Source of the DNA: a virus
Lineage: Duplodnaviria > Caudoviricetes
Virus record (IMG/VR): IMGVR_UViG_3300049170_000045
Coordinates: 1 to 48,866 of that record
Reading direction: 5' to 3' (one strand)
DNA length: 48,866 nt
Within the stretch, counting starts at the first letter, position 1. Every line of letters begins with the position of its first letter. Below, piece after piece: positions 1 through 48,866 of this stretch. The notes beneath the pieces are model-generated. The model searched no databases. It had not been told where the DNA came from and saw only the letters and a list, made by a program, of their open reading frames with translations. Made by a program: the position numbers and the translations under genes.

Positions 1-54
1 GGCCCAGACGTATCCGGGCGGGGGCGGGGTGGGGACCTTCGCAGGCCTGGGCAC
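1..54 (-). CDS. 5' fragment of the gene after cro (MPRPAKVPTPPPPGYVWA...), possibly an excisionase-type HTH protein; cut by the window edge
   Basis: GTG at 54 preceded by AAGGAG just after the cro stop; function inferred from position only. Confidence 0.4.
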   Translation of the reverse strand, partial: MPRPAKVPTPPPPGYVWA

Positions 55-66
55 GTCCGCTCCTTC

Positions 67-342
67 CTATGTAGGGGATGCTTCTGCGTCGCGGTGACAT
101 GATTCTGGTGACACGGGGGGCATAAAGAGCACCAGCACGGCGACACCGAGTGCCTCCGCGACGCGATGCGCTTCCATGACATCCAGGTCGGCGAGCTCAC
201 CTTTGGCCAAGCGGCCTATTTGCGAGCGGGAGACTCCGCTGGCTTCGGCGAGGGTTCGCACAGAGTGAGGGACGCCCCGACCTGGGGTTTTCATGGTTTT
301 TCTGAAGTACTCCAGATCCCTCAGGACGTAGCGCACTCTCAA
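67..342 (-). CDS. XRE-family HTH protein, Cro-like
   Basis: SVRTLAEASGVSRSQIGRLAKGE HTH followed by VAEALGV; divergent from the repressor-like gene. Confidence 0.8.
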   Translation of the reverse strand: MRVRYVLRDLEYFRKTMKTPGRGVPHSVRTLAEASGVSRSQIGRLAKGELADLDVMEAHRVAEALGVAVLVLFMPPVSPESCHRDAEASPT

Positions 343-381
343 TGGTTCCCCCCGGTTCAGAGGTGCCTTTCAACACCCTTG

Positions 382-414
382 AGTTAACCGTACCCATGTC
401 AGTCTGTCAACAGA
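382..414 (-). promoter_or_regulatory. Candidate leftward (cro) promoter with overlapping palindrome
   Basis: TTGACA at 410-405, 17-nt spacer, TTAACT; TCTGT-CA-ACAGA palindrome covers the -35 element. Confidence 0.45.
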
Positions 415-589
415 TTCATGTCAGAGGTGGGGCGACTCTCGGCAAAGTTCTTGGCTAGATAGCATTGATCTGTGGACGATGCGTCCCAGATCCGGAAAGG
501 TTGTAGCGACTGACCTGCTAATTTTCCGACGCACGCATCCCCGGATAGAGACAGTCGGTGCTGAAGTGCCACGAGAGGAAAACCAGGAC

Positions 590-1021
590 ATGACGGCTGC
601 GGCCACCGCCCCTGACCAAGGCACGGCCCACCCCACTCCGAACCGCGCCCTCTCCCGCCTCATCCAGGAGGTCAACGCCAAAGGCATCACCTTCCAGGAG
701 ATGGAAGACCGCGGCCTCAAGGAGACAGGCACCCGACTGCCGCGGCAGTGGTACCAGAAGCTGACGAAAAATCCGCCCGTGAACCCACCCTCACTCGCGC
801 AGATGAAAGTCATCGCAGCAGGTACCGGGAAGCCGCTGAGCCGCATCAAGGAAGCCGTCGCCGAGCAGTGGCTGGAGTACGAGGCCACAGAGCTCGCCGG
901 CTACGACGAAGAGGTCCGCATCATCGTCGGCCACCTCGCGGGCAAGTCGAAGGCGGACGTCCGGCGCTGGCGGATGATGATCGAGGCCGAGGAGCGGGCG
1001 CGCCGCGAGTCGGACGACTAG
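590..1021 (+). CDS. Putative immunity repressor (divergent XRE-like DNA-binding protein)
   Basis: ATG 590 with GAGAGG upstream; helical HTH-like segment ITFQEMEDRG...IAAGTGKPLSRIKEA; lies between cro and int. Confidence 0.6.
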   Translation: MTAAATAPDQGTAHPTPNRALSRLIQEVNAKGITFQEMEDRGLKETGTRLPRQWYQKLTKNPPVNPPSLAQMKVIAAGTGKPLSRIKEAVAEQWLEYEATELAGYDEEVRIIVGHLAGKSKADVRRWRMMIEAEERARRESDD

Positions 1022-1052
1022 CACACCTAACCCCGCTGTCCAGACATCGGAT

Positions 1053-1080
1053 CGGGAATGTCCGTAAGTAGACATTCCCG
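1053..1080. promoter_or_regulatory. 10-bp inverted repeat (operator or terminator)
   Basis: CGGGAATGTC-N8-GACATTCCCG between the repressor and the next gene. Confidence 0.5.
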
Positions 1081-1178
1081 TAACCGATTGTCGGCGGCAA
1101 GCAGCAGTCGTACTCTTCCACAACCGTGCACTTTCGGCCGCTCGTGGCCTAGGTGCACCGATTTGCGGGGAGGGCGTC

Positions 1179-1610
1179 ATGCTGCGAGTCGTGTACGAAG
1201 CCGTTGACAGCATCGAGGGTGGCAAGCTCGCTGACATCAGCGAGCAGCGCGGCGGAACGCGAGTGCGCGTCGCCAGAGGGCAAGACGTCCAGGGCTACGC
1301 GCGCGCCCTGAACGAAGAGATGTCCCGCTTCCTGGACCAGTCCAGCTGGTTCCAGCTGTGGCGCGACGAGGTCATATCCCGTAGCGGCGGCACGATTCAG
1401 CTGGACGTGATCTTCACCATTCACGACCTGCCTCCCGGCGCCTTCGTCGCCATCCAGGAGTCCAAGGGGCTCGTCGACATCCGCATCGAACGCAGCGCCA
1501 CCGTCGACCAGTTCGTGGCCTCTGCCAACCCGACCATCAAGCAGTTCCTCGCCGGGAAACAGTGGTTCCAGTTGTGGGAGGGCGAGATCGTCGACATGGA
1601 CTCGCACTAG
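1179..1610 (+). CDS. Hypothetical protein with an internally duplicated ~70-aa domain
   Basis: GGGAGG RBS; the halves end FLDQSSWFQLWRDEVI and FLAGKQWFQLWEGEIV. Confidence 0.8.
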   Translation: MLRVVYEAVDSIEGGKLADISEQRGGTRVRVARGQDVQGYARALNEEMSRFLDQSSWFQLWRDEVISRSGGTIQLDVIFTIHDLPPGAFVAIQESKGLVDIRIERSATVDQFVASANPTIKQFLAGKQWFQLWEGEIVDMDSH

Positions 1611-1620
1611 GGGGACGGCG

Positions 1621-2982
1621 ATGCCCGGATACATCGAGGACCGGTGGTACAAGAAGGGGGCCGACGGGAAGCGGAACGTTCCCACCGATCGGCACGGGCA
1701 GGGCAAGCGGTACAAGGTCACCGGCATCCCCGGTGTGCGCTCCCGGTCCTTCCCTGACGGCAAGCTGGCCGTGGCGAAGAAGTGGCTCGCTGACGCTCAG
1801 ACCGACAGTGGCCGGGGCGAATGGTATGACCCACGTGCCGGGTCCATCACCCTCGACGAGTACGTGCGCAAGCACTGGTGGCCGCACGTGCGCTACCCGC
1901 CGACCACCAAGGCCTCCGTGAAGTCGAGGGTGTTCAACCACATTCTGCCGCACATCGGCGGCCAGCCCCTCAACCGCATCGGCTTCGAAGAGATCGGGGC
2001 GTGGGTGACGCGGGCGGAGGAGAATATCGACGTAGGAACGCTGTCTGTGACGTGGACACACTTCGCCACGATCATGCAGGCTGCCCACAAGGCGAAGCGC
2101 ATCCCGTTGAACCCGTTTCGTGACGAGGACCTGAAGGCGCCGAGGGTCCCGGAGTCGAAGGCTCTCGCCTGGAGCCAGGACACGGTTGCCGCGGTACGGG
2201 CCGCGCTGGACGAGCGGTACCGCATCCTCGTGACGCTGACGGGTGCGGCCGGCCTCCGCCAAGGGGAGGCGTTCGCGTTCTCGCCGGACGACATTGACGG
2301 CGACGACCTGGTCATCAAACGGCAGATCGTCAAGGTGTCGGGCCATTTCGCGTTCTCGCCGCCCAAGCGGCGGAAGGAACGCCGCGCCCCGTGCCCGCCT
2401 GAGTTGGCGGAGGCCATCCGCCTGTACATGAAGGAGTTTCCCCCGGTCGAGGTGACCTTGCCGTGGGTGGACCCGGACCGGCCCAATCTGTCGTGGGAGG
2501 ATCGCCCGGTGCGGACGGTGCGCTTGCTCGTCACCACGCGCCACGCCGACAGCGTCCGAGGCGGGGCCCTCAGCCGGGATACGTTCAACGAGTGCCAGTG
2601 GAAGCCGGCTCTGCGGGACGCCGGGCTTATTCCAGCCCCAGAGGTCGAGTGGGTGGAGCCGAAGCGCGGCGGGAAGCCCTGGCGGCGGGAGAAGTGGAGC
2701 ATGCCGCGAGAGTTCGGCTTCCACGTGCTGAGGCACACTTTCGCTAGCGTGGTCCTGGCGGAGGGTGAGACGATTACGAAGCTGGCCGAGTGGCTGGGAC
2801 ACAGTGATCCGGCGTTCACGCTGCGGACCTACGTGCACTTCATGCCGAAGGCGGGGAACCGTGCGCGGGCGGCGTTGGGGAGTTTCATCTCCGAGCCTCC
2901 TGCCGACGCGGACTCCCCGGAAGGCGCTTCTGAAATAGATCTCCCCAAATCCTCCCCAGAGATCATCGAGGGTGATGCGTGA
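1621..2982 (+). CDS. int: Tyrosine integrase
   Basis: AGLRQGE (Arg), HVLRHTFAS (HxxR), LGH and TLRTYVH (catalytic Tyr); N-terminal arm-binding region. Confidence 0.95.
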   Translation: MPGYIEDRWYKKGADGKRNVPTDRHGQGKRYKVTGIPGVRSRSFPDGKLAVAKKWLADAQTDSGRGEWYDPRAGSITLDEYVRKHWWPHVRYPPTTKASVKSRVFNHILPHIGGQPLNRIGFEEIGAWVTRAEENIDVGTLSVTWTHFATIMQAAHKAKRIPLNPFRDEDLKAPRVPESKALAWSQDTVAAVRAALDERYRILVTLTGAAGLRQGEAFAFSPDDIDGDDLVIKRQIVKVSGHFAFSPPKRRKERRAPCPPELAEAIRLYMKEFPPVEVTLPWVDPDRPNLSWEDRPVRTVRLLVTTRHADSVRGGALSRDTFNECQWKPALRDAGLIPAPEVEWVEPKRGGKPWRREKWSMPREFGFHVLRHTFASVVLAEGETITKLAEWLGHSDPAFTLRTYVHFMPKAGNRARAALGSFISEPPADADSPEGASEIDLPKSSPEIIEGDA

Positions 2983-3311
2983 TGGACCCGCACGAGAGGG
3001 CCGGCGGACCCATCACTGGTCGTGCTTCTCTTCTTTTCCCAGCTCAGGGAGTTCAGGGAGTGGCGACTGTGGGCCGTGGCGCGGTCGTCATCCCGCTCCC
3101 GATGTGGAAGCTCGGGTGCGGTGGTTGGTTGTAGGCGGTGTTCTGCCAGGCCAGGGCGGTGCGGTACTGGGTGTCCTGGAGATCAACTCCCCAGTGGGCC
3201 CTGACCAGCGACTTTCGAGTTCCTTTGAAGTCCTGCGTGTTCCCTTGACCTAACATCCCACCCCTCCCCATTCACTCCCCAGGGCGCTACGCTCCCCAGA
3301 TCCTCCCCAGC
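2941..3311. other. Putative attP with arm-type integrase binding repeats
   Basis: CTCCCCAAATCCTCCCCAGA (2941-2960) vs CTCCCCAGATCCTCCCCAGC (3292-3311); more CTCCCCA at about 3187, 3264 and 3275; directly after int. Confidence 0.65.
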
Positions 3312-3348
3312 AGATAGGTGCTTGCCCGCCCTCTAGGCGAGCGAGCAC

Positions 3349-3624
3349 CTAGCTCAGCGCTTCGCCGGCGTGTCCCGGCTCATACTTCACCCCGGCCTTG
3401 CGCGCGGCTTCTTCCCGTCTGGCTTCCATGGTGATGATGCAGTCCTGACAGGCGCGGACCTGGTACTCGCCGTTCGCGCGAGGGCGGATCGTTTTGACCA
3501 CCGTGGTTGCCATTTCGCCGAGGCTCGGATGGCGGAAGCAGGCGCCCTGATCCCAGTCGTAGAGGGCGAGGAGCTTCTCGCGGTCCATGTCCGTCTCCCG
3601 ATGGATCGGTTGGGGGGTGTGCAT
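3349..3624 (-). CDS. Small hypothetical protein with CFRH...CxxC (start uncertain)
   Basis: ORF track 3349..3693; LYDWDQGACFRHP...RACQDC. Confidence 0.6.
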   Translation of the reverse strand: MHTPQPIHRETDMDREKLLALYDWDQGACFRHPSLGEMATTVVKTIRPRANGEYQVRACQDCIITMEARREEAARKAGVKYEPGHAGEALS

Positions 3625-3694
3625 GTCGGGGTGATGGGCTAGTTCCCCGCCAGCCTCCTGAGAAGCGCAGGCGGGGTCGCGTTCACCAGGCACG

Positions 3695-3710
3695 GCGAAC
3701 GCGTATTCGA
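3695..3710. promoter_or_regulatory. LexA (SOS) box candidate
   Basis: Minus strand TCGAAT-ACGC-GTTCGC, close to the actinobacterial TCGAAC-N4-GTTCGA consensus. Confidence 0.55.
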
Positions 3711-3894
3711 ATTGATCAAACTACCTCTTGCCCTGCGGCATATGCCAGGGCCGCAGGGTCGGCGAGGCTGCGCATGGACAGGCGCGGAGTCCGAGCACCT
3801 AGGGAGCGCCAAGTGCCTGGCACTCAATGCATGATCAAATAATGCCGCAAATCTGCTGCTGACTTATGATCATGGTCGGTAAACGGTTGAGCGC

Positions 3895-4113
3895 GTGCCA
3901 CCCGCCGACCAACAGCAATGGATCACCGACGCCCTCAGGGCGACCGGCGACCGCATCCGCGTCCGGCGACTGCACGAGAACATGACCCAGGAGAGCCTCG
4001 CCCACCTTGCGGGCATCGACCGGTCGACCCTCCAGCGCATGGAGGCCGGCAAGGAGATGAAGCTCAGCCATCTCCTTCGAGTCGCGCATCCACGTCACTG
4101 ACCTCCTCCACTG
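3895..4113 (+). pseudogene. XRE HTH regulator with a probable C-terminal frameshift
   Basis: MTQESLAHLAGIDRSTLQRMEAG; ends early at VAHPRH*, while the expected tail IHVTDLLH* is in another frame. Confidence 0.6.
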
Positions 4114-4332
4114 AAGCCCAAGAGGTGTCAGTCGCGCTTGGGGGCGCAGCGACTGGGTGTTGATGTTCAGCATTGAAGTGCATATATCTGCCGCGCGGAA
4201 GGAGTCTGCGGGACATATGCCAGCGTTCGCTTCACACGGGGTGCGAATTGATCACTCCTGGTAGAAGTGCTGGCCAGGGCCGGAAACGGGCTGTGCCTGA
4301 CTGATCACCTACGCGATCCAGCGTGGGGCCGC

Positions 4333-4584
4333 CTACGCGCCCGCCACTCTCCGGACCGCCTCCCCGGCGAGGTGCTCCCAGCGGCCACGCAGGGTGCCCG
4401 CGGTCACGCACGGGCCGGCGTCAATGTCGCGACAGGTATCGCACGCCAGCTGATGGCAGGCCCAGGCGCCGTAGGCCTCCTGGACCGGCGAAAGGCCACC
4501 ACGACCCACGATCGGTCGCGGCCTATCCGTTTCGGGTGGCGGGTTCGTAGGCTCGTCCACGTCGACGGCTCCTTCGTCGGCCAT
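4333..4584 (-). CDS. Small Cys/His protein (H-x3-CxxC...C)
   Basis: HQLACDTCR...GPC; divergent from GntR. Confidence 0.55.
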   Translation of the reverse strand: MADEGAVDVDEPTNPPPETDRPRPIVGRGGLSPVQEAYGAWACHQLACDTCRDIDAGPCVTAGTLRGRWEHLAGEAVRRVAGA

Positions 4585-4622
4585 GCCCCCGGGCCGGTCA
4601 CGCGGTCGCGGGGGTACTGTCG

Positions 4623-4677
4623 CCGCAGGTCTACTGCGGTCTACCGCACTGTACTGCGGTCGCGCAGTGTACTGCGG
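4623..4677. promoter_or_regulatory. Three palindromic operator-like repeats
   Basis: TACTGCGG at 4632, 4652 and 4670, each preceded by (C)CGCA, forming imperfect palindromes. Confidence 0.6.
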
Positions 4678-4695
4678 CTATCTAGCGTCAACTCC

Positions 4696-4938
4696 GTGAG
4701 CATTGATCTTGACCGGACGAGGCCGATCTGGCGGCAGGTGGCCGCTGTCATCGTGGAGCGCATCGAGGACGGCACTTACCCGGCGGGCGCGCGGGTGCCC
4801 TCGGTCGTGGACCTCTCGGCCGAGTTCGGAGTGGCCGCATCGACGGCACAGAAGGTGCTCGCTCACCTGAAATCGGAGGGCCTGGTGCGGGCCGAGGTCG
4901 GGCTGGGCACCTTCGTTGAGGATCGCGCCGGCGACTGA
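4696..4938 (+). CDS. Stand-alone GntR-family winged-HTH protein (probably leaderless)
   Basis: PIWRQVAAVIVERIEDGTYPAGARVPSVVDLSAEFGVA...GLGTFV; TAGCGT -10 element 7 nt before GTG. Confidence 0.88.
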   Translation: MSIDLDRTRPIWRQVAAVIVERIEDGTYPAGARVPSVVDLSAEFGVAASTAQKVLAHLKSEGLVRAEVGLGTFVEDRAGD

Positions 4939-4971
4939 CGATTGTCGTACCCGCCGCCTAGAATCGCGGCC

Positions 4972-5166
4972 ATGATCCCCACTCCCCCGCCCTCCGGTTC
5001 CCTGCGGTCCGCCGCTGTGGTGAACCAGGAGATCCGGGAGCTTCTCATCGAGACGGGCGGCTGGCTGTACGGGCCGTCGCGGGCCCGGTATGAGGTGCTG
5101 GTCGCGGAGTGGACGCGGGCCGAGCAGGCGGAGTCGCTGCGCGATGGGATCGTGCAGGCGGCGTAG
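4972..5166 (+). CDS. Small hypothetical protein (probably leaderless)
   Basis: TAGAAT 7 nt before ATG; RSAAVVNQEIR...YEVLVAEW. Confidence 0.65.
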   Translation: MIPTPPPSGSLRSAAVVNQEIRELLIETGGWLYGPSRARYEVLVAEWTRAEQAESLRDGIVQAA

Positions 5167-5175
5167 CATCCTGCG

Positions 5176-5379
5176 GTGGCTATCGAACTCCCCGATGATC
5201 TGATCGCGCTGGAACGTTCCGCCTGGACTGAGATCCAGGCCGGGGCGCTGACCGTGGAAACCGCGCAGGCCGTGCAGGGGCGGATCACGGCGTTCGCCTC
5301 GGAGTCCGGGGAGTCGCGACTCGCCGTCGAGACCGAGCTGAAGAAGCAGGTACGGCACCCGGAACCTGAGGCGTCCTGA
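5176..5379 (+). CDS. Small hypothetical protein (probably leaderless)
   Basis: TAGCAT 6 nt before GTG; helical 67-aa ORF with GC3-biased codons. Confidence 0.65.
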   Translation: MAIELPDDLIALERSAWTEIQAGALTVETAQAVQGRITAFASESGESRLAVETELKKQVRHPEPEAS

Positions 5380-5433
5380 CCTGACTCACCGGCCAGGACG
5401 GCTCATGACGCAGAGCACCCGCCCTGGCGGCAC

Positions 5434-5574
5434 TCACGCCAGCGCCTCCCACCACAGCCACGCGATGCCGCCGACCATGCCGAGCCCGCTCGCGATCCAC
5501 ACGGTGACCATGAACGCCTGGAAGAGCCCGTATCCGACGCCGTACCAATGCCAGTACTGCCGCCAAGCGTTCAC
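5434..5574 (-). CDS. 46-aa Trp-rich membrane peptide (not in ORF track)
   Basis: GGAGG RBS then GTG; MNAWRQYWHWYGVGYGLFQAFMVTVWIASGLGMVGGIAWLWWEALA. Confidence 0.6.
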   Translation of the reverse strand: MNAWRQYWHWYGVGYGLFQAFMVTVWIASGLGMVGGIAWLWWEALA

Positions 5575-5708
5575 GGTGCCCTCCAGGATCCGAGCACCCC
5601 ACCTCCTGCATCAGGGAGGTGGGGCGGCAGCGCTGCAGCCACAGCGCGGATAGATGACCTCAGGCTAGCGGCGAGCACCGACAACGGCGGGTCATCGCCG
5701 TCCGTCGC

Positions 5709-6608
5709 TCAAGCTCCGCGCTTCTTCGCTGTCACCTTCTTCGCCGGGGTCTTCTTGGCGGTCGTCTTCTTCGCTGTTTTCCTCGGCTTCATCTCGTGCA
5801 CTGTCGCCTCCCCGCCGACCTCGCCGCGGCCCTCCTGCGCACGCTGCACCGACTGCTCCAGCGCGGCCATGAGGTCCACGACCTTCCCGGCCGGCTCCTC
5901 ATCGGGCGCCCGCGGCGGCCGCTTGCCCTCGGCCTTGGCGTGTATGACTTCCTCCAAGGCCGCCGTGTAGCGGTCGGTGGCCCAGTCCTGGCCGGTGATG
6001 TCGTCGACGGTCATGGATTCGATGAGGAGGGTGGCCTGCTGGATCTCTTCTTCGGTCAGGTCCATCGGTGCGGGCGTGATCGAGTCTGGGCTGCGGACCT
6101 CGTCGCCCCACTTCATGGCGTGCAGGATGATGACGTCGTCGCGGACACGTAGGAGGCCGAGGCGTTCGCGACCGTGCCAGGCGAACTTGGCGATGGCGAC
6201 CTTGCTGTTGCGGGCGAGGGCTTTGCGGAGCAGCGTGTAGGGCTTAGCGGATACCTGGCCGTCGCCCTGGAGGTAGTAGCCGTCGCTGATCCGCACGGGG
6301 TCGATCGACTCGGCGGGGACGAACGCAACGATCTCGATCGCCTTCGCGGTGGGGAGCGGTATGTCGTCCAGCTCCTGGTCGGCGATGGCGACGACCGTGT
6401 CCTTGTTGACCTCGTAGCCCTTGCCGATCTCCGCGTTCGTGACTTCGCGGTCTTCCAGCTCGCAGATCTTCTTGGTGCGGACTCGGCCCATGTCCTCCAG
6501 GTGGTACTGGTGGAAGCGGATCGAGTGGTTCTCGGTCGCGGGGAGCACTTTGATCGGGATGGTGACCAGGCCGAAGCTGATGGCGCCGGACCAGACGGGG
6601 CGGGGCAT
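5709..6608 (-). CDS. ku: Ku DNA end-binding protein (NHEJ)
   Basis: MPRPVWSGAISFGLVTIPIK N-terminus, KGYE, VVDLMAALEQS, basic AKK-rich tail. Confidence 0.95.
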   Translation of the reverse strand: MPRPVWSGAISFGLVTIPIKVLPATENHSIRFHQYHLEDMGRVRTKKICELEDREVTNAEIGKGYEVNKDTVVAIADQELDDIPLPTAKAIEIVAFVPAESIDPVRISDGYYLQGDGQVSAKPYTLLRKALARNSKVAIAKFAWHGRERLGLLRVRDDVIILHAMKWGDEVRSPDSITPAPMDLTEEEIQQATLLIESMTVDDITGQDWATDRYTAALEEVIHAKAEGKRPPRAPDEEPAGKVVDLMAALEQSVQRAQEGRGEVGGEATVHEMKPRKTAKKTTAKKTPAKKVTAKKRGA

Positions 6609-6705
6609 GGCGGTACCTCCATGGACGGGCCCGAGAAGGCCAGCCTAGGAAGGGATGCCACAGGCCGCACGCCCGCCCGTGCCCGCAGGCTGAAGCGGCT
6701 TACAC

Positions 6706-6721
6706 TCGAACATGTGAACGA
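6706..6721 (+). promoter_or_regulatory. LexA (SOS) box candidate overlapping a -10 element and a GTG
   Basis: TCGAAC-ATGT-GAACGA; TACACT at 6701-6706, GTG at 6714. Confidence 0.6.
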
Positions 6722-6860
6722 CCGAGCTCCGCTTACCCACCTTGACCTGCTGCGCTTCCTGGAACGCGTACAGATCGGCGACCTGGAGCGCACCCGCCGC
6801 GGTCGGCCGGATGGGCGAGCGCCGCGGGCGTTCATCTCCGACCACCGGCAGGCTGGCCTT

Positions 6861-7076
6861 ATGGCTTCTGAGCGCCCGGTCGTCGTGTACCCGCCCGATG
6901 AAGACGGTGGCCGGCGCGTGCGCGTCGACGGACAGATCTCCGGGCGGGCGTACAGCGTCCGCGACATCGCGGCATTCCTACAGGAGGCCGGGCTGCAGGA
7001 GTACGACGAGATGGACGTGGTCCGCTCGTCGCTCATCGAATGGCGCGGGGGCGGAGCGGACGTGTGGGTGCAGTGA
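6861..7076 (+). CDS. Small hypothetical protein (VVVYPPDEDGGRRV...IEWRGGG)
   Basis: C-terminal part of ORF 6174..7076 has clean codon bias; may instead start at GTG 6714 in the same frame. Confidence 0.65.
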   Translation: MASERPVVVYPPDEDGGRRVRVDGQISGRAYSVRDIAAFLQEAGLQEYDEMDVVRSSLIEWRGGGADVWVQ

Positions 7077-7208
7077 GCCTACGGTATCCGGCTGCTGTCA
7101 ACCGGGGTCCCCTGCAGGTCACAGAAGTGTCACCCAGCACCCAAACCGTCCACGCACCCCGCGCAACCGGAATAGCTTCGAGCCCTTTCCATCCTTGAGG
7201 GGGGCATC

Positions 7209-7676
7209 GTGGCCAATCCGTATCCCGCACCGCCAGCAGGTCGATCTGCGCCGAAGTGGGCGCGCAAACGCTTCGTAATCCCAGGCGTCGGCCTGGCCTT
7301 CTTCATCGGTCTGGCAGCAGGGCTCGGCGACGACGGCAGCACCACAACCAAGGCCGCAGCGAAGGAGGCGCGGCCGACTGCCACAGTTACAGCAACCGCC
7401 ACCAAGACGATCAAGCCGAAGCCTGCGCCCACAGTCACCAAGACCGTCAAGGCGACGAAGACCGTGAAGGTCACCGTTACCCCACGCCCCCAACCCGCAG
7501 CAGGCTCCGACGACACCAGCTCTGGCTCTGGCAGCAGCGACACGGGCAGCAGCGCCACCTACTACGGGAACTGCACGGAAGCCCGCGCCGCTGGCGCCGC
7601 ACCCATCCACCGCGGCCAACCCGGATACGGCCGCCACCTCGACCGAGACGGGGACGGCGTCGGCTGCGACACCTGA
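7209..7676 (+). CDS. Membrane-anchored Excalibur calcium-binding domain protein
   Basis: N-terminal TM, Thr-rich stalk, YYGNCTEARAAGAAPI...YGRHLDRDGDGVGCD. Confidence 0.9.
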   Translation: MANPYPAPPAGRSAPKWARKRFVIPGVGLAFFIGLAAGLGDDGSTTTKAAAKEARPTATVTATATKTIKPKPAPTVTKTVKATKTVKVTVTPRPQPAAGSDDTSSGSGSSDTGSSATYYGNCTEARAAGAAPIHRGQPGYGRHLDRDGDGVGCDT

Positions 7677-7691
7677 CCCCAGCAGTTGCAA

Positions 7692-7720
7692 GCCCGCCGC
7701 GACGGGGGGACGCGGCGGGC
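7692..7720 (+). terminator. Stem-loop after the Excalibur gene
   Basis: GCCCGCCGCG-N9-CGCGGCGGGC. Confidence 0.6.
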
Positions 7721-7929
7721 CTGCACCAGTCTGGCACTACTGCTTCCCTGGACGGGCGCCTTCCGTCTAGTGATCTGGTGGCAACCGCAGTCCGCAACCG
7801 CCCTCGGAGTCCTTCGGGACGCTCGGTAGCCACACCTGAAATCGGAGGGGACATGAGCGACGCCGCCTGGGGGTGACCCCATACACCACCACATTCCCGG
7901 GGCCAGACGGCGCGGGGGCATTGACGTGC

Positions 7930-8499
7930 TCAGGGAACCCCCCGTGACGCGCTGACCGTCACGTCGCGGAGGATGGCAGCCTTGGTGCCTGTGCTCAGCA
8001 CGCTGGCGTGGAGGCGAGCTTTCCTGGTCGACTCCCACAGCAGGTCTTTGATCCGCTGTATCGCCACGTCGTCCGGCAAGTCGGGGTCAGCCTCCAGCTC
8101 TGCGAGCAACGTCGCGAACTCCGGAACCTGCTTGAGTGCCGTGTACCAGTCTGCGAAGTCCTCGATTTCCTTGCTGCCGCGCTCCGGACGTTCCGCGACC
8201 CAGCGGGCCATCTCGCTCGGGTCTGGCCAGTCCGGCGAGTCGCCGTGGCAGGGAGCGCACAGCAGAATGACGTTCGAGGCGTTATCGGAGCCGCCGAGAC
8301 TGGAGGGGACGATGTGGGCCCGCTCCAACGTGGCTCGCTCCCAGCTCATCCTCGCGGTCGCCTTCATCCAGCGTTCCGAGTGCCAGCCGCACGCGAAGCA
8401 GCACGGTGAGCTGAGGTCTTGGAGCAGCGGGGCGAACTGCTCTTGGTTCGCGCTGGCGATCCAGTGCTCAGCGAGCTGCCATTTCGTGGGGACGCTCAC
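7930..8499 (-). CDS. HNH endonuclease
   Basis: CFACG...RAHIVPSSLGGSDNASNVILLCAPCH; GTGA overlap with the resolvase stop. Confidence 0.85.
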   Translation of the reverse strand: MSVPTKWQLAEHWIASANQEQFAPLLQDLSSPCCFACGWHSERWMKATARMSWERATLERAHIVPSSLGGSDNASNVILLCAPCHGDSPDWPDPSEMARWVAERPERGSKEIEDFADWYTALKQVPEFATLLAELEADPDLPDDVAIQRIKDLLWESTRKARLHASVLSTGTKAAILRDVTVSASRGVP

Positions 8500-9113
8500 G
8501 CCTCGATCACCTGCTCTGTCTGCTGGATGTCGTAATCGCGCAGGGCTTGGGAGATAGCGCCGATGCTGGGGTTCTTTCCCTTGTTCTTGCCGTCGGTGAT
8601 GCGGAGGTGGGGCTGGATCTGCTTGAGGCTGAAGCCCTTCTCCCGCAGAGCTGCGGCTTGCACGACGAGAGCTTCGGTCATGACGGGGCGCCGACCACCG
8701 ACGCGCCCTCGACTCCGAGCAGCCTCGAGGCCGTTTTTCGTCTTCTTGACGATGTCGCGGCGGCGCTCCGAGGCGAGGACGAGGGCGAGTTCAAGGAGGA
8801 GGTTCATCTCGCTGTGTTCGCCGGCGCCGATGCCTTCGAGCACCTTGACGGCGATGCCGCGCTCGAAGAGTTCGGCGAGGGTCAGGAGACCGGTGAGTGT
8901 GTCTCGGCCGAGGCGGTCGACCTCCTGCACGGTGAGCATGTCGCCTTCGCGGACGTACTCGAGGGCGGCGCTGAGGGCGGGGCGGTCGTCGACCGCGAGC
9001 TTGCCGGAGATCTTCTCTTCGAAGACTTTGATGCAGATCGGGTCGAGTGCGTCGTGCTGACGATCGACGTTCTGCTTGTCGGTGGAAACTCGGACGAGTC
9101 CGACCAGCGCCAT
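8496..9113 (-). CDS. Small serine recombinase (resolvase/invertase)
   Basis: LVRVSTDKQ (catalytic Ser), VDRLGRD, GRVGGRRP, C-terminal HTH; alternative start at 9128. Confidence 0.93.
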   Translation of the reverse strand: MALVGLVRVSTDKQNVDRQHDALDPICIKVFEEKISGKLAVDDRPALSAALEYVREGDMLTVQEVDRLGRDTLTGLLTLAELFERGIAVKVLEGIGAGEHSEMNLLLELALVLASERRRDIVKKTKNGLEAARSRGRVGGRRPVMTEALVVQAAALREKGFSLKQIQPHLRITDGKNKGKNPSIGAISQALRDYDIQQTEQVIEA

Positions 9114-9121
9114 GCAGCCTC

Positions 9122-9253
9122 TTTTCATCTAAGGGTGCGGGGTAGGTAGTTGAACGCTACCGATTGATGAACCCTTTGATGAACGGTGCGAGGCGTACTA
9201 CGCCAGAACTACGCTCCCTGTAGCGGCGGTTCATGAAACGACCGTTTGATGAA
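9122..9253. other. Putative res site
   Basis: Inverted repeat TTCATGAAACG-AC-CGTTTGATGAA (9230-9253); TTGATGAA also at 9164 and 9176; directly upstream of the resolvase. Confidence 0.65.
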
Positions 9254-9284
9254 GGGCGAGTTCGGCGATCAGATACAGAGAAGC

Positions 9285-9318
9285 GCCCCGCTCCCCTGCC
9301 GAAGCAGGAGGGCGGGGC
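9285..9318 (-). terminator. Terminator at the end of the late operon
   Basis: GCCCCGC...CCTGC/GCAGG...GCGGGGC stem followed by a pyrimidine-rich tract on the minus strand. Confidence 0.6.
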
Positions 9319-9322
9319 AGCG

Positions 9323-9637
9323 TCACTTCGCGTCGGGTTTCTTCTTCGCCTTCAACCAGCGCGTCACCGCATCCACCGTCGCCGAGTCCAGTGACGCGAG
9401 CGCCTGCACGGCCGCGCGGTCGGTTTCCGAGGGCTCGACACCTGCTTCGGCCAGCGCGTCGGTGAGGGCGCGCTTCTCCGCTTCGTCCGCGGGGTCAGGC
9501 CGTTGCCCGCCGGGTGGTACCCGATCCGGCGGCGGGCCCGGGGTCGGCTGCGGTTCGATGAGGCCCAGCTGTACGAGGGACGCCGAGTCGCCGGCGCACT
9601 CGTCCACGCGGCGCGTGACTGCGCGAGGTTCCGGCAT
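9323..9637 (-). CDS. Hypothetical protein
   Basis: GGGAG RBS; last ORF of the lysis cassette. Confidence 0.65.
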   Translation of the reverse strand: MPEPRAVTRRVDECAGDSASLVQLGLIEPQPTPGPPPDRVPPGGQRPDPADEAEKRALTDALAEAGVEPSETDRAAVQALASLDSATVDAVTRWLKAKKKPDAK

Positions 9638-9646
9638 GGGGGCTCC

Positions 9647-10312
9647 CTACCTGTATTGGCGGCGCTGCGGATCGAGAGCCGCCTGCGGCGTCGGTGGGTC
9701 ATCCGTGGGGTCGGGTTGCGGTGCCCCGCTACGGCGGCACACAAGCGCGTCCGGATCGTCGGCGGGCACCTGGAGGCTGTACCCGTCCGGACACGACGGC
9801 CCGGCGGGACCGCGCTCACCGTCGGTGCCGTCCTTCCCCGGCGGACCCGCCGGGCCTTCGGGACCGGCTGGGCCGGGCTCGCCCTGCGGTCCGGGCGGGC
9901 CCGCAGCGCCGTCCGCGCCCGGAGCGCCGTCCTCGCCATCGGCTCCAGGTTCCCCACCCGCACCGTCGGCTCCCTTCATTCCTTCAGCGCCGTCCTCTCC
10001 GGCCGGGCCCGACTTCCCGGCTTCTCCAGGTGGACCCGACTCTCCCCGTTCTCCACGCTCACCCTGAGGACCGCGGGGGCCGGTGACAGACTCCCCGCGG
10101 GAGCCTGGTGGGCCCGCCACGGGTTTCCCGCCGAGCCGCTCGACCTGCGCGGCCAGCGCGTCCCTCGCCTGATTGGCGGTGCGCAGGTCGTGGCTGAGCT
10201 GCTGCATGGTGATGACGACCCATGCCAGCGCGGCAAGGCAGGCGACCGCGGCCAGGGCGAACCATAGATCAGCGCGGCGTCGCGCCTTAGCCGGCGAGGT
10301 GTGAGCCCTCAC
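9647..10312 (-). CDS. Membrane-anchored collagen-like protein
   Basis: N-terminal TM, coiled coil, long G-X-Y run, C-terminal CPDGY...VC. Confidence 0.85.
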
Positions 10313-10656
10313 GCGCCCGCTCCCCTCGTCGAGAGGTACACCTGCAGCAGCACGATGAGCACAGGAACGATCAGGCCCGTCAGGATGAGGCGCCGGTCGG
10401 CACGCCGCTGGTCCTCGACTCGGCGTCGCTCCAGCTCGTCGTCGCGTATCTCCTGCACTCGCTCCGTCTCGATGGCGGTTACGCGCTCGATCAGTTGACG
10501 GTGTACTTCGTCGGCGCCGCGGCGCTCCAGCTCGTATCGCTCGACTGACACCTTCTTTTCGAGCCGTGCACCGTACTCGCGGAGGTCTTCCTTGAGGTCT
10601 GCGTGGATGGCCTCAAGGCGCCGGGCGACCTCGCCGAGGGTCGGCTCGTCGGCCAC
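10309..10656 (-). CDS. Coiled-coil protein with a C-terminal TM (lysis cassette)
   Basis: Charged helix followed by [19 protein letters not shown]. Confidence 0.8.
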
Positions 10657-10668
10657 GTGCTGCTCCGA

Positions 10669-11016
10669 TCAGGCTGCTGTCGGCCTGGCGGGTGCCGCCG
10701 GGGAGACCTGGCCGCGGGTGAGCAGGCCGAGCACGGCGAGTACGACGGCGTTCAGAGCACCGACGGTCTCTTGCGAGACGTCGAGTCCGTAGGCGGCGAG
10801 GAGCGCGACCGCAGCAGCAACGAGTCCGGTGAACGCCGACGGGGCGATTGGCCGGGTGATGGCCGCGGTGGCTGCGGCGAACACCGCGGAGATGACGGCG
10901 ACGATCGTGGCAGCCTGCTCTGCGGACAGTCCGTCGAAGCCGAAGCTGACGAGCAGGGATAGGGCTGCCGACACGGTTGCGATGATGAGGGCAGGCTCGC
11001 GGCCGAAGATTCGCAT
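10669..11016 (-). CDS. Holin
   Basis: MRIFGREPA start, about 4 hydrophobic segments, directly after the endolysin. Confidence 0.8.
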   Translation of the reverse strand: MRIFGREPALIIATVSAALSLLVSFGFDGLSAEQAATIVAVISAVFAAATAAITRPIAPSAFTGLVAAAVALLAAYGLDVSQETVGALNAVVLAVLGLLTRGQVSPAAPARPTAA

Positions 11017-11025
11017 GGGGCTACC

Positions 11026-11775
11026 TCACTTCTTGGGGAGCTTGAGGGTCTGGCCGGCGCGGATGTCGTCGGCGTCGACCAGATCGTTGAGCTGGGCTAT
11101 GTCGCGCCAGCGGTTGCCGTCGCGGAGCTTGGAGGCGGCGATCGACCAGAGGGTGTCGCCCTTGCTGACCGTGTACACGGTGGTCGGCTTGAGGCGGTCG
11201 CGGATCTGTCCGCGCATCCAGTCCATACCGAAGCCGCGCGGGTCGACCTTGCCGGGCTGCCACTCCAGGTGGCCGATGACGGAGCGCTCCGTCCAGCCGT
11301 GGTGGCGGCAGATCGCCGCGGACACGCGCTCGATCGCCTCCAGCTGGGCGGCTGGCCACGGGTCTTTGCCGTCGCCAAGGTTCTCGCACTCGAAGCCGTA
11401 GAAGTGCCGGTTGCCGTCGGTGCTGGTCTCGTTGTCGGCGGGCAGCTTCTGCTCGGCGATGACGGCCTGGAGGACGTCGTCGTCGCCCATCCCTGCGTGG
11501 TTCGTGCGGCCGTAGCCGACGAGGTGGACCCTGCCGTCCTTCGTGATGACGCCGTGGCAGAGCGGGCCCGGCAGACTGCTGTACCCGTCACGGCAGATCT
11601 CGACGGTGCGCTTGCTGCCCGAGGTGACGGTGTGGTGGATCATCACGCCGTGCACCGGCCCCCACGGTCCCTTGTGGTTGCGGTTGTGGGTCTTCCATCC
11701 GGAGACCTCGACGACCGTCACGCCTTCAGCGCGCAGGATCGAGGCAAACGTGGACGCTGAAGGTGCGGTGGCCAT
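11026..11775 (-). CDS. Endolysin: Amidase_2 plus LysM
   Basis: VMIHHT, NHAG, GFECEN, IGHLEW...KVDP; YTVSKGDTLWSIA...IRAGQTLKLP. Confidence 0.93.
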   Translation of the reverse strand: MATAPSASTFASILRAEGVTVVEVSGWKTHNRNHKGPWGPVHGVMIHHTVTSGSKRTVEICRDGYSSLPGPLCHGVITKDGRVHLVGYGRTNHAGMGDDDVLQAVIAEQKLPADNETSTDGNRHFYGFECENLGDGKDPWPAAQLEAIERVSAAICRHHGWTERSVIGHLEWQPGKVDPRGFGMDWMRGQIRDRLKPTTVYTVSKGDTLWSIAASKLRDGNRWRDIAQLNDLVDADDIRAGQTLKLPKK

Positions 11776-11789
11776 GTTCGGCCCCCTCT

Positions 11790-12221
11790 CTAGTAGTCCC
11801 AAGTCATTGCGCTGAACTGGGCGTGTTCGAGTGGCCAGGGCTGGTCGTGGTCGTGCCAGACCTCGACACCGACGTGCTGGTTGGCCTGGCCGGCGAAGGT
11901 CCAGCTGGTGGTCTCCCAGCTGCGGCCAGGGGTTGCGAGGTGGTCGGCGGCTCCGGTGTCGTCACGGATGCCGTGCGGGTCGCGGATGAAGCGGCTCATG
12001 AACTGCCGCGGCCTAACGTCACCTTCGGGGATGTTGAGGGCGGCCCAGCGGAGGTTGCGAAACCACAGGAAGTCCCCGTCGAACGGCGGCATGATCGTGG
12101 TCAAACTGCGGGCCATGCTCCGGTCGTTGCTGAGCACTCGCTCATAGGTGACGAGCGTCCACGTCTCCGGTGGGATGAGCTGCGGCTTTTCACCGCGGTA
12201 GAGCTTGCAGACGGTGGCCAT
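11790..12221 (-). CDS. Hypothetical protein (distal tail/lysis region)
   Basis: AGGAGG RBS, ATG 12221 (MATVCKLYRG...). Confidence 0.7.
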   Translation of the reverse strand: MATVCKLYRGEKPQLIPPETWTLVTYERVLSNDRSMARSLTTIMPPFDGDFLWFRNLRWAALNIPEGDVRPRQFMSRFIRDPHGIRDDTGAADHLATPGRSWETTSWTFAGQANQHVGVEVWHDHDQPWPLEHAQFSAMTWDY

Positions 12222-12229
12222 GACGCCTC

Positions 12230-12850
12230 CTACAGGCTGACGGTGACTCCGTTGAAACCGATCCACGGAGGCTTCACTGACGTCCCGGTGCCGAAGACTT
12301 CGAGGTAGCCGTTTGTCTGCACGTCGAGCTTCAGCGCGATGCGGTCCGAGGAGACGTCGCTGCACGGGATGAGGACCGTGCGCAGCGTCGACGGCCGCAC
12401 CGTGGTGGGCAGAGCGACGGAGTTGATGACGTAGCTCGACGCTGGGCTGCTGGGCCATGAGGAGCGTTCGACCGCCCCGCGGAACTGGAGCGACTCCTCG
12501 CCGCTGATGTTCAGCAGCCGGTACTGGAGCGACCCGTTGCTGTTGCCGTTTTGCGAGAACCCGGACGCCAGGCTGATGGTCGTCCAAGAAGTCGCGCCGA
12601 CGGACAGGGCCACCCACGTCCCGTTGATGCGGGCGTCCAGGCGCTTGATGTCCTGGAGGTAGGTGACCATGCCGTCGACCGGCGCCGCCGCCCCGACGAG
12701 GGTCGCGCCACGGGTCGAGGCTGACGTGAAGCGCATGACCGCGCGCGGGATCAGCCCTGCGGCGAGTGTGCCGAGTTGGCTGGGCAGATCGGGGGCGTCG
12801 GTGAGCGCGGGGAGGCTGATGCTCTGCCCATAGGCATCGGTTGTCGGCAC
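12230..12850 (-). CDS. Minor tail protein
   Basis: AGGAGG RBS; VMRFTSASTR, GMVTYLQD, WTTISLASGF beta-rich domain. Confidence 0.75.
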   Translation of the reverse strand: MPTTDAYGQSISLPALTDAPDLPSQLGTLAAGLIPRAVMRFTSASTRGATLVGAAAPVDGMVTYLQDIKRLDARINGTWVALSVGATSWTTISLASGFSQNGNSNGSLQYRLLNISGEESLQFRGAVERSSWPSSPASSYVINSVALPTTVRPSTLRTVLIPCSDVSSDRIALKLDVQTNGYLEVFGTGTSVKPPWIGFNGVTVSL

Positions 12851-12858
12851 GTGGCCTC

Positions 12859-13521
12859 CTAGCTGAGGGGGTAGCGGATGCCCTTGAGGGAGAGCCAGGT
12901 CGTCTCGGTGTCTCCGGCGGCGGCGGACACGAGCTGGACGGTGCCGTCCGTGTCAAAGTCGCACTTCAGCGAATGGACAACGCTCGTCGAGTTGGCGACA
13001 CCTGTGATCGAGGTGGCGTTACGGGCGATCACGAAAGAAGCGCGGGCAACGGGCCGGAACGTCGACGCGAGCGCGGCGGACAGGATGTTCGAGGTCTGCG
13101 CCCCGGTGGCACGGGTGGCGCCGCCGTCCCACTCCATCCACCAGCCGCCCTGATGGACGATCCTGCGGTAGCGGATGGGCCCGTTGTTGTTGCCCTGGCT
13201 GCTGGTGTTGCCTTGGGTGTAGCCGGTGCCGAGCGTCGCCGTCGTCCAGCCGGGGTCGCCGGAGCTGAGTCGGCCGAGAGCGATCCAGTTGCCGTTGCTC
13301 GACTGGGAGATGACCGCGATGTCGCCGACGAGGGGCATCGTGTACGTGTCCATGCGGCGGCAGACCACGCCGTCGGCGGTAACCGTGGTGGCCGCGACGG
13401 CGGTCACGGTCGCGGTGCGCCAGTCCGCACCACGTACCGACGGCGACCGCTCCCCCGCCTTCTTCGCGGACTGCTGTACCGCCCAGGCCAGGTCACGGGT
13501 AGAAGCGTGTGCGGAATTCAC
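12859..13521 (-). CDS. Minor tail protein
   Basis: N-terminal OB-like segment (YTMPLVGD...WIALG); C-terminal domain resembles the next gene. Confidence 0.75.
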   Translation of the reverse strand: MNSAHASTRDLAWAVQQSAKKAGERSPSVRGADWRTATVTAVAATTVTADGVVCRRMDTYTMPLVGDIAVISQSSNGNWIALGRLSSGDPGWTTATLGTGYTQGNTSSQGNNNGPIRYRRIVHQGGWWMEWDGGATRATGAQTSNILSAALASTFRPVARASFVIARNATSITGVANSTSVVHSLKCDFDTDGTVQLVSAAAGDTETTWLSLKGIRYPLS

Positions 13522-14609
13522 GCGTCCTCCTTCGCGGAGATCGTCGTGATCGGGAAGTCGCCCCCCTCGTCGAGCGGCACGGAAAACGAGGCGACCTGAT
13601 GGAGCTCGCGGGTGCCGTCCGGGTGTGTGACGCGCAAGACATCGCCCGGTTCGAGCGCCGGGTTCGGCAGCGACGAGATGTCACCGCTGGCGTTGGGTGC
13701 CTTGGCCTTGGCGAGTTCCAGGCCGGCGGCCTGCGTGCACGCGTTGACGGTGGTCAGCGTTGAGGAGCTGTAGAACTTCGGGCGGCGGCCGAACGGTCCA
13801 CCCCAATACGTGGGGCTCCCGGTGTCGTCGTCGACGACGAGCGCGGCGACCGGGGGCGCGTTGTCGCTGGTGTTCTCGCCGCGTGCGAGCACACCGTTGT
13901 ACACGGCGTCCGATGTCATGGCGCGGTTGCCGGATATGTAGGCGCCGCTCTCGCTCGCCTCGATGGCCCAGACCGGCTCGGTGGTCAGCAGGTCAGGCAG
14001 TGTGGCGATCACGAAGACTCCGTCGGCGTTCGTGTAGACCTCCGCGCCGGCTGCGGCAGCGATCTCCTGTGCGCCCGCCCATGGGTCCGCCTCGACATCG
14101 AACGTGCGGCTGCCGATAGGGGTATCGGTGATGGTGGATATGACGTCGGCGTCCGGGATGGACCGCTGGATGAGTGCGGTGACGGCGCCGACGACGGTGC
14201 CGGTGGCCCGGTAGGGCTCGGTGAGCTTGTCGTCGGCGACGCACGCTTCCAGGCTTTTGCCTTGGAGGTTGACGGGCCCGTCGGTGACGTCGCCGTCAAC
14301 CGAGTCGAGCCGGAACACGCCGACGGGCACCAGTTCGCTGCTGCCGTCGCCGTACTCGACGCCGCGGGCGATGCGGAGCCGTGCCCCGTAGGTCGCCAAC
14401 TTGTCGGTGGGGGTGCGCGGGATGAGGGCTGGGTCCGGGCAGGTGACGGTGCATGTGCGGCGGATGGCCTGCCCGCGGTCGACGGTGACCGAGCCGCCTG
14501 TGTGGTCCAGGTCGACGACGCGGCCGTCGGTCAGGAACAGTTGGACGCGCGTGGCGACTCGGTGGGATTCGGTGAGGCGGGTCAGGAATCGTTCGGACAC
14601 GGGGTACAT
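13518..14609 (-). CDS. Minor tail/baseplate hub protein (DUF5047-like)
   Basis: GGSVTVDRGQAIRRT, PVGVFRL, PNPALEPGD; second gene after the tape measure. Confidence 0.8.
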   Translation of the reverse strand: MYPVSERFLTRLTESHRVATRVQLFLTDGRVVDLDHTGGSVTVDRGQAIRRTCTVTCPDPALIPRTPTDKLATYGARLRIARGVEYGDGSSELVPVGVFRLDSVDGDVTDGPVNLQGKSLEACVADDKLTEPYRATGTVVGAVTALIQRSIPDADVISTITDTPIGSRTFDVEADPWAGAQEIAAAAGAEVYTNADGVFVIATLPDLLTTEPVWAIEASESGAYISGNRAMTSDAVYNGVLARGENTSDNAPPVAALVVDDDTGSPTYWGGPFGRRPKFYSSSTLTTVNACTQAAGLELAKAKAPNASGDISSLPNPALEPGDVLRVTHPDGTRELHQVASFSVPLDEGGDFPITTISAKEDA

Positions 14610-14613
14610 GGCG

Positions 14614-16851
14614 TCACCCCGTTCTGCGGTCCAGGAGCAGATCCTCGGTGGTGGCGTAGACGGGCAGCAGGTCCGCCCACGTCGCGAACTCGGCGACGAT
14701 GTCCTGCCAGGTGTGGCCCGCTGAGCCGTTAACGCCGGTCGTGACGGGCATGTCCGCCTCGGTCAGTGGCAGGGTCCATGCCCGCCACGGTTCCTGTGCG
14801 GTGCCGCCGGTGCGGGCTTCGGTGGCCTGGCCGACGCTGACGTACATGTCGGTGACGCCCATGCCGGGAACGGCCTGCCAGAGCAGCACGTTTCCGGAGT
14901 TGAGCAGGAGGTGCAGGGCGAGACGCTCGCTGTCGGAGCGGGTCCAGATCGACAGATCGCCTTCGAGGCCTTGCCGCCGCCCAGACAAAATGACCTTGTT
15001 GCGGCGCCCCTTGACGACATAGGCCGTCTGCTCGATGGGGCGTGTCCAGTCCGGCGCCGACTGCACCATCACCCGCAGATTGCGCTGCGGGTTGCCGGGG
15101 TCCTTCAGCCACGCCTCCTGCGCGTCGGCGAGGATGACCTGCACCAGGTCCGAGCTTCGGGAGGAGGCGTATGCGCCTGCCGCATCGTAGAACTGCAGGC
15201 GGTATCGGACCGGAGTGTTCATCGGTGCTTCGTGGTCTTCGATCACCATCAGGTCGGACGTGATCGGCTGGCGGTCGATGAGTCCTGCGGGGCCGCGCAC
15301 GAGTGTCCCGATGCTGTCCGGTGTCTCCCGGTACAGGCTGAGCCGATGGTCGACGGGCAGTTCCCGCAGGGTGAGGGTGATGTAGCCGCCGTCGGTGTCC
15401 GCGGTGGCGATGGTCTGCGGCAGCACCTGCCAGAGGAGGGCCTTGTCGACGTGCAGCACGCTGTTGGCAGCTGACGCGGTAGCCGTAAGTTCGATCGCGG
15501 CCTGAGTGGCGTTGGCTGGGGCTGCAGCGTCGGTGGGCATGGCGTACCAGGCTGCGGCGCCCGGCACGGTCCAGGTGGTGCCGCTACTGGCGCCCAGGTC
15601 GACGTTGGCGGCGTCGTACCAGCGCAGTTTGACGTTGACCGACGTCCAGGACCCGGCGCCTGGGCGAGCGGCGATCTGGGCGCGCCAGTTCAGGCCTGCG
15701 CCGCCCGGCGTCGGGAATCGTGCTGATCGGATCACGCTAGCCGTGGCGGTGGCCGAGGTGATGGCCATGGAATAGCTGCCGTCCAGGGCGACCACGCCCC
15801 ACGGGGTGGAGCGGGCCAGGGTGGCTGCCCCTGAGACTGTCGCCCATCCCCCGAGGCCCTGCTCCATCGAGCCATCGGCATACGGGACGACGGTGCCCGA
15901 CTGGAGCGAGGGTGCGACGGAGATGACGACCGTCTCCAGCCGCAGCACCTGGCCCGCGCTCGCCCCGGTCAGCCCTGCGGCGGCACTAGCCGTGGCCGCA
16001 TTGGCAGGGGCGACCATAGATGCGATCTGCCGGTACATGCCCGTCCCCGGCGCCGCGAGCGTGGAGCGCTGCGCCGCGATCTGCGTGCCGGTGCTGTCGT
16101 AGAAGCGCAGCTCAATCCACGCCTGGGCCGCAGCCGCGGGCGGCTGGAGATAGGCGTGAGCGGCGTACTCGACACCAGGGCTGGCGCTGGGCCGCCCGAC
16201 GGCGAGCGCGGACGCGTTACCCGCCACGACCGCCGTGATAGCCAGCGTGCTCCCGCCGGCGAGGTAGTTGTCGACGGCCCACTGCACGACGGGCGCCTGA
16301 CGGGAGACCGTCGCGTTGGTCTCGGCCGCCCAGCCGCTGGCGTCGATCTCCATGGACTCGGTGCCGAATCCGAAGAGATTGCCGCTCGTGCGGATCGGCA
16401 GACCGAGGTAGACGTTCTCCCAGTAGTGGCTGACATTCCCCGCCGTCTCGGTGGAGGACAGCAGCACCTGGGCCGTGGCGCCGCCGACCGGAGCGGCGCC
16501 TGCGACGCCGACCCGGTGCCACGACGAAGAGGCGGCTGCTGTGGTCAGAGACCACGTAATGCCGATCTCGGTGCCCGCCGAATTCAGCCAGCGGATGCCG
16601 ATCCTCTCGGGCACCGCGCCTGCCGAGTCCGCGAACACTTGGTAGACGGTGCCGACGACGACCGGGTAGGAGGAGACGGTGCGGGCCTGGACCTCTCCCG
16701 ACAGCAGGGACTTGGTGACCAGGACACCGTCCCCGTTCCGCCCTCCGGTCCCCTTCACAAGAGGACCGCAGTTGGACTTCATCGTCCACCCGCTGGTGTT
16801 CGGGTCGATGGACTCCGTCGTCGGGCTGAGGAAGTTCCCGGGAATCGGCAA
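14614..16851 (-). CDS. Distal tail-like protein with three carbohydrate-binding-like repeats
   Basis: Repeats start ESIDPNTSGW / ESMEIDASGW / GSMEQGLGGW; first gene after the tape measure. Confidence 0.75.
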   Translation of the reverse strand: MPIPGNFLSPTTESIDPNTSGWTMKSNCGPLVKGTGGRNGDGVLVTKSLLSGEVQARTVSSYPVVVGTVYQVFADSAGAVPERIGIRWLNSAGTEIGITWSLTTAAASSSWHRVGVAGAAPVGGATAQVLLSSTETAGNVSHYWENVYLGLPIRTSGNLFGFGTESMEIDASGWAAETNATVSRQAPVVQWAVDNYLAGGSTLAITAVVAGNASALAVGRPSASPGVEYAAHAYLQPPAAAAQAWIELRFYDSTGTQIAAQRSTLAAPGTGMYRQIASMVAPANAATASAAAGLTGASAGQVLRLETVVISVAPSLQSGTVVPYADGSMEQGLGGWATVSGAATLARSTPWGVVALDGSYSMAITSATATASVIRSARFPTPGGAGLNWRAQIAARPGAGSWTSVNVKLRWYDAANVDLGASSGTTWTVPGAAAWYAMPTDAAAPANATQAAIELTATASAANSVLHVDKALLWQVLPQTIATADTDGGYITLTLRELPVDHRLSLYRETPDSIGTLVRGPAGLIDRQPITSDLMVIEDHEAPMNTPVRYRLQFYDAAGAYASSRSSDLVQVILADAQEAWLKDPGNPQRNLRVMVQSAPDWTRPIEQTAYVVKGRRNKVILSGRRQGLEGDLSIWTRSDSERLALHLLLNSGNVLLWQAVPGMGVTDMYVSVGQATEARTGGTAQEPWRAWTLPLTEADMPVTTGVNGSAGHTWQDIVAEFATWADLLPVYATTEDLLLDRRTG

Positions 16852-16861
16852 GGTGACCTCC

Positions 16862-19800
16862 TCAGCCAGCGTTGAGCATTCCGATCAGCTCGCCCTGAGC
16901 GGTACGGACCTCGGTACGGGCAATGTCGGTGATCTCGCGGTCGCCGACGTACACGGACACGTGCAGGTCACCGATGCCCCTGCTGCCGGTGGCGGCGGTG
17001 AGCGTGTCCCACTGCCCGCCCGTCAGTACCGGCTCCGGGCGTCCGGTGCCGTTGTAGGCGAGGTTGAGGCCGGGTTGGAGCATTCCGCCGGAGTCGTACC
17101 AGTGCGGGCTCCTGGACTGCCATTTCGCCCAGGCCTTGGCTGGACTGCCGTAGTCCGGGCGGTCCTTGATGTAGCCCATGCCCCAGCGGATCTGCGTTTT
17201 GGCGTTGGTGCGCCAGTCCGCGCCCGCCGACCTCATCTTGTTGGCAGGGAGGGATTGCGGGATGCCGTAGGCCCCGGAGCTGGGGTTTTTGGCGTTCCAG
17301 CGCCAGGCGGACTCGTGATGCCACAGGTTCTTGAGTGGTCCGAACTGGCTCCGGCCCCAGCCGTAGCGGCCGAGGATGGACTTGGCGTAGCGCTGTGCGG
17401 CGCCGACAGCTTGGGCGAGGAAGCCGCCCCCGCCTGTCAGGTAGGGCATGGGGTCGACGGCGCCGCCTCCTCGGCGCGCTTCGAGGTGGAGGTGGGGGCC
17501 GGTGGTGTTGCCGGTGGCGCCGACGCGGCCGATCTGGTGGCCGCCGAGGACTCGGTCACCTCGACTCGTCATGATCTTCGACAGGTGGGCGTACAGAGAG
17601 TCCAGGCCGCCGCCGTGGGAAACCGTGATGTGGTTGCCATAGGGGCCGCCGCTGCCGACCACGCTGACGCGGCCATCGTCAACGGCTCGGACGGCGGTGC
17701 CGGTGGCTGCCGGGAAGTCGAGGCCGGTGTGACGGCCGGAGGACCACATGGAGCCCCGCACGCCGAAACGCGTGCCGTAGGGAGCGTCGACAGGCTTTTG
17801 CCAGATTCCTCCACCGCCTCCGCTGCTGCCGTCGAACATTGACGACACCGCGTTGACGATTTTGTTCTTCAGCCCTGAGATCATCTTCAGCGGGATCTTG
17901 CCGATGGCCGCGCCCCACTTACCCGCAGTCCCTACCCCTTTGCCGATCTTGTCGACGACAGGCTTGACCAGCTTCGTCCAGATCTTGCTGGGATTCGTCA
18001 GCAGGTCGGCGCCCGCCTTGGCCCAGTCGATGCCTTTGCCGACGACATCGGAGACGGTGTCCTTCGTCCAGTCCCAGGCACCACCGATCGGTCCCAGGAC
18101 TCCACCCCGAGCCATCAGCTTCGTGCCCGCTGCCGCATGCAGGGCCTGCGCCCGGCTTCGGTACTTAGGGTCGGTGGGGATGACGAACTCGGGATACCTC
18201 GGGTTGCCCTCACCGACGATCGCGGTGGGCCGGTTGGTGACCATCGGCTTGGCAGGGCCAAAGCCGTCCCCGACAGTGCCGCCCGCGGCAAGGAGCTTCG
18301 GCGCGTCGGGCAGCTTCTTCAATCCGACGAATCCGGCGACCTTGTCCCAGACGGCCTTGATGCCCTTCGTGTACACCCACTTGATCACGAAGTTCACGGG
18401 TTCGGCTGTGATCTTCTTGATCTTGCCGAAGGCTTCAGCGATCGCGTCCTTCGCGGTCTCGAAGGCGTCACCGACAAGCCGCACCGCCCGCTTCACCTTG
18501 TCGAAGGCAGGCTTCAGACCCTTGCTGTACAGCCACGTCGCCCGGTCGGCGATCCACCCGAACGACGGCTTGATCGCGCTCCGGTATAGCCATGTCGCCG
18601 TACCGCCGATCCCCCGCAGCGCTGGCTTGACAGCCTTCTCGTGCAGCCACTTCCCGATCTGCGCCACAAACCGGAAAGCCGCGACGATACCGTCCATCGC
18701 AGGCTTCAGCGCCACCTGGTACAGCCAGCTGCCCGTCGAGGCGATGCCCTCGAACGCCGGCTTCAAGGCGGCGTCGTACAGCCACTTGCCCGCAGCTCCG
18801 ATGGCGCGGAACGCCGGCCCTAGGGCCTTCTCCCACAGCCACGTTCCGACCGCTCCCGCCGCCTGGAAGGCAATGACGAGGGGCGCGATCAGGACCACCG
18901 CGATAATGCCGATAAGGATCCGCGCAGCGAGAGAGATCCCCTCAAAGGCGGGGCCGATGGCGTTCCGCCACAGCCACGTCGCGACTGCGCCGACGGCCCG
19001 CGCGGCCGTGATGATGCCGTCGAAGGCGGGCTTCAGGGCGTTGTTCCACGCCCAGGATGCCGCCGTCTGAATGCCGCTCCAGGCGGCCTGCACGCCGGTG
19101 CGGAACCAGGCGAACTTCTTGTAGGCGTAGACGACTGCCGCGACCAGCGCGACGATCGCGACGCCCAGCAGCACCACAGGGTTCGTGGACATCACCAGGT
19201 TGAAGGCGGCCATGGCGATGGTCCACAGCTTGGTCGCGATGTACGCGAGGTACATGCCCTGGATCAGCCATGGCAGCGTTTCAGCGATCGACGCCAGCCC
19301 GCGCGCCGCAGCGCCGAGGATCTCCAGGATCGGGCCTGAGAGCGGCGCCAGTGCCTTGCCCAGTTGATAGAACGCTGAGCTGATGTCCCCGAGCGCGCGG
19401 GCCATGATGGGCCCCTGCTCGGACGAGTAGGACAGGAAGTTCTCGAAGGCGGGGCTGCCTTTGAGGCTGGTGCCCCATGCCGCGAAGCGTCCAGTGATGG
19501 TCTGCATCCGCTTCGAGATGGAGTCCATGTGCGGCAGGAAGGCCTGGACGACGCCTGCCATGCCCTTGAAGATCCGGCCGAAGGAAACGCCCAGCCCGAT
19601 GATCGCGGGCTCGGCCGAGCCCGCTAGATCCGCCTTGAACTCCTTCCACCACGGCGACTTGAAGCCGCGTGAGGCCCGATCCTGCAGCTCGACGATCGCG
19701 CGCGCCGCGGCCAGCACGAACGGCGTCAGGCCAGGCAGCGAGTTCTTCAACCCGATCAGGGCACGCGTGAAGATCGGCATCACCGCAGGCTGCAGCGACG

Positions 19801-21694
19801 CCGACCACTCCCGGAACGCGGTCCGCAGCGACTGGATCGCACGGAACGTACCGCGAGCCGCAGGGCTCATCTTGTCCAACGCGGCCTGGTACTTGGCCTG
19901 CGCGATGGCAGCCTGATCCATGCCCCCGGCCGCCGAAAGCGACGCGGAGGCGATCTGACGTTGCGCGGAGGCGATCGAATCCGCAGCCGACTCCTGCGCC
20001 GCCACGAGTGCGTCTTGAGCGCGCGCTACCGAGCGGGCGCCGGCCTCCTGCACCCGGGTGACGTTGCGCTGCGACTCGGCAACCTTCTCCTGCGCGGCAG
20101 CGATGTCCCGCTGCGACTGGACCTGCTGGCGTCCCGCTTCGGTGCGAGCTGTCGCGAGCGCCTTCTGCTGCGCGGCCACATCCCGGTCAGCGTCCGCCAG
20201 CCGCTGCTGCGCGGACTTGACCGTCTCGGAGCCTTCGACCCCGGCTCTGTCGGCCCGCGCCTTCTCTGCGGTGAGGTTCTTTGTCTCTTGCTTCTGCTCC
20301 TTGAGCCGCTGGACCGCCTGGTCGTAGGCGAGCTGGGCGCGCTGCTGCTCCACCAGGGACGCTGTGGCGCCCTTGGCCTGCACTGCGGCCAGGCGCTGGC
20401 GGGCCTCCTGCGCCGAGAGCGTGGCGTCCCGCTCGGACAGCTGCGCGTTGGTGAGCCGGTCGCCGAGCTCGGCAAGTTCTACGGCAGCATCACGGCGGGC
20501 CTGAGTGAGATCCTGCTGCGCCTGGCGTGCGGTGCGCTGCGCATCCGCCAGTGACTGCTCTGCCTGAGTGACGCGTTCGGCCGCGTCTCGCTGCCGGTCG
20601 GCGGCCTGCTGCACGGCATCGGCAAGCCCTTGACGGGCCTGCTTCACCTGCCCGGCGGCCTGCCGGTTTGCCTCGGCAGCCGACCGCACCGCATCTCCGA
20701 CAGCCGTCTCGGCCTGCGTGATCTGGCGGGCCGCGTTCCGGTGCGCGGACGCCAGGTTCTGCTGTGCCGCAGCCATCTGCAGGGCCTGCGACGCTCCCTG
20801 GCCTGCTGCCTGGCCGCCCTTGATGGACGCCGTGGTGGCCGCGTCCTGCGCCGCCTTCTGCGCTTGCAGGGCCCCCGCGATGTCGATGAATGCAGGGACG
20901 GCGACGGCCGCGAGGGCGCCCACACCCGCACTCGCCGCGACAGCAGCAGACGCCACAGCGCCGATGCCGGCCGCGAGGACGGGGATGGCGGGCAGTACCG
21001 CGACGGCGCCGAGTGCCACCGTCAGCTGAAAGATCGCCGAGGTGGCCCCGGAGGTATCGACATCGACCCGCACCCGGTTGCCGTCGATGGCAGCCATTTC
21101 TGCGCGGACCGCGGCGAGCTGCGTCAGGGCCGCAGCCGTGTCTGCACGGACCTGCACATTGGGGTGCCGCGCCCCCAGGCGGGTGAGGTCCGCCTCGATC
21201 AGCTGGATCTGGGCCTTCGCCGCCGCGGCATCGATGTCGATACCGATCCGCTTGCTGGCAAGCCGCTCCATCCGAGCACGGAGCTCTTGGAGCTCCGCGT
21301 CGGCCTCGGACGTGTTGGCGTCGATGTCGATCTTCGGGAGCGACCGGAACGCTGCCTCCAGGCGCGTCTTCAGTGCGCGGGAGAACGCGCCGCCCGTCTC
21401 ATCGCCCTGACGTACCGCTGCGGGGCGGGCGGTGCGGCCTCCCTGCGTGACGCCGTCCCGGATTGATGAGGAGATGCGGGAGGCGATCTGCTGCCCGATC
21501 TGCTCGCCGATCCGCAGCCCAATGTCGCCGACCTGACGCTGCATGGCCGGACCGAAGGAGCGTCCCGCCGCGTCACCGGCATCGGTGCCGGCCCGGGTAG
21601 CCGCGGGTACCAGGCTGGAGCGCAGCTGGCTGTAGATGCCGCGCGTGTTGGGGATGATGTCGACGTCGACGGAGCCGACGGTGATTGCGGCCAC
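16862..21694 (-). CDS. Tape measure protein with M23 peptidase and lytic transglycosylase domains
   Basis: 1610 aa, Ala-rich, W-periodic repeats; HTGLD...YGN...HLHLE (M23); HESAW...SGAYGIPQ (SLT-like). Confidence 0.95.
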   Translation of the reverse strand: MAAITVGSVDVDIIPNTRGIYSQLRSSLVPAATRAGTDAGDAAGRSFGPAMQRQVGDIGLRIGEQIGQQIASRISSSIRDGVTQGGRTARPAAVRQGDETGGAFSRALKTRLEAAFRSLPKIDIDANTSEADAELQELRARMERLASKRIGIDIDAAAAKAQIQLIEADLTRLGARHPNVQVRADTAAALTQLAAVRAEMAAIDGNRVRVDVDTSGATSAIFQLTVALGAVAVLPAIPVLAAGIGAVASAAVAASAGVGALAAVAVPAFIDIAGALQAQKAAQDAATTASIKGGQAAGQGASQALQMAAAQQNLASAHRNAARQITQAETAVGDAVRSAAEANRQAAGQVKQARQGLADAVQQAADRQRDAAERVTQAEQSLADAQRTARQAQQDLTQARRDAAVELAELGDRLTNAQLSERDATLSAQEARQRLAAVQAKGATASLVEQQRAQLAYDQAVQRLKEQKQETKNLTAEKARADRAGVEGSETVKSAQQRLADADRDVAAQQKALATARTEAGRQQVQSQRDIAAAQEKVAESQRNVTRVQEAGARSVARAQDALVAAQESAADSIASAQRQIASASLSAAGGMDQAAIAQAKYQAALDKMSPAARGTFRAIQSLRTAFREWSASLQPAVMPIFTRALIGLKNSLPGLTPFVLAAARAIVELQDRASRGFKSPWWKEFKADLAGSAEPAIIGLGVSFGRIFKGMAGVVQAFLPHMDSISKRMQTITGRFAAWGTSLKGSPAFENFLSYSSEQGPIMARALGDISSAFYQLGKALAPLSGPILEILGAAARGLASIAETLPWLIQGMYLAYIATKLWTIAMAAFNLVMSTNPVVLLGVAIVALVAAVVYAYKKFAWFRTGVQAAWSGIQTAASWAWNNALKPAFDGIITAARAVGAVATWLWRNAIGPAFEGISLAARILIGIIAVVLIAPLVIAFQAAGAVGTWLWEKALGPAFRAIGAAGKWLYDAALKPAFEGIASTGSWLYQVALKPAMDGIVAAFRFVAQIGKWLHEKAVKPALRGIGGTATWLYRSAIKPSFGWIADRATWLYSKGLKPAFDKVKRAVRLVGDAFETAKDAIAEAFGKIKKITAEPVNFVIKWVYTKGIKAVWDKVAGFVGLKKLPDAPKLLAAGGTVGDGFGPAKPMVTNRPTAIVGEGNPRYPEFVIPTDPKYRSRAQALHAAAGTKLMARGGVLGPIGGAWDWTKDTVSDVVGKGIDWAKAGADLLTNPSKIWTKLVKPVVDKIGKGVGTAGKWGAAIGKIPLKMISGLKNKIVNAVSSMFDGSSGGGGGIWQKPVDAPYGTRFGVRGSMWSSGRHTGLDFPAATGTAVRAVDDGRVSVVGSGGPYGNHITVSHGGGLDSLYAHLSKIMTSRGDRVLGGHQIGRVGATGNTTGPHLHLEARRGGGAVDPMPYLTGGGGFLAQAVGAAQRYAKSILGRYGWGRSQFGPLKNLWHHESAWRWNAKNPSSGAYGIPQSLPANKMRSAGADWRTNAKTQIRWGMGYIKDRPDYGSPAKAWAKWQSRSPHWYDSGGMLQPGLNLAYNGTGRPEPVLTGGQWDTLTAATGSRGIGDLHVSVYVGDREITDIARTEVRTAQGELIGMLNAG

Positions 21695-21714
21695 GGAGCC
21701 CCCTCTCCGCAGCG

Positions 21715-22463
21715 CTACTGGGCGCCCCCGTTGATCAACTGGAAGAGAGTGACGGCCTGCTCATTGCTGAGCTCCTGCTTGCCCCTAATGCCCTTTGCGC
21801 CGGGACGCCGGATCGGGTCAGGGGGATGCTGCTTCCGGCTGGAGTGGGTGGAGGCGTAGTAGTGAGCGAGCTGCCCCACTCGGTCGGCGAGCAGCGCAAG
21901 GATCTGCTCGGTCTGCGACCAGCGGCCCTTCTCCGGCTCGCCCTTCCTGGCCTGCTCGGCGAGCTCCTCATCCGTGAGCTCGTTACGGAGCGCCGTCATC
22001 GTGTGAGATTCCGGCGGCAGGTGCTGGATCAGCACCCGCAGCCACGACCACGTGCGGTGACCGGACAGAACATCGGTGATGTCGTAACCGCGGTCGATCA
22101 GATCGGCTCTTACCGCCTCCGCGTGCCCCTGCCAGAGCGCGAAGACCCACTGGACTTTCCCAGGTCGTCGCCGCCAGCACGGGCAGCAGCCTCCGCGAAG
22201 TGGCCGATGGCGTCCTGGTCAGGGTCGAGATCCTCATAGACCTCGATGTCCTCTTCGTGCAGCACGAGTTCCATGAAACCGTCGATGTCGCCCTGGCGCA
22301 GGCAGCGCAGCGCTGAGGCCCGCCACCGGTTGGCCGGCAGGGCGCGAACGTCCTTGGTGACGCCGTCGTATCCGGCCAGTGGCACGGTGACGTAGTCGTC
22401 GCCGACCTCGGCCTCCGTCTCCTGAGCGCGGGCGGCGTCAAGTTCCTTCTTCGTGGTGGACAT
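21715..22463 (-). CDS. Tail assembly chaperone, long form via -1 frameshift
   Basis: G-GGA-AAG at 22161-22155; the -1 frame is open (VQWVFALWQGH...) into ORF 21715..22035. Confidence 0.85.
22110..22463 (-). CDS. Tail assembly chaperone, short form
   Basis: Between the major tail and tape measure genes; ends DLGKSSGS... Confidence 0.88.
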   Translation of the reverse strand: MSTTKKELDAARAQETEAEVGDDYVTVPLAGYDGVTKDVRALPANRWRASALRCLRQGDIDGFMELVLHEEDIEVYEDLDPDQDAIGHFAEAAARAGGDDLGKSSGSSRSGRGTRRR

Positions 22464-22548
22464 GGCGCAGGCCTTTCGTCAGTGGCGCGGGCAAGGGAGG
22501 TAGGTGGGCGGACCGGGCCCGCGCCACGGTGTCGGTCCGCCCACCCGT

Positions 22549-23136
22549 TCAGGAACCCGTGTACGCGGGCGTGACGGGGATCTTGTCGACGTGGTAGACG
22601 GTGTTGCCCGCGTCGTCCGGATAGGTGGTGATCGTCCACTCGTAGCCGGACATCTCGTCCTGCTTGAACGTGACGTCACTGCGGTCGTTGATCTCGCCCT
22701 GGGGGACGTAGAAGCCCTTGTAGGACGTGCCGTCGATGACGAGAAACCAGAACGCGCGCCGGTCCGGCGAAGGGCTCGCGGTCTCGGCGTACTTCGTCAG
22801 TCCGTCACCGTCCGGCGCCAGCTCGGCGGCATCCAGCCGGTACTGGAGGGACTGCACCGCGACGCGGGAGGTCTCCCACACCGTCAGCCCGAACGTCCTC
22901 ACGCTCTTGGTGATCTGCGTGCGGAACGGACTCGTGAGCCCCCACGGCGTGAACTCCTGGCTGTCCTCGTCGAAGCCGTAGGTCAGGCCGTCGTCCGAGA
23001 TCGCGCCGAGCGGTTCCCACGGGGCGGTCGGCTGATCCAGCGGTGAATCCATCGCGCTCGTGCCCACCGGCGCCACCCAGCCCGCGCCGTTCGCTCCGAC
23101 CAGCGCCAACTCTGAGGCGCGGGTGATGTTCACCAT
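22549..23136 (-). CDS. Major tail (tube) protein
   Basis: WVAPVGT...LGAISDDGLT...TPWG...WET; position in the operon. Confidence 0.88.
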   Translation of the reverse strand: MVNITRASELALVGANGAGWVAPVGTSAMDSPLDQPTAPWEPLGAISDDGLTYGFDEDSQEFTPWGLTSPFRTQITKSVRTFGLTVWETSRVAVQSLQYRLDAAELAPDGDGLTKYAETASPSPDRRAFWFLVIDGTSYKGFYVPQGEINDRSDVTFKQDEMSGYEWTITTYPDDAGNTVYHVDKIPVTPAYTGS

Positions 23137-23206
23137 GAGATGTCTCCAGACATGGAAGAGCCCGCGCACGGGCGGGGAAAGGGTCCGGCGCGGGCCCGAA
23201 AGCCGG

Positions 23207-23596
23207 TCAGGAGACCGGGTGGCAGAAGATCTGATAGGTCGCCCCGACGCGGCGCAATGCCGTGTTCTCGTAGGGGCGGACAGCAGGGCGGGAGATCGTC
23301 GCGGTGCGGCCGATCACCGCCGAGGGCGATGTCGACGAGCGGACCTCGTGCAGGATCCACAGGTGGACCTCTCCTGCGAGAGCAAGAGCTGCACCGCGCG
23401 TAGTCGCGTAGACGTTGATGTCGACAAAGACCCTGTCGAGCCGGAACCCGTCGTCATCACCGCCAGCCATCTCGATCTGGATGGTGGGCAGCTCCTCGAG
23501 GAGCTTGTTGTCGAGTTCGTCCCGCACCACCGCGTCCGGCCAGCGGGCCGCAGCACGTCCGATGAGCTCCAGCTCCAGGTCGACGGGCACGCTCAT
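23207..23596 (-). CDS. Tail terminator
   Basis: GGDDDGFRLD...DINVYA; precedes the major tail gene. Confidence 0.75.
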   Translation of the reverse strand: MSVPVDLELELIGRAAARWPDAVVRDELDNKLLEELPTIQIEMAGGDDDGFRLDRVFVDINVYATTRGAALALAGEVHLWILHEVRSSTSPSAVIGRTATISRPAVRPYENTALRRVGATYQIFCHPVS

Positions 23597-23919
23597 CTGC
23601 GCCCTCCGACCTGTGCCGCCCTCAGCAGTACATGACGGGCGCGCACTCGTTCGGTGCCGTACTCCACCCAGCGGGCGTAGTACGCGCTGTTGGAGACGGT
23701 GGCCGTGGCACGATCACGGCGCCGACCGCCACGAGCCGTCGACGTCACCGACCACGACGCCCGGTACTGGCCGGGATGCGGGCCGCCCTCATCTACCGGC
23801 GACATGGAGACCGCCACGCTCTTGATGGTCTCGGCGCGACGCAGCATCTCCGCCTGCACGCCAGGCGACCGCAGCAACCGTCCCACGCCTTTCCGGGACA
23901 TCCTGAAACGCGCGGGCAT
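23593..23919 (-). CDS. HK97 gp10-like neck/tail completion protein
   Basis: PVD...GQYRAS...YARWVEYGT. Confidence 0.8.
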   Translation of the reverse strand: MPARFRMSRKGVGRLLRSPGVQAEMLRRAETIKSVAVSMSPVDEGGPHPGQYRASWSVTSTARGGRRRDRATATVSNSAYYARWVEYGTERVRARHVLLRAAQVGGRR

Positions 23920-23950
23920 ACCCTCAACTCCTCGACTGCTAGGGGGAAGC

Positions 23951-24271
23951 GTGGACGTCAAGGGCGTACAAGGCACGATCAGCTTCGACGGGGAATGGGT
24001 CACCATTACGAAGACGCCCATCGGTGCGCGGCCCGCTCCGGTGCGCATCCGCACCGCCGACGTCACCGGGACCCGCTTCAAGCCGGGCAGTCGCCTGTTC
24101 CACGGCTACGTGCAGTTCCTGCTCCCCGGCTCCCTCGCGGCGGGCGAGAAGAGCGGCGTCACGCACGGCGGACGGCCCCCATACGAGGACCCGCACAGCC
24201 TGTCCATCCCCTGCAAGAGCAACGACGCCACTGAGAAGCTCGTCGCGGCTGTCGAACAGGCCCGCAGCTAA
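23951..24271 (+). CDS. DUF4429-like (PH-like) protein, antisense within the virion operon
   Basis: GGGGGA RBS and GTG 23951; VKGVQGTISFDGEWVTI...FKP...GYVQF. Confidence 0.75.
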   Translation: MDVKGVQGTISFDGEWVTITKTPIGARPAPVRIRTADVTGTRFKPGSRLFHGYVQFLLPGSLAAGEKSGVTHGGRPPYEDPHSLSIPCKSNDATEKLVAAVEQARS

Positions 24272-24639
24272 CCGGTCACCCGGTCCGCGGCGAACTGGAC
24301 CGGACCGCGGAGCCCGGTGAAGGGGTTGCGGCCCCAGTCGCCGGGCTCACCCGTGATCTCGCAGCGGACGCCACGAATCACCGCGCCATCCGTTGTGCGC
24401 AACGGCATCCGTGGGTGGCCGGGCGGCGCGTACACCGTCCAGCCGACGATGACGGTGTCCCTCGCCTGCTGCTCCTCGCCACCGATCTGCGGGGTCTCCG
24501 CGCGCGGCGTCACCACACAGCCCGGCACATCGAACGACTGATCCGGCCCTGGCAGCGGCTGACCGCGCGGATCCCGGCCCGGGGAAGGGCCGGTACGCAG
24601 GATTCGCACCGTCTCCCCGAACGGGTACGGGCCCGGCAT
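24268..24639 (-). CDS. Head-to-tail stopper
   Basis: GETVRILR...DPRG...TVYAP...ITGEPGDW; position. Confidence 0.75.
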   Translation of the reverse strand: MPGPYPFGETVRILRTGPSPGRDPRGQPLPGPDQSFDVPGCVVTPRAETPQIGGEEQQARDTVIVGWTVYAPPGHPRMPLRTTDGAVIRGVRCEITGEPGDWGRNPFTGLRGPVQFAADRVTG

Positions 24640-25056
24640 CTACACCCACCCCCAGCCGGGCTCATACTCCAGCGGCGGACCGTAGCCGTCGCCGACCGGG
24701 TAGGTCGGTGACGGATCCGCTGTGATCGGTGTCGAGTCAACGGTGAAGGCACCGCCACGGCCTGCCGCGCTCTTCAGCGCGGCCTTATCGGCCCGCGTCA
24801 GGTACAAGCCGCCCGAGCCGGACGGGCGCTGCACCGACATGGGGCCGATCGTCTCGTAACTGACGCTCTGCGGGTTGACGTAAGCCCGGCCGGCAGCCGA
24901 AAGAACCACTGCAGTGGCCTGCTCCGGCAGCGGCTTCACCACCGTCTCGCACAGGGCCACCGCCTGCTGAATCATCAGGTCTGCCCGGGCGCCGTCGATC
25001 TCAGGGAGCCCGAGGTACAGCCCGAGCTCCTCCGCTGTCGGTGCCACGAACGCCAT
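24640..25056 (-). CDS. Head-to-tail adaptor
   Basis: RAYVNP...ETIGP...GGLYLT motif. Confidence 0.8.
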   Translation of the reverse strand: MAFVAPTAEELGLYLGLPEIDGARADLMIQQAVALCETVVKPLPEQATAVVLSAAGRAYVNPQSVSYETIGPMSVQRPSGSGGLYLTRADKAALKSAAGRGGAFTVDSTPITADPSPTYPVGDGYGPPLEYEPGWGWV

Positions 25057-25065
25057 GACGACCTC

Positions 25066-26067
25066 CTAGGCCAGGGCCTCCACGGCGTCACACCAGGTGG
25101 CCAGTTCGGCGGTCGGATCCAGCTCGGTAGACCGGGCTCTGGCCCGCTTCGACGCCAGCCGGTACTCGGCAGACGTGAGCAGCTTGCGCAGTACCGCCTC
25201 ATAGCCGTCCAGGTCATTACGGTCGACGAAGACGCCCGCCTCCCCCAGCGACTCGCACAGACCAGGCGTCGGGTGAGCGACGACGGGGATGCCGGATGCG
25301 AGCGCCTCACAGCCCACGCGCCCCCACGACTCGTAGGACGATGGCATGAGCAGCACCTTCGTGCGGCCGTACACCTGCTCCCGCATCTGCTGCCCGTCCA
25401 CATGCTCCAGGACTTCGACGTTCGGCAGAACGGGGAGGATCTGCTCACCGTAGGCGCCGCGCACCGCGAGGAACTGCTGATCCGGCATCCGGCGGGCCAA
25501 GACCTCCAGGACCCGGCCACCCTTCTCCACATTGCAGTTGATCAGCGTGATGGCCTTGCCCGGCTTCGTCGCGTACTCGCCGGCGAACACCGGTGGACGC
25601 ACGACCAGTTCCTCACCCGGCCGCACGCTCTTCGGGTACTCGGCGAAGAAGAGCTCTGCCTCCGCCTGCATCCACTGCGAGTTGTAGACCGCGAGCGACG
25701 TGCCGCCCGCCGCCATATCCCTGAAGCTTTGGCGGTGCGTGTTGTGACAGACCACCACCATCGGGCGCCCATACCCGCGAGCCAGTGACGCCGTGGACGG
25801 CACGCACTCCAGATGCGACAGCAGGACATCCGCCCGCCGCACCGCCGTCGGAAAGTCCAGGCGGGCCTCCAGCGGCACGACCTGGATGCCCCGGTAGTCG
25901 TAGGGCTCAGAGGCTTTTCCGTACCGGGACAGCCACACCTGTACGTCGTGACCGCGCTCCACCAGCGGGCGCAGCATCGACACGAGCATGTGCTCGGCCC
26001 CCGCGTTGTGCTGCGGCGGCATCAAATGCACGCGGGCCACGATCCGCAGCAGCGCGGCCCCACCCAT
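25066..26067 (-). CDS. GT-B (GT4-like) glycosyltransferase
   Basis: AGAE, KGG, LLMPSSYESWGRVGCEALASGIPVV (E-x7-E); TGATG overlap with the capsid stop. Confidence 0.92.
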   Translation of the reverse strand: MGGAALLRIVARVHLMPPQHNAGAEHMLVSMLRPLVERGHDVQVWLSRYGKASEPYDYRGIQVVPLEARLDFPTAVRRADVLLSHLECVPSTASLARGYGRPMVVVCHNTHRQSFRDMAAGGTSLAVYNSQWMQAEAELFFAEYPKSVRPGEELVVRPPVFAGEYATKPGKAITLINCNVEKGGRVLEVLARRMPDQQFLAVRGAYGEQILPVLPNVEVLEHVDGQQMREQVYGRTKVLLMPSSYESWGRVGCEALASGIPVVAHPTPGLCESLGEAGVFVDRNDLDGYEAVLRKLLTSAEYRLASKRARARSTELDPTAELATWCDAVEALA

Positions 26068-27026
26068 CAGGAGCCCGAGGGGGTGCCGGTGAACTTCACG
26101 AACGCCTCGGCGTCACCGAGGACGAACCCGTAGTACGCCTCCGCCAGGAGCAGCACCAGGTTCTCCTGGAACGCCGAGTGGACGCCGCCGTCCTCGTCGA
26201 TGTACGTCGCCTCGCGACTGAGCTTGACGGTGATGTCCATGCCGACGCCGAACGCCGCCTGGGAGAAGTCGCCACCGATTGCCCGAAGCCCCGAGTCGGC
26301 GGAGGTGGACTGGCGGCGCAGCTTGCCGGACACGCTGCGGGAGTAGGCGATCGGCTCGCCGATCAGCTCGCCTTGCAGTGCCGCACCAGTGCCGGCGCCG
26401 GGCTGGCGGGTCGCCACGAACAGCGGCTCGCCTGTGGTGGACGTGGCGGCAAGGAGTTTCGGCTTCAGCCGGTTGTCGGCGACGGTACCGGTGTAGTCCC
26501 AGTCGTCGTCGATGACCTCCTCCATGCCGGAGACGAAGTCGCCCCAGATGCCGCCTTGGTTCTGGGCCGTCGTTCCCAGTGAGACCGCCTTCGACGTCAT
26601 CGCGAAGTAGTCCTGGAAGGGACCGGCGCCCCCCTTCATGTTCTTGCCGTGGATGGTCGCCATGTCGAAAGCTCGCGCGAAAGCGGTAGGCAGATCGCGC
26701 TGGAGCTGGGTCCACAGGCCAGCCGCGTTGGAGTTCGCGACCTCCATGCTGACCGGGATCAGAACGGCGACCTTCTTGCCGCTCATCTGCTTGACCTCGA
26801 CACCGCCGGAGCTCAGCGGCTTGCGACCACCCTCAGACACCCAGTCCGCGGTCGGCACGTCCAGCGGCACCGGAACCGCCGTGTTTGCCGTCATAGACAG
26901 CGGCACCCGCCGCGCCAGCGACATGACGGCGCTACCTTCGACGGACTTCTCGAAGATGGGGCCGACCAGCGTCTCCGGAAGGAAGATCGGGTCGACGGTA
27001 GACAGCTTGATCGGATTGGTCGCCAT
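26067..27026 (-). CDS. Major capsid protein (HK97 fold)
   Basis: ADWVSEGGRKP, KVAVLIPVSME, IGGDFS, FQENLV; follows the scaffold gene. Confidence 0.93.
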   Translation of the reverse strand: MATNPIKLSTVDPIFLPETLVGPIFEKSVEGSAVMSLARRVPLSMTANTAVPVPLDVPTADWVSEGGRKPLSSGGVEVKQMSGKKVAVLIPVSMEVANSNAAGLWTQLQRDLPTAFARAFDMATIHGKNMKGGAGPFQDYFAMTSKAVSLGTTAQNQGGIWGDFVSGMEEVIDDDWDYTGTVADNRLKPKLLAATSTTGEPLFVATRQPGAGTGAALQGELIGEPIAYSRSVSGKLRRQSTSADSGLRAIGGDFSQAAFGVGMDITVKLSREATYIDEDGGVHSAFQENLVLLLAEAYYGFVLGDAEAFVKFTGTPSGS

Positions 27027-27041
27027 CGGGGACTACCTCTC

Positions 27042-27635
27042 TCAGTGGCCCCGTGCGAGGCCCTGCTTCATGAAGTCGGCGAACACAGCCGCCGGATCGT
27101 TGGGGGTGCGGTTGCCGTTGCCCGAGGAACCCTGCGTGCGGTCTGCTCGTGGGGCGCGCGGGGAGGTGTCGGCAGGCTTGGCGAGGTGCGGCTTGCGCTT
27201 GAGCAGGTCCGCCAGTTCGCGGTTGATGCCGTCCGTGTCGATGTCACCGTCGTCGCCGACGAAGGCGCCGAGGTCGAGGAAGGCGTGCGCGTCGTCCGGG
27301 TCGGCGAACTCGGCCGCCGCCAGGGCCCGCACCTCAGAGCGCACCGCACGCTGCTGAACCGAATTGATCCGGTCCTGTGCCGCGGTGAGCTGTTCGGTCA
27401 ATCGCTCCTGCTCGGACTTCTGGGCGTCCTCCAGCTCCTTCGCCTTCCTGGCGAGGGGCTCCAGTTCGCCGGCCTTAGTGCGGTACTTGGCCGCTTCCCG
27501 GCGCAGCTTCTCGATCTCCTTGCGTGCGGCGTCCGGGTCTGTCCACGGATCCGTCTTCGCCTGCTCCGCCTCCGGGGCGGTCTCGGGCCGCTTCGGTTCC
27601 GTCTCGACCTGCTCGGTCTCCTCGTTTTCGGGCAT
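27042..27635 (-). CDS. Scaffolding protein
   Basis: Acidic N-terminus, LRREAAKYR, coiled coil, KPHLAK. Confidence 0.85.
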   Translation of the reverse strand: MPENEETEQVETEPKRPETAPEAEQAKTDPWTDPDAARKEIEKLRREAAKYRTKAGELEPLARKAKELEDAQKSEQERLTEQLTAAQDRINSVQQRAVRSEVRALAAAEFADPDDAHAFLDLGAFVGDDGDIDTDGINRELADLLKRKPHLAKPADTSPRAPRADRTQGSSGNGNRTPNDPAAVFADFMKQGLARGH

Positions 27636-27689
27636 GGTGACGTGGCCCTCCAGGGGCTGAGAGAGGCCGCCACCGGGACGGCCACGGGT

Positions 27690-28502
27690 TTACAGAGCGG
27701 GCATGTGCCCGTGCTCAATGAGCGCCCGCCGGAAGCGGGACAGTTGATCGCCCGAGTGCGGCGCGGCGAACTCCTTGTACAGCCGCTCCCACTCGCGCGC
27801 GTGATCGGACAGCTCGAAACGCTGTCCTCGGAACACCGGAACGATCCCGCAGTGGCAGTTGTCGTGGAACTTCACGACGCTCGCGTCTCCGGAGAACTTG
27901 CTGTCGATGTCGCGTCCAGCAGACCCGGCGTCCTTGTATCGCATCCCCCGGGTCGCCATGAGCTTGCAGAACGCACACGCGGCCAGGGCCGCCACTCGCG
28001 CGTATCCGAGGGCCTCACGGTCCCGCCGCACCGCCTCCCGGGCGGTACCTCGGCCCTGATCGGCGACAAGCTTCTGGACGACGGCCTCGGCCTTCTTCTC
28101 CGCCTGCACGAGCCTCACATCGAGTGGCTCGCGCTGAGCGTCCGTGGTTCGCGGATCCTCCGGATCCCGATCCCACAAGTCCTTCGTCGCCCACCGCAGC
28201 GAGGCATCGGCCTGCTCGCCAGGCGGCGGGTCCAGCAGCGGCACCGTGAAGCGGCCCGTCACCCGGGCCGCCACCCGCTGGGCGTCGTAGTAGTCAGCCG
28301 CCAGCGACGCGGAGGCGTCCCCGTACTGGCCGACCAGCGCGCGCACGGCAGCAATCCAGTCCGGCACCGACTCCTGCAGCCGCGACGGAATGATCAATCG
28401 CCGGAAGCCACGCATATCTCGCACCAGTAGCCGAGTCAGAGCCGACTGGGCCCGACGCTGCCGGGCCGCCGACTCGTCACCGTCAGAGACCGCCGTCGTC
28501 AT
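27690..28502 (-). CDS. MuF-like minor head protein
   Basis: YARV...CAFCKLMATRG...FHDNCHCGIVPV. Confidence 0.8.
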   Translation of the reverse strand: MTTAVSDGDESAARQRRAQSALTRLLVRDMRGFRRLIIPSRLQESVPDWIAAVRALVGQYGDASASLAADYYDAQRVAARVTGRFTVPLLDPPPGEQADASLRWATKDLWDRDPEDPRTTDAQREPLDVRLVQAEKKAEAVVQKLVADQGRGTAREAVRRDREALGYARVAALAACAFCKLMATRGMRYKDAGSAGRDIDSKFSGDASVVKFHDNCHCGIVPVFRGQRFELSDHAREWERLYKEFAAPHSGDQLSRFRRALIEHGHMPAL

Positions 28503-29886
28503 CAGGTGCCTCCGGCGCCCGACCGCCGTCCGCCTGCGTCAACCGCTCCAGGAGCTGCTTGCCCCGAGCCCGGCGGCGCTCGGCATCCGCTCGCCGGCGC
28601 TGGTCTTCCGACAGGCCGACCAGCTCCAGGACGACATCGGAGTCCGGTGCCAGAATCTGCGCCTGCACCAACTTCACCGCGGCGTCGGTCTGCGCCGCGA
28701 CGGTCGGAGTCGCCGGATTACGCCAGACGCATTCGATACGCCGCGACCTGTCCGGCGGTTCGCCGTCGCGGAACCAGAGCGCGAGCCGCATCGCATCGCG
28801 GTGCGTCGCCGAGAAGCGCCTGATGCGCCGTTCCGCCTTCTTGATCTGCCCGTTGTCCGCGAAGCGGATCGCATCCGCGCTCGCAGGGTTGTCGCTCGTA
28901 TAGCCGAGCACGTGAGGAGCCACCGACAGCTGCGACGCCATGATCCGGGCGTACAGGTCGATGATCTTCGTCTGGCCGGACGGGTCATGCGCGGCGAACT
29001 GCCCCACCGTGGGCACTTCCCCGTTCTCGTCCCGCTCCAGTGCCAGCACCCGGCCGATGTAGGTCTCCCAAGCCGACTTGGCGTTGCCCTCGGCGTCCTG
29101 GAAGGCACTCTCCGACACCCCGAGGATGTACCGCTGCGGCGCCTGGAAGAACTCGGCACCCACCTCGATACCCATTAGGCGCCGACAAGCCGCATCCGTG
29201 ATGGACATGACCTCAGGCGTGATCTCCGACTTGCCGATGCGGTCCGCGGTGCGCTGACGGTTCGCCATCCGCAGCACCGGCACCATGCCCAGGTTGTGGA
29301 TATCCCGGTCAAAGACCTCCCAGCCGCCACGCGCTTCGGCGGCGTACACGGTTTGGTCTGGTAGGTACAGGGTGACGATCCGTACCTCGTCCTCGACCGA
29401 CTCGCGCAGAGCCGCCGTCGCCAAACGAAGCCGGGCATCCCAGAACATCGTCATGTCCAACGGCGACTCGAACGTGATCAACGGCGGATCGCCCGCCTCG
29501 CCCGAGCCGACCGACACGTACTCACGGCCATAAGTCAGAGCGTCCAGATGCGCCAGACTCGCCTCGTCATACAGATCGTTCGACTCGGCGATCTCCTCCA
29601 GATCGGACGAGTCCGAGCCATCCGCCCAGCGGAACGCCTCCAGATCCAGGCGCTGCTCCAGCGACTCGACACCGATACGCGGCCAGCCAATCACCGTATG
29701 GAGGCCCTTGAGCTGTGGCGGAATCGAGATCCCCAGGTCACGGACGAGCTGCTCACCGTTGAAGTACGCGTCCAAGAGCTCCAGCTTGAACCGCTGCTCC
29801 AGCAGGTCCGTCCGCAGTGCCGTAAGCAGTTGCGTCTCGTCGCCCGACAGCGACAGAAGCGGCAGCTCGGGGATGGTCGCAGTCAT
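28483..29886 (-). CDS. Portal protein (SPP1 gp6-like)
   Basis: GWPRIGVESLEQRL, GKSEIT, AEFFQAPQR, NPASADAI. Confidence 0.92.
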   Translation of the reverse strand: MTATIPELPLLSLSGDETQLLTALRTDLLEQRFKLELLDAYFNGEQLVRDLGISIPPQLKGLHTVIGWPRIGVESLEQRLDLEAFRWADGSDSSDLEEIAESNDLYDEASLAHLDALTYGREYVSVGSGEAGDPPLITFESPLDMTMFWDARLRLATAALRESVEDEVRIVTLYLPDQTVYAAEARGGWEVFDRDIHNLGMVPVLRMANRQRTADRIGKSEITPEVMSITDAACRRLMGIEVGAEFFQAPQRYILGVSESAFQDAEGNAKSAWETYIGRVLALERDENGEVPTVGQFAAHDPSGQTKIIDLYARIMASQLSVAPHVLGYTSDNPASADAIRFADNGQIKKAERRIRRFSATHRDAMRLALWFRDGEPPDRSRRIECVWRNPATPTVAAQTDAAVKLVQAQILAPDSDVVLELVGLSEDQRRRADAERRRARGKQLLERLTQADGGRAPEAPDDDGGL

Positions 29887-31516
29887 CGAAGCACCACCAC
29901 CCTCCCGGAGCGCGTCTTCTTCTTGCCCAGCCCCTTGGCCAGCGCGTCCACACGGCACTGCCAGGCGAGCACAGCCGCCACCGCAGCGTCGATCTTGCGA
30001 GGCGACTCCGGATGCTCCTTGGCGATCTGGATCCCGGAGCGTGATTCACGGCGCCGGGCATTCAGGATGTGCCTCGTCAGCACGCTCGATCCGTCATGCG
30101 TCAACTCACCGTCGACCACCGACGACCGGAACTTCTCCAGCGCCCGCACGATCAGGTTCGACCGGCCGCCCGTCATCCACCACTCGATCGGATGCTGAGT
30201 CGTCGCCTTTACCTTCAGCCGGCGCCCATGCCTGGCCTCCCATGTGGCAACGTGCGACTCCCACTTCGCGGGGTCCGCGTACATCCCCACCACCCGGTAG
30301 GCCTTGAACGCGTCCTCCACTGCGGCCAGCACCTCCACCGTCGGCACCTGCCAGTCCACACCGAACGGGCCGTCCGGTTGCTCCCAGCAACCCAGCAGGA
30401 ACAGGTGCCCATCGCTCACCCGGCAACCAACGAACGCCGTCGCATCCGTCACCCCGCGCGAACGACGGCGAGATCCGTCGAAGCCGAGCACGATCTCCTC
30501 ACCATCGCTCACCACCTTCTCGGCCGCCGCTACACCAGCCCACTCCAGCTGCGAAATCCACGAGTCCGAAGCGTGAGTGATCTGGTTGAGATAGAAACGC
30601 CTGGCGTCCTGCGGATGGGTCGCCGGATCCCACACCTCCGCAGCGATGCGCTCCAGATCCACCCAGCCGCCGGCCACATCAGCAGAGTCGCCGTACACGT
30701 ACCGCAAGCCCGCCAGCAGCGACTCGCGGTCCGCCATGTCCGTTCCGGCATCCGCCTCGCGGTGGTCGTACAGCAGGCCATCATCCTTAGCCCGGCCCTC
30801 GGCGATCCGCTTCCAGTACTCCGCCGAGTCCTCCGCCACGCTGCCCTCGCCAGGAAGGTAAGCGTTCGGCGACTCGATCGAGCTGCCGTTCGTCTTGCCG
30901 AGGTTCCGGCGCAACGTGGCGGCCAGCTTCACGCCCCCGTTCGACGGCCGCCACTCCTCCGTCTGGTCCAGCACACAGAACACGGGCCTGTTGCCCTCAC
31001 GGGACGTAGCCGCCGACGTCACGAACTCGATCCGCCCCTTCGGCAGGTTCACGAACGTATCCAGCGGCTCCAGGCCCGGATACTCGTCGACCGCTGGCCC
31101 CTCGCGGAGCATCTCCAGCAACGGCGCCCACGCATTCCGCGTCTGATCCTCACTCACCGCCGCCAGCTGCACCCACGGCGTTCGCAGGTCTCCCCACGGA
31201 CGCCCGACGGGCTCGCCGTCTGCATCCCAGCCGTCCGGGACAACCGGGGCCAGCGCCTCAGCGCAAGCGATGGCGGCGAGCACCGGGCTTTTCCCCAGCC
31301 CTTCGGGCGGGACAGCACCCCGCGCCGATACCTCCTCCTGCCCGTGCGCGGATCGATCGCATAGAAGTTCAGGATGAACTGCGCCTGCTCCCGCGTCAGC
31401 ACGAGCGGCTCGAAGTCCGTGCGGTCTGGAGCGGCAAGCATCTCGCCCATCCAGTCCAGAACCGCGTAGCCGAGCGTTGGCAACTCTCCCGGATAGCTAG
31501 GACCCCGCCACGGCAT
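29883..31516 (-). CDS. terL: Terminase large subunit, needs a -1 frameshift at 31295-31289
   Basis: 76 codons ending RPKGWGK, then SPVLAAI... in the -1 frame; Walker B VLDQTE; nuclease LGFDGS...DAT, KIDAAVA. Confidence 0.9.
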
Positions 31517-31976
31517 CGCCACCCCCAGGGAGAACCTTGAGATCCGCGTACCGCTGCTTCGACGAGCCGGCGGAAGAGCGCTTCGAGTCCGCCTCGTCGG
31601 CCTGGGCGAACTGCATCCGCAGCCGGGCCCGGTCCTCCGGGGTGGCGCCGAACTTGGCGACCCGCAACCGCAACTCGGCCGCTGCGGACATCTCCCCCGA
31701 CCACAGCCGGGCGTGAACCACGGCCGTGTCGAGCAGGAAGTCCCAGTCGGTCGATGAGAAGTGCTCCGCCTGAGGCGACGCCTTCCACATCTCCCACCAG
31801 TCCAGCGTGCGGGCCGGCCACGAGTGCTCAACCAACTCGCCGTCTTTCATCACCTGGAGCGTGGGCAGCTCGGGGGGTTCGGCCTGCTCGAAGCGCAGCA
31901 GGGTCTGCGGGACCGGATCCTTGTTGGCCCTCGCCCGGCGGGCTGAGTCCTTGGGCTGCGGTCCACGGCCAGCCAT
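31497..31976 (-). CDS. terS: Terminase small subunit
   Basis: MAGRGPQPK, WWEMW..SPQA, ELRLRVAKFGATPEDRARLR. Confidence 0.88.
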   Translation of the reverse strand: MAGRGPQPKDSARRARANKDPVPQTLLRFEQAEPPELPTLQVMKDGELVEHSWPARTLDWWEMWKASPQAEHFSSTDWDFLLDTAVVHARLWSGEMSAAAELRLRVAKFGATPEDRARLRMQFAQADEADSKRSSAGSSKQRYADLKVLPGGGDAVAGS

Positions 31977-31999
31977 GGCGACCACCACCCTTCAAGATC

Positions 32000-32082
32000 C
32001 AAAGTCCCCAGTCCCGTAGCCACAGACGCCGCGTATACGGCTCCGATCCCTGGAGATCGCGGGGAGGGGGTATCCCCCCGGG
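32000..32082 (-). other. Candidate cos (cohesive end) region
   Basis: Non-coding gap between the HNH cluster and terS containing GGGGGGATACCCCCTCCCC then CGGAGCCGTAT. Confidence 0.45.
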
Positions 32083-32286
32083 TCAGCCGCACCAACGTCC
32101 GAAGTCGATCTCCTCTGTCTTGATCGCAGCGGCTGCGAGGGCTCGCGCGCGTGGATCTTGAGACGTCGCAGCGATGACCTTGAGCACGTCGCAGTGAAGA
32201 GCGTCTTCGAGTCCATGAGCTCGCTCGTCATCGGTCACGACTTTGGCGATCTCTTTGACACGGTCTTGTACGAGGGAGACGTCCAT
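32083..32286 (-). CDS. Small hypothetical phage protein
   Basis: GGAGG RBS; DDERAHGLEDAL...FGRWC. Confidence 0.7.
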   Translation of the reverse strand: MDVSLVQDRVKEIAKVVTDDERAHGLEDALHCDVLKVIAATSQDPRARALAAAAIKTEEIDFGRWCG

Positions 32287-32305
32287 ATCTGCCTCCCTCT
32301 GCGCC

Positions 32306-32500
32306 CTACCGCCTGCGCCTGCCGGCGTTGCCCCTGCTTCCCGTCGCCACGCCCGTGCTGCGTATGTGGAGGAGCTGGCGTGTGCACCTGACCCAGTCGC
32401 CGGGTGTGCCCCATCGGATGCGGCTTGCTCCAGCTCCGCTGGACCAGTACCTGCGCAGCGTGGAGGCGTTGCCTCGGCTTCCTCGTCCTCTGCTGGCCAC
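32306..32500 (-). CDS. Small basic protein (YW...IRWGTPGD..RC)
   Basis: GAGGAG RBS, GTG 32500. Confidence 0.55.
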   Translation of the reverse strand: MASRGRGSRGNASTLRRYWSSGAGASRIRWGTPGDWVRCTRQLLHIRSTGVATGSRGNAGRRRR

Positions 32501-32505
32501 GTGGA

Positions 32506-32700
32506 TCACTCCTCGGGCTGCGTGTCCTCAGGGTCGACGCGGGTGATGGTGGCGCCCGTCTGTGCGGGTACGGCGATGCAGGCTCCGTGCTGGTCGGAGA
32601 GGACTGCCCAGCCATGGTCGATGGCGAGGCTGAGGTGCTCGTCCTCGACGAGTACATCCTCGCCTTGCCCCTTCGGATACTGGATCAAGAAGGTGGGCAC
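32506..32700 (-). CDS. Small hypothetical protein
   Basis: GAGGTG RBS; in operon. Confidence 0.6.
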   Translation of the reverse strand: MPTFLIQYPKGQGEDVLVEDEHLSLAIDHGWAVLSDQHGACIAVPAQTGATITRVDPEDTQPEE

Positions 32701-32704
32701 GTGC

Positions 32705-32998
32705 TCACCTCAGTCCGGGATGCTGCTCGGGCGGACGCTGCCGCGTGGGCCGGCTTGCCGCCTTTGCAGCGGCTGCTCCTTCGCGGGCGCTCTTCTGGTC
32801 GTGGCACGGCCCGCACACGCCTTGCAACCCGGTGTCGCTGTGGTCGTCGGTCTTGGCCACGATGTGGTCGCAGTGGGTCGAGGGTCGCACGCCGCACAGC
32901 TTGCAGATCGGGTCGCGTTCGAGGATGCGGGCCCGGATCTTCGCCCAGCCGGACGGCAGCCGTGCCTTGCGGTCCGAGCCCTGCCAACCGCCGCTCAT
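32705..32998 (-). CDS. Packaging-associated HNH endonuclease
   Basis: ILERDPICKLC...CDHIV...LQGVCGPCHDQKS; upstream of terS. Confidence 0.9.
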   Translation of the reverse strand: MSGGWQGSDRKARLPSGWAKIRARILERDPICKLCGVRPSTHCDHIVAKTDDHSDTGLQGVCGPCHDQKSAREGAAAAKAASRPTRQRPPEQHPGLR

Positions 32999-33207
32999 GG
33001 CTGATTAGCAGGGATCTGAACGGTCTCTTCGAAGATCAGCACGCCCCGGGCTCCGAGATGCTCGCGCATCCCCTCCCAGTCGTTGGGCTTCATGATCAGC
33101 TCCCCGTCAGGACCGGTCTCGGCTTCGTCGATCACGAGAACCCATGGCGTCACCATGTCGTCGCCGCGGTGTTCGGTGGGGAGTTCGAGTATCTGCAAGC
33201 GGGCCAT
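32995..33207 (-). CDS. Small hypothetical protein
   Basis: ATGA overlap with the HNH gene; MARLQILELP...PWVLVID. Confidence 0.65.
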   Translation of the reverse strand: MARLQILELPTEHRGDDMVTPWVLVIDEAETGPDGELIMKPNDWEGMREHLGARGVLIFEETVQIPANQP

Positions 33208-33234
33208 GGGCGCGGGCCTTCCGTGTCGTAGCGG

Positions 33235-33777
33235 TCAGGTGCGACGGCTCCACCACCACACGCCGAGCGTTTCGCCCCGCATCGACTGGACCTTCCCGCC
33301 GAGTTCGGCGAGGACGGAGTCCATGTCCTCGGCATCCCAGTGGTGGACGTGCTCCTCGTGCGGGTTGCCGTCGACTTCGCCCTGTGGCGCTTCGACGATC
33401 GGCAGCGAGACGAGCATGTTCCACGCCCCGGCAGTCTCGATGGTCTCCAGGAGGTTGACGGCGCTGCCGCGTGGCATGTGCTCCAGGACATCGCCAAGGA
33501 TGACGAGGTCTCGGTGAAAGAGGTGGTCCTCGCTCTCGCGGACGTCTTCGACGTGGATCTCGTCGTACATCTTCCGGGCCTTGGTCGTCTTCAGCCCGTA
33601 CTTGCGGATGTACGGCTTGTGGATCTCGATCGCCGTCCACCACACGCCCTCGTGCACGGGCCTGAACAGGCGCGCATAGGTGCCTTCACCGGGCCCGACG
33701 TCGGTCACCGTGTTCGGTAGGTGGAAGCGGAACCGTTCGAGGGACCAGTCCTTGCCCTCGATGATGCTGGTGGGCAT
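33235..33777 (-). CDS. Class I SAM-dependent methyltransferase
   Basis: VTDVGPGEGTY, AIEI, DLVILGDVLEH. Confidence 0.9.
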   Translation of the reverse strand: MPTSIIEGKDWSLERFRFHLPNTVTDVGPGEGTYARLFRPVHEGVWWTAIEIHKPYIRKYGLKTTKARKMYDEIHVEDVRESEDHLFHRDLVILGDVLEHMPRGSAVNLLETIETAGAWNMLVSLPIVEAPQGEVDGNPHEEHVHHWDAEDMDSVLAELGGKVQSMRGETLGVWWWSRRT

Positions 33778-33792
33778 GACGGTCTCCTCGAA

Positions 33793-34041
33793 CTATGCGG
33801 CCTCGGGCCGGTAGATGGCAGCGCGGGCGGGCAGAGGCGGGGTTGCTCCAGGGGCGAGGAGCTGTCCGGTCCATTCGTCCCGCTCGGCCTTGGGCAACTG
33901 GTGCACGTCGTAGCGCACGTTGCCCCGGCCGGCGCCGTAGCGCTGGATACGGCCTTCGTGTGCCCACCGCCGGATGGTGACTCCGGGTCGCCCGGACCAG
34001 TAGGCGGCAGCGGCTTCGTTGACGAGCGCGGGGACGGCCAT
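33793..34041 (-). CDS. MerR/Xis-like HTH protein heading the late operon
   Basis: EAAAAYWSGRPGVTIRRWAHEGRI...RYD; GGAGG RBS. Confidence 0.75.
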   Translation of the reverse strand: MAVPALVNEAAAAYWSGRPGVTIRRWAHEGRIQRYGAGRGNVRYDVHQLPKAERDEWTGQLLAPGATPPLPARAAIYRPEAA

Positions 34042-34062
34042 GGGCACCTCCGGGCAGCACAA

Positions 34063-34144
34063 AGGCCGCCGATTTCTCGGCGGCCTCAAGAGTCACAAAG
34101 GTCCAGTGAGACACACGTTACGTTCGCCCTGGTCCACTCGTCAA
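34063..34144 (-). promoter_or_regulatory. Candidate late promoter plus leader hairpin
   Basis: TTGACG (34144-34139)-N18-TAACGT (34120-34115); AGGCCGCCGA...TCGGCGGCCT hairpin at about 34063-34087. Confidence 0.6.
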
Positions 34145-34333
34145 CTAACGCCCCGCAGGCCGCACGTGGCAGTAGTGCCAGTCCGCGTCTTGGTGCGGCG
34201 CGACACCCCACATGCGGAGCACGTAGCGCGCCCCGCCGAGCTCCTGCTCGCCTGCTGGCCTGCCGTGCTCTCCGGTCGGCACAGTGACCTCCTGGCCGTC
34301 GAAAGGCCCGCCCTCAATCCCCACGGTCATCAT
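34145..34333 (-). CDS. Small hypothetical protein (GGPxDG motif)
   Basis: IEGGPFDGQEV...RY. Confidence 0.55.
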   Translation of the reverse strand: MMTVGIEGGPFDGQEVTVPTGEHGRPAGEQELGGARYVLRMWGVAPHQDADWHYCHVRPAGR

Positions 34334-34364
34334 GCGGGGATCAACGGCGGGCCGGGCGGGGCGG

Positions 34365-34595
34365 TTACGCAGCGGTCGGTATGGCGCCGCCACAAGTGTC
34401 GGCGTGATCCTCGGCCCAGCGGGCCTGGCGCAGGGTGACGGCCTCGGTGTCGGACGCGTCGGGAATCTCCTCGACGAGCGTGTGGCCGTGCGGGCAACGC
34501 GCGACAGCCACCACAGACAGGCTGACCGTTGACCTCTCCCCCACTAGGCGGGCACCAACAGGGAGTTCGACCGGGGCGGGCATCGTGACGGGCAC
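34365..34595 (-). CDS. Small Cys/His protein at the end of the transfer region
   Basis: AAGGAGG RBS, GTG 34595; RCPHGH...WAEDHADTC. Confidence 0.6.
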   Translation of the reverse strand: MPVTMPAPVELPVGARLVGERSTVSLSVVAVARCPHGHTLVEEIPDASDTEAVTLRQARWAEDHADTCGGAIPTAA

Positions 34596-34606
34596 GGGGG
34601 CCTCCT

Positions 34607-35062
34607 TCAGAGACGGGTGGAGCTGCGGCCCCACCAGCGGTTGATGTTGGTGACGTTGTAGGTGTCGCCGCCGTGCTTGCCCCCGAAGCGGGTGGCCAGG
34701 AGCAGCAGGGCAAGGACAAGGACCGCGCTGGAACCACTGAATGCGGCGATGCCCGCGGCGGCTTGGCCGAAGCCCCAGCCGATGCCAGCACCCGCGGCGC
34801 CAGCTCCGACGCCCGCGCCGCACAGACGGGCCGCGATTGGGTCGATGAGCGGCTGCGGGGTGAGGTCACGGGGCGGAGCAGGCTGCACGGCTTCAGGGGC
34901 CTGGGACTTGCGCATGGGGACCATCTCGCCGTAGGCGGACGGCACCCAAACGATCGGGTCACGTTCCGCGCGCAGCTCGACGAGACTGTCGTAGGTCTGG
35001 GGGTTCCGCTGCCCGGACGGGGCGGCGTAACGCTGGTACCGCTCAGGCAGCGGACTGGACAT
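34607..35062 (-). CDS. Spd-like membrane protein
   Basis: Pro-rich N-terminus, Gly-zipper TM pair, NVTNINRWWG tail; downstream of traB. Confidence 0.65.
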   Translation of the reverse strand: MSSPLPERYQRYAAPSGQRNPQTYDSLVELRAERDPIVWVPSAYGEMVPMRKSQAPEAVQPAPPRDLTPQPLIDPIAARLCGAGVGAGAAGAGIGWGFGQAAAGIAAFSGSSAVLVLALLLLATRFGGKHGGDTYNVTNINRWWGRSSTRL

Positions 35063-35080
35063 GACGGCCGGTCTCCTTGG

Positions 35081-35404
35081 TCAGTCGAGGAGGTGCTGAG
35101 GGAAGGGCTGGTTCTGCACGTTGCGGATGTCGGGGTCGATGAACCAGTGGATGGGGAAATACGGGAGCTGCAGTTCGAGGGCGATAACGGCCCGGTGGTG
35201 GCCCTCGTAGACGAAGACGAAGCCGTCCCGCTCGCGTACACCCAGGAGCAGGGGTTCGCGGATGCCGTCCTGTGGAGCCGAGGCCCGCAACTGGTCGAGG
35301 ATCCTCCGGTCACGCCTGTGGCGTTCGTGGTAGCGGCGGGCGCCAGCCCAGGTGGCGAACTCGGCGGGGCGGATCTGGCGGTCGTTGAGGTAGGCGGTGC
35401 GCAT
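35081..35404 (-). CDS. ParB/Sulfiredoxin N-terminal-like small protein
   Basis: LRAS...DGIREPLLL...VYEGHHR. Confidence 0.65.
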   Translation of the reverse strand: MRTAYLNDRQIRPAEFATWAGARRYHERHRRDRRILDQLRASAPQDGIREPLLLGVRERDGFVFVYEGHHRAVIALELQLPYFPIHWFIDPDIRNVQNQPFPQHLLD

Positions 35405-35439
35405 ACGGCCGCGCCAGCGCGTTGGGGAGGCGCTGGCGG

Positions 35440-35700
35440 TCACGGCTCTCCGGCGTTGTCGTAGTCGGCTGTCAGAGCGTCGACGGTGCGCTTGTCGTTG
35501 ATGCGCTCCACGACGGGCGCCAGATCGAGGCTGATCTTCAGACGGAGGGGTGTGGCCCGCTTCACGTCCCACTGCCCGTTCGCGTCGGGCGCGAGGGTCT
35601 CAATATGCGAGTCGATCAGCTTCTCGGCGGCGGAGAGAAGCTTCTCCGCGTCATAGACGGTGTCGGCCGTCCATTCGTAGCGGGGCGGGTCGAAGACCAT
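35440..35700 (-). CDS. Hypothetical protein
   Basis: AAGGAG RBS, ATG 35700. Confidence 0.65.
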   Translation of the reverse strand: MVFDPPRYEWTADTVYDAEKLLSAAEKLIDSHIETLAPDANGQWDVKRATPLRLKISLDLAPVVERINDKRTVDALTADYDNAGEP

Positions 35701-35735
35701 GCTGGGCTCCTTCAGTTTATGTAGGTTTGTCCTAA

Positions 35736-35905
35736 CTGACAGCAGAGAGGTGTCAGAAGGGGGTGTCAGTGGGGTGTCAGCTCGCGCGCGCACGCGCATT
35801 GACCTAAGGCGGGGCGGGGTGTCAGCGGTTCTGACACCCCCGCTGACACCTTGATCCACTGCCGACAGGCGTCAGTCGGGTGTCACCGCAGGTCAGAAGC
35901 GTCAG
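35736..35905. repeat. clt-like array of GGTGTCAG/CTGACACC 8-mers (candidate TraB recognition sites)
   Basis: Perfect copies at 35749, 35762, 35773, 35818, inverted at 35831 and 35843; near matches at 35736, 35868, 35879, 35898; directly 3' of traB. Confidence 0.8.
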
Positions 35906-37908
35906 TCGATGTGGGCCATCGTCGGGTAGAGCAGCCGGTAGGTGCCCGGCTCGTCGGTCTCCTCCAGGTGCCTGCCTTCGTCGGCGAGCTCGGTGAGTGC
36001 CTCCGACAGCCAGGCCCTGGAACGGCCGTAGCGACCCGCCTTACCGTGCGGCTGGAAGTGCCGCGGCCCGACCTTGGTCAGGCCCTGCTCGCGGAACTCG
36101 TCCAGCATCATGTGCAGTTCGGCCTCAGCCTCCGCGCGCGTCTTCCCCTTCTGCGGCTCCGCCGGCTTCCCGAACTGCCACACCTGGTCGGCGGGGACGG
36201 GCTCGAGCGGCTGCTCGGCGTCGACTTCCGGCTCGGGGCCGCCCTCGTCACCCGGCACCAGCGCGTCGATCTCGCGGGCGACCTGACGGTCGAGCAGGGC
36301 CTCCTCCTCTCGCTCCTCGTCGTCCTTGGTCATGACGGTCTCCTTGGTGTCGATGCTGGTCAGGGACTGGCCGGGCAGGTAGATCTTGCGGTTGGCGTAG
36401 GCCTCACCTGCGGCCATGGTCGTGGTGGGCCCGGCGGGGGTAGGCGTGTAGAAGCGCTCCAGGACGGCGCGGATGTCGTCGTCGGTGATCGGGTTCCAGG
36501 TGCGGGCCTTCATGGCGTACCGCTCCTCGTCGACACCGGGCGCGACGAGGTAGTTGTAGCCGGGCTTACGGTTCTCCCACGCTTCCGGGCGGGCGCCGGC
36601 GTCGCGTACATCGTCCGGGAGCGCCATGTCGGCGGTGGTGGAGCCTTTCACGCCGAAGCAGAAGGCCCCGCCGAGCTGTTCACGCACGTCAGTAGGCATG
36701 GACGTCGCCGACGGCCGCTGCTGGCTGACGATGACGCTGCCGCCTGCGGAGCGCAGGGCTTCGACGACGGCTTCAAGTTCGGCGCCGTCCCGGAAGAACT
36801 TCGCGGACTCCTCGATCCACACGATCAGGTAGGGCATGCCCAGCTTGTCGTAGGCCTCCGGCGTCCAGTTCTTGAAGCCGTGACGTCCAAGTTCGTCGGC
36901 GCGGGCTGTGATGACCTGCGGCAGCGCGTCGATCATGGCGTTGCCGCCGGGCATCGTCATCTCCACCCAGTCCAGGTAGGGCAGAAGTGGGCCGAGGGTC
37001 TGCATGCCCTTCGCCGCATCGATCGCCCACACGATGGCGTCACGCCTGGTCAGGGCCTCAATGATGGCCCACGTCATGCCGGTCGACTTGGCGGAGCCGT
37101 TCATGCCGGTCACGGAGAAGTGCGTGGCGTTGCGGCGCGCCTTCTCGTCGGCGGGGAACCAGAACTGCTCAGTCTCCCCGTCCTCATAGATGCCGACCTG
37201 CACCGGCTCTGTGATCGAGGCACCCGGCGCGGACGGGCCCGGGTAGGGGGCACCTTCGGTGAGCATGTCCTTGGGGATGAACACGAACTCGCCCTCGGCG
37301 GCGTTCTCGGGGTCCGGCACGATGCGGATGCTGTTAGGGGAAATTCCCAGCTCACCGGCAATGTTGTTGATCCGGTTGCCGAGGTCAGCGTTGGTCAGCT
37401 CGCCGCCGGCCAGCTTGTAGGCGGCAGTCACCTTGTTCGGCTCGACCTTCGGCTCGCCCTTCAGCGCGGCCTTGGCCTTGCCCAGGGACTTGACCAGCAG
37501 CCCCGTCTCACTGGCAGCCTGCTCGCGCTCGCCGACGTCCGGGTTGACGCGCAGGATCTGCCTCATGTTCCAGCCGCCCGCCGCCACCATCCCGCCGATC
37601 GCCCATGTCGAGGCGAGGAAGGGGTCCAGCGGATCGGTGACAGTCGCGATGACGAGGTAGGACGTGCCGACCGCAGTGGACAAGGTGGCGTGCAGTCGGC
37701 GCGGCTTCGATGTGCCCTCCCCCGCCCACCATGTCGTCGCGGTCAGCACACCCGCCCCCACCGTCAAGGCCGCGCCGGCGAGGGGCGACCCGCCCCACAT
37801 GGCGTGCATGCCGACAGCGGCAGGCATCGAGGCGGCCGTGGCCAGCCATGGGCGCATACGAGGGTGCTTGAGGGCCTTGTAGAGATCAGCCTTAGGGGTG
37901 TCAGCCAC
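35902..37908 (-). CDS. traB: TraB conjugative DNA translocase (FtsK/SpoIIIE-like)
   Basis: N-terminal TMs; Walker A GMNGSAKS; IDAAKG; Walker B IVWIEE; SQQRP; C-terminal wHTH (SRAWLSEALTEL...PGTYRL). Confidence 0.9.
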   Translation of the reverse strand: MADTPKADLYKALKHPRMRPWLATAASMPAAVGMHAMWGGSPLAGAALTVGAGVLTATTWWAGEGTSKPRRLHATLSTAVGTSYLVIATVTDPLDPFLASTWAIGGMVAAGGWNMRQILRVNPDVGEREQAASETGLLVKSLGKAKAALKGEPKVEPNKVTAAYKLAGGELTNADLGNRINNIAGELGISPNSIRIVPDPENAAEGEFVFIPKDMLTEGAPYPGPSAPGASITEPVQVGIYEDGETEQFWFPADEKARRNATHFSVTGMNGSAKSTGMTWAIIEALTRRDAIVWAIDAAKGMQTLGPLLPYLDWVEMTMPGGNAMIDALPQVITARADELGRHGFKNWTPEAYDKLGMPYLIVWIEESAKFFRDGAELEAVVEALRSAGGSVIVSQQRPSATSMPTDVREQLGGAFCFGVKGSTTADMALPDDVRDAGARPEAWENRKPGYNYLVAPGVDEERYAMKARTWNPITDDDIRAVLERFYTPTPAGPTTTMAAGEAYANRKIYLPGQSLTSIDTKETVMTKDDEEREEEALLDRQVAREIDALVPGDEGGPEPEVDAEQPLEPVPADQVWQFGKPAEPQKGKTRAEAEAELHMMLDEFREQGLTKVGPRHFQPHGKAGRYGRSRAWLSEALTELADEGRHLEETDEPGTYRLLYPTMAHID

Positions 37909-37960
37909 GGTGTCAGCTCCGATGTCAGAACGCTGTCAGTGCAGGTGGGAGGGGTGTCAG
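37897..37960. repeat. Second GGTGTCAG cluster at the traB start
   Basis: GGTGTCAG at 37897, 37909, 37953; GATGTCAG at 37921; GCTGTCAG at 37932. Confidence 0.75.
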
Positions 37961-38103
37961 CGGATCTGGGCCGCGACGAGCAGATAGAGGCCGAAGAGGA
38001 CGACGGCGGAGGTGAAACCGTCGCGGACAGGGACGCAGTACTCGTGGCGGAGCCACAGTGCGTACAGGCCTGCCGCGACGGCCGCGACCACGAGATCGAT
38101 CAC
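37957..38103 (-). CDS. 48-aa two-TM membrane protein
   Basis: GTGA overlap with traA; MIDLVVAAVAAGLYALWL...AVVLFGLYLLVAA. Confidence 0.6.
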   Translation of the reverse strand: MIDLVVAAVAAGLYALWLRHEYCVPVRDGFTSAVVLFGLYLLVAAQIR

Positions 38104-38783
38104 CAGGACTTCCAGGCGCTGTTGCTGCGCTGCCGCCCGCCCTGGCGGGGCTCGCCGCGGCGGCGCCCGCTGCTGATCTGCGCCAGCTCGGCCTCGAACT
38201 CGCGGGTGAACGACGACCACAGGGCAGCGGACTGCTTCGCGATCAGCTTCTCGGCAGCGGCGATCCGCTTCAGATGCCGGGACACACGGCGCGCCCGCGC
38301 CCTGGAGCCCGACAGCGACCCGTGCACGTCGGGAATGTTCCGCAGCGCCGACTCCAGCGTCTCGGCATCCAGCGCCCGCTCCACCGCGCGGGGCCGGGCC
38401 TGCTTACGCAGCGACTCGCAATACGCGCGGATGTCCTCATCGCTCGTGAACCCCGACCCCGGGGTGGCCCGGTGGCCGCCTCCCCCGCCACCGGCCGCCC
38501 CTTGTACGACGGTGGTCTTGTTGATGCTGAAAGTCAGCGGGGGCAGTGACACATCGGGGGCGAGGTTAACCTTGCCGATCTCCACCTTGGTGTTGCGGGA
38601 GGGGCGGTTCTGCCGGTTCCGTCGAGCCCGCTCATTGCGGCGGAGCTCCGCCGCATCTGCGACGCGACGGCCGTGGACCCAGGTAGCGTGCCCGGGTGAA
38701 CCCAGAGTCGGCGGATAGTTCGGCCGCGGCGGAACATTCGGAACGTTCTGCCCCGCGTGCGCGGAACCGTTGGTGATGGCCAT
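38100..38783 (-). CDS. traA: Plasmid transfer protein TraA-like
   Basis: FTSDEDIRAYCESLR...RARARRVSRHLKR...FEAEL; directly upstream of traB as in Streptomyces plasmids. Confidence 0.7.
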   Translation of the reverse strand: MAITNGSAHAGQNVPNVPPRPNYPPTLGSPGHATWVHGRRVADAAELRRNERARRNRQNRPSRNTKVEIGKVNLAPDVSLPPLTFSINKTTVVQGAAGGGGGGHRATPGSGFTSDEDIRAYCESLRKQARPRAVERALDAETLESALRNIPDVHGSLSGSRARARRVSRHLKRIAAAEKLIAKQSAALWSSFTREFEAELAQISSGRRRGEPRQGGRQRSNSAWKSW

Positions 38784-40009
38784 CAGACGGTGCTCCTGTC
38801 GAGAGAAACGGAACTACGGGGCTCGCGGCCAACAGCCGCGGTATCGGTGCGCTCGCCCGCTTGGGAGAGTGCGGCAGTGCGGACCTTCCGTCCGTAGCGG
38901 TCGCTGGTGCCAAGCTTCTTGCCGATGTCGGCCCCGGACAGGTCCGGATCGGCGTCCAGCCAGCGGAGGGCGGTACGGACGTGTTTGTCGAATGCGGTGC
39001 TCTTGCTGTTGGGGCTGGTCTTGCGGCGTGTCCGCCGTGCCGGTTCCGGGGTGCCCTGTGGTTCCGGCCCCGGGCCTGGATCCGGCACGGCTTGTAGTTC
39101 CGGGCGTGGTTCCGCCCCGGCCGGAACCTGGCGGCGGTCGCGGTCCGGAACCGGAACGAGGACGACCCGGGCCGGAACTGGTTCCGCCCCCGGACCGCTT
39201 TCCGGTTCCGCCTCGAACGGCGACAGCAGGGCGATAGTCGAGAGAGATCCGGCGGATCGCCGGGCCGCCAACTGGCGCAGCAGAACATCCCGCTGCACCG
39301 GGTCGGTACCGGCTCCGGAGCGTGCGACGGCAGCGGCCAAACGGCGCCTGCCCCAGCTACGGAGATTCCCCCGGGAGGCGAGGCGCACCGCGCGGACGGT
39401 CGCCCGGTCCCGGGTGATCTGTTCCGCCGTGCGGTCCCTCGTCGCCAGACCCAGGCGCGACAGCAGTCGCTCCCTGAGCTCGCGGGCAATGATTGCCGGC
39501 AGGCTAGACGAGAGGGCGCCAGGCTTGGCGTGCCACAGCTCCAGTCCCATCGCCATGTGCCACAGCACTGCGGCCAGAACCGGACCAACCACTGCGCGCA
39601 CCGTGCCGCCCAGCACGCCGGACTCGGTGTAGGCGGGAATGACCTGCACCAGGGTGACGGCCCATACGAGCAAGCCCGGCGTGCCTGGAGTGCCGCGCTC
39701 CCGCAGGTTCTGCCGCGCCATAAGCGCACAGGCGAAGAGCGCGAGTTCAGCGGCGGCGAACATAGCTGCACGTTCCAACGTCTCGGTCATTCCGAGCCTG
39801 TGCTCGGCGAACCGCCAGGAGGTGTCGGCCGAATAGGCGGTGCAAGCGCCCGCGGCGAGGGAGGCGACCAGGACCGCCACGGGCGGACGCCTGCGGTCCT
39901 TCCGGGAACGGCGACGCAGGCCGAACCAACTCAAAGCCAGCACGGTCAAACCCGCGAGCACCAACCACTGCTCCCGCGCCATCGTTGCCAGATCCCCGGC
40001 GCTCACCAT
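38783..40009 (-). CDS. SpdB-like spread protein (multi-TM, Pro-rich linker, C-terminal HTH)
   Basis: YSADTSWRFA, MFAAAELAL, GPVLAAVLWH; LSGADIGKKLGTSDRYGRKV. Confidence 0.72.
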   Translation of the reverse strand: MVSAGDLATMAREQWLVLAGLTVLALSWFGLRRRSRKDRRRPPVAVLVASLAAGACTAYSADTSWRFAEHRLGMTETLERAAMFAAAELALFACALMARQNLRERGTPGTPGLLVWAVTLVQVIPAYTESGVLGGTVRAVVGPVLAAVLWHMAMGLELWHAKPGALSSSLPAIIARELRERLLSRLGLATRDRTAEQITRDRATVRAVRLASRGNLRSWGRRRLAAAVARSGAGTDPVQRDVLLRQLAARRSAGSLSTIALLSPFEAEPESGPGAEPVPARVVLVPVPDRDRRQVPAGAEPRPELQAVPDPGPGPEPQGTPEPARRTRRKTSPNSKSTAFDKHVRTALRWLDADPDLSGADIGKKLGTSDRYGRKVRTAALSQAGERTDTAAVGREPRSSVSLDRSTV

Positions 40010-40218
40010 GACCGCCTGACTGCGTAGCCTCGGCCCCGCGCAAGAGAGAGTAGGGAGGCGGCGAACGCGATACCCAGCACGGCGGTGCCGGCGGAGGCGG
40101 TCAGCAGCCAGACGACGGCGGCCAGTACGACCGGGACTGCTTGCGGGCAGGTGATGACGAAGGCGACACCAAAGATCCAGGCGAGAACGGCGGCTGGCCG
40201 CGTGTCGTGGGTGCGCAT
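40003..40218 (-). CDS. Small membrane protein (Spd-like)
   Basis: GAGGA RBS; almost entirely hydrophobic. Confidence 0.65.
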   Translation of the reverse strand: MRTHDTRPAAVLAWIFGVAFVITCPQAVPVVLAAVVWLLTASAGTAVLGIAFAASLLSLARGRGYAVRRSW

Positions 40219-40259
40219 GAGAAGTCCTCTCGAAGTAGAGGTGGGCCTCAGATTTCCGG

Positions 40260-40460
40260 TCAGCGCTTGGTGCCGCCGTGCCAGCGGGACACCTTCGCGG
40301 CCTTCTCGTTGGCGATGCCGTTCAGCCGCTGGTACTCGGGCGTCTCGTCGCGGATCCCGGCCTTTTCCTCACGTCGCTGGTTGGCGTGCAGAGCGGCGTC
40401 CGCTGCCTTCAGCTCGGCGATCGCGGCCTTCTCCTCGGGCGACTTGCTGAACAGGCCCAT
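40260..40460 (-). CDS. Small helical protein (MGLFSKS...)
   Basis: AAGGGA RBS; GC3 bias. Confidence 0.7.
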   Translation of the reverse strand: MGLFSKSPEEKAAIAELKAADAALHANQRREEKAGIRDETPEYQRLNGIANEKAAKVSRWHGGTKR

Positions 40461-40536
40461 GACGGGGTCCCTTCTGGGCCGGGGCTGTCCCGGCTCCCCT
40501 CACCGCCCGTGTGTGTCGGGCGGATCGGGCAGCCGG

Positions 40537-40752
40537 TCAGCGGCGGCGCGCGGCGCGGATCTCGGCGTCCGTGGCGCCGGCCTCCCGGGCGTCGTGCACT
40601 TCGGCCTGCGCCTGCTGGAGGGCGTTCCGCGCCTGCCGCGAGTTGCGACCGTGCGTATTGATCGCCTTGGTGGCGGCCTCGACAGCGGAGACGACATCGC
40701 GGAGGGCGGCCGACTTGGCGGCCGACTTGCCAGACTTGTTGAACAGGCTCAT
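40537..40752 (-). CDS. Small helical protein (MSLFNKS...)
   Basis: GAGGA RBS; GC3 bias. Confidence 0.7.
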   Translation of the reverse strand: MSLFNKSGKSAAKSAALRDVVSAVEAATKAINTHGRNSRQARNALQQAQAEVHDAREAGATDAEIRAARRR

Positions 40753-40845
40753 GAGGAGTCCTCTCTCAATGGGATCGGGGGGTGGTGCGTGCCCCGGCCT
40801 GCGGTGAGGCGGCGGCCCGGGGTCGGCCTGACCGGGGCTGGGCGG

Positions 40846-41022
40846 TCAGGCCGCCGCTGGCGTATGCAGGCCCCGCAGCTCCGCCATCAGCGACGGCTCA
40901 TCGGGGTGATCGGCGTCCAAGTCCATCGCCGCGAACGCCAACTCCAAGGCGCGGTCGAAGTCCTCGTCGTGGCGGGCCTTGCGGTACTCGGCCAGAAACG
41001 CGACACGGGTCTGCTCAGACAT
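40846..41022 (-). CDS. Small hypothetical protein
   Basis: AAAGGA RBS, MSEQTRVAFLAEY... Confidence 0.65.
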   Translation of the reverse strand: MSEQTRVAFLAEYRKARHDEDFDRALELAFAAMDLDADHPDEPSLMAELRGLHTPAAA

Positions 41023-41143
41023 GGGAGTCCTTTCAGGGACGCACAAAGGGAAGTGGGAGCCGTGGCGGCGGGGTGGAGGGGAGCCGAAACACCCGCCACC
41101 ACGGCGAACAGGGGGTAGTGCAGCCAGAGCCGGGCAGTGCAGA

Positions 41144-41359
41144 TCAGCAGCTGCGGTGCGGCAGGCCGGCGGTGATGCGGGCATGCGCCACGGCGATGAG
41201 GTTCTGCGCGATCAACGAGTAGGACTGGCTCATCTGCGCCCCGTGCTCACTGTTCGCCACGGCGTGGTCGATGGCCAGACTCGTGTACTCGGCCGACAAC
41301 TCCAGCAACTCGCTAGCGTTCATGTCGGCAAGGCGGGCGGCGCCGCTGGTGACAGTCAT
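41144..41359 (-). CDS. Small hypothetical protein
   Basis: AAGGGA RBS. Confidence 0.6.
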   Translation of the reverse strand: MTVTSGAARLADMNASELLELSAEYTSLAIDHAVANSEHGAQMSQSYSLIAQNLIAVAHARITAGLPHRSC

Positions 41360-41568
41360 TGCAGAGGTGTCCCTTCAACTTGGGTGACTGAGGAAGACGG
41401 TGCTGGTGGGCCACCGGCCCGGACAGAAGCGGGGGGGACCGTGATGGCGGAGGCCGGGGGGAACGTCATCCCCGCCACCACGGCGATCAGGGGGTTAGCG
41501 AGTCGGGTGCTCGCTGCGGTGGTTCACATCGCGGAGGCGGCGCAAAAGCCGCTCCCAGTCAGCGGAAG

Positions 41569-41811
41569 TCACGACGACAACCCCGCGGAGCGGACGATCA
41601 CCAGGAAGGAATCCGACGGATAGTCGTAGACGACCTCCGCCGCGACACCCTCCGCACGGCGCTGAGCGGCGAACTCCTCCGCCGGCCGGGAGCCACGCGG
41701 GTTACCGGCCGAGACACGGTGCAGAACCGTGCGCGGCTGGCGGACGTAGGAGGCGGCCTGGTGGGCGGCCACATCGGCGGGGCTCAGGGCGGGGGCGGTC
41801 GGGGCGCTCAT
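41569..41811 (-). CDS. Small hypothetical protein
   Basis: ATGA overlap with the upstream gene. Confidence 0.6.
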   Translation of the reverse strand: MSAPTAPALSPADVAAHQAASYVRQPRTVLHRVSAGNPRGSRPAEEFAAQRRAEGVAAEVVYDYPSDSFLVIVRSAGLSS

Positions 41812-42251
41812 GATTGCGCCTCGCCCATGTGCGTGATCAGGTCTCGTACCGCAGCCAGACGCTCGTGCGGGTCCTGACCTGCGGGGACGACGATGGTGCG
41901 ACCGTCACCCTCGGTAGGGTCGTGGACGGCCTTGATGCGGTCCCGGAGCTTCGGGTCGAGGGCGGCGGTGTCCCACTCCTCGACGTGCAGCCGGTTCTCC
42001 GCGAGGAGCGATCGCAGCGACTCGCGGGCCTCCTGCTCGTCCGCCAGGCGCTCGATCTCGGCGAGACGGGCACGGGCCGACGCGATCATGCGGCGGAGGT
42101 GGGTCGAGGTGACCTCGGCGAGGTCAGACAGTTGCGGATCAGAGCTGGCGATCAGGGCCAGCTCACCGGTGTCCGCATCGGCCATGACCTCGGCATCGAG
42201 GACCAGGCTTACAGCGCGCACCGGGCAATACGCTACGTTGGCGTTAGCCAT
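41808..42251 (-). CDS. First gene of the transfer operon, hypothetical
   Basis: AGGGAG RBS; C-terminal half resembles 47102..47404. Confidence 0.7.
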   Translation of the reverse strand: MANANVAYCPVRAVSLVLDAEVMADADTGELALIASSDPQLSDLAEVTSTHLRRMIASARARLAEIERLADEQEARESLRSLLAENRLHVEEWDTAALDPKLRDRIKAVHDPTEGDGRTIVVPAGQDPHERLAAVRDLITHMGEAQS

Positions 42252-42511
42252 CAGGGTCTCCCTAGCAGGTACCTGATTGGTCAGGGCCGGTGCGTGCGCG
42301 ATGTAGGAGTCGCAAGCGTCCGGCCCGTTTTCATTTGTGGAGCGTCGTCCGCGGACTGGGTCCGGTAGGAGTGGACGACTGACAGCGATCTAAAGTCGAG
42401 ACTTGAGAGCCGCTGTGTAGAAACGTAGAGGCTCGGCGTCGGCCCGTCAACCCAACTCGCAGTATCGAACGGGTTCTTGAGGAGTCGCAGGTCGACCTTT
42501 ACGCTCCCTAC

Positions 42512-42754
42512 ATGACCGACTCCCTCGACAAGGCTCTCGCTCCCCTGGCAACCCACATCCGGGCGATCGACGACTACCCGACGCGGTACCAGGAGATTGA
42601 GGCCGCCGAGGAGCGGTTCCGGGCGCTTAAGCGGCTCCTGCTGCAGGAGACCGCCCTGGGGCTGCGCGCCGAGGGAAAGAAGTGGAAGGAGATCGGCGCG
42701 ATCATGGGCGGCGTCACGTACCAGCGCGCCTTCCAGATCGGTCACGGTGAATGA
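42512..42754 (+). CDS. Small HTH regulator (probably leaderless)
   Basis: LRAEGKKWKEIGAIMGGVTYQRAFQI; TACGCT 6 nt before ATG; divergent from the transfer operon. Confidence 0.78.
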   Translation: MTDSLDKALAPLATHIRAIDDYPTRYQEIEAAEERFRALKRLLLQETALGLRAEGKKWKEIGAIMGGVTYQRAFQIGHGE

Positions 42755-42905
42755 GTGGCGGTTCATGGGATCGAGTCAACGCTTACTCGGACGCGCAGCC
42801 CATGAAGCGACCGTGCACCCGCATGCAGTGATCACGCAGCGGACATGCAGGCAGCATGCAGGTCCAGCGAAATAGCCCCCACGATCTTCGGGCGGGGAGC
42901 CGATA

Positions 42906-43541
42906 GTGGATGTCACCCAGTGGACCGGACGGCACGCGTGCTGGCTCCAGGACGCGTTCGAAGACACGCAGGAGGAGTTCGCGGGACGCCTTGGCGTCTC
43001 CGTGCGCAGCGTCGCTTCCTGGCACAAGTCGCCGGACATGGTCCCCAAGCTGGAGACCAGACGGATTTTGAACACGGCACTCGAAAGGGCAGGTGATGCG
43101 GTGCGTCGGCGGTTCATCCACTACACGCGCGTCCACGTCGAACGCGTCCAGGCGCAGGCTCTGCGCGTGGCGATCGCCGTGGTCCGTCGTGGCGACGAGG
43201 TCCTCCTCGTCTGCCGCCAGGACGGCGACGAGATCAGCTGGCAATTCCCAGCCGGCATCGTGAAACCCGGCGGCTCGGCGGCGAAGGTCGCGGTCCGCGA
43301 GACCCTCGATGAGACCGGGGTCCACTGCACCGTCCGCGAACATCTGGGTGAACGCCTGCACCCTGTGACCAGGGCTTACTGCGACTACTACGTATGCGAC
43401 TGGCTTCACGGCGAGGCGATCAACGGTGATGAGTCCGAGAACGCCGCCGTGGCTTGGGCGCCGATACGGGACCTCGCCCGGTACATCCCGACCGACCGCA
43501 TCTATCCGCCGATCTTGAACGCCTTGGAGGCGACAGCGTGA
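42906..43541 (+). CDS. XRE-HTH fused to a Nudix domain (degenerate Nudix box)
   Basis: TQEEFAGRLGVSVRSVASW; WQFPAGIVKPGGSAAKVAVRETLDETGV. Confidence 0.88.
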   Translation: MDVTQWTGRHACWLQDAFEDTQEEFAGRLGVSVRSVASWHKSPDMVPKLETRRILNTALERAGDAVRRRFIHYTRVHVERVQAQALRVAIAVVRRGDEVLLVCRQDGDEISWQFPAGIVKPGGSAAKVAVRETLDETGVHCTVREHLGERLHPVTRAYCDYYVCDWLHGEAINGDESENAAVAWAPIRDLARYIPTDRIYPPILNALEATA

Positions 43542-43954
43542 GCGAGACCAGCACCGAGAAGCCCGGCATCAGCGCAGCCATCATCGTCCAGGACGGCCGT
43601 GTCCTCATGGTCCGCCGGGCTGTGAAGGAGGGCGAGTTGATGTGGCAGTTCCCCGCCGGCGCAATCGAGGACGGCGAGACCGCCGAGGAGGCCGCAGTGC
43701 GCGAGACGCTCGAAGAGACCGGCCTGAAGGTCGAGGCGATCAAGCTCCTCGGAGAGCGCGTCCACCCCAAGACGGGACGGCTCATGTCGTACACCGCCGC
43801 CGAGGTCTTGGACGGTGAGGCGCGCGTCGCGGATGACGAGGAACTCGACGCCGTCGCGTGGGTGGCTCACTCCGAGATCAACGAATACGTCCCCTACGGT
43901 CTGTTCGAGCCGGTGCAGGAGTACCTCGACCACGCACTGCCGCAGGAGGTCTGA
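43538..43954 (+). CDS. Nudix hydrolase
   Basis: Canonical GAIEDGETAEEAAVRETLEETGL; GTGA overlap. Confidence 0.92.
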   Translation: MSETSTEKPGISAAIIVQDGRVLMVRRAVKEGELMWQFPAGAIEDGETAEEAAVRETLEETGLKVEAIKLLGERVHPKTGRLMSYTAAEVLDGEARVADDEELDAVAWVAHSEINEYVPYGLFEPVQEYLDHALPQEV

Positions 43955-44677
43955 GTGAGCGAGCGCACCGCGCTGTACCGCCTCTACGACGTTGCCAACC
44001 GACTGCTGTACATAGGGATCGCCAAAGATCCAGAGGTCCGCTGGCGGGGGCACGCGGATTCACCCACATCACCGTGGTGGCCTCAAGTGGAGCGCAAGGA
44101 ATTCGAGTGGTTCCCATCCCGGGAAGCCGCTGATGAAGCCGAGACGGTCGCCATCGCGACTGAGCAGCCGCTACACAACCGCGCCAAGGTCGCGATGCAC
44201 CGTAGGCCGAGCTACGGGTTCTGGGGAATCCGGTCGCAAGAAATCAACCGAGCCAGGGCGAACCAGATTCCCCTGTCGCAGCAGGTAGCTAACGTTCTGC
44301 GGGCCGACATCACGGAGGGGCGGATCCGGCCCGGCGATCAGATGCCTAGCGGTCGAATGTTGTTTCGTCGATTCGGCGTCACCGAGAACACGTGCTATCT
44401 AGCGCTGCGGAGACTCGCCGATGAGGGACTCTGCTTTCAACCACGCCCGCGAGGTCGCTTTGTCTGTACGGACCCGACCGCAGGGGCACAGCCCTCGACT
44501 CACGCACCGTCACCGATTCCCGTAGGCGACGAAAGCCTGGTCTACCGAACCTTCCGCTTCGCCGTGAACCATCCAGCCAAGGGTGCGGCTCAGATTCGCT
44601 CCAAGATGTCAGACGAACAGTGGTCCGCCTTCGTAGCTGCCGTCGCAGAGATCGACGGCCAACCCCGCGCTGCCTGA
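43955..44677 (+). CDS. GIY-YIG nuclease-like domain fused to a GntR winged HTH
   Basis: ALYRLYD...LLYIGI...R...H...E..AI..EQPLHN; LSQQVANVLRADITEGRIRPGDQMPS...FGV. Confidence 0.85.
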   Translation: MSERTALYRLYDVANRLLYIGIAKDPEVRWRGHADSPTSPWWPQVERKEFEWFPSREAADEAETVAIATEQPLHNRAKVAMHRRPSYGFWGIRSQEINRARANQIPLSQQVANVLRADITEGRIRPGDQMPSGRMLFRRFGVTENTCYLALRRLADEGLCFQPRPRGRFVCTDPTAGAQPSTHAPSPIPVGDESLVYRTFRFAVNHPAKGAAQIRSKMSDEQWSAFVAAVAEIDGQPRAA

Positions 44678-44693
44678 CCCGCCCCTCCCCCGT

Positions 44694-44720
44694 CGCCCCC
44701 GCCTGTTCAGGGCGGGGGCG
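44694..44720. terminator. Stem-loop between convergent genes
   Basis: CGCCCCCGCC...GGCGGGGGCG. Confidence 0.55.
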
Positions 44721-44762
44721 TCGTGCTGTCTAGCTGCCGGTTGCCGGCTGCTCGCCGTCGCC

Positions 44763-45566
44763 CTAGTCGGCTTGGGCCCGGTCGTCGATGGTGATGCGGA
44801 CTGGGGTTCCGGGGTCGCCGCTGTGTGGCCTGTCGATGATCGCCTGTACGGCCTGCGTAATTTTGCTTTGGATGTGGTCGGCGATGGCCCGGGTGACGGG
44901 GCTGTTTGTGTCGTGGGTGGTGTGGGCAAGGCTGGTGATGGCGGCGACGAGGCTTGGTCCGGAGAGGCGGACTTGTACGAATCCGTCGTCGTCTTTGACG
45001 GCGCCGGGGATGTGGAAGTGCTCGGCGTTTCCGGCGACTTGGACGAGGAATGCCCAGGTGTCTCGGTGGGCTTCGAGGGTGGCGTGGGCTACGCCGGCTG
45101 CGGCTGTCAGGATGGCGTCGCTTGGCAGGTGGTTGTCGTAGTCGGCGGGTTCGGTGAAGTCGACTACGCGCTCGTCGTCCGTCTGGCGCACGGGCTCCGG
45201 AACTGGCGGTGGGGGTGGCGGAGGCGGTGCGGCCTGGGCGACGGCCGGCGGCGCCTGTTCGGGGCGCGCCTTCAGATGGCTGTCAAGGCTGCTGATGCCG
45301 CTGCGGATGGCGCCGAGTTCGGTGCTGATGCGGGTGAGCGGGTCGCCGATCGTGTCGCGCGCGCGGTCCAGCCCGTCACGGATCACGGTCCGGTTTTCGG
45401 TTAGGCCAGTGGTCAGGGCGGCGGTGGTGCCCTGCCGGATCTGGTCGATGGCGAGTTGCTGGTCGGCGGCTTGCTGCTTCAGTGCGGCTAAGTCGGTGCT
45501 GATCTGCCGCAGTTGGTCGAGTACCTGCCGCAGCAGGTTCGCGTTGTCGTTGCCGAAGATCGCCAC
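44763..45566 (-). CDS. Hypothetical coiled-coil protein with a poly-Pro linker
   Basis: GTG 45566 after GGGGGG; GC3 bias. Confidence 0.7.
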   Translation of the reverse strand: MAIFGNDNANLLRQVLDQLRQISTDLAALKQQAADQQLAIDQIRQGTTAALTTGLTENRTVIRDGLDRARDTIGDPLTRISTELGAIRSGISSLDSHLKARPEQAPPAVAQAAPPPPPPPPVPEPVRQTDDERVVDFTEPADYDNHLPSDAILTAAAGVAHATLEAHRDTWAFLVQVAGNAEHFHIPGAVKDDDGFVQVRLSGPSLVAAITSLAHTTHDTNSPVTRAIADHIQSKITQAVQAIIDRPHSGDPGTPVRITIDDRAQAD

Positions 45567-47009
45567 ATGCCCCCCTGGTCGTCGACTGACGTGGCCAGAG
45601 TGGGGGCTTGATCGGCATGTCGACAAGCGCGCGCACCGGTCGCCGGAGGCGCGTTCCCGGCGCTCGTGGCACCGTCCGCTTCTGTTCGACGGTTTCGCCG
45701 CGGGCTTCGCCTCGATGCCCCCGTCGCCTCTGCCGGTTTCACGGCGGCGCCGCCTTGAGGTGTCGGCCGTTGCATTCCGGCCAGCTTCCGCCCGAGGGGA
45801 CAGTGGAACGAAAAGGGCACCAATGGGACGAGGTGGAATGGTCAGCCCGGGGCAAGGGCCGGTATCTCATCGCCCCAGTAGCAGCTCAACCCAGGGGCCA
45901 GATTTCCCTCGGTTTACTATTCCGCACAGGTCAGAAGCATGGCAGGGGCCACCGTGGCGACCGTGAATACTGCGTCTTTCGCCACGTTCGACGGTTCCAA
46001 ATATTGCCGTGGGGTTTGTGGCTGGTCTTCGGTGGTCGTAGCGTTCGACTGCACGGAGGCAGCACCGATGCCGCCTCGGTTATGCCAACTGGGGTGGCAT
46101 GTCGAAGGGGCTTCCGAAGCGGGGGGCCGGGGGCAAGGATTTGGAGGGTCGACCCGAAGGCCGATCCCAATCCGCGTCGGCCGCCGCACATCTGCAGACC
46201 ACTGAGGAACCCCTAGAAATTTTAGGGGTCACGGTCGGTTGCCTGGTCCAGCGTGGGAGCCCTCGCACGCCGATGCTGCTGGGTGTTTCACCTTCAGCCG
46301 TCAGATCCGTGACCGACTAGGAGGACAGCCATTTTCAGCCAACCTAGAACACACCTGAGGTACATGAGTGAATGCATTTACGCAATAAATCCACCCTCCC
46401 GAATTAGGGAAATGGGAGGTCAGGGTTTTCCCTATAGGGCAGATGGCGCTCTGACCTGCGCTTACGACCCTTATAAATTGCCCCCTGGGTGGCGCTGAAT
46501 ATGATCCATGCCAGATGCTCCCCCTGGTTGAATTGCCATCGCTCCAGCTCGCCCGACTTTCTGACAGTTGGCCAGAAGGTAGACCCCCGCCTCCACAAGA
46601 GGGAACTCATCATGTGCTTAGCGTCGCCATCACACCGGACCGTTACGGGGTGCTCAGCTCCTCCCCTTCCCGTCCCGCGCTTGGGGCTGACCGCCCGTCG
46701 CGGGTGCCGCCTGGCTGGCCTCCGACTCACGTGAGTCGGTGGTGCGAACCAGCCACGTTTGGAGCCCGTTTTGTGCAGATACAGAGCCTAGCCCCTTGGC
46801 TGGTGTGATCCCGTAGCGCAAGAGAGGGTCACGCACGCATGGGAAACCATGCAGGTGACTGCCCACCTGCCGTATTCGTTCGCAGAGGGGCATCTGAGCG
46901 GCGGCTACGGTCCAACAGCAGACTGTGTACACCACGTCCGCGGGAGCCGAATCTGATCGCCTACAGCCTCGGCCGGATCGCATCGCTGTTAGCTTCACCG
47001 GAACACGAA

Positions 47010-47065
47010 ACGGCCGGGGTGTGCAACCACCCCGGCCGTCCCAAACAGCTAGCGCTAACTAGCTG
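47010..47065 (+). promoter_or_regulatory. Two-hairpin structured leader
   Basis: ACGGCCGGGGTG-TGCAAC-CACCCCGGCCGT, then CAGCTAG-N6-CTAGCTG, before an AAAGGA RBS. Confidence 0.6.
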
Positions 47066-47101
47066 CTCACCAAGCCCCAACCGTCAAGAAAGGACTCTGT
47101 T

Positions 47102-47404
47102 ATGGAGTCTACGCACAACCCGCAGTCCGGCTTACAGTCAAGCTGCGAGCCGACGGAGTATCTGCTCGATGCTCCGCTCCCCCAGCTGCTGGCGGAGTAC
47201 GGCGTCGACCTGTATGACTCGTCGATCACGGACCGCGGGTTCCTGGGCGCCTTCGTGGAGGACCGGGACGGCCGGCGTGCGTTGTCGATGCCGCGGGGCC
47301 GGTCGGAGTTCGAGCGGGATACGGCGGCGCGGATGCTGCTGGCGGAGGGGTTGGGGCTTGAGGCTCCGCCGCTGCCGGTGCCGTTGAAGGTTGTCCGCTC
47401 CTGA
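47102..47404 (+). CDS. Hypothetical protein with a TTA codon
   Basis: AAAGGA RBS; TTA at 47132-47134. Confidence 0.72.
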   Translation: MESTHNPQSGLQSSCEPTEYLLDAPLPQLLAEYGVDLYDSSITDRGFLGAFVEDRDGRRALSMPRGRSEFERDTAARMLLAEGLGLEAPPLPVPLKVVRS

Positions 47405-47533
47405 TCACGCCCTCCTCGATGCCCCTGTCAGTGCTCCGGCGGGGGCGTCGCGCCGCCATGCGAGGGCTCCTCAGGACGGGCATCCTTGAGGCTCTTGTGG
47501 CGCACTAGGTGCCGCGCGAGGAAAGGGGTGGGA

Positions 47534-48058
47534 GTGGAAGGCTTCTTCGAGGGGCTCGAGAAGGCGATCGACGAGCGGAACTGGCATGCGACGCTGGTCA
47601 TGGCGCTGACGCTGCCGGACATTTGCGTGAAGGGCAGCGACCTCGAAAGGAGGACCTCGAGGTCCCGTTACGCGGAGTGGTTCGAGACCTATGTGGCGCC
47701 GGCGTACACCCGCTACGTCGGGGCTCCTGGCCGCGGGGAGGAGGTCACGTTCCTGTCGGGCAAGGACTGCTATGCGCTTCGCTGTTCCATGCTCCACGAG
47801 GGCAGTGACGACACGACCGCCCATGAGGTGCGCGAGGCGCTCGACCGTTTCCATTTCTGCATCCCGGGTGAGCGCGGTAACAGCATGCACATGAACATGT
47901 GCGACAGGTCGTTGAACCTCATGGTGGACGTGTTCGCCCGCGACGTGCTGGCCGGTGCCCGCGCGTGGTGGGCGTCTCTGCCGGATGGAGAAAAGGCAGC
48001 CGTTCGGGCGCACCAGATCACCTTTCATGACACAGATGGCGACATCCAGTTCGGGTGA
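47534..48058 (+). CDS. HEPN-like protein (R-x4-H), candidate RNase or defence factor
   Basis: ALTLPDIC...RYAEWF...YALRCSMLHEG. Confidence 0.65.
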   Translation: MEGFFEGLEKAIDERNWHATLVMALTLPDICVKGSDLERRTSRSRYAEWFETYVAPAYTRYVGAPGRGEEVTFLSGKDCYALRCSMLHEGSDDTTAHEVREALDRFHFCIPGERGNSMHMNMCDRSLNLMVDVFARDVLAGARAWWASLPDGEKAAVRAHQITFHDTDGDIQFG

Positions 48059-48221
48059 CATCGGCGAGGGCGGGCGTCGTTTGCGTCCAGAGGCCGGGCG
48101 GTACCTCCAGGGCTGGCTGGATGCCCTTGTGCCGCCGACCGCCACCGCCCCGCAAACCGTCGTGCGGAGCGCATGCAGCAGCGCCCCGGTCCGCGTGTGC
48201 GGGCCGGGGCGCTGTGGTGTC

Positions 48222-48482
48222 TCAGTCTGCGAAGGGGTGGGTGAGCCTGACGATGGTGACGCATCGGGCAGGATCGTCGATGACGACTGCGACGATGAGG
48301 GGGCCTAGGCCTGCGGATCGCATGCGGACCGGGTCGGGGATGTCTAGCCCGAGGGCGCCGGTGGCCTGGTCGGGATCCGCTTGGAGCCGTTCGAAGAAGG
48401 TGATGAGCTCGGCTTGGTCGGCCACGTGGAGCGTCGCGATCTGGCGCCGGATGTCGCGTGGGACGACTAGCTCGTATGTCAC
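48222..48482 (-). CDS. RelE/ParE-like toxin candidate
   Basis: YELVV...RRQIATL...LQADP...MRSA...VAVVID...VTIVRL layout; GTGA overlap. Confidence 0.6.
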   Translation of the reverse strand: MTYELVVPRDIRRQIATLHVADQAELITFFERLQADPDQATGALGLDIPDPVRMRSAGLGPLIVAVVIDDPARCVTIVRLTHPFAD

Positions 48483-48784
48483 GCTGCGCTATTTTGCCGC
48501 TTCTGTGTGTTGGCGCGCAGCTCGTTGAGGAAATCTTGGGTACCGCCGTCGTCCGCGTACTGGGGCGGGAGCTCCCCGCCGTGCTGCTTGGCGTACTCAA
48601 GGATCGAGTTCAGGTCGGGCGCGACCTCATCTCGCCAGTGTTCGACGAAGCGCTGCCAGCGGGCGAGAACCTCGGGAAGCTCGGGGAGCGGGGTGAGGTT
48701 GACTTCGCGGAGGAACGTCTGCCGGGTGTCGGCTGCGGGGATCGCGTGGGCGATCGCGTCGATGGTCCACGGCTGGTCGCTCAT
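48479..48784 (-). CDS. Cognate antitoxin candidate
   Basis: Small acidic helical protein, GGAGGA RBS, directly upstream of the toxin-like gene. Confidence 0.55.
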   Translation of the reverse strand: MSDQPWTIDAIAHAIPAADTRQTFLREVNLTPLPELPEVLARWQRFVEHWRDEVAPDLNSILEYAKQHGGELPPQYADDGGTQDFLNELRANTQKRQNSAA

Positions 48785-48866
48785 GCCGTCCTCCCGGCTG
48801 GGGATTCACGGATCGTGATTCTCGGTTGACATTAGTATGGCACCGCCCGTCCGGGCGGGTGGGCGG

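Follow-up and report, generated by a model that had tools for sequence, protein, structure and literature searches.

An integrating Streptomyces-type siphophage with a TraB transfer block that likely spreads both as virions and as naked DNA

The window analysed here, that is the whole stretch of 48,866 nt taken from the metagenomic record IMGVR_UViG_3300049170_000045, is a fragment, 48.9 kb long, of the genome of a temperate siphophage in its attP-joined form, without the replication arm. This tailed virus integrates into the chromosome of Streptomyces-type bacteria, and the window contains most of its genome, with the following features.

67..342, minus strand: Cro/Xis-like helix-turn-helix gene (HTH_3, E 2e-5), with which the missing early arm begins, by its equal position in integrase-bearing relatives
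479..1610, plus strand: putative repressor (479-1021) and conserved 143-aa gene (1179-1610), ahead of the integrase and syntenic in integrase-bearing relatives
1621..2982, plus strand: tyrosine integrase (PF00589; phrog_1, E 1e-37)
2938..3311, no strand: attP, arm-type repeats 2938-2959 and 3264-3311 around a core at about 3050-3181, the arms conserved in relatives
3349..9128, no single strand: accessory region past attP with Xre, GntR, Ku (5709-6608), HNH and serine resolvase (8496-9128) genes, by family matches
9323..12233, minus strand: lysis end with collagen-like gene, holin and amidase-LysM endolysin, by family matches
12230..25056, minus strand: siphophage tail and connector genes, by family matches, including the tape measure (16862-21694), the tail tube (22549-23169) and the tail assembly chaperones with GGGAAAG at 22161
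25066..29958, minus strand: GT4 glycosyltransferase, major capsid (26067-27026), scaffold, VG15/protease and SPP1-type portal, by family matches
29883..31510, minus strand: large terminase (terL) in two frames, likely joined by a -1 frameshift at GGGAAAA (31295-31289) inside Walker A
31497..34041, minus strand: terS, HNH (32705-32998), SAM methyltransferase and MerR-like HTH, by family matches
34607..35062, minus strand: spread-type membrane gene
35749..35885, no strand: clt-like locus, seven TGACACC, direct and inverted, the densest 7-mer cluster
35902..37908, minus strand: TraB, FtsK-like dsDNA translocase, 668 aa
37897..37959, minus strand: three further TGACACC at the traB start, by motif count
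38100..38783, minus strand: TraA
38783..40009, minus strand: SpdB-like membrane protein
40003..42251, minus strand: small genes heading the tra operon, several recurring beside Tra in relatives
42512..43954, plus strand: divergent cassette of a small gene, HTH-Nudix (42906-43541) and Nudix (43538-43954; PF00293)
43955..44677, plus strand: GIY-YIG nuclease fused to a GntR HTH, without UTRA, by domain search

The virion and lysis operon runs on the minus strand from 9323 to 33207, and the hallmarks of a siphophage are present, namely capsid, portal, terminase, long tape measure and tail tube, with no sheath; the capsid search among cultured phages gave at most 37%. The operon had been described as complete, and holin, lysin, tail, connector, capsid, scaffold, portal, terminase and HNH genes are indeed all there, but terL is split over two frames. 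No family matches were obtained for the genes in 479..1610 or for the small genes in 40003..42251. The accessory region comes after the integrase in circular and linear relatives as well. No terminal repeat or circular closure was found in the record, and the early and replication genes are absent from the window, whereas DnaB, RecT or beta-clamp genes are present in the relatives G001, G045, G360 and G433. The circular record G045 has the gene order of the window plus DnaB, RecT, YqaJ and beta-clamp, and its nud2-to-xis distance is 19 kb, versus 5 kb in the window; since the record is thus without at least 10 kb, its completeness is unproven. ParA, ParB and Rep families were not detected among the open reading frames of the window, itself without the early arm, or among 187 selected ones of six relatives, and Pfam scans of the window and of selected open reading frames of six relatives found neither RepAM nor Prim-pol.

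The integrase is 59-69% identical to its eight best chromosomal matches and, together with attP (1621-3311), lies outside the range of 9323-44677 to which the preliminary description was confined. In the attP core, the 3′ end of a gene for a rhamnogalacturonan lyase (RGL11; PF21348, E 5.8e-14) is duplicated: a stretch of 110 nt is 88% identical to the host's RGL11 gene, which adjoins the integrase in G159. This target was found in G159 only, one of eight close integrase loci, and G360 and G433 occupy other sites. A tRNA or tmRNA was ruled out as the att target, none being found in the window or in 20 integrase loci.

The traA-traB genes lie on the strand of the virion operon, about 3 kb upstream of the HNH gene, and their presence, proposed earlier, is corroborated by profile searches: TraA scores 102.9 bits against NF041213 (cut-off 80), and TraB scores 792.8 bits against NF041214, just under the cut-off of 800, covering 2-637 of its 639 positions; G015 and G030, with TraB proteins of the same clade, exceed that cut-off. 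No Pfam family matched TraB, PF01580 included. The predicted structure of TraB aligns with the FtsK motor (E 6e-15) and further shows helices at the N terminus and a winged-helix-like domain at the C terminus. The Walker A motif carries AKS instead of GKS, as in G001 and G002, a hydropathy scan found no segment above 1.5, and dN/dS is 0.16-0.44. Two features by which AICEs are defined, an FtsK/SpoIIIE-type Tra (by NF041214 and the FtsK fold) and an integrase with attP directly downstream, are present in the window. The membrane genes announced as spdB-like and others also have homologues: the SpdB-like protein, with three hydrophobic segments, is 30% identical over 256 aa to pZL12.73 (E 3e-15), and the spread-type protein, with one, is 39% identical over 132 aa to the product of the pWTY27 gene preceding traA (E 9e-21), the match to SpdB2 of pSVH1 itself being weak (E 0.0055). 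In agreement with the view that the tra block has no rep, int or att borders of its own, neither a rep gene nor a second integrase was found in it, and the longest bounding repeat is 12 bp.

TGACACC occurs 12 times in the window, a total not above chance, as 6 of 100 shuffles reach 12, but its clustering is above chance: when 12 sites were placed randomly, a cluster of five arose in 1 of 20,000 trials and one of six or seven never, which upholds the clt-like repeats of the preliminary description as a cluster of seven. The matching place holds 3-10 copies in 16/16 TraB relatives, and the 7-mer is the same as DC1 of the mapped clt of pWTY27, as given in PMC3583192. Such clustered direct and inverted repeats beside traB fit a clt locus and are putative docking repeats of TraB. 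A separate scan for the densest 7-mer, run next to the Tra genes of other clades, counted 4-9 copies; having no null model and missing the known pWTY27 clt, it is not counted as evidence.

The Nudix and GntR genes had been placed in the same orientation as the virion operon; this is true of traA-traB on the minus strand, but the two Nudix genes and the GntR gene are divergent, being encoded on the plus strand. Nor does the analogy of the GntR gene with KorSA of pSAM2 survive, because the GntR domain is fused to GIY-YIG and no UTRA domain, as in repressors of the TraR/KorSA type, was found in the window, which has the Nudix pair instead. Across 23 elements, the Nudix cassette alternates with GntR-UTRA regulators.

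Among the 40 related virus records, 29 carry a Tra-like ATPase, with 17 of these 29 profile matches belonging to the alignment from which the profile was built; it is found in 24 of the 28 near-complete records and in 5/5 with terminal repeats, and every Tra-bearing record has exactly one. Its absence from the other four near-complete relatives indicates that Tra is dispensable. In 17/19 cases Tra lies on the terL strand, 5.6-21 kb upstream of terL, with G031 and G032 having it on the other strand. The Tra types span several plasmid clades in a quick tree that carried long-branch warnings, and identity in Tra does not track identity in terL. Prevalence, clade range and lack of linkage together make Tra a swappable module of the family. 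Three Tra queries against 50,697 cultured-phage records gave almost no matches.

The position of the block within whole prophages, which had been suggested as a check, was seen in three relatives. In the G002 prophage, whose TraB and terL are 84% and 77% identical to those of the window, perfect 53-bp repeats at 27801 and 115676 enclose Tra and have host genes outside. G433 and G360 have an integrase of the window type, Tra between the early arm and the late operon, and bounding repeats of 19 and 29 bp. G130 and G171 yielded partial maps, and Tra was not found in the G171 element. RepSA was found in 0/40 related records (control, 5/5), and in the window one unitig (19605-38665) covers capsid to traB with no differences, in a run that is possibly the record's own source. 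The earlier claim of one element is sustained by these att-bounded prophages, the RepSA result and the unitig.

Based on these findings, we propose that the window is most of one integrating Streptomyces-type siphophage, and that its traA-traB-clt-spd block, between the early arm and the packaging genes, probably pumps the excised dsDNA circle into neighbouring or fused hyphae without virions. As the phage carries TraB and docking repeats, it likely spreads as naked DNA between fused hyphae besides spreading by virions, and this two-route spread is a reasonable inference by analogy, with pZL12 as the precedent. Gene content and order, attP anatomy, the position of the block in att-bounded relatives, its prevalence and its interchangeability are the direct observations on which it builds. 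First, following the biology of pSVH1 and pWTY27, Int/Xis would excise the phage circle, TraB hexamers, docking on the TGACACC repeats by their C-terminal winged helix, would translocate the circle, and the Spd-type membrane proteins would carry it across cross-walls. Int could then re-integrate the circle at the RGL11 gene end, which attP would restore. Replication would rely on the DnaB/RecT-type early arm of the phage, missing in the record and present in relatives, rather than on an AICE Rep, and the HTH-Nudix/Nudix pair may fill the regulatory or immunity role held elsewhere by GntR-UTRA. Upon lytic growth, the whole genome including tra would be packaged, with TerL made through the -1 frameshift.

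Among the alternatives, the block might move phage DNA only across cross-walls and into the spore compartments of one infected mycelium, with no mating between mycelia, which we regard as unlikely although the best of them. The SpdB2 homologues of phiC31 and VWB have been proposed to spread phage DNA and TraB is active in intramycelial spread as well (both in PMC4447253), and a KorSA/TraR-type regulator was not found in the window. However, the phage retains a full traA-traB-clt set of the pJV1/pWTY27 clade, traB is the single gene whose loss prevents the transfer of pSVH1, and pZL12, of the same layout, is cited as conjugative in PMC3583192.

It is very improbable that the phage is defective, with a broken terL and decaying virion genes in an element surviving in the manner of an AICE, even though the frame change lies inside Walker A and the record has no early arm. 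The terL break falls at a conserved GGGAAAA, the same shift occurs in 7/76 readable terL genes and in 0/68 in-frame ones, and past the shift dN/dS is 0.03-0.08 at dS 0.5-1.4. The split gene thus stays under purifying selection, so that its product is likely made via a -1 frameshift; a sequencing error or pseudogene was ruled out by the unitig, the recurrence in relatives and dN/dS. An RNA stimulator past the slip site had no support (fold z-score -1.13), and synonymous variation just past it is not reduced (0.67 vs 0.74). A frameshift screen, weak as it missed terL too and left several regions uncovered, found no adjacent out-of-frame matches elsewhere. According to PMC10732093 and PMC5009743, the large terminase of Streptomyces phage Hau3 is recoded, and the KGWG/K junction is where it breaks too; Hau3 shows UUA-linked bypass of 10-nt inserts, whereas the terL of the window has no insert or TTA, its frame changing by one base at a GGGAAAA heptamer. 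No description of a -1 terL shift was found in the main texts, supplements apart, of the open-licence literature.

Slightly less probable still, and largely refuted, is a separate AICE or plasmid that was inserted into a prophage and moves independently. Since the TraB of the window falls among those of plasmids and Tra identity does not follow terL, the block does derive from plasmids or AICEs by recombination; but no rep, second integrase or bounding repeat longer than 12 bp sets it apart, RepSA is missing throughout the relatives, slot and strand are largely fixed, and no record has more than one Tra. An assembly chimera of phage and plasmid is hardly credible, for although the record is metagenomic and the sole run containing the sequence may be its source, capsid to traB lies in one unitig and the same junction exists in isolate chromosomes and sequenced plasmids. 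No RNA run was listed among those containing the sequence.

Mobility classifications usually keep virion spread apart from conjugation. With a Tra pump in most near-complete relatives of an integrating phage, the dual design of our preferred reading seems to be widespread yet overlooked; a Rep gene is a requirement in AICE surveys (PMC3218068), and a phage-plasmid survey sought relaxase/MPF systems (PMC7969092). If the transfer is real, these prophages could gain entry to hyphae that resist phages, spreading without killing them. A bolder and doubtful extension is that, among integrating Streptomyces phages that form a large and uncultured family, TraB conjugation is a routine second life cycle, with TraB/clt specificity cassettes swapped with plasmids; in the sub-lineage of the window, the -1 frameshift would throttle TerL and direct excised circles to mating instead of packaging, and an integrated clt could drag the host chromosome along. 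Prophages would then be agents of large-scale gene transfer bypassing receptor-based phage resistance.

The free-plasmid version of this design, the Streptomyces plasmid-phage pZL12/phage ZL12 of Zhong et al. 2010, has reportedly been in print since that year. In pZL12 (NC_013420), genes 71 (FtsK), 72 and 73 (membrane protein) lie directly upstream of, and co-oriented with, terminase-like genes, as in the window, and there is likewise a divergent GntR gene. However, pZL12 is a 90-kb plasmid with parAB and plasmid-mode maintenance, whereas the family of the window integrates through arm-core-arm att sites and its relatives have DnaB/RecT-type early genes; the pZL12 TraB is distant, with no tblastn match and 74.9 bits to the Tra profile. 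PMC7157519 terms pZL12, the one studied Streptomyces exception to the usual separation of virion spread from conjugation, a singleton. The closest plasmid TraB proteins, of the same clade, are those of the 85-kb Streptomyces plasmids pCQ4 (NC_019307; 63.7%) and pCQ3 (NC_013449; 63.2%), with TraA 44% identical. Their order resembles that of the window, with GntR, small genes, traA and traB, then terminase, portal, capsid, tail and lysis genes, and TGACACC repeats likewise lie past traB. But these are circular plasmids (with ParB/AAA in pCQ4), their head and tail family differs, and a GntR-UTRA regulator stands where the window has the Nudix pair. The TraB proteins of pWTY27 and pJV1 form a sister clade (35-38% identity), and the 7-bp TGACACC clt repeat of pWTY27 is identical to that of the window (PMC3583192); both plasmids are small, carry a rep of their own and lack a virion operon, with a lone capsid gene in pWTY27. 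AICEs such as pSAM2, as described in PMC2440964 and PMC3218068, share with the window a tyrosine integrase with attP just downstream, Tra and Nudix genes; unlike them, the window has a full virion operon, no KorSA-type GntR-UTRA, no RepSA among its relatives and a lyase gene instead of a tRNA as the att target. No description of integrating TraB phages was found in the open-licence literature, as searched in main texts without supplements. The layout is known from pZL12, pCQ3 and pCQ4, and the window differs from these by integration and phage-type replication.

The window is an entire virus record of 48,866 bases. It carries no terminal repeat and no tRNA, and comparison of 70 ORFs with Pfam and PHROGs and of 30 ORFs with NCBIfam found no replication gene and gave the following layout:

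67-342: xis-like HTH gene (Pfam, PHROGs and NCBIfam scans)
between the xis-like gene and the integrase: putative repressor
1621-2982, plus strand: tyrosine integrase
after the integrase: accessory genes (GntR, Ku, HNH, resolvase)
5709-6608: Ku DNA end-binding gene, in the accessory region after attP
8496-9128: serine resolvase gene, likewise among the accessory genes past attP
9323-33207, minus strand: siphophage late operon
34607-42251, minus strand: tra block
42512-44677, plus strand: Nudix, Nudix, GIY-YIG-GntR cassette
42512-43954, plus strand: its HTH-Nudix and Nudix part

The capsid and head-tail adaptor genes flank a GT4 glycosyltransferase gene (25066-26067), and a SAM methyltransferase gene (33235-33777) lies upstream of HNH; the glycosyltransferase and methyltransferase genes are kept in many relatives and possibly serve virion glycosylation. 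At 48222-48784 (minus strand), two small overlapping genes are toxin-antitoxin-like by size and sequence style, and match no family in Pfam, PHROGs or NCBIfam.

In the tra block, TraA scores 102.9 bits, above the NCBIfam cut-off of 80, and TraB, matched over its full length, 792.8 bits, slightly below the cut-off of 800. In the predicted TraB structure (16 sequences, mean pLDDT 68), helices at the N-terminus precede a motor that matches FtsK (E 6e-15), and the C-terminal domain is winged-helix-like. The Walker A at TraB residues 268-275 (region 36164-37110) reads GMNGSAKS and not GKS, an A variant that recurs across several Tra clades; in three loci (L004, L012, L016), a neighbouring gene just after traB also matches the C-terminal region of TraB over a short stretch. 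TGACACC, the DC1 repeat of the mapped clt of plasmid pWTY27 (PMC3583192), occurs 12 times in the window, an ordinary total reached in 6 of 100 shuffles; however, seven copies lie within 137 bases after traB, the window's densest 7-mer cluster, where random placement gave at most five over 20,000 trials, and three more lie at the traB start. All 16 TraB relatives carry 3-10 copies after traB. The membrane gene of 408 aa has 30% identity to pZL12.73 (E 3e-15), but its match to pSVH1 SpdB2 reaches only E 0.0055.

The anatomy, position and prevalence of this block are observed. Conjugal spread by TraB is proposed, with a mechanism modelled on pSVH1, in which transfer is reportedly abolished only by the loss of traB, and the spd genes are responsible for spread (PMC4447253). 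First, the element would excise and TraB would bind clt; TraB would then pump the circle, as double-stranded DNA, into a hypha that has fused, from where Spd-type proteins would spread it, and Int would put it back into the chromosome, while in lytic growth the whole genome would be packaged. The main rival is spread restricted to a single mycelium, which has already been proposed for the spdB2 homologues of phiC31 and VWB.

The Tra block is a family module whose clades and regulators are swapped between relatives. We took all records of at least 45 kb from the best 80 of 275 terL relatives and from the 35 integrase loci, 40 in total; NF041214 matches 22 and PF01580 12 of them (union 26), and a profile built from 18 such proteins, 17 of them out of the same 40 records, matches 29, precisely once each. 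Tra is thereby found in 24 of 28 near-complete records and in all five with terminal repeats; the profile search found none in G012, G013, G026 and G046. In 17 of 19 cases it shares its strand with terL and lies 5.6-21 kb upstream of that gene; it is reversed in G031 and G032. A quick tree, with long-branch warnings, splits the pumps into several clades and groups the window's TraB with those of G002, G001, pCQ3 and pCQ4, beside pJV1 and pWTY27, and four others with pSVH1 TraB (44.6% identity). Tra and terL identities are uncorrelated (21 elements, rho 0.07, p 0.15); G024 and G011 combine terL identities of 93-94% with Tra identities of just 22-23%. TraB dN/dS is 0.16-0.44 in six pairs.

Among 23 elements, the regulators beside Tra are GntR-UTRA in 13, the HTH-Nudix and Nudix pair in seven, both in none and neither in three; since the two never occur together, this suggests alternative control cassettes. 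The preliminary description had the window's Nudix and GntR genes co-oriented with the virion operon and likened its GntR to KorSA, but these genes are divergent, and the GntR HTH is joined to a GIY-YIG nuclease and has no UTRA. This fusion (43955-44677) recurs beside tra in G001, G002, G360 and G024, and is possibly a selfish or anti-competitor nuclease.

In the late operon, the description needs a further correction: terL lies in two frames and not in one ORF. The zero frame runs up to KGWGK, with a stop 44 codons further, and the -1 frame resumes with SPVLAA for 468 codons; the change is one base at GGGAAAA (31295-31289, minus strand), inside the Walker A. Among 85 terL loci, 76 of them readable, this shift occurs in seven (the window and six relatives), and GGGAAAA in none of 68 in-frame genes; 401 Streptomyces genomes yielded one further case, and scanning the viral collection for the pattern gave no records beyond the same six. 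No special fold was found downstream of the site (z -1.13). In one more locus, L095 (about 9960-10000), terL is interrupted at this junction, with a TTA codon and a short insert there, resembling the UUA-linked bypass by which Hau3 terL is reported to be recoded at the same place (PMC10732093, PMC5009743). Past the shift, dN/dS is 0.03-0.08, indicating purifying selection. A defective phage, as the divided gene could suggest, is unlikely; conservation of the shift and selection beyond it argue that the operon is probably alive through a (programmed) -1 frameshift.

Phage and tra block are one real element, as the preliminary description held. Its suggested search for traB in att-bounded prophages succeeded in G002, where an 88-kb prophage containing both TraB (84% identity) and an intact terL (77%) is enclosed by 53-bp repeats that match perfectly, and host genes lie beyond them. 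In G433 and G360, which have the window's integrase type, Tra likewise separates the early arm from the late operon, within 19-bp and 29-bp repeats; in G171 no Tra was found, and G130 was mapped only in part. An attP follows the integrase, its arm-type repeats (2938-2959, 3264-3311) lying around a core (3050-3181) whose sequence duplicates the 3′ end of a gene for rhamnogalacturonan lyase (RGL11; PF21348), so that integration would restore a protein-coding target and not a tRNA. In G159, the only one of eight close integrase loci with this target, the host gene next to the integrase shares 88% identity with the core over 110 nt. The window therefore shows the element with its attP joined and its early arm truncated: in G045, a circular 61-kb record of the same gene order, 19 kb separate nud2, the second Nudix gene, from xis, including DnaB, RecT, YqaJ and beta-clamp, versus 5 kb in the window. 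An inserted AICE is unlikely, as no repeat >12 bp bounds the window's tra block, and RepSA is found in 0 of 40 related records and in five of five control genomes. An assembly chimera is also unlikely: in one sequencing run, possibly the source, contigs cover 19605-38665 in one piece without differences, at a depth of 263-409 across the record.

A virion-plus-TraB element is already known from the layout of the Streptomyces plasmids pCQ3, pCQ4 and pZL12. In pCQ4 and pCQ3, the best plasmid TraB matches (63.7% and 63.2%), GntR and small genes are followed by traA, traB and then the terminase, portal, capsid, tail and lysis genes; pZL12 shares this arrangement and also carries parAB, and its paper, going by the title, treats replication, transfer and a plasmid/lytic cycle. 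The open-licence literature, in its main texts, yielded no account of the integrating family or of how common it is. This analysis adds the prevalence of Tra (24/28), its swapped clades and regulators, the mapped attP and a terminase that is likely recoded. Lacking Rep, the window is not an AICE; it would work like pZL12, and is set apart from the pZL12 group by its mode of maintenance.

Follow-up and report, generated by a model that had tools for sequence, protein, structure and literature searches.

The window, by which is meant the whole stretch of 48,866 nucleotides analysed here, carries on its minus strand a gene for the terminase large subunit (TerL) that lies between those for the terminase small subunit (TerS) and the portal and encodes a Walker A ATPase followed by a C-terminal nuclease. 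The features at this locus are listed below.

31497..31976, minus strand: TerS (Pfam PF25673 Terminase_7, E 7e-33), with its ATG at 31976
31520..31526, minus strand: putative Shine-Dalgarno-like GGGGGTG before the TerL ATG (31516), from the sequence
31154..31516, minus strand: TerL zero-frame ORF, 76 TerL codons to ...RPKGWGK and then an out-of-frame tail
31289..31295, minus strand: slippery heptamer G_GGA_AAA (X_XXY_YYZ) at Walker A Gly75-Lys76, invariant in 12/12 genes of the clade
29883..31289, minus strand: TerL −1 frame, 468 codons from Ser77, with the remaining ATPase domain and the nuclease (PF20441, PHROG)
28483..29886, minus strand: portal (PF05133), its ATG overlapping the TerL stop (ATGA)

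The 3′ end of TerS overlaps the start of TerL by 20 nt, and no sigma-70 promoter or terminator was matched within 29800-33300. Read in the zero frame from the ATG at 31516, TerL ends after 120 aa (...RPKGWGK-ARCSPP...*), and across the break the minus strand reads CGC CCG AAG GGC TGG GGA AAA GCC CGG. The gene is here 1 nt shorter than its intact homologues (a gap of −1 nt at Walker A), and the heptamer GGGAAAA at 31295-31289, inside the Walker A motif, lies in X_XXY_YYZ phase relative to the zero frame. The −1 frame continues as SPVLAAI... and stays open over 468 aa until its stop at 29883, and a −1 slip gives a TerL of 76 + 468 = 544 aa with a GWGK-SP junction at which no residue is gained or lost. 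The initial annotation had described this break, its phase and the two alternative products of 544 and 120 aa, and the minus-strand sequence and both translations agree with that description. Both halves of TerL matched PHROG 9 (terminase large subunit), the zero-frame ORF by its residues 13-76. No PDB sequence relative was found; in a structure model of the intact relative L084, the loop spans residues 70-75, with a strand (65-69) before it and a helix (76-89) after it, and the modelled fold matches HK97 TerL (E 1.5e-22) and also T4 and Sf6 TerL.

Conservation of the break and selection on its two sides

The initial annotation had suggested looking for the same break in relatives, and it was found with the same heptamer in all but one of the 13 distinct junctions at ≥88% amino-acid identity (window included), the exception being L084 (91% identity), a clade member with an intact TerL. 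The 12 distinct genomes with the break come from IMG/VR, isolate genomes and metagenomes and share 78-94% nucleotide identity; no cultured phage with the −1 allele was among the best matches listed. The clade is a group of Streptomyces-type phages. In pairwise comparisons of the 12 genomes (66 pairs), dN/dS was 0.069 before the break and 0.076 after it, with a mean dS of 0.68 and 0.77, respectively. For the 27 codons past the site, amino-acid identity was 0.99 in the −1 frame versus 0.70 in the zero frame, and the zero-frame tail showed no sign of selection. None of the 12 broken genomes had a further stop in TerL, the TerS and portal matches were stop-free in every clade locus shown, and residues G73-P78 were invariant in 19 intact relatives. 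As judged from these substitution patterns, selection acts on both halves as one protein.

L084 nests within the clade at 85/94 support, and a clade without L084 was not rejected (p-AU 0.23), a tree position that fits a revertant or a sister alike. Another terL, L263, is 49% identical and distant in the tree; it shares the heptamer, and a different hairpin lies about 7 nt beyond it. The zero-frame product is 120 aa in the window and 103 aa in 11/12 clade genomes. The TAG that ends the zero frame in 11/12 was dropped as a signal because the intact L084 has the same GTA codon.

Codon choice and candidate recoding signals

GGA AAA had been called an atypical codon choice in the initial annotation, and codon usage in 17 window ORFs bears this out, with 9.9% of Gly encoded by GGA and 8.1% of Lys by AAA. 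GGA AAA occupies the site in 12/12 clade genes, versus GGA in 13/174 Gly codons and AAA in 15/179 Lys codons at the same positions of intact genes. Since the 12 genomes are related, however, their shared codons are not independent. Codons 74-82 formed the segment of lowest synonymous variation among 537; the gene-wide test of this dip was not significant (p 0.08 and 0.16), and the p value of 0.0001 for codons 79-82 applies to a region picked after the data were seen. The likeness to the phage's own tail-chaperone site that had been pointed out earlier was also recovered, the −1 frame at this second site matching tail-assembly-chaperone PHROGs:

22155..22161, minus strand: G_GGA_AAG, −1 site of the tail-assembly chaperone, where the phage has its ordinary frameshift (sequence; PHROGs)

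According to the available text of PMC4066793, G_GGA_AAA is present in IS elements known or suspected to frameshift, and earlier work found it inefficient in E. coli; GGGAAAA is also given for an actinophage tail-chaperone site, that of phage Bush, in the available part of PMC11749239. Candidate signals were found on both sides of the terL heptamer:

31331..31339, minus strand: tandem AGG codons (AGGAGGAGG), candidate 5′ signal ending 35 nt before the heptamer
31274..31281, minus strand: 5′ arm of the predicted 3′ stem (GCTCGCCG), from RNAalifold, 7 nt after the heptamer
31211..31218, minus strand: 3′ arm of the predicted 3′ stem (CGGCGAGC), from RNAalifold, with no compensatory change seen

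The tandem AGG codons may represent an internal Shine-Dalgarno sequence or a rare-codon pause. AGGAGG was present in 12/12 clade genes versus 0/205 intact genes, at a spacing of 35-38 nt from the heptamer that falls outside the 6-17 nt upstream given as the proven E. coli range for a stimulatory Shine-Dalgarno in the available text of PMC4066793. A role as start signal was rejected because no conserved start codon follows AGGAGG. The hairpin predicted between AGGAGG and the heptamer was only slightly stronger than in intact genes (−10.3 versus −8.5 ± 2.7 kcal/mol), and no conserved 5′ structure with convincing covariation was found.

Downstream of the heptamer, CTC GCC GCC was found in 12/12 clade genes versus 1/105 intact genes coding L-A-A, and the 8-bp helix was complete in 11/12 (7 bp in the remaining one) versus 1/205 intact genes. 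The predicted stem contained no compensatory pairs, and with the first 6 nt kept unpaired the long helix was the best fold in only 7/12, the others forming a shorter local hairpin. Folding energy was better than that of synonymous shuffles in only one of three genes tested (p 0.04, 0.10 and 0.85), and Rfam returned a single weak chance match (E 0.056, 11.9 bits versus a gathering score of 55).

Breaks and proposed recoding at the Walker A loop in other phages

Across the survey, 21 of 228 distinct junctions were broken at the Walker A loop, 13 of them by −1, 3 by TTA inserts (relatives L027, L140 and L270) and 5 by TGA inserts, the count of 228 leaving out 10/237 loci without an N-part match, L157-L163, L260-L262, L265, L268 and L269 (repeats or chance), L264, L266 and L267 (no terminase) and duplicates of the same junction, and including L153 (36% identity, 30-nt gap), which was treated as a poor alignment. 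L179, at first in two frames, was removed as a duplicate junction, and one gene of the survey had a stop elsewhere. The break positions are adjacent, after K or after G. Pattern scans also gave chance matches, which were discarded (1/7 in one scan, namely L157 without a terminase, and 3/10 in another). Searched by pattern, 401 genomes across the class yielded the centre genome alone, and among 401 genomes of the genus a search with the protein found 16 loci, whose two −1 cases repeat L081 and L083. Short database proteins numbered 37, and 14 proteins that end at GWG and 4 distant GK[AV] proteins were noted.

One of the two closest published counterparts is the UUA-triggered bypassing described for the TerL genes of Streptomyces phage Hau3, of prophage StrepC.1 and of a prophage in S. 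catenulae, with three UUA cases among 100 ter genes and a reporter that gave full-length product in Streptomyces (PMC10732093). The Hau3 type affects the same gene and the same Walker A loop (after KGWG), and its full-length TerL likewise depends on recoding, the break in the window lying one codon further, after KGWGK. Hau3-type genes, however, carry 7-10 nt inserts starting with UUA that need a forward hop, whereas in the clade of the window the gene is 1 nt short, is free of UUA and combines a tandem-slip heptamer with a predicted 3′ stem. Neither GGGAAAA nor 'slippery' was matched in the supplement of PMC10732093. For Microbacterium phage vB_MoxS-R1, the available text of PMC9030533 speculates on a −1 frameshift in terL and reports virions on induction. 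Its TerL belongs to the same family (44% identity to L084) and is broken at the same loop; the junction GWG-TAG-C-AAG-TCT, however, consists of a stop plus one base (4 extra nt), so that a forward hop is needed for the exact loop, there is no X_XXY_YYZ heptamer, and the case is a single genome without conservation analysis. The stop-type junctions at the loop comprise GGT-TGA-GGN, GGT-TGA-AT-GGC and, in vB_MoxS-R1, GGT-TAG-C. The earlier remark that terL is not a textbook recoding site calls for qualification, as bypassing at this loop has been published and a −1 shift in terL speculated.

Tail-assembly-chaperone −1 frameshifts (lambda G/GT and actinophage equivalents) share the heptamer class with terL of the window, and in both the fusion product is longer than the zero-frame product. 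Both chaperone products are needed at a set ratio, according to the available text of PMC5009743; in the window's terL, by contrast, an essential enzyme would be shifted early, within one of its catalytic motifs, and its zero-frame tail shows no sign of selection. The site is not of the chaperone type, being located in terL with the phage's own chaperone site separate at 22161. In IS1/IS3-family transposase genes, as described in the part of PMC4066793 available, a heptamer with a 3′ structure yields little active fusion enzyme by −1 frameshifting, G_GGA_AAA being among the sites; gene and element are different, and the stimulatory Shine-Dalgarno lies 6-17 nt upstream as opposed to the 35-38 nt of the clade. 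TerL inteins at Walker A (TerL1-a and -b in the available text of PMC5050341) and T4 gene 60 bypassing offer a parallel in same-loop interruptions mended during or after translation, but unlike an intein-interrupted TerL that of the window has no insert at all.

Proposed mechanism, competing explanations and meaning

Conservation, purifying selection on both halves and the co-conserved candidate signals support the programmed −1 frameshift put forward in the initial annotation, and full-length TerL is very probably made by −1 ribosomal frameshifting at G_GGA_AAA. TerL is one base short in Walker A, and synthesis of the motor therefore likely requires ribosomes to step back by one base. The tRNA-Gly and tRNA-Lys would re-pair from GGA AAA to GGG AAA and decoding would restart at AGY (Ser77), rebuilding the exact GWGKSP loop. 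The predicted stem that begins 7 nt past the heptamer probably promotes slipping, to which the upstream AGGAGG may contribute a pause. Non-slipping ribosomes would release a fragment of 103-120 aa that lacks both the Walker A serine and the nuclease. The likely effect is a low, capped TerL output from a start overlapping TerS; the dosage purpose named in the initial annotation, a limit on TerL relative to TerS, is plausible, with chances slightly below even, and has rivals, and is less certain than the mechanism. As to origin, W-G-K spells G_GGA_AAR where Gly is GGA, as in 15/205 intact genes, and a one-base loss could therefore have been rescued at once, with the helper signals presumably gained later.

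In place of dosage, the missing base might destroy a homing-endonuclease target at Walker A, the frameshift merely rescuing the gene. For T4 gene 60, a 'savior' frameshift of this kind has been put forward. Walker A holds the two most frequent TerL intein sites, spaced by one residue, one of them separating Lys from the nucleophile, and terL DNA that has no intein is cleaved by inteins of this sort (available text of PMC5050341). The breaks of the survey fall at two adjacent positions. L176 carries a 140-aa insert at K|S of TerL that is intein-like by its position and His-Asn-Ser end and has no Pfam match, and free HNH genes lie between TerS and TerL in L094 and L097 and directly before terL in vB_MoxS-R1. 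Yet no insertion between TerS and TerL occurred in the 12 genomes of the window's clade, HNH genes there were found in 2/18 broken versus 2/187 intact loci with a TerS match, the broken pair being sister taxa, and synonymous changes could likewise remove a target without a cost in expression; this origin is possible and on the unlikely side. It is rather unlikely that the frameshift follows host state through tRNA-Lys for the rare AAA and tRNA-Arg for AGG (8% of Lys and 6% of Arg codons in window genes) and so times packaging, or keeps TerL below the threshold of terminase-sensing defences. Packaging timing has been proposed for the UUA of Hau3, and related lineages use a bldA-dependent TTA codon at the same loop (PMC10732093), and Avs2 and Upx sense terminases (available text of PMC13601566), but no TTA codon occurs in the 17 window ORFs checked or in either TerL part.

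Two separate polypeptides, with a C-terminal part starting at an NTG three codons before Ser77 (31298) or at GTG 31283 and assembling with the N-terminal fragment, are very improbable. The first position holds CTG, GTG or TTG in 12/12 genes and the second GTG in 11/12, and terL of Gordonia phage Nyceirae is annotated as two genes; the NTG, however, is forced by the Gly-Trp codons and is mostly CTG (8/12), the second GTG is absent in L001, the cut would part the P-loop from its helix in the L084 model, the Nyceirae split lies between the ATPase and nuclease domains, and the invariant GGA AAA is left unexplained. Transcriptional slippage in the G4-A4 run, by which one extra G or A would yield the same protein, is most improbable, the runs being only 4 nt, the phase exactly X_XXY_YYZ and the conserved element 7 nt downstream, where ribosomal stimulators act. 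Known transcriptional slippage sites are usually longer than 4 nt. The site is a short homopolymer, and the initial annotation had named a 1-bp sequencing error or an inactivating deletion as the alternative; such an error, or a deletion passed on among defective prophages, is refuted as a general explanation and effectively excluded by a break common to 12 distinct genomes from three collections, with dS near 0.7, dN/dS near 0.07 and no additional TerL stop.

The chances are about even that recoding has arisen convergently at the Walker A loop of actinophage terminase, making it a hotspot at which independent lineages would depend on −1 slippage (at least twice), stop-codon hopping (at the three stop-type junctions above) or bldA-codon UUA bypassing, all within two codons. 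The clade of the window would then stand for the −1 type, using AGGAGG as a new long-range 5′ signal and acting as a valve that controls DNA packaging through translation. The S-R-P-K-G-W-G-K codons would suit a slippery heptamer as well as a take-off hairpin.

Most known cases of conserved −1 frameshifts in phages concern tail chaperones, and the slip in terL would be a new use of programmed frameshifting. Gene callers split such genes, and active prophages may therefore be scored as defective. If the frameshift is real, the catalytic loop of an essential enzyme would exist only through a ribosomal slip, with the intact relative L084 as a natural control, and the little-noticed Hau3 bypass case would become one of at least three ways of recoding at a single motif, natural hopping over stop codons among them. 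One could then also ask why phages throttle their terminase, be it to set its dosage, to sense the state of the host, to evade immunity or to guard against homing nucleases.

Conservation of the terL reading-frame break

The start codon of terL in the window is an ATG at 31516, overlapping the stop of TerS, and the zero frame reads RGVLSRPKGWGK before homology is lost and the product ends at 120 aa. The remaining TerL, from SPVLAAI onward, occupies 468 codons of the −1 frame. The initial annotation had proposed the heptamer, the 120-aa product and the recovery of SPVLAAI by a −1 slip, and all three were borne out in the sequence, G_GGA_AAA being found in the expected phase at 31295-31289 in the junction TGG GGA AAA GCC. 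Re-pairing to GGG AAA, with decoding restarting at AGC, would restore G-W-G-K-S-P exactly, six residues that are unchanged in 19 intact relatives (53-82% identity to L084, an intact gene in or beside the window's clade). In the AlphaFold model of L084 (mean pLDDT 83) residues 70-75 form the loop joining a strand to helix 76-89, and HK97 large terminase was the top structural match. Together with the invariance of the motif, this model places the break in the P-loop.

The break is real, conserved and under selection. Relatives were gathered from IMG/VR, GTDB and metagenomes, and 324 loci with both TerL halves, the window among them, gave 228 distinct junctions, of which 205 were intact and 13 of the −1 type. 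The others were TGA-GGN after GWG (4), an 8-nt TGA insert (1), 5-nt TTA inserts (3), a 420-nt in-frame insert (1) and a poor alignment (1). Recurrence at the same heptamer in relatives, suggested earlier as a check, was found in 12 of the 13 junctions at 88% identity or more, the window's own included. The 12 −1 genes of this clade share 78-94% DNA identity, with a mean dS of 0.68 upstream and 0.77 downstream of the site, dN/dS of 0.069 and 0.076, respectively, and downstream amino-acid conservation of 0.99 in the −1 frame versus 0.70 in the zero frame. A stop away from the junction was found in only 1 of the 228 genes, and 21 are broken at the junction. The common −1 break, a dN/dS of about 0.07 on both sides and the near-absence of other stops form a pattern that neither a shared artefact nor a dead gene can produce; the sequencing error or inactivating deletion previously offered as the alternative is contradicted by 12 diverged genomes under purifying selection. 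When the 120-aa product was used as a protein query, 37 short proteins were retrieved, known as proteins alone: 17 had the −1-type tail GK[AV], 14 stopped exactly at GWG, 4 were intact at the junction, 1 was of another kind and 1 lacked the motif.

Origin of the −1 state and candidate recoding signals

The 12 −1 genes and L084 form one group (support 98/94), in which L084 is nested at 85/94, and a −1 clade without L084 was not rejected (p-AU 0.23). L084 (543-2177) retains the rare AAA Lys codon, and AGGAGG and the CTC GCC GCC codons are absent from it; it is possibly a revertant and a natural control. The same heptamer occurs in L263, a single metagenomic contig at 49% identity and far off in the protein tree, where a different 12-bp hairpin lies about 7 nt downstream and AGGAGG is absent. 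G_GGA_AAR is already present in 15 of the 205 intact genes, from which the −1 state could be reached simply. The TGA and TTA break types occur in four or more further regions of the tree.

GGA AAA is present in all 12 clade genes, which share ancestry so that their signal counts are not independent, yet is rare at those positions in intact genes. RNAalifold predicted a helix beginning 7 nt past the heptamer, GCTCGCCG pairing with CGGCGAGC, which is full in 11 clade genes, has 7 of 8 pairs in the remaining one, and is found in 1 of 205 intact genes. CTC GCC GCC is used in 12/12 clade genes versus 1/105 intact genes coding L-A-A, and codons 74-82 vary least at synonymous positions among 537 windows along the gene (gene-wide p 0.08). 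No compensatory change was found in the predicted stem among the 12 clade genes, alternative folds rival it, and folding was better than in synonymous shuffles in 1 of 3 genes tested; a 3′ stimulator is therefore likely present, its shape being only predicted. Upstream, tandem AGG codons create AGGAGG in 12/12 clade genes versus 0/205 intact genes; in eight genomes these are codons 60-61, in three they are 61-62, and in the window 60-62. The distance to the heptamer, 35-38 nt, exceeds the 6-17 nt at which a Shine-Dalgarno sequence is proven to stimulate in E. coli (PMC4066793), and it is conjectured that AGGAGG makes trailing ribosomes pause or pairs across a hairpin. Tandem −1 slippage would very probably yield the only full-length TerL, and programmed −1 frameshifting, here in an essential enzyme, is the best explanation of the break.

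Other breaks at the same loop

In L092, L094, L097 (junction near 3995) and L272 an in-frame TGA stands straight after GWG and ahead of another Gly codon (GGT TGA GGN AAG), while L287 (junction near 2722) reads GGT TGA AT GGC AAG. Judged from sequence, these relatives are candidates for stop-codon hopping in nature, their take-off and landing codons being matched and a hairpin lying on the 5′ side. That 14 database proteins have GWG as their very last residues suggests that this type is widespread. In the 8 TGA/TTA-type genes the hairpin formed by the S-R-P-K/R-G-W-G codons is stronger than that of intact genes (−13.7 versus −9.1 kcal/mol, Mann-Whitney p 0.0008, the related sequences not being independent). 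Inserts of 5 nt beginning TTA are found at Walker A in L027, L101, L140 (after GK) and L270 (after GWG), candidates for further bypassing of the Hau3 type with a shorter gap. UUA bypassing after KGWG has been described, with reporter support, in 3 of 100 ter genes, those of the Streptomyces phage Hau3 and of two prophages. Replacing the UUA by a stop codon led to bypassing in E. coli (PMC5009743, PMC10732093), which bears on the TGA types.

A −1 frameshift was speculated for the terL of Microbacterium phage vB_MoxS-R1 (PMC9030533). The gene (MW073100.1; L352:19700-19740) shares the loop and the TerL family with the window's clade but reads GWG TAG C AAG TCT, a 4-nt insert with a stop (TAG and one base after GWG) and no slippery heptamer. 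The annotated start of its gp44 seems too late, the frame being open from 19481. Since virion production was reported for this phage (PMC9030533), packaging seems possible despite a break at Walker A. In Nyceirae, the terL split falls between domains.

Genome context and possible purpose of the proposed frameshift

The window is a complete virus record of 48,866 nt (G+C 67.6%) carrying integrase, Ku, capsid and portal genes, and its likely tape measure is an ORF of 1,610 aa that includes a peptidase M23 domain. Because its closest TerL relatives among named genomes are from Streptomyces, the virus is probably a temperate siphovirus of that genus.

Features of the window:
22155-22161, minus strand: tail-assembly-chaperone −1 site G_GGA_AAG, of the ordinary kind
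29883-29900, minus strand: TerL stop overlapped by the portal ATG
5709-6608: Ku gene
25066-26067: glycosyltransferase directly after the capsid gene
33235-33777: weak methyltransferase match, upstream of the packaging module
35902-37908, minus strand: protein of 668 aa and unknown family (phrog_24831), weak FtsK-like ATPase match
46432, 8580, 3040 (minus strand) and 23175, 42673 (plus strand): further GGGAAA[AG] heptamers, by sequence match alone

TerL codons 541-542, GTG GTG, are unchanged in 12/12 clade genes and are likely the portal's own ribosome-binding site, and the portal therefore need not rely on frameshifted ribosomes.

The purposes considered are roughly graded and could hold together. 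The simplest, tentatively put forward, is that the dosage of a motor carrying a nuclease is controlled. Escape from homing nucleases is somewhat unlikely: the break coincides with two Walker A intein sites (PMC5050341), L176 (2353-3300) carries a 140-aa intein-like insert at the Walker A Lys/Ser boundary, and HNH genes stand immediately before terL in L094, L097 and vB_MoxS-R1, but the window's clade has no such genes or inserts, and HNH genes were found at 2/18 broken versus 2/187 intact loci. The L176 insert is short of full homing endonuclease size and had no Pfam match. The HNH genes of L094 (3081-3746) and L097 (3070-3764) are free-standing in the TerS-TerL interval, the latter apparently divided into two ORFs, and that of vB_MoxS-R1 adjoins terL on the upstream side. 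Host-state sensing, or less exposure to terminase sensors (PMC13601566), is a doubtful purpose.

A term search of PMC10885494 gave no mention of terminase, passages of PMC13313380 described no terminase frameshift, and a listing for PMC3711429 gave 0 terminase matches. In the literature searched, which took in few subscription journals, no paper was found that reports a −1 frameshift in TerL at a conserved heptamer. Both the class of mechanism and the site, as a place of recoding, are known, but their combination appears unpublished: what seems new here is programmed −1 frameshifting, as the best explanation of the break, at a known TerL recoding site and in an essential enzyme.
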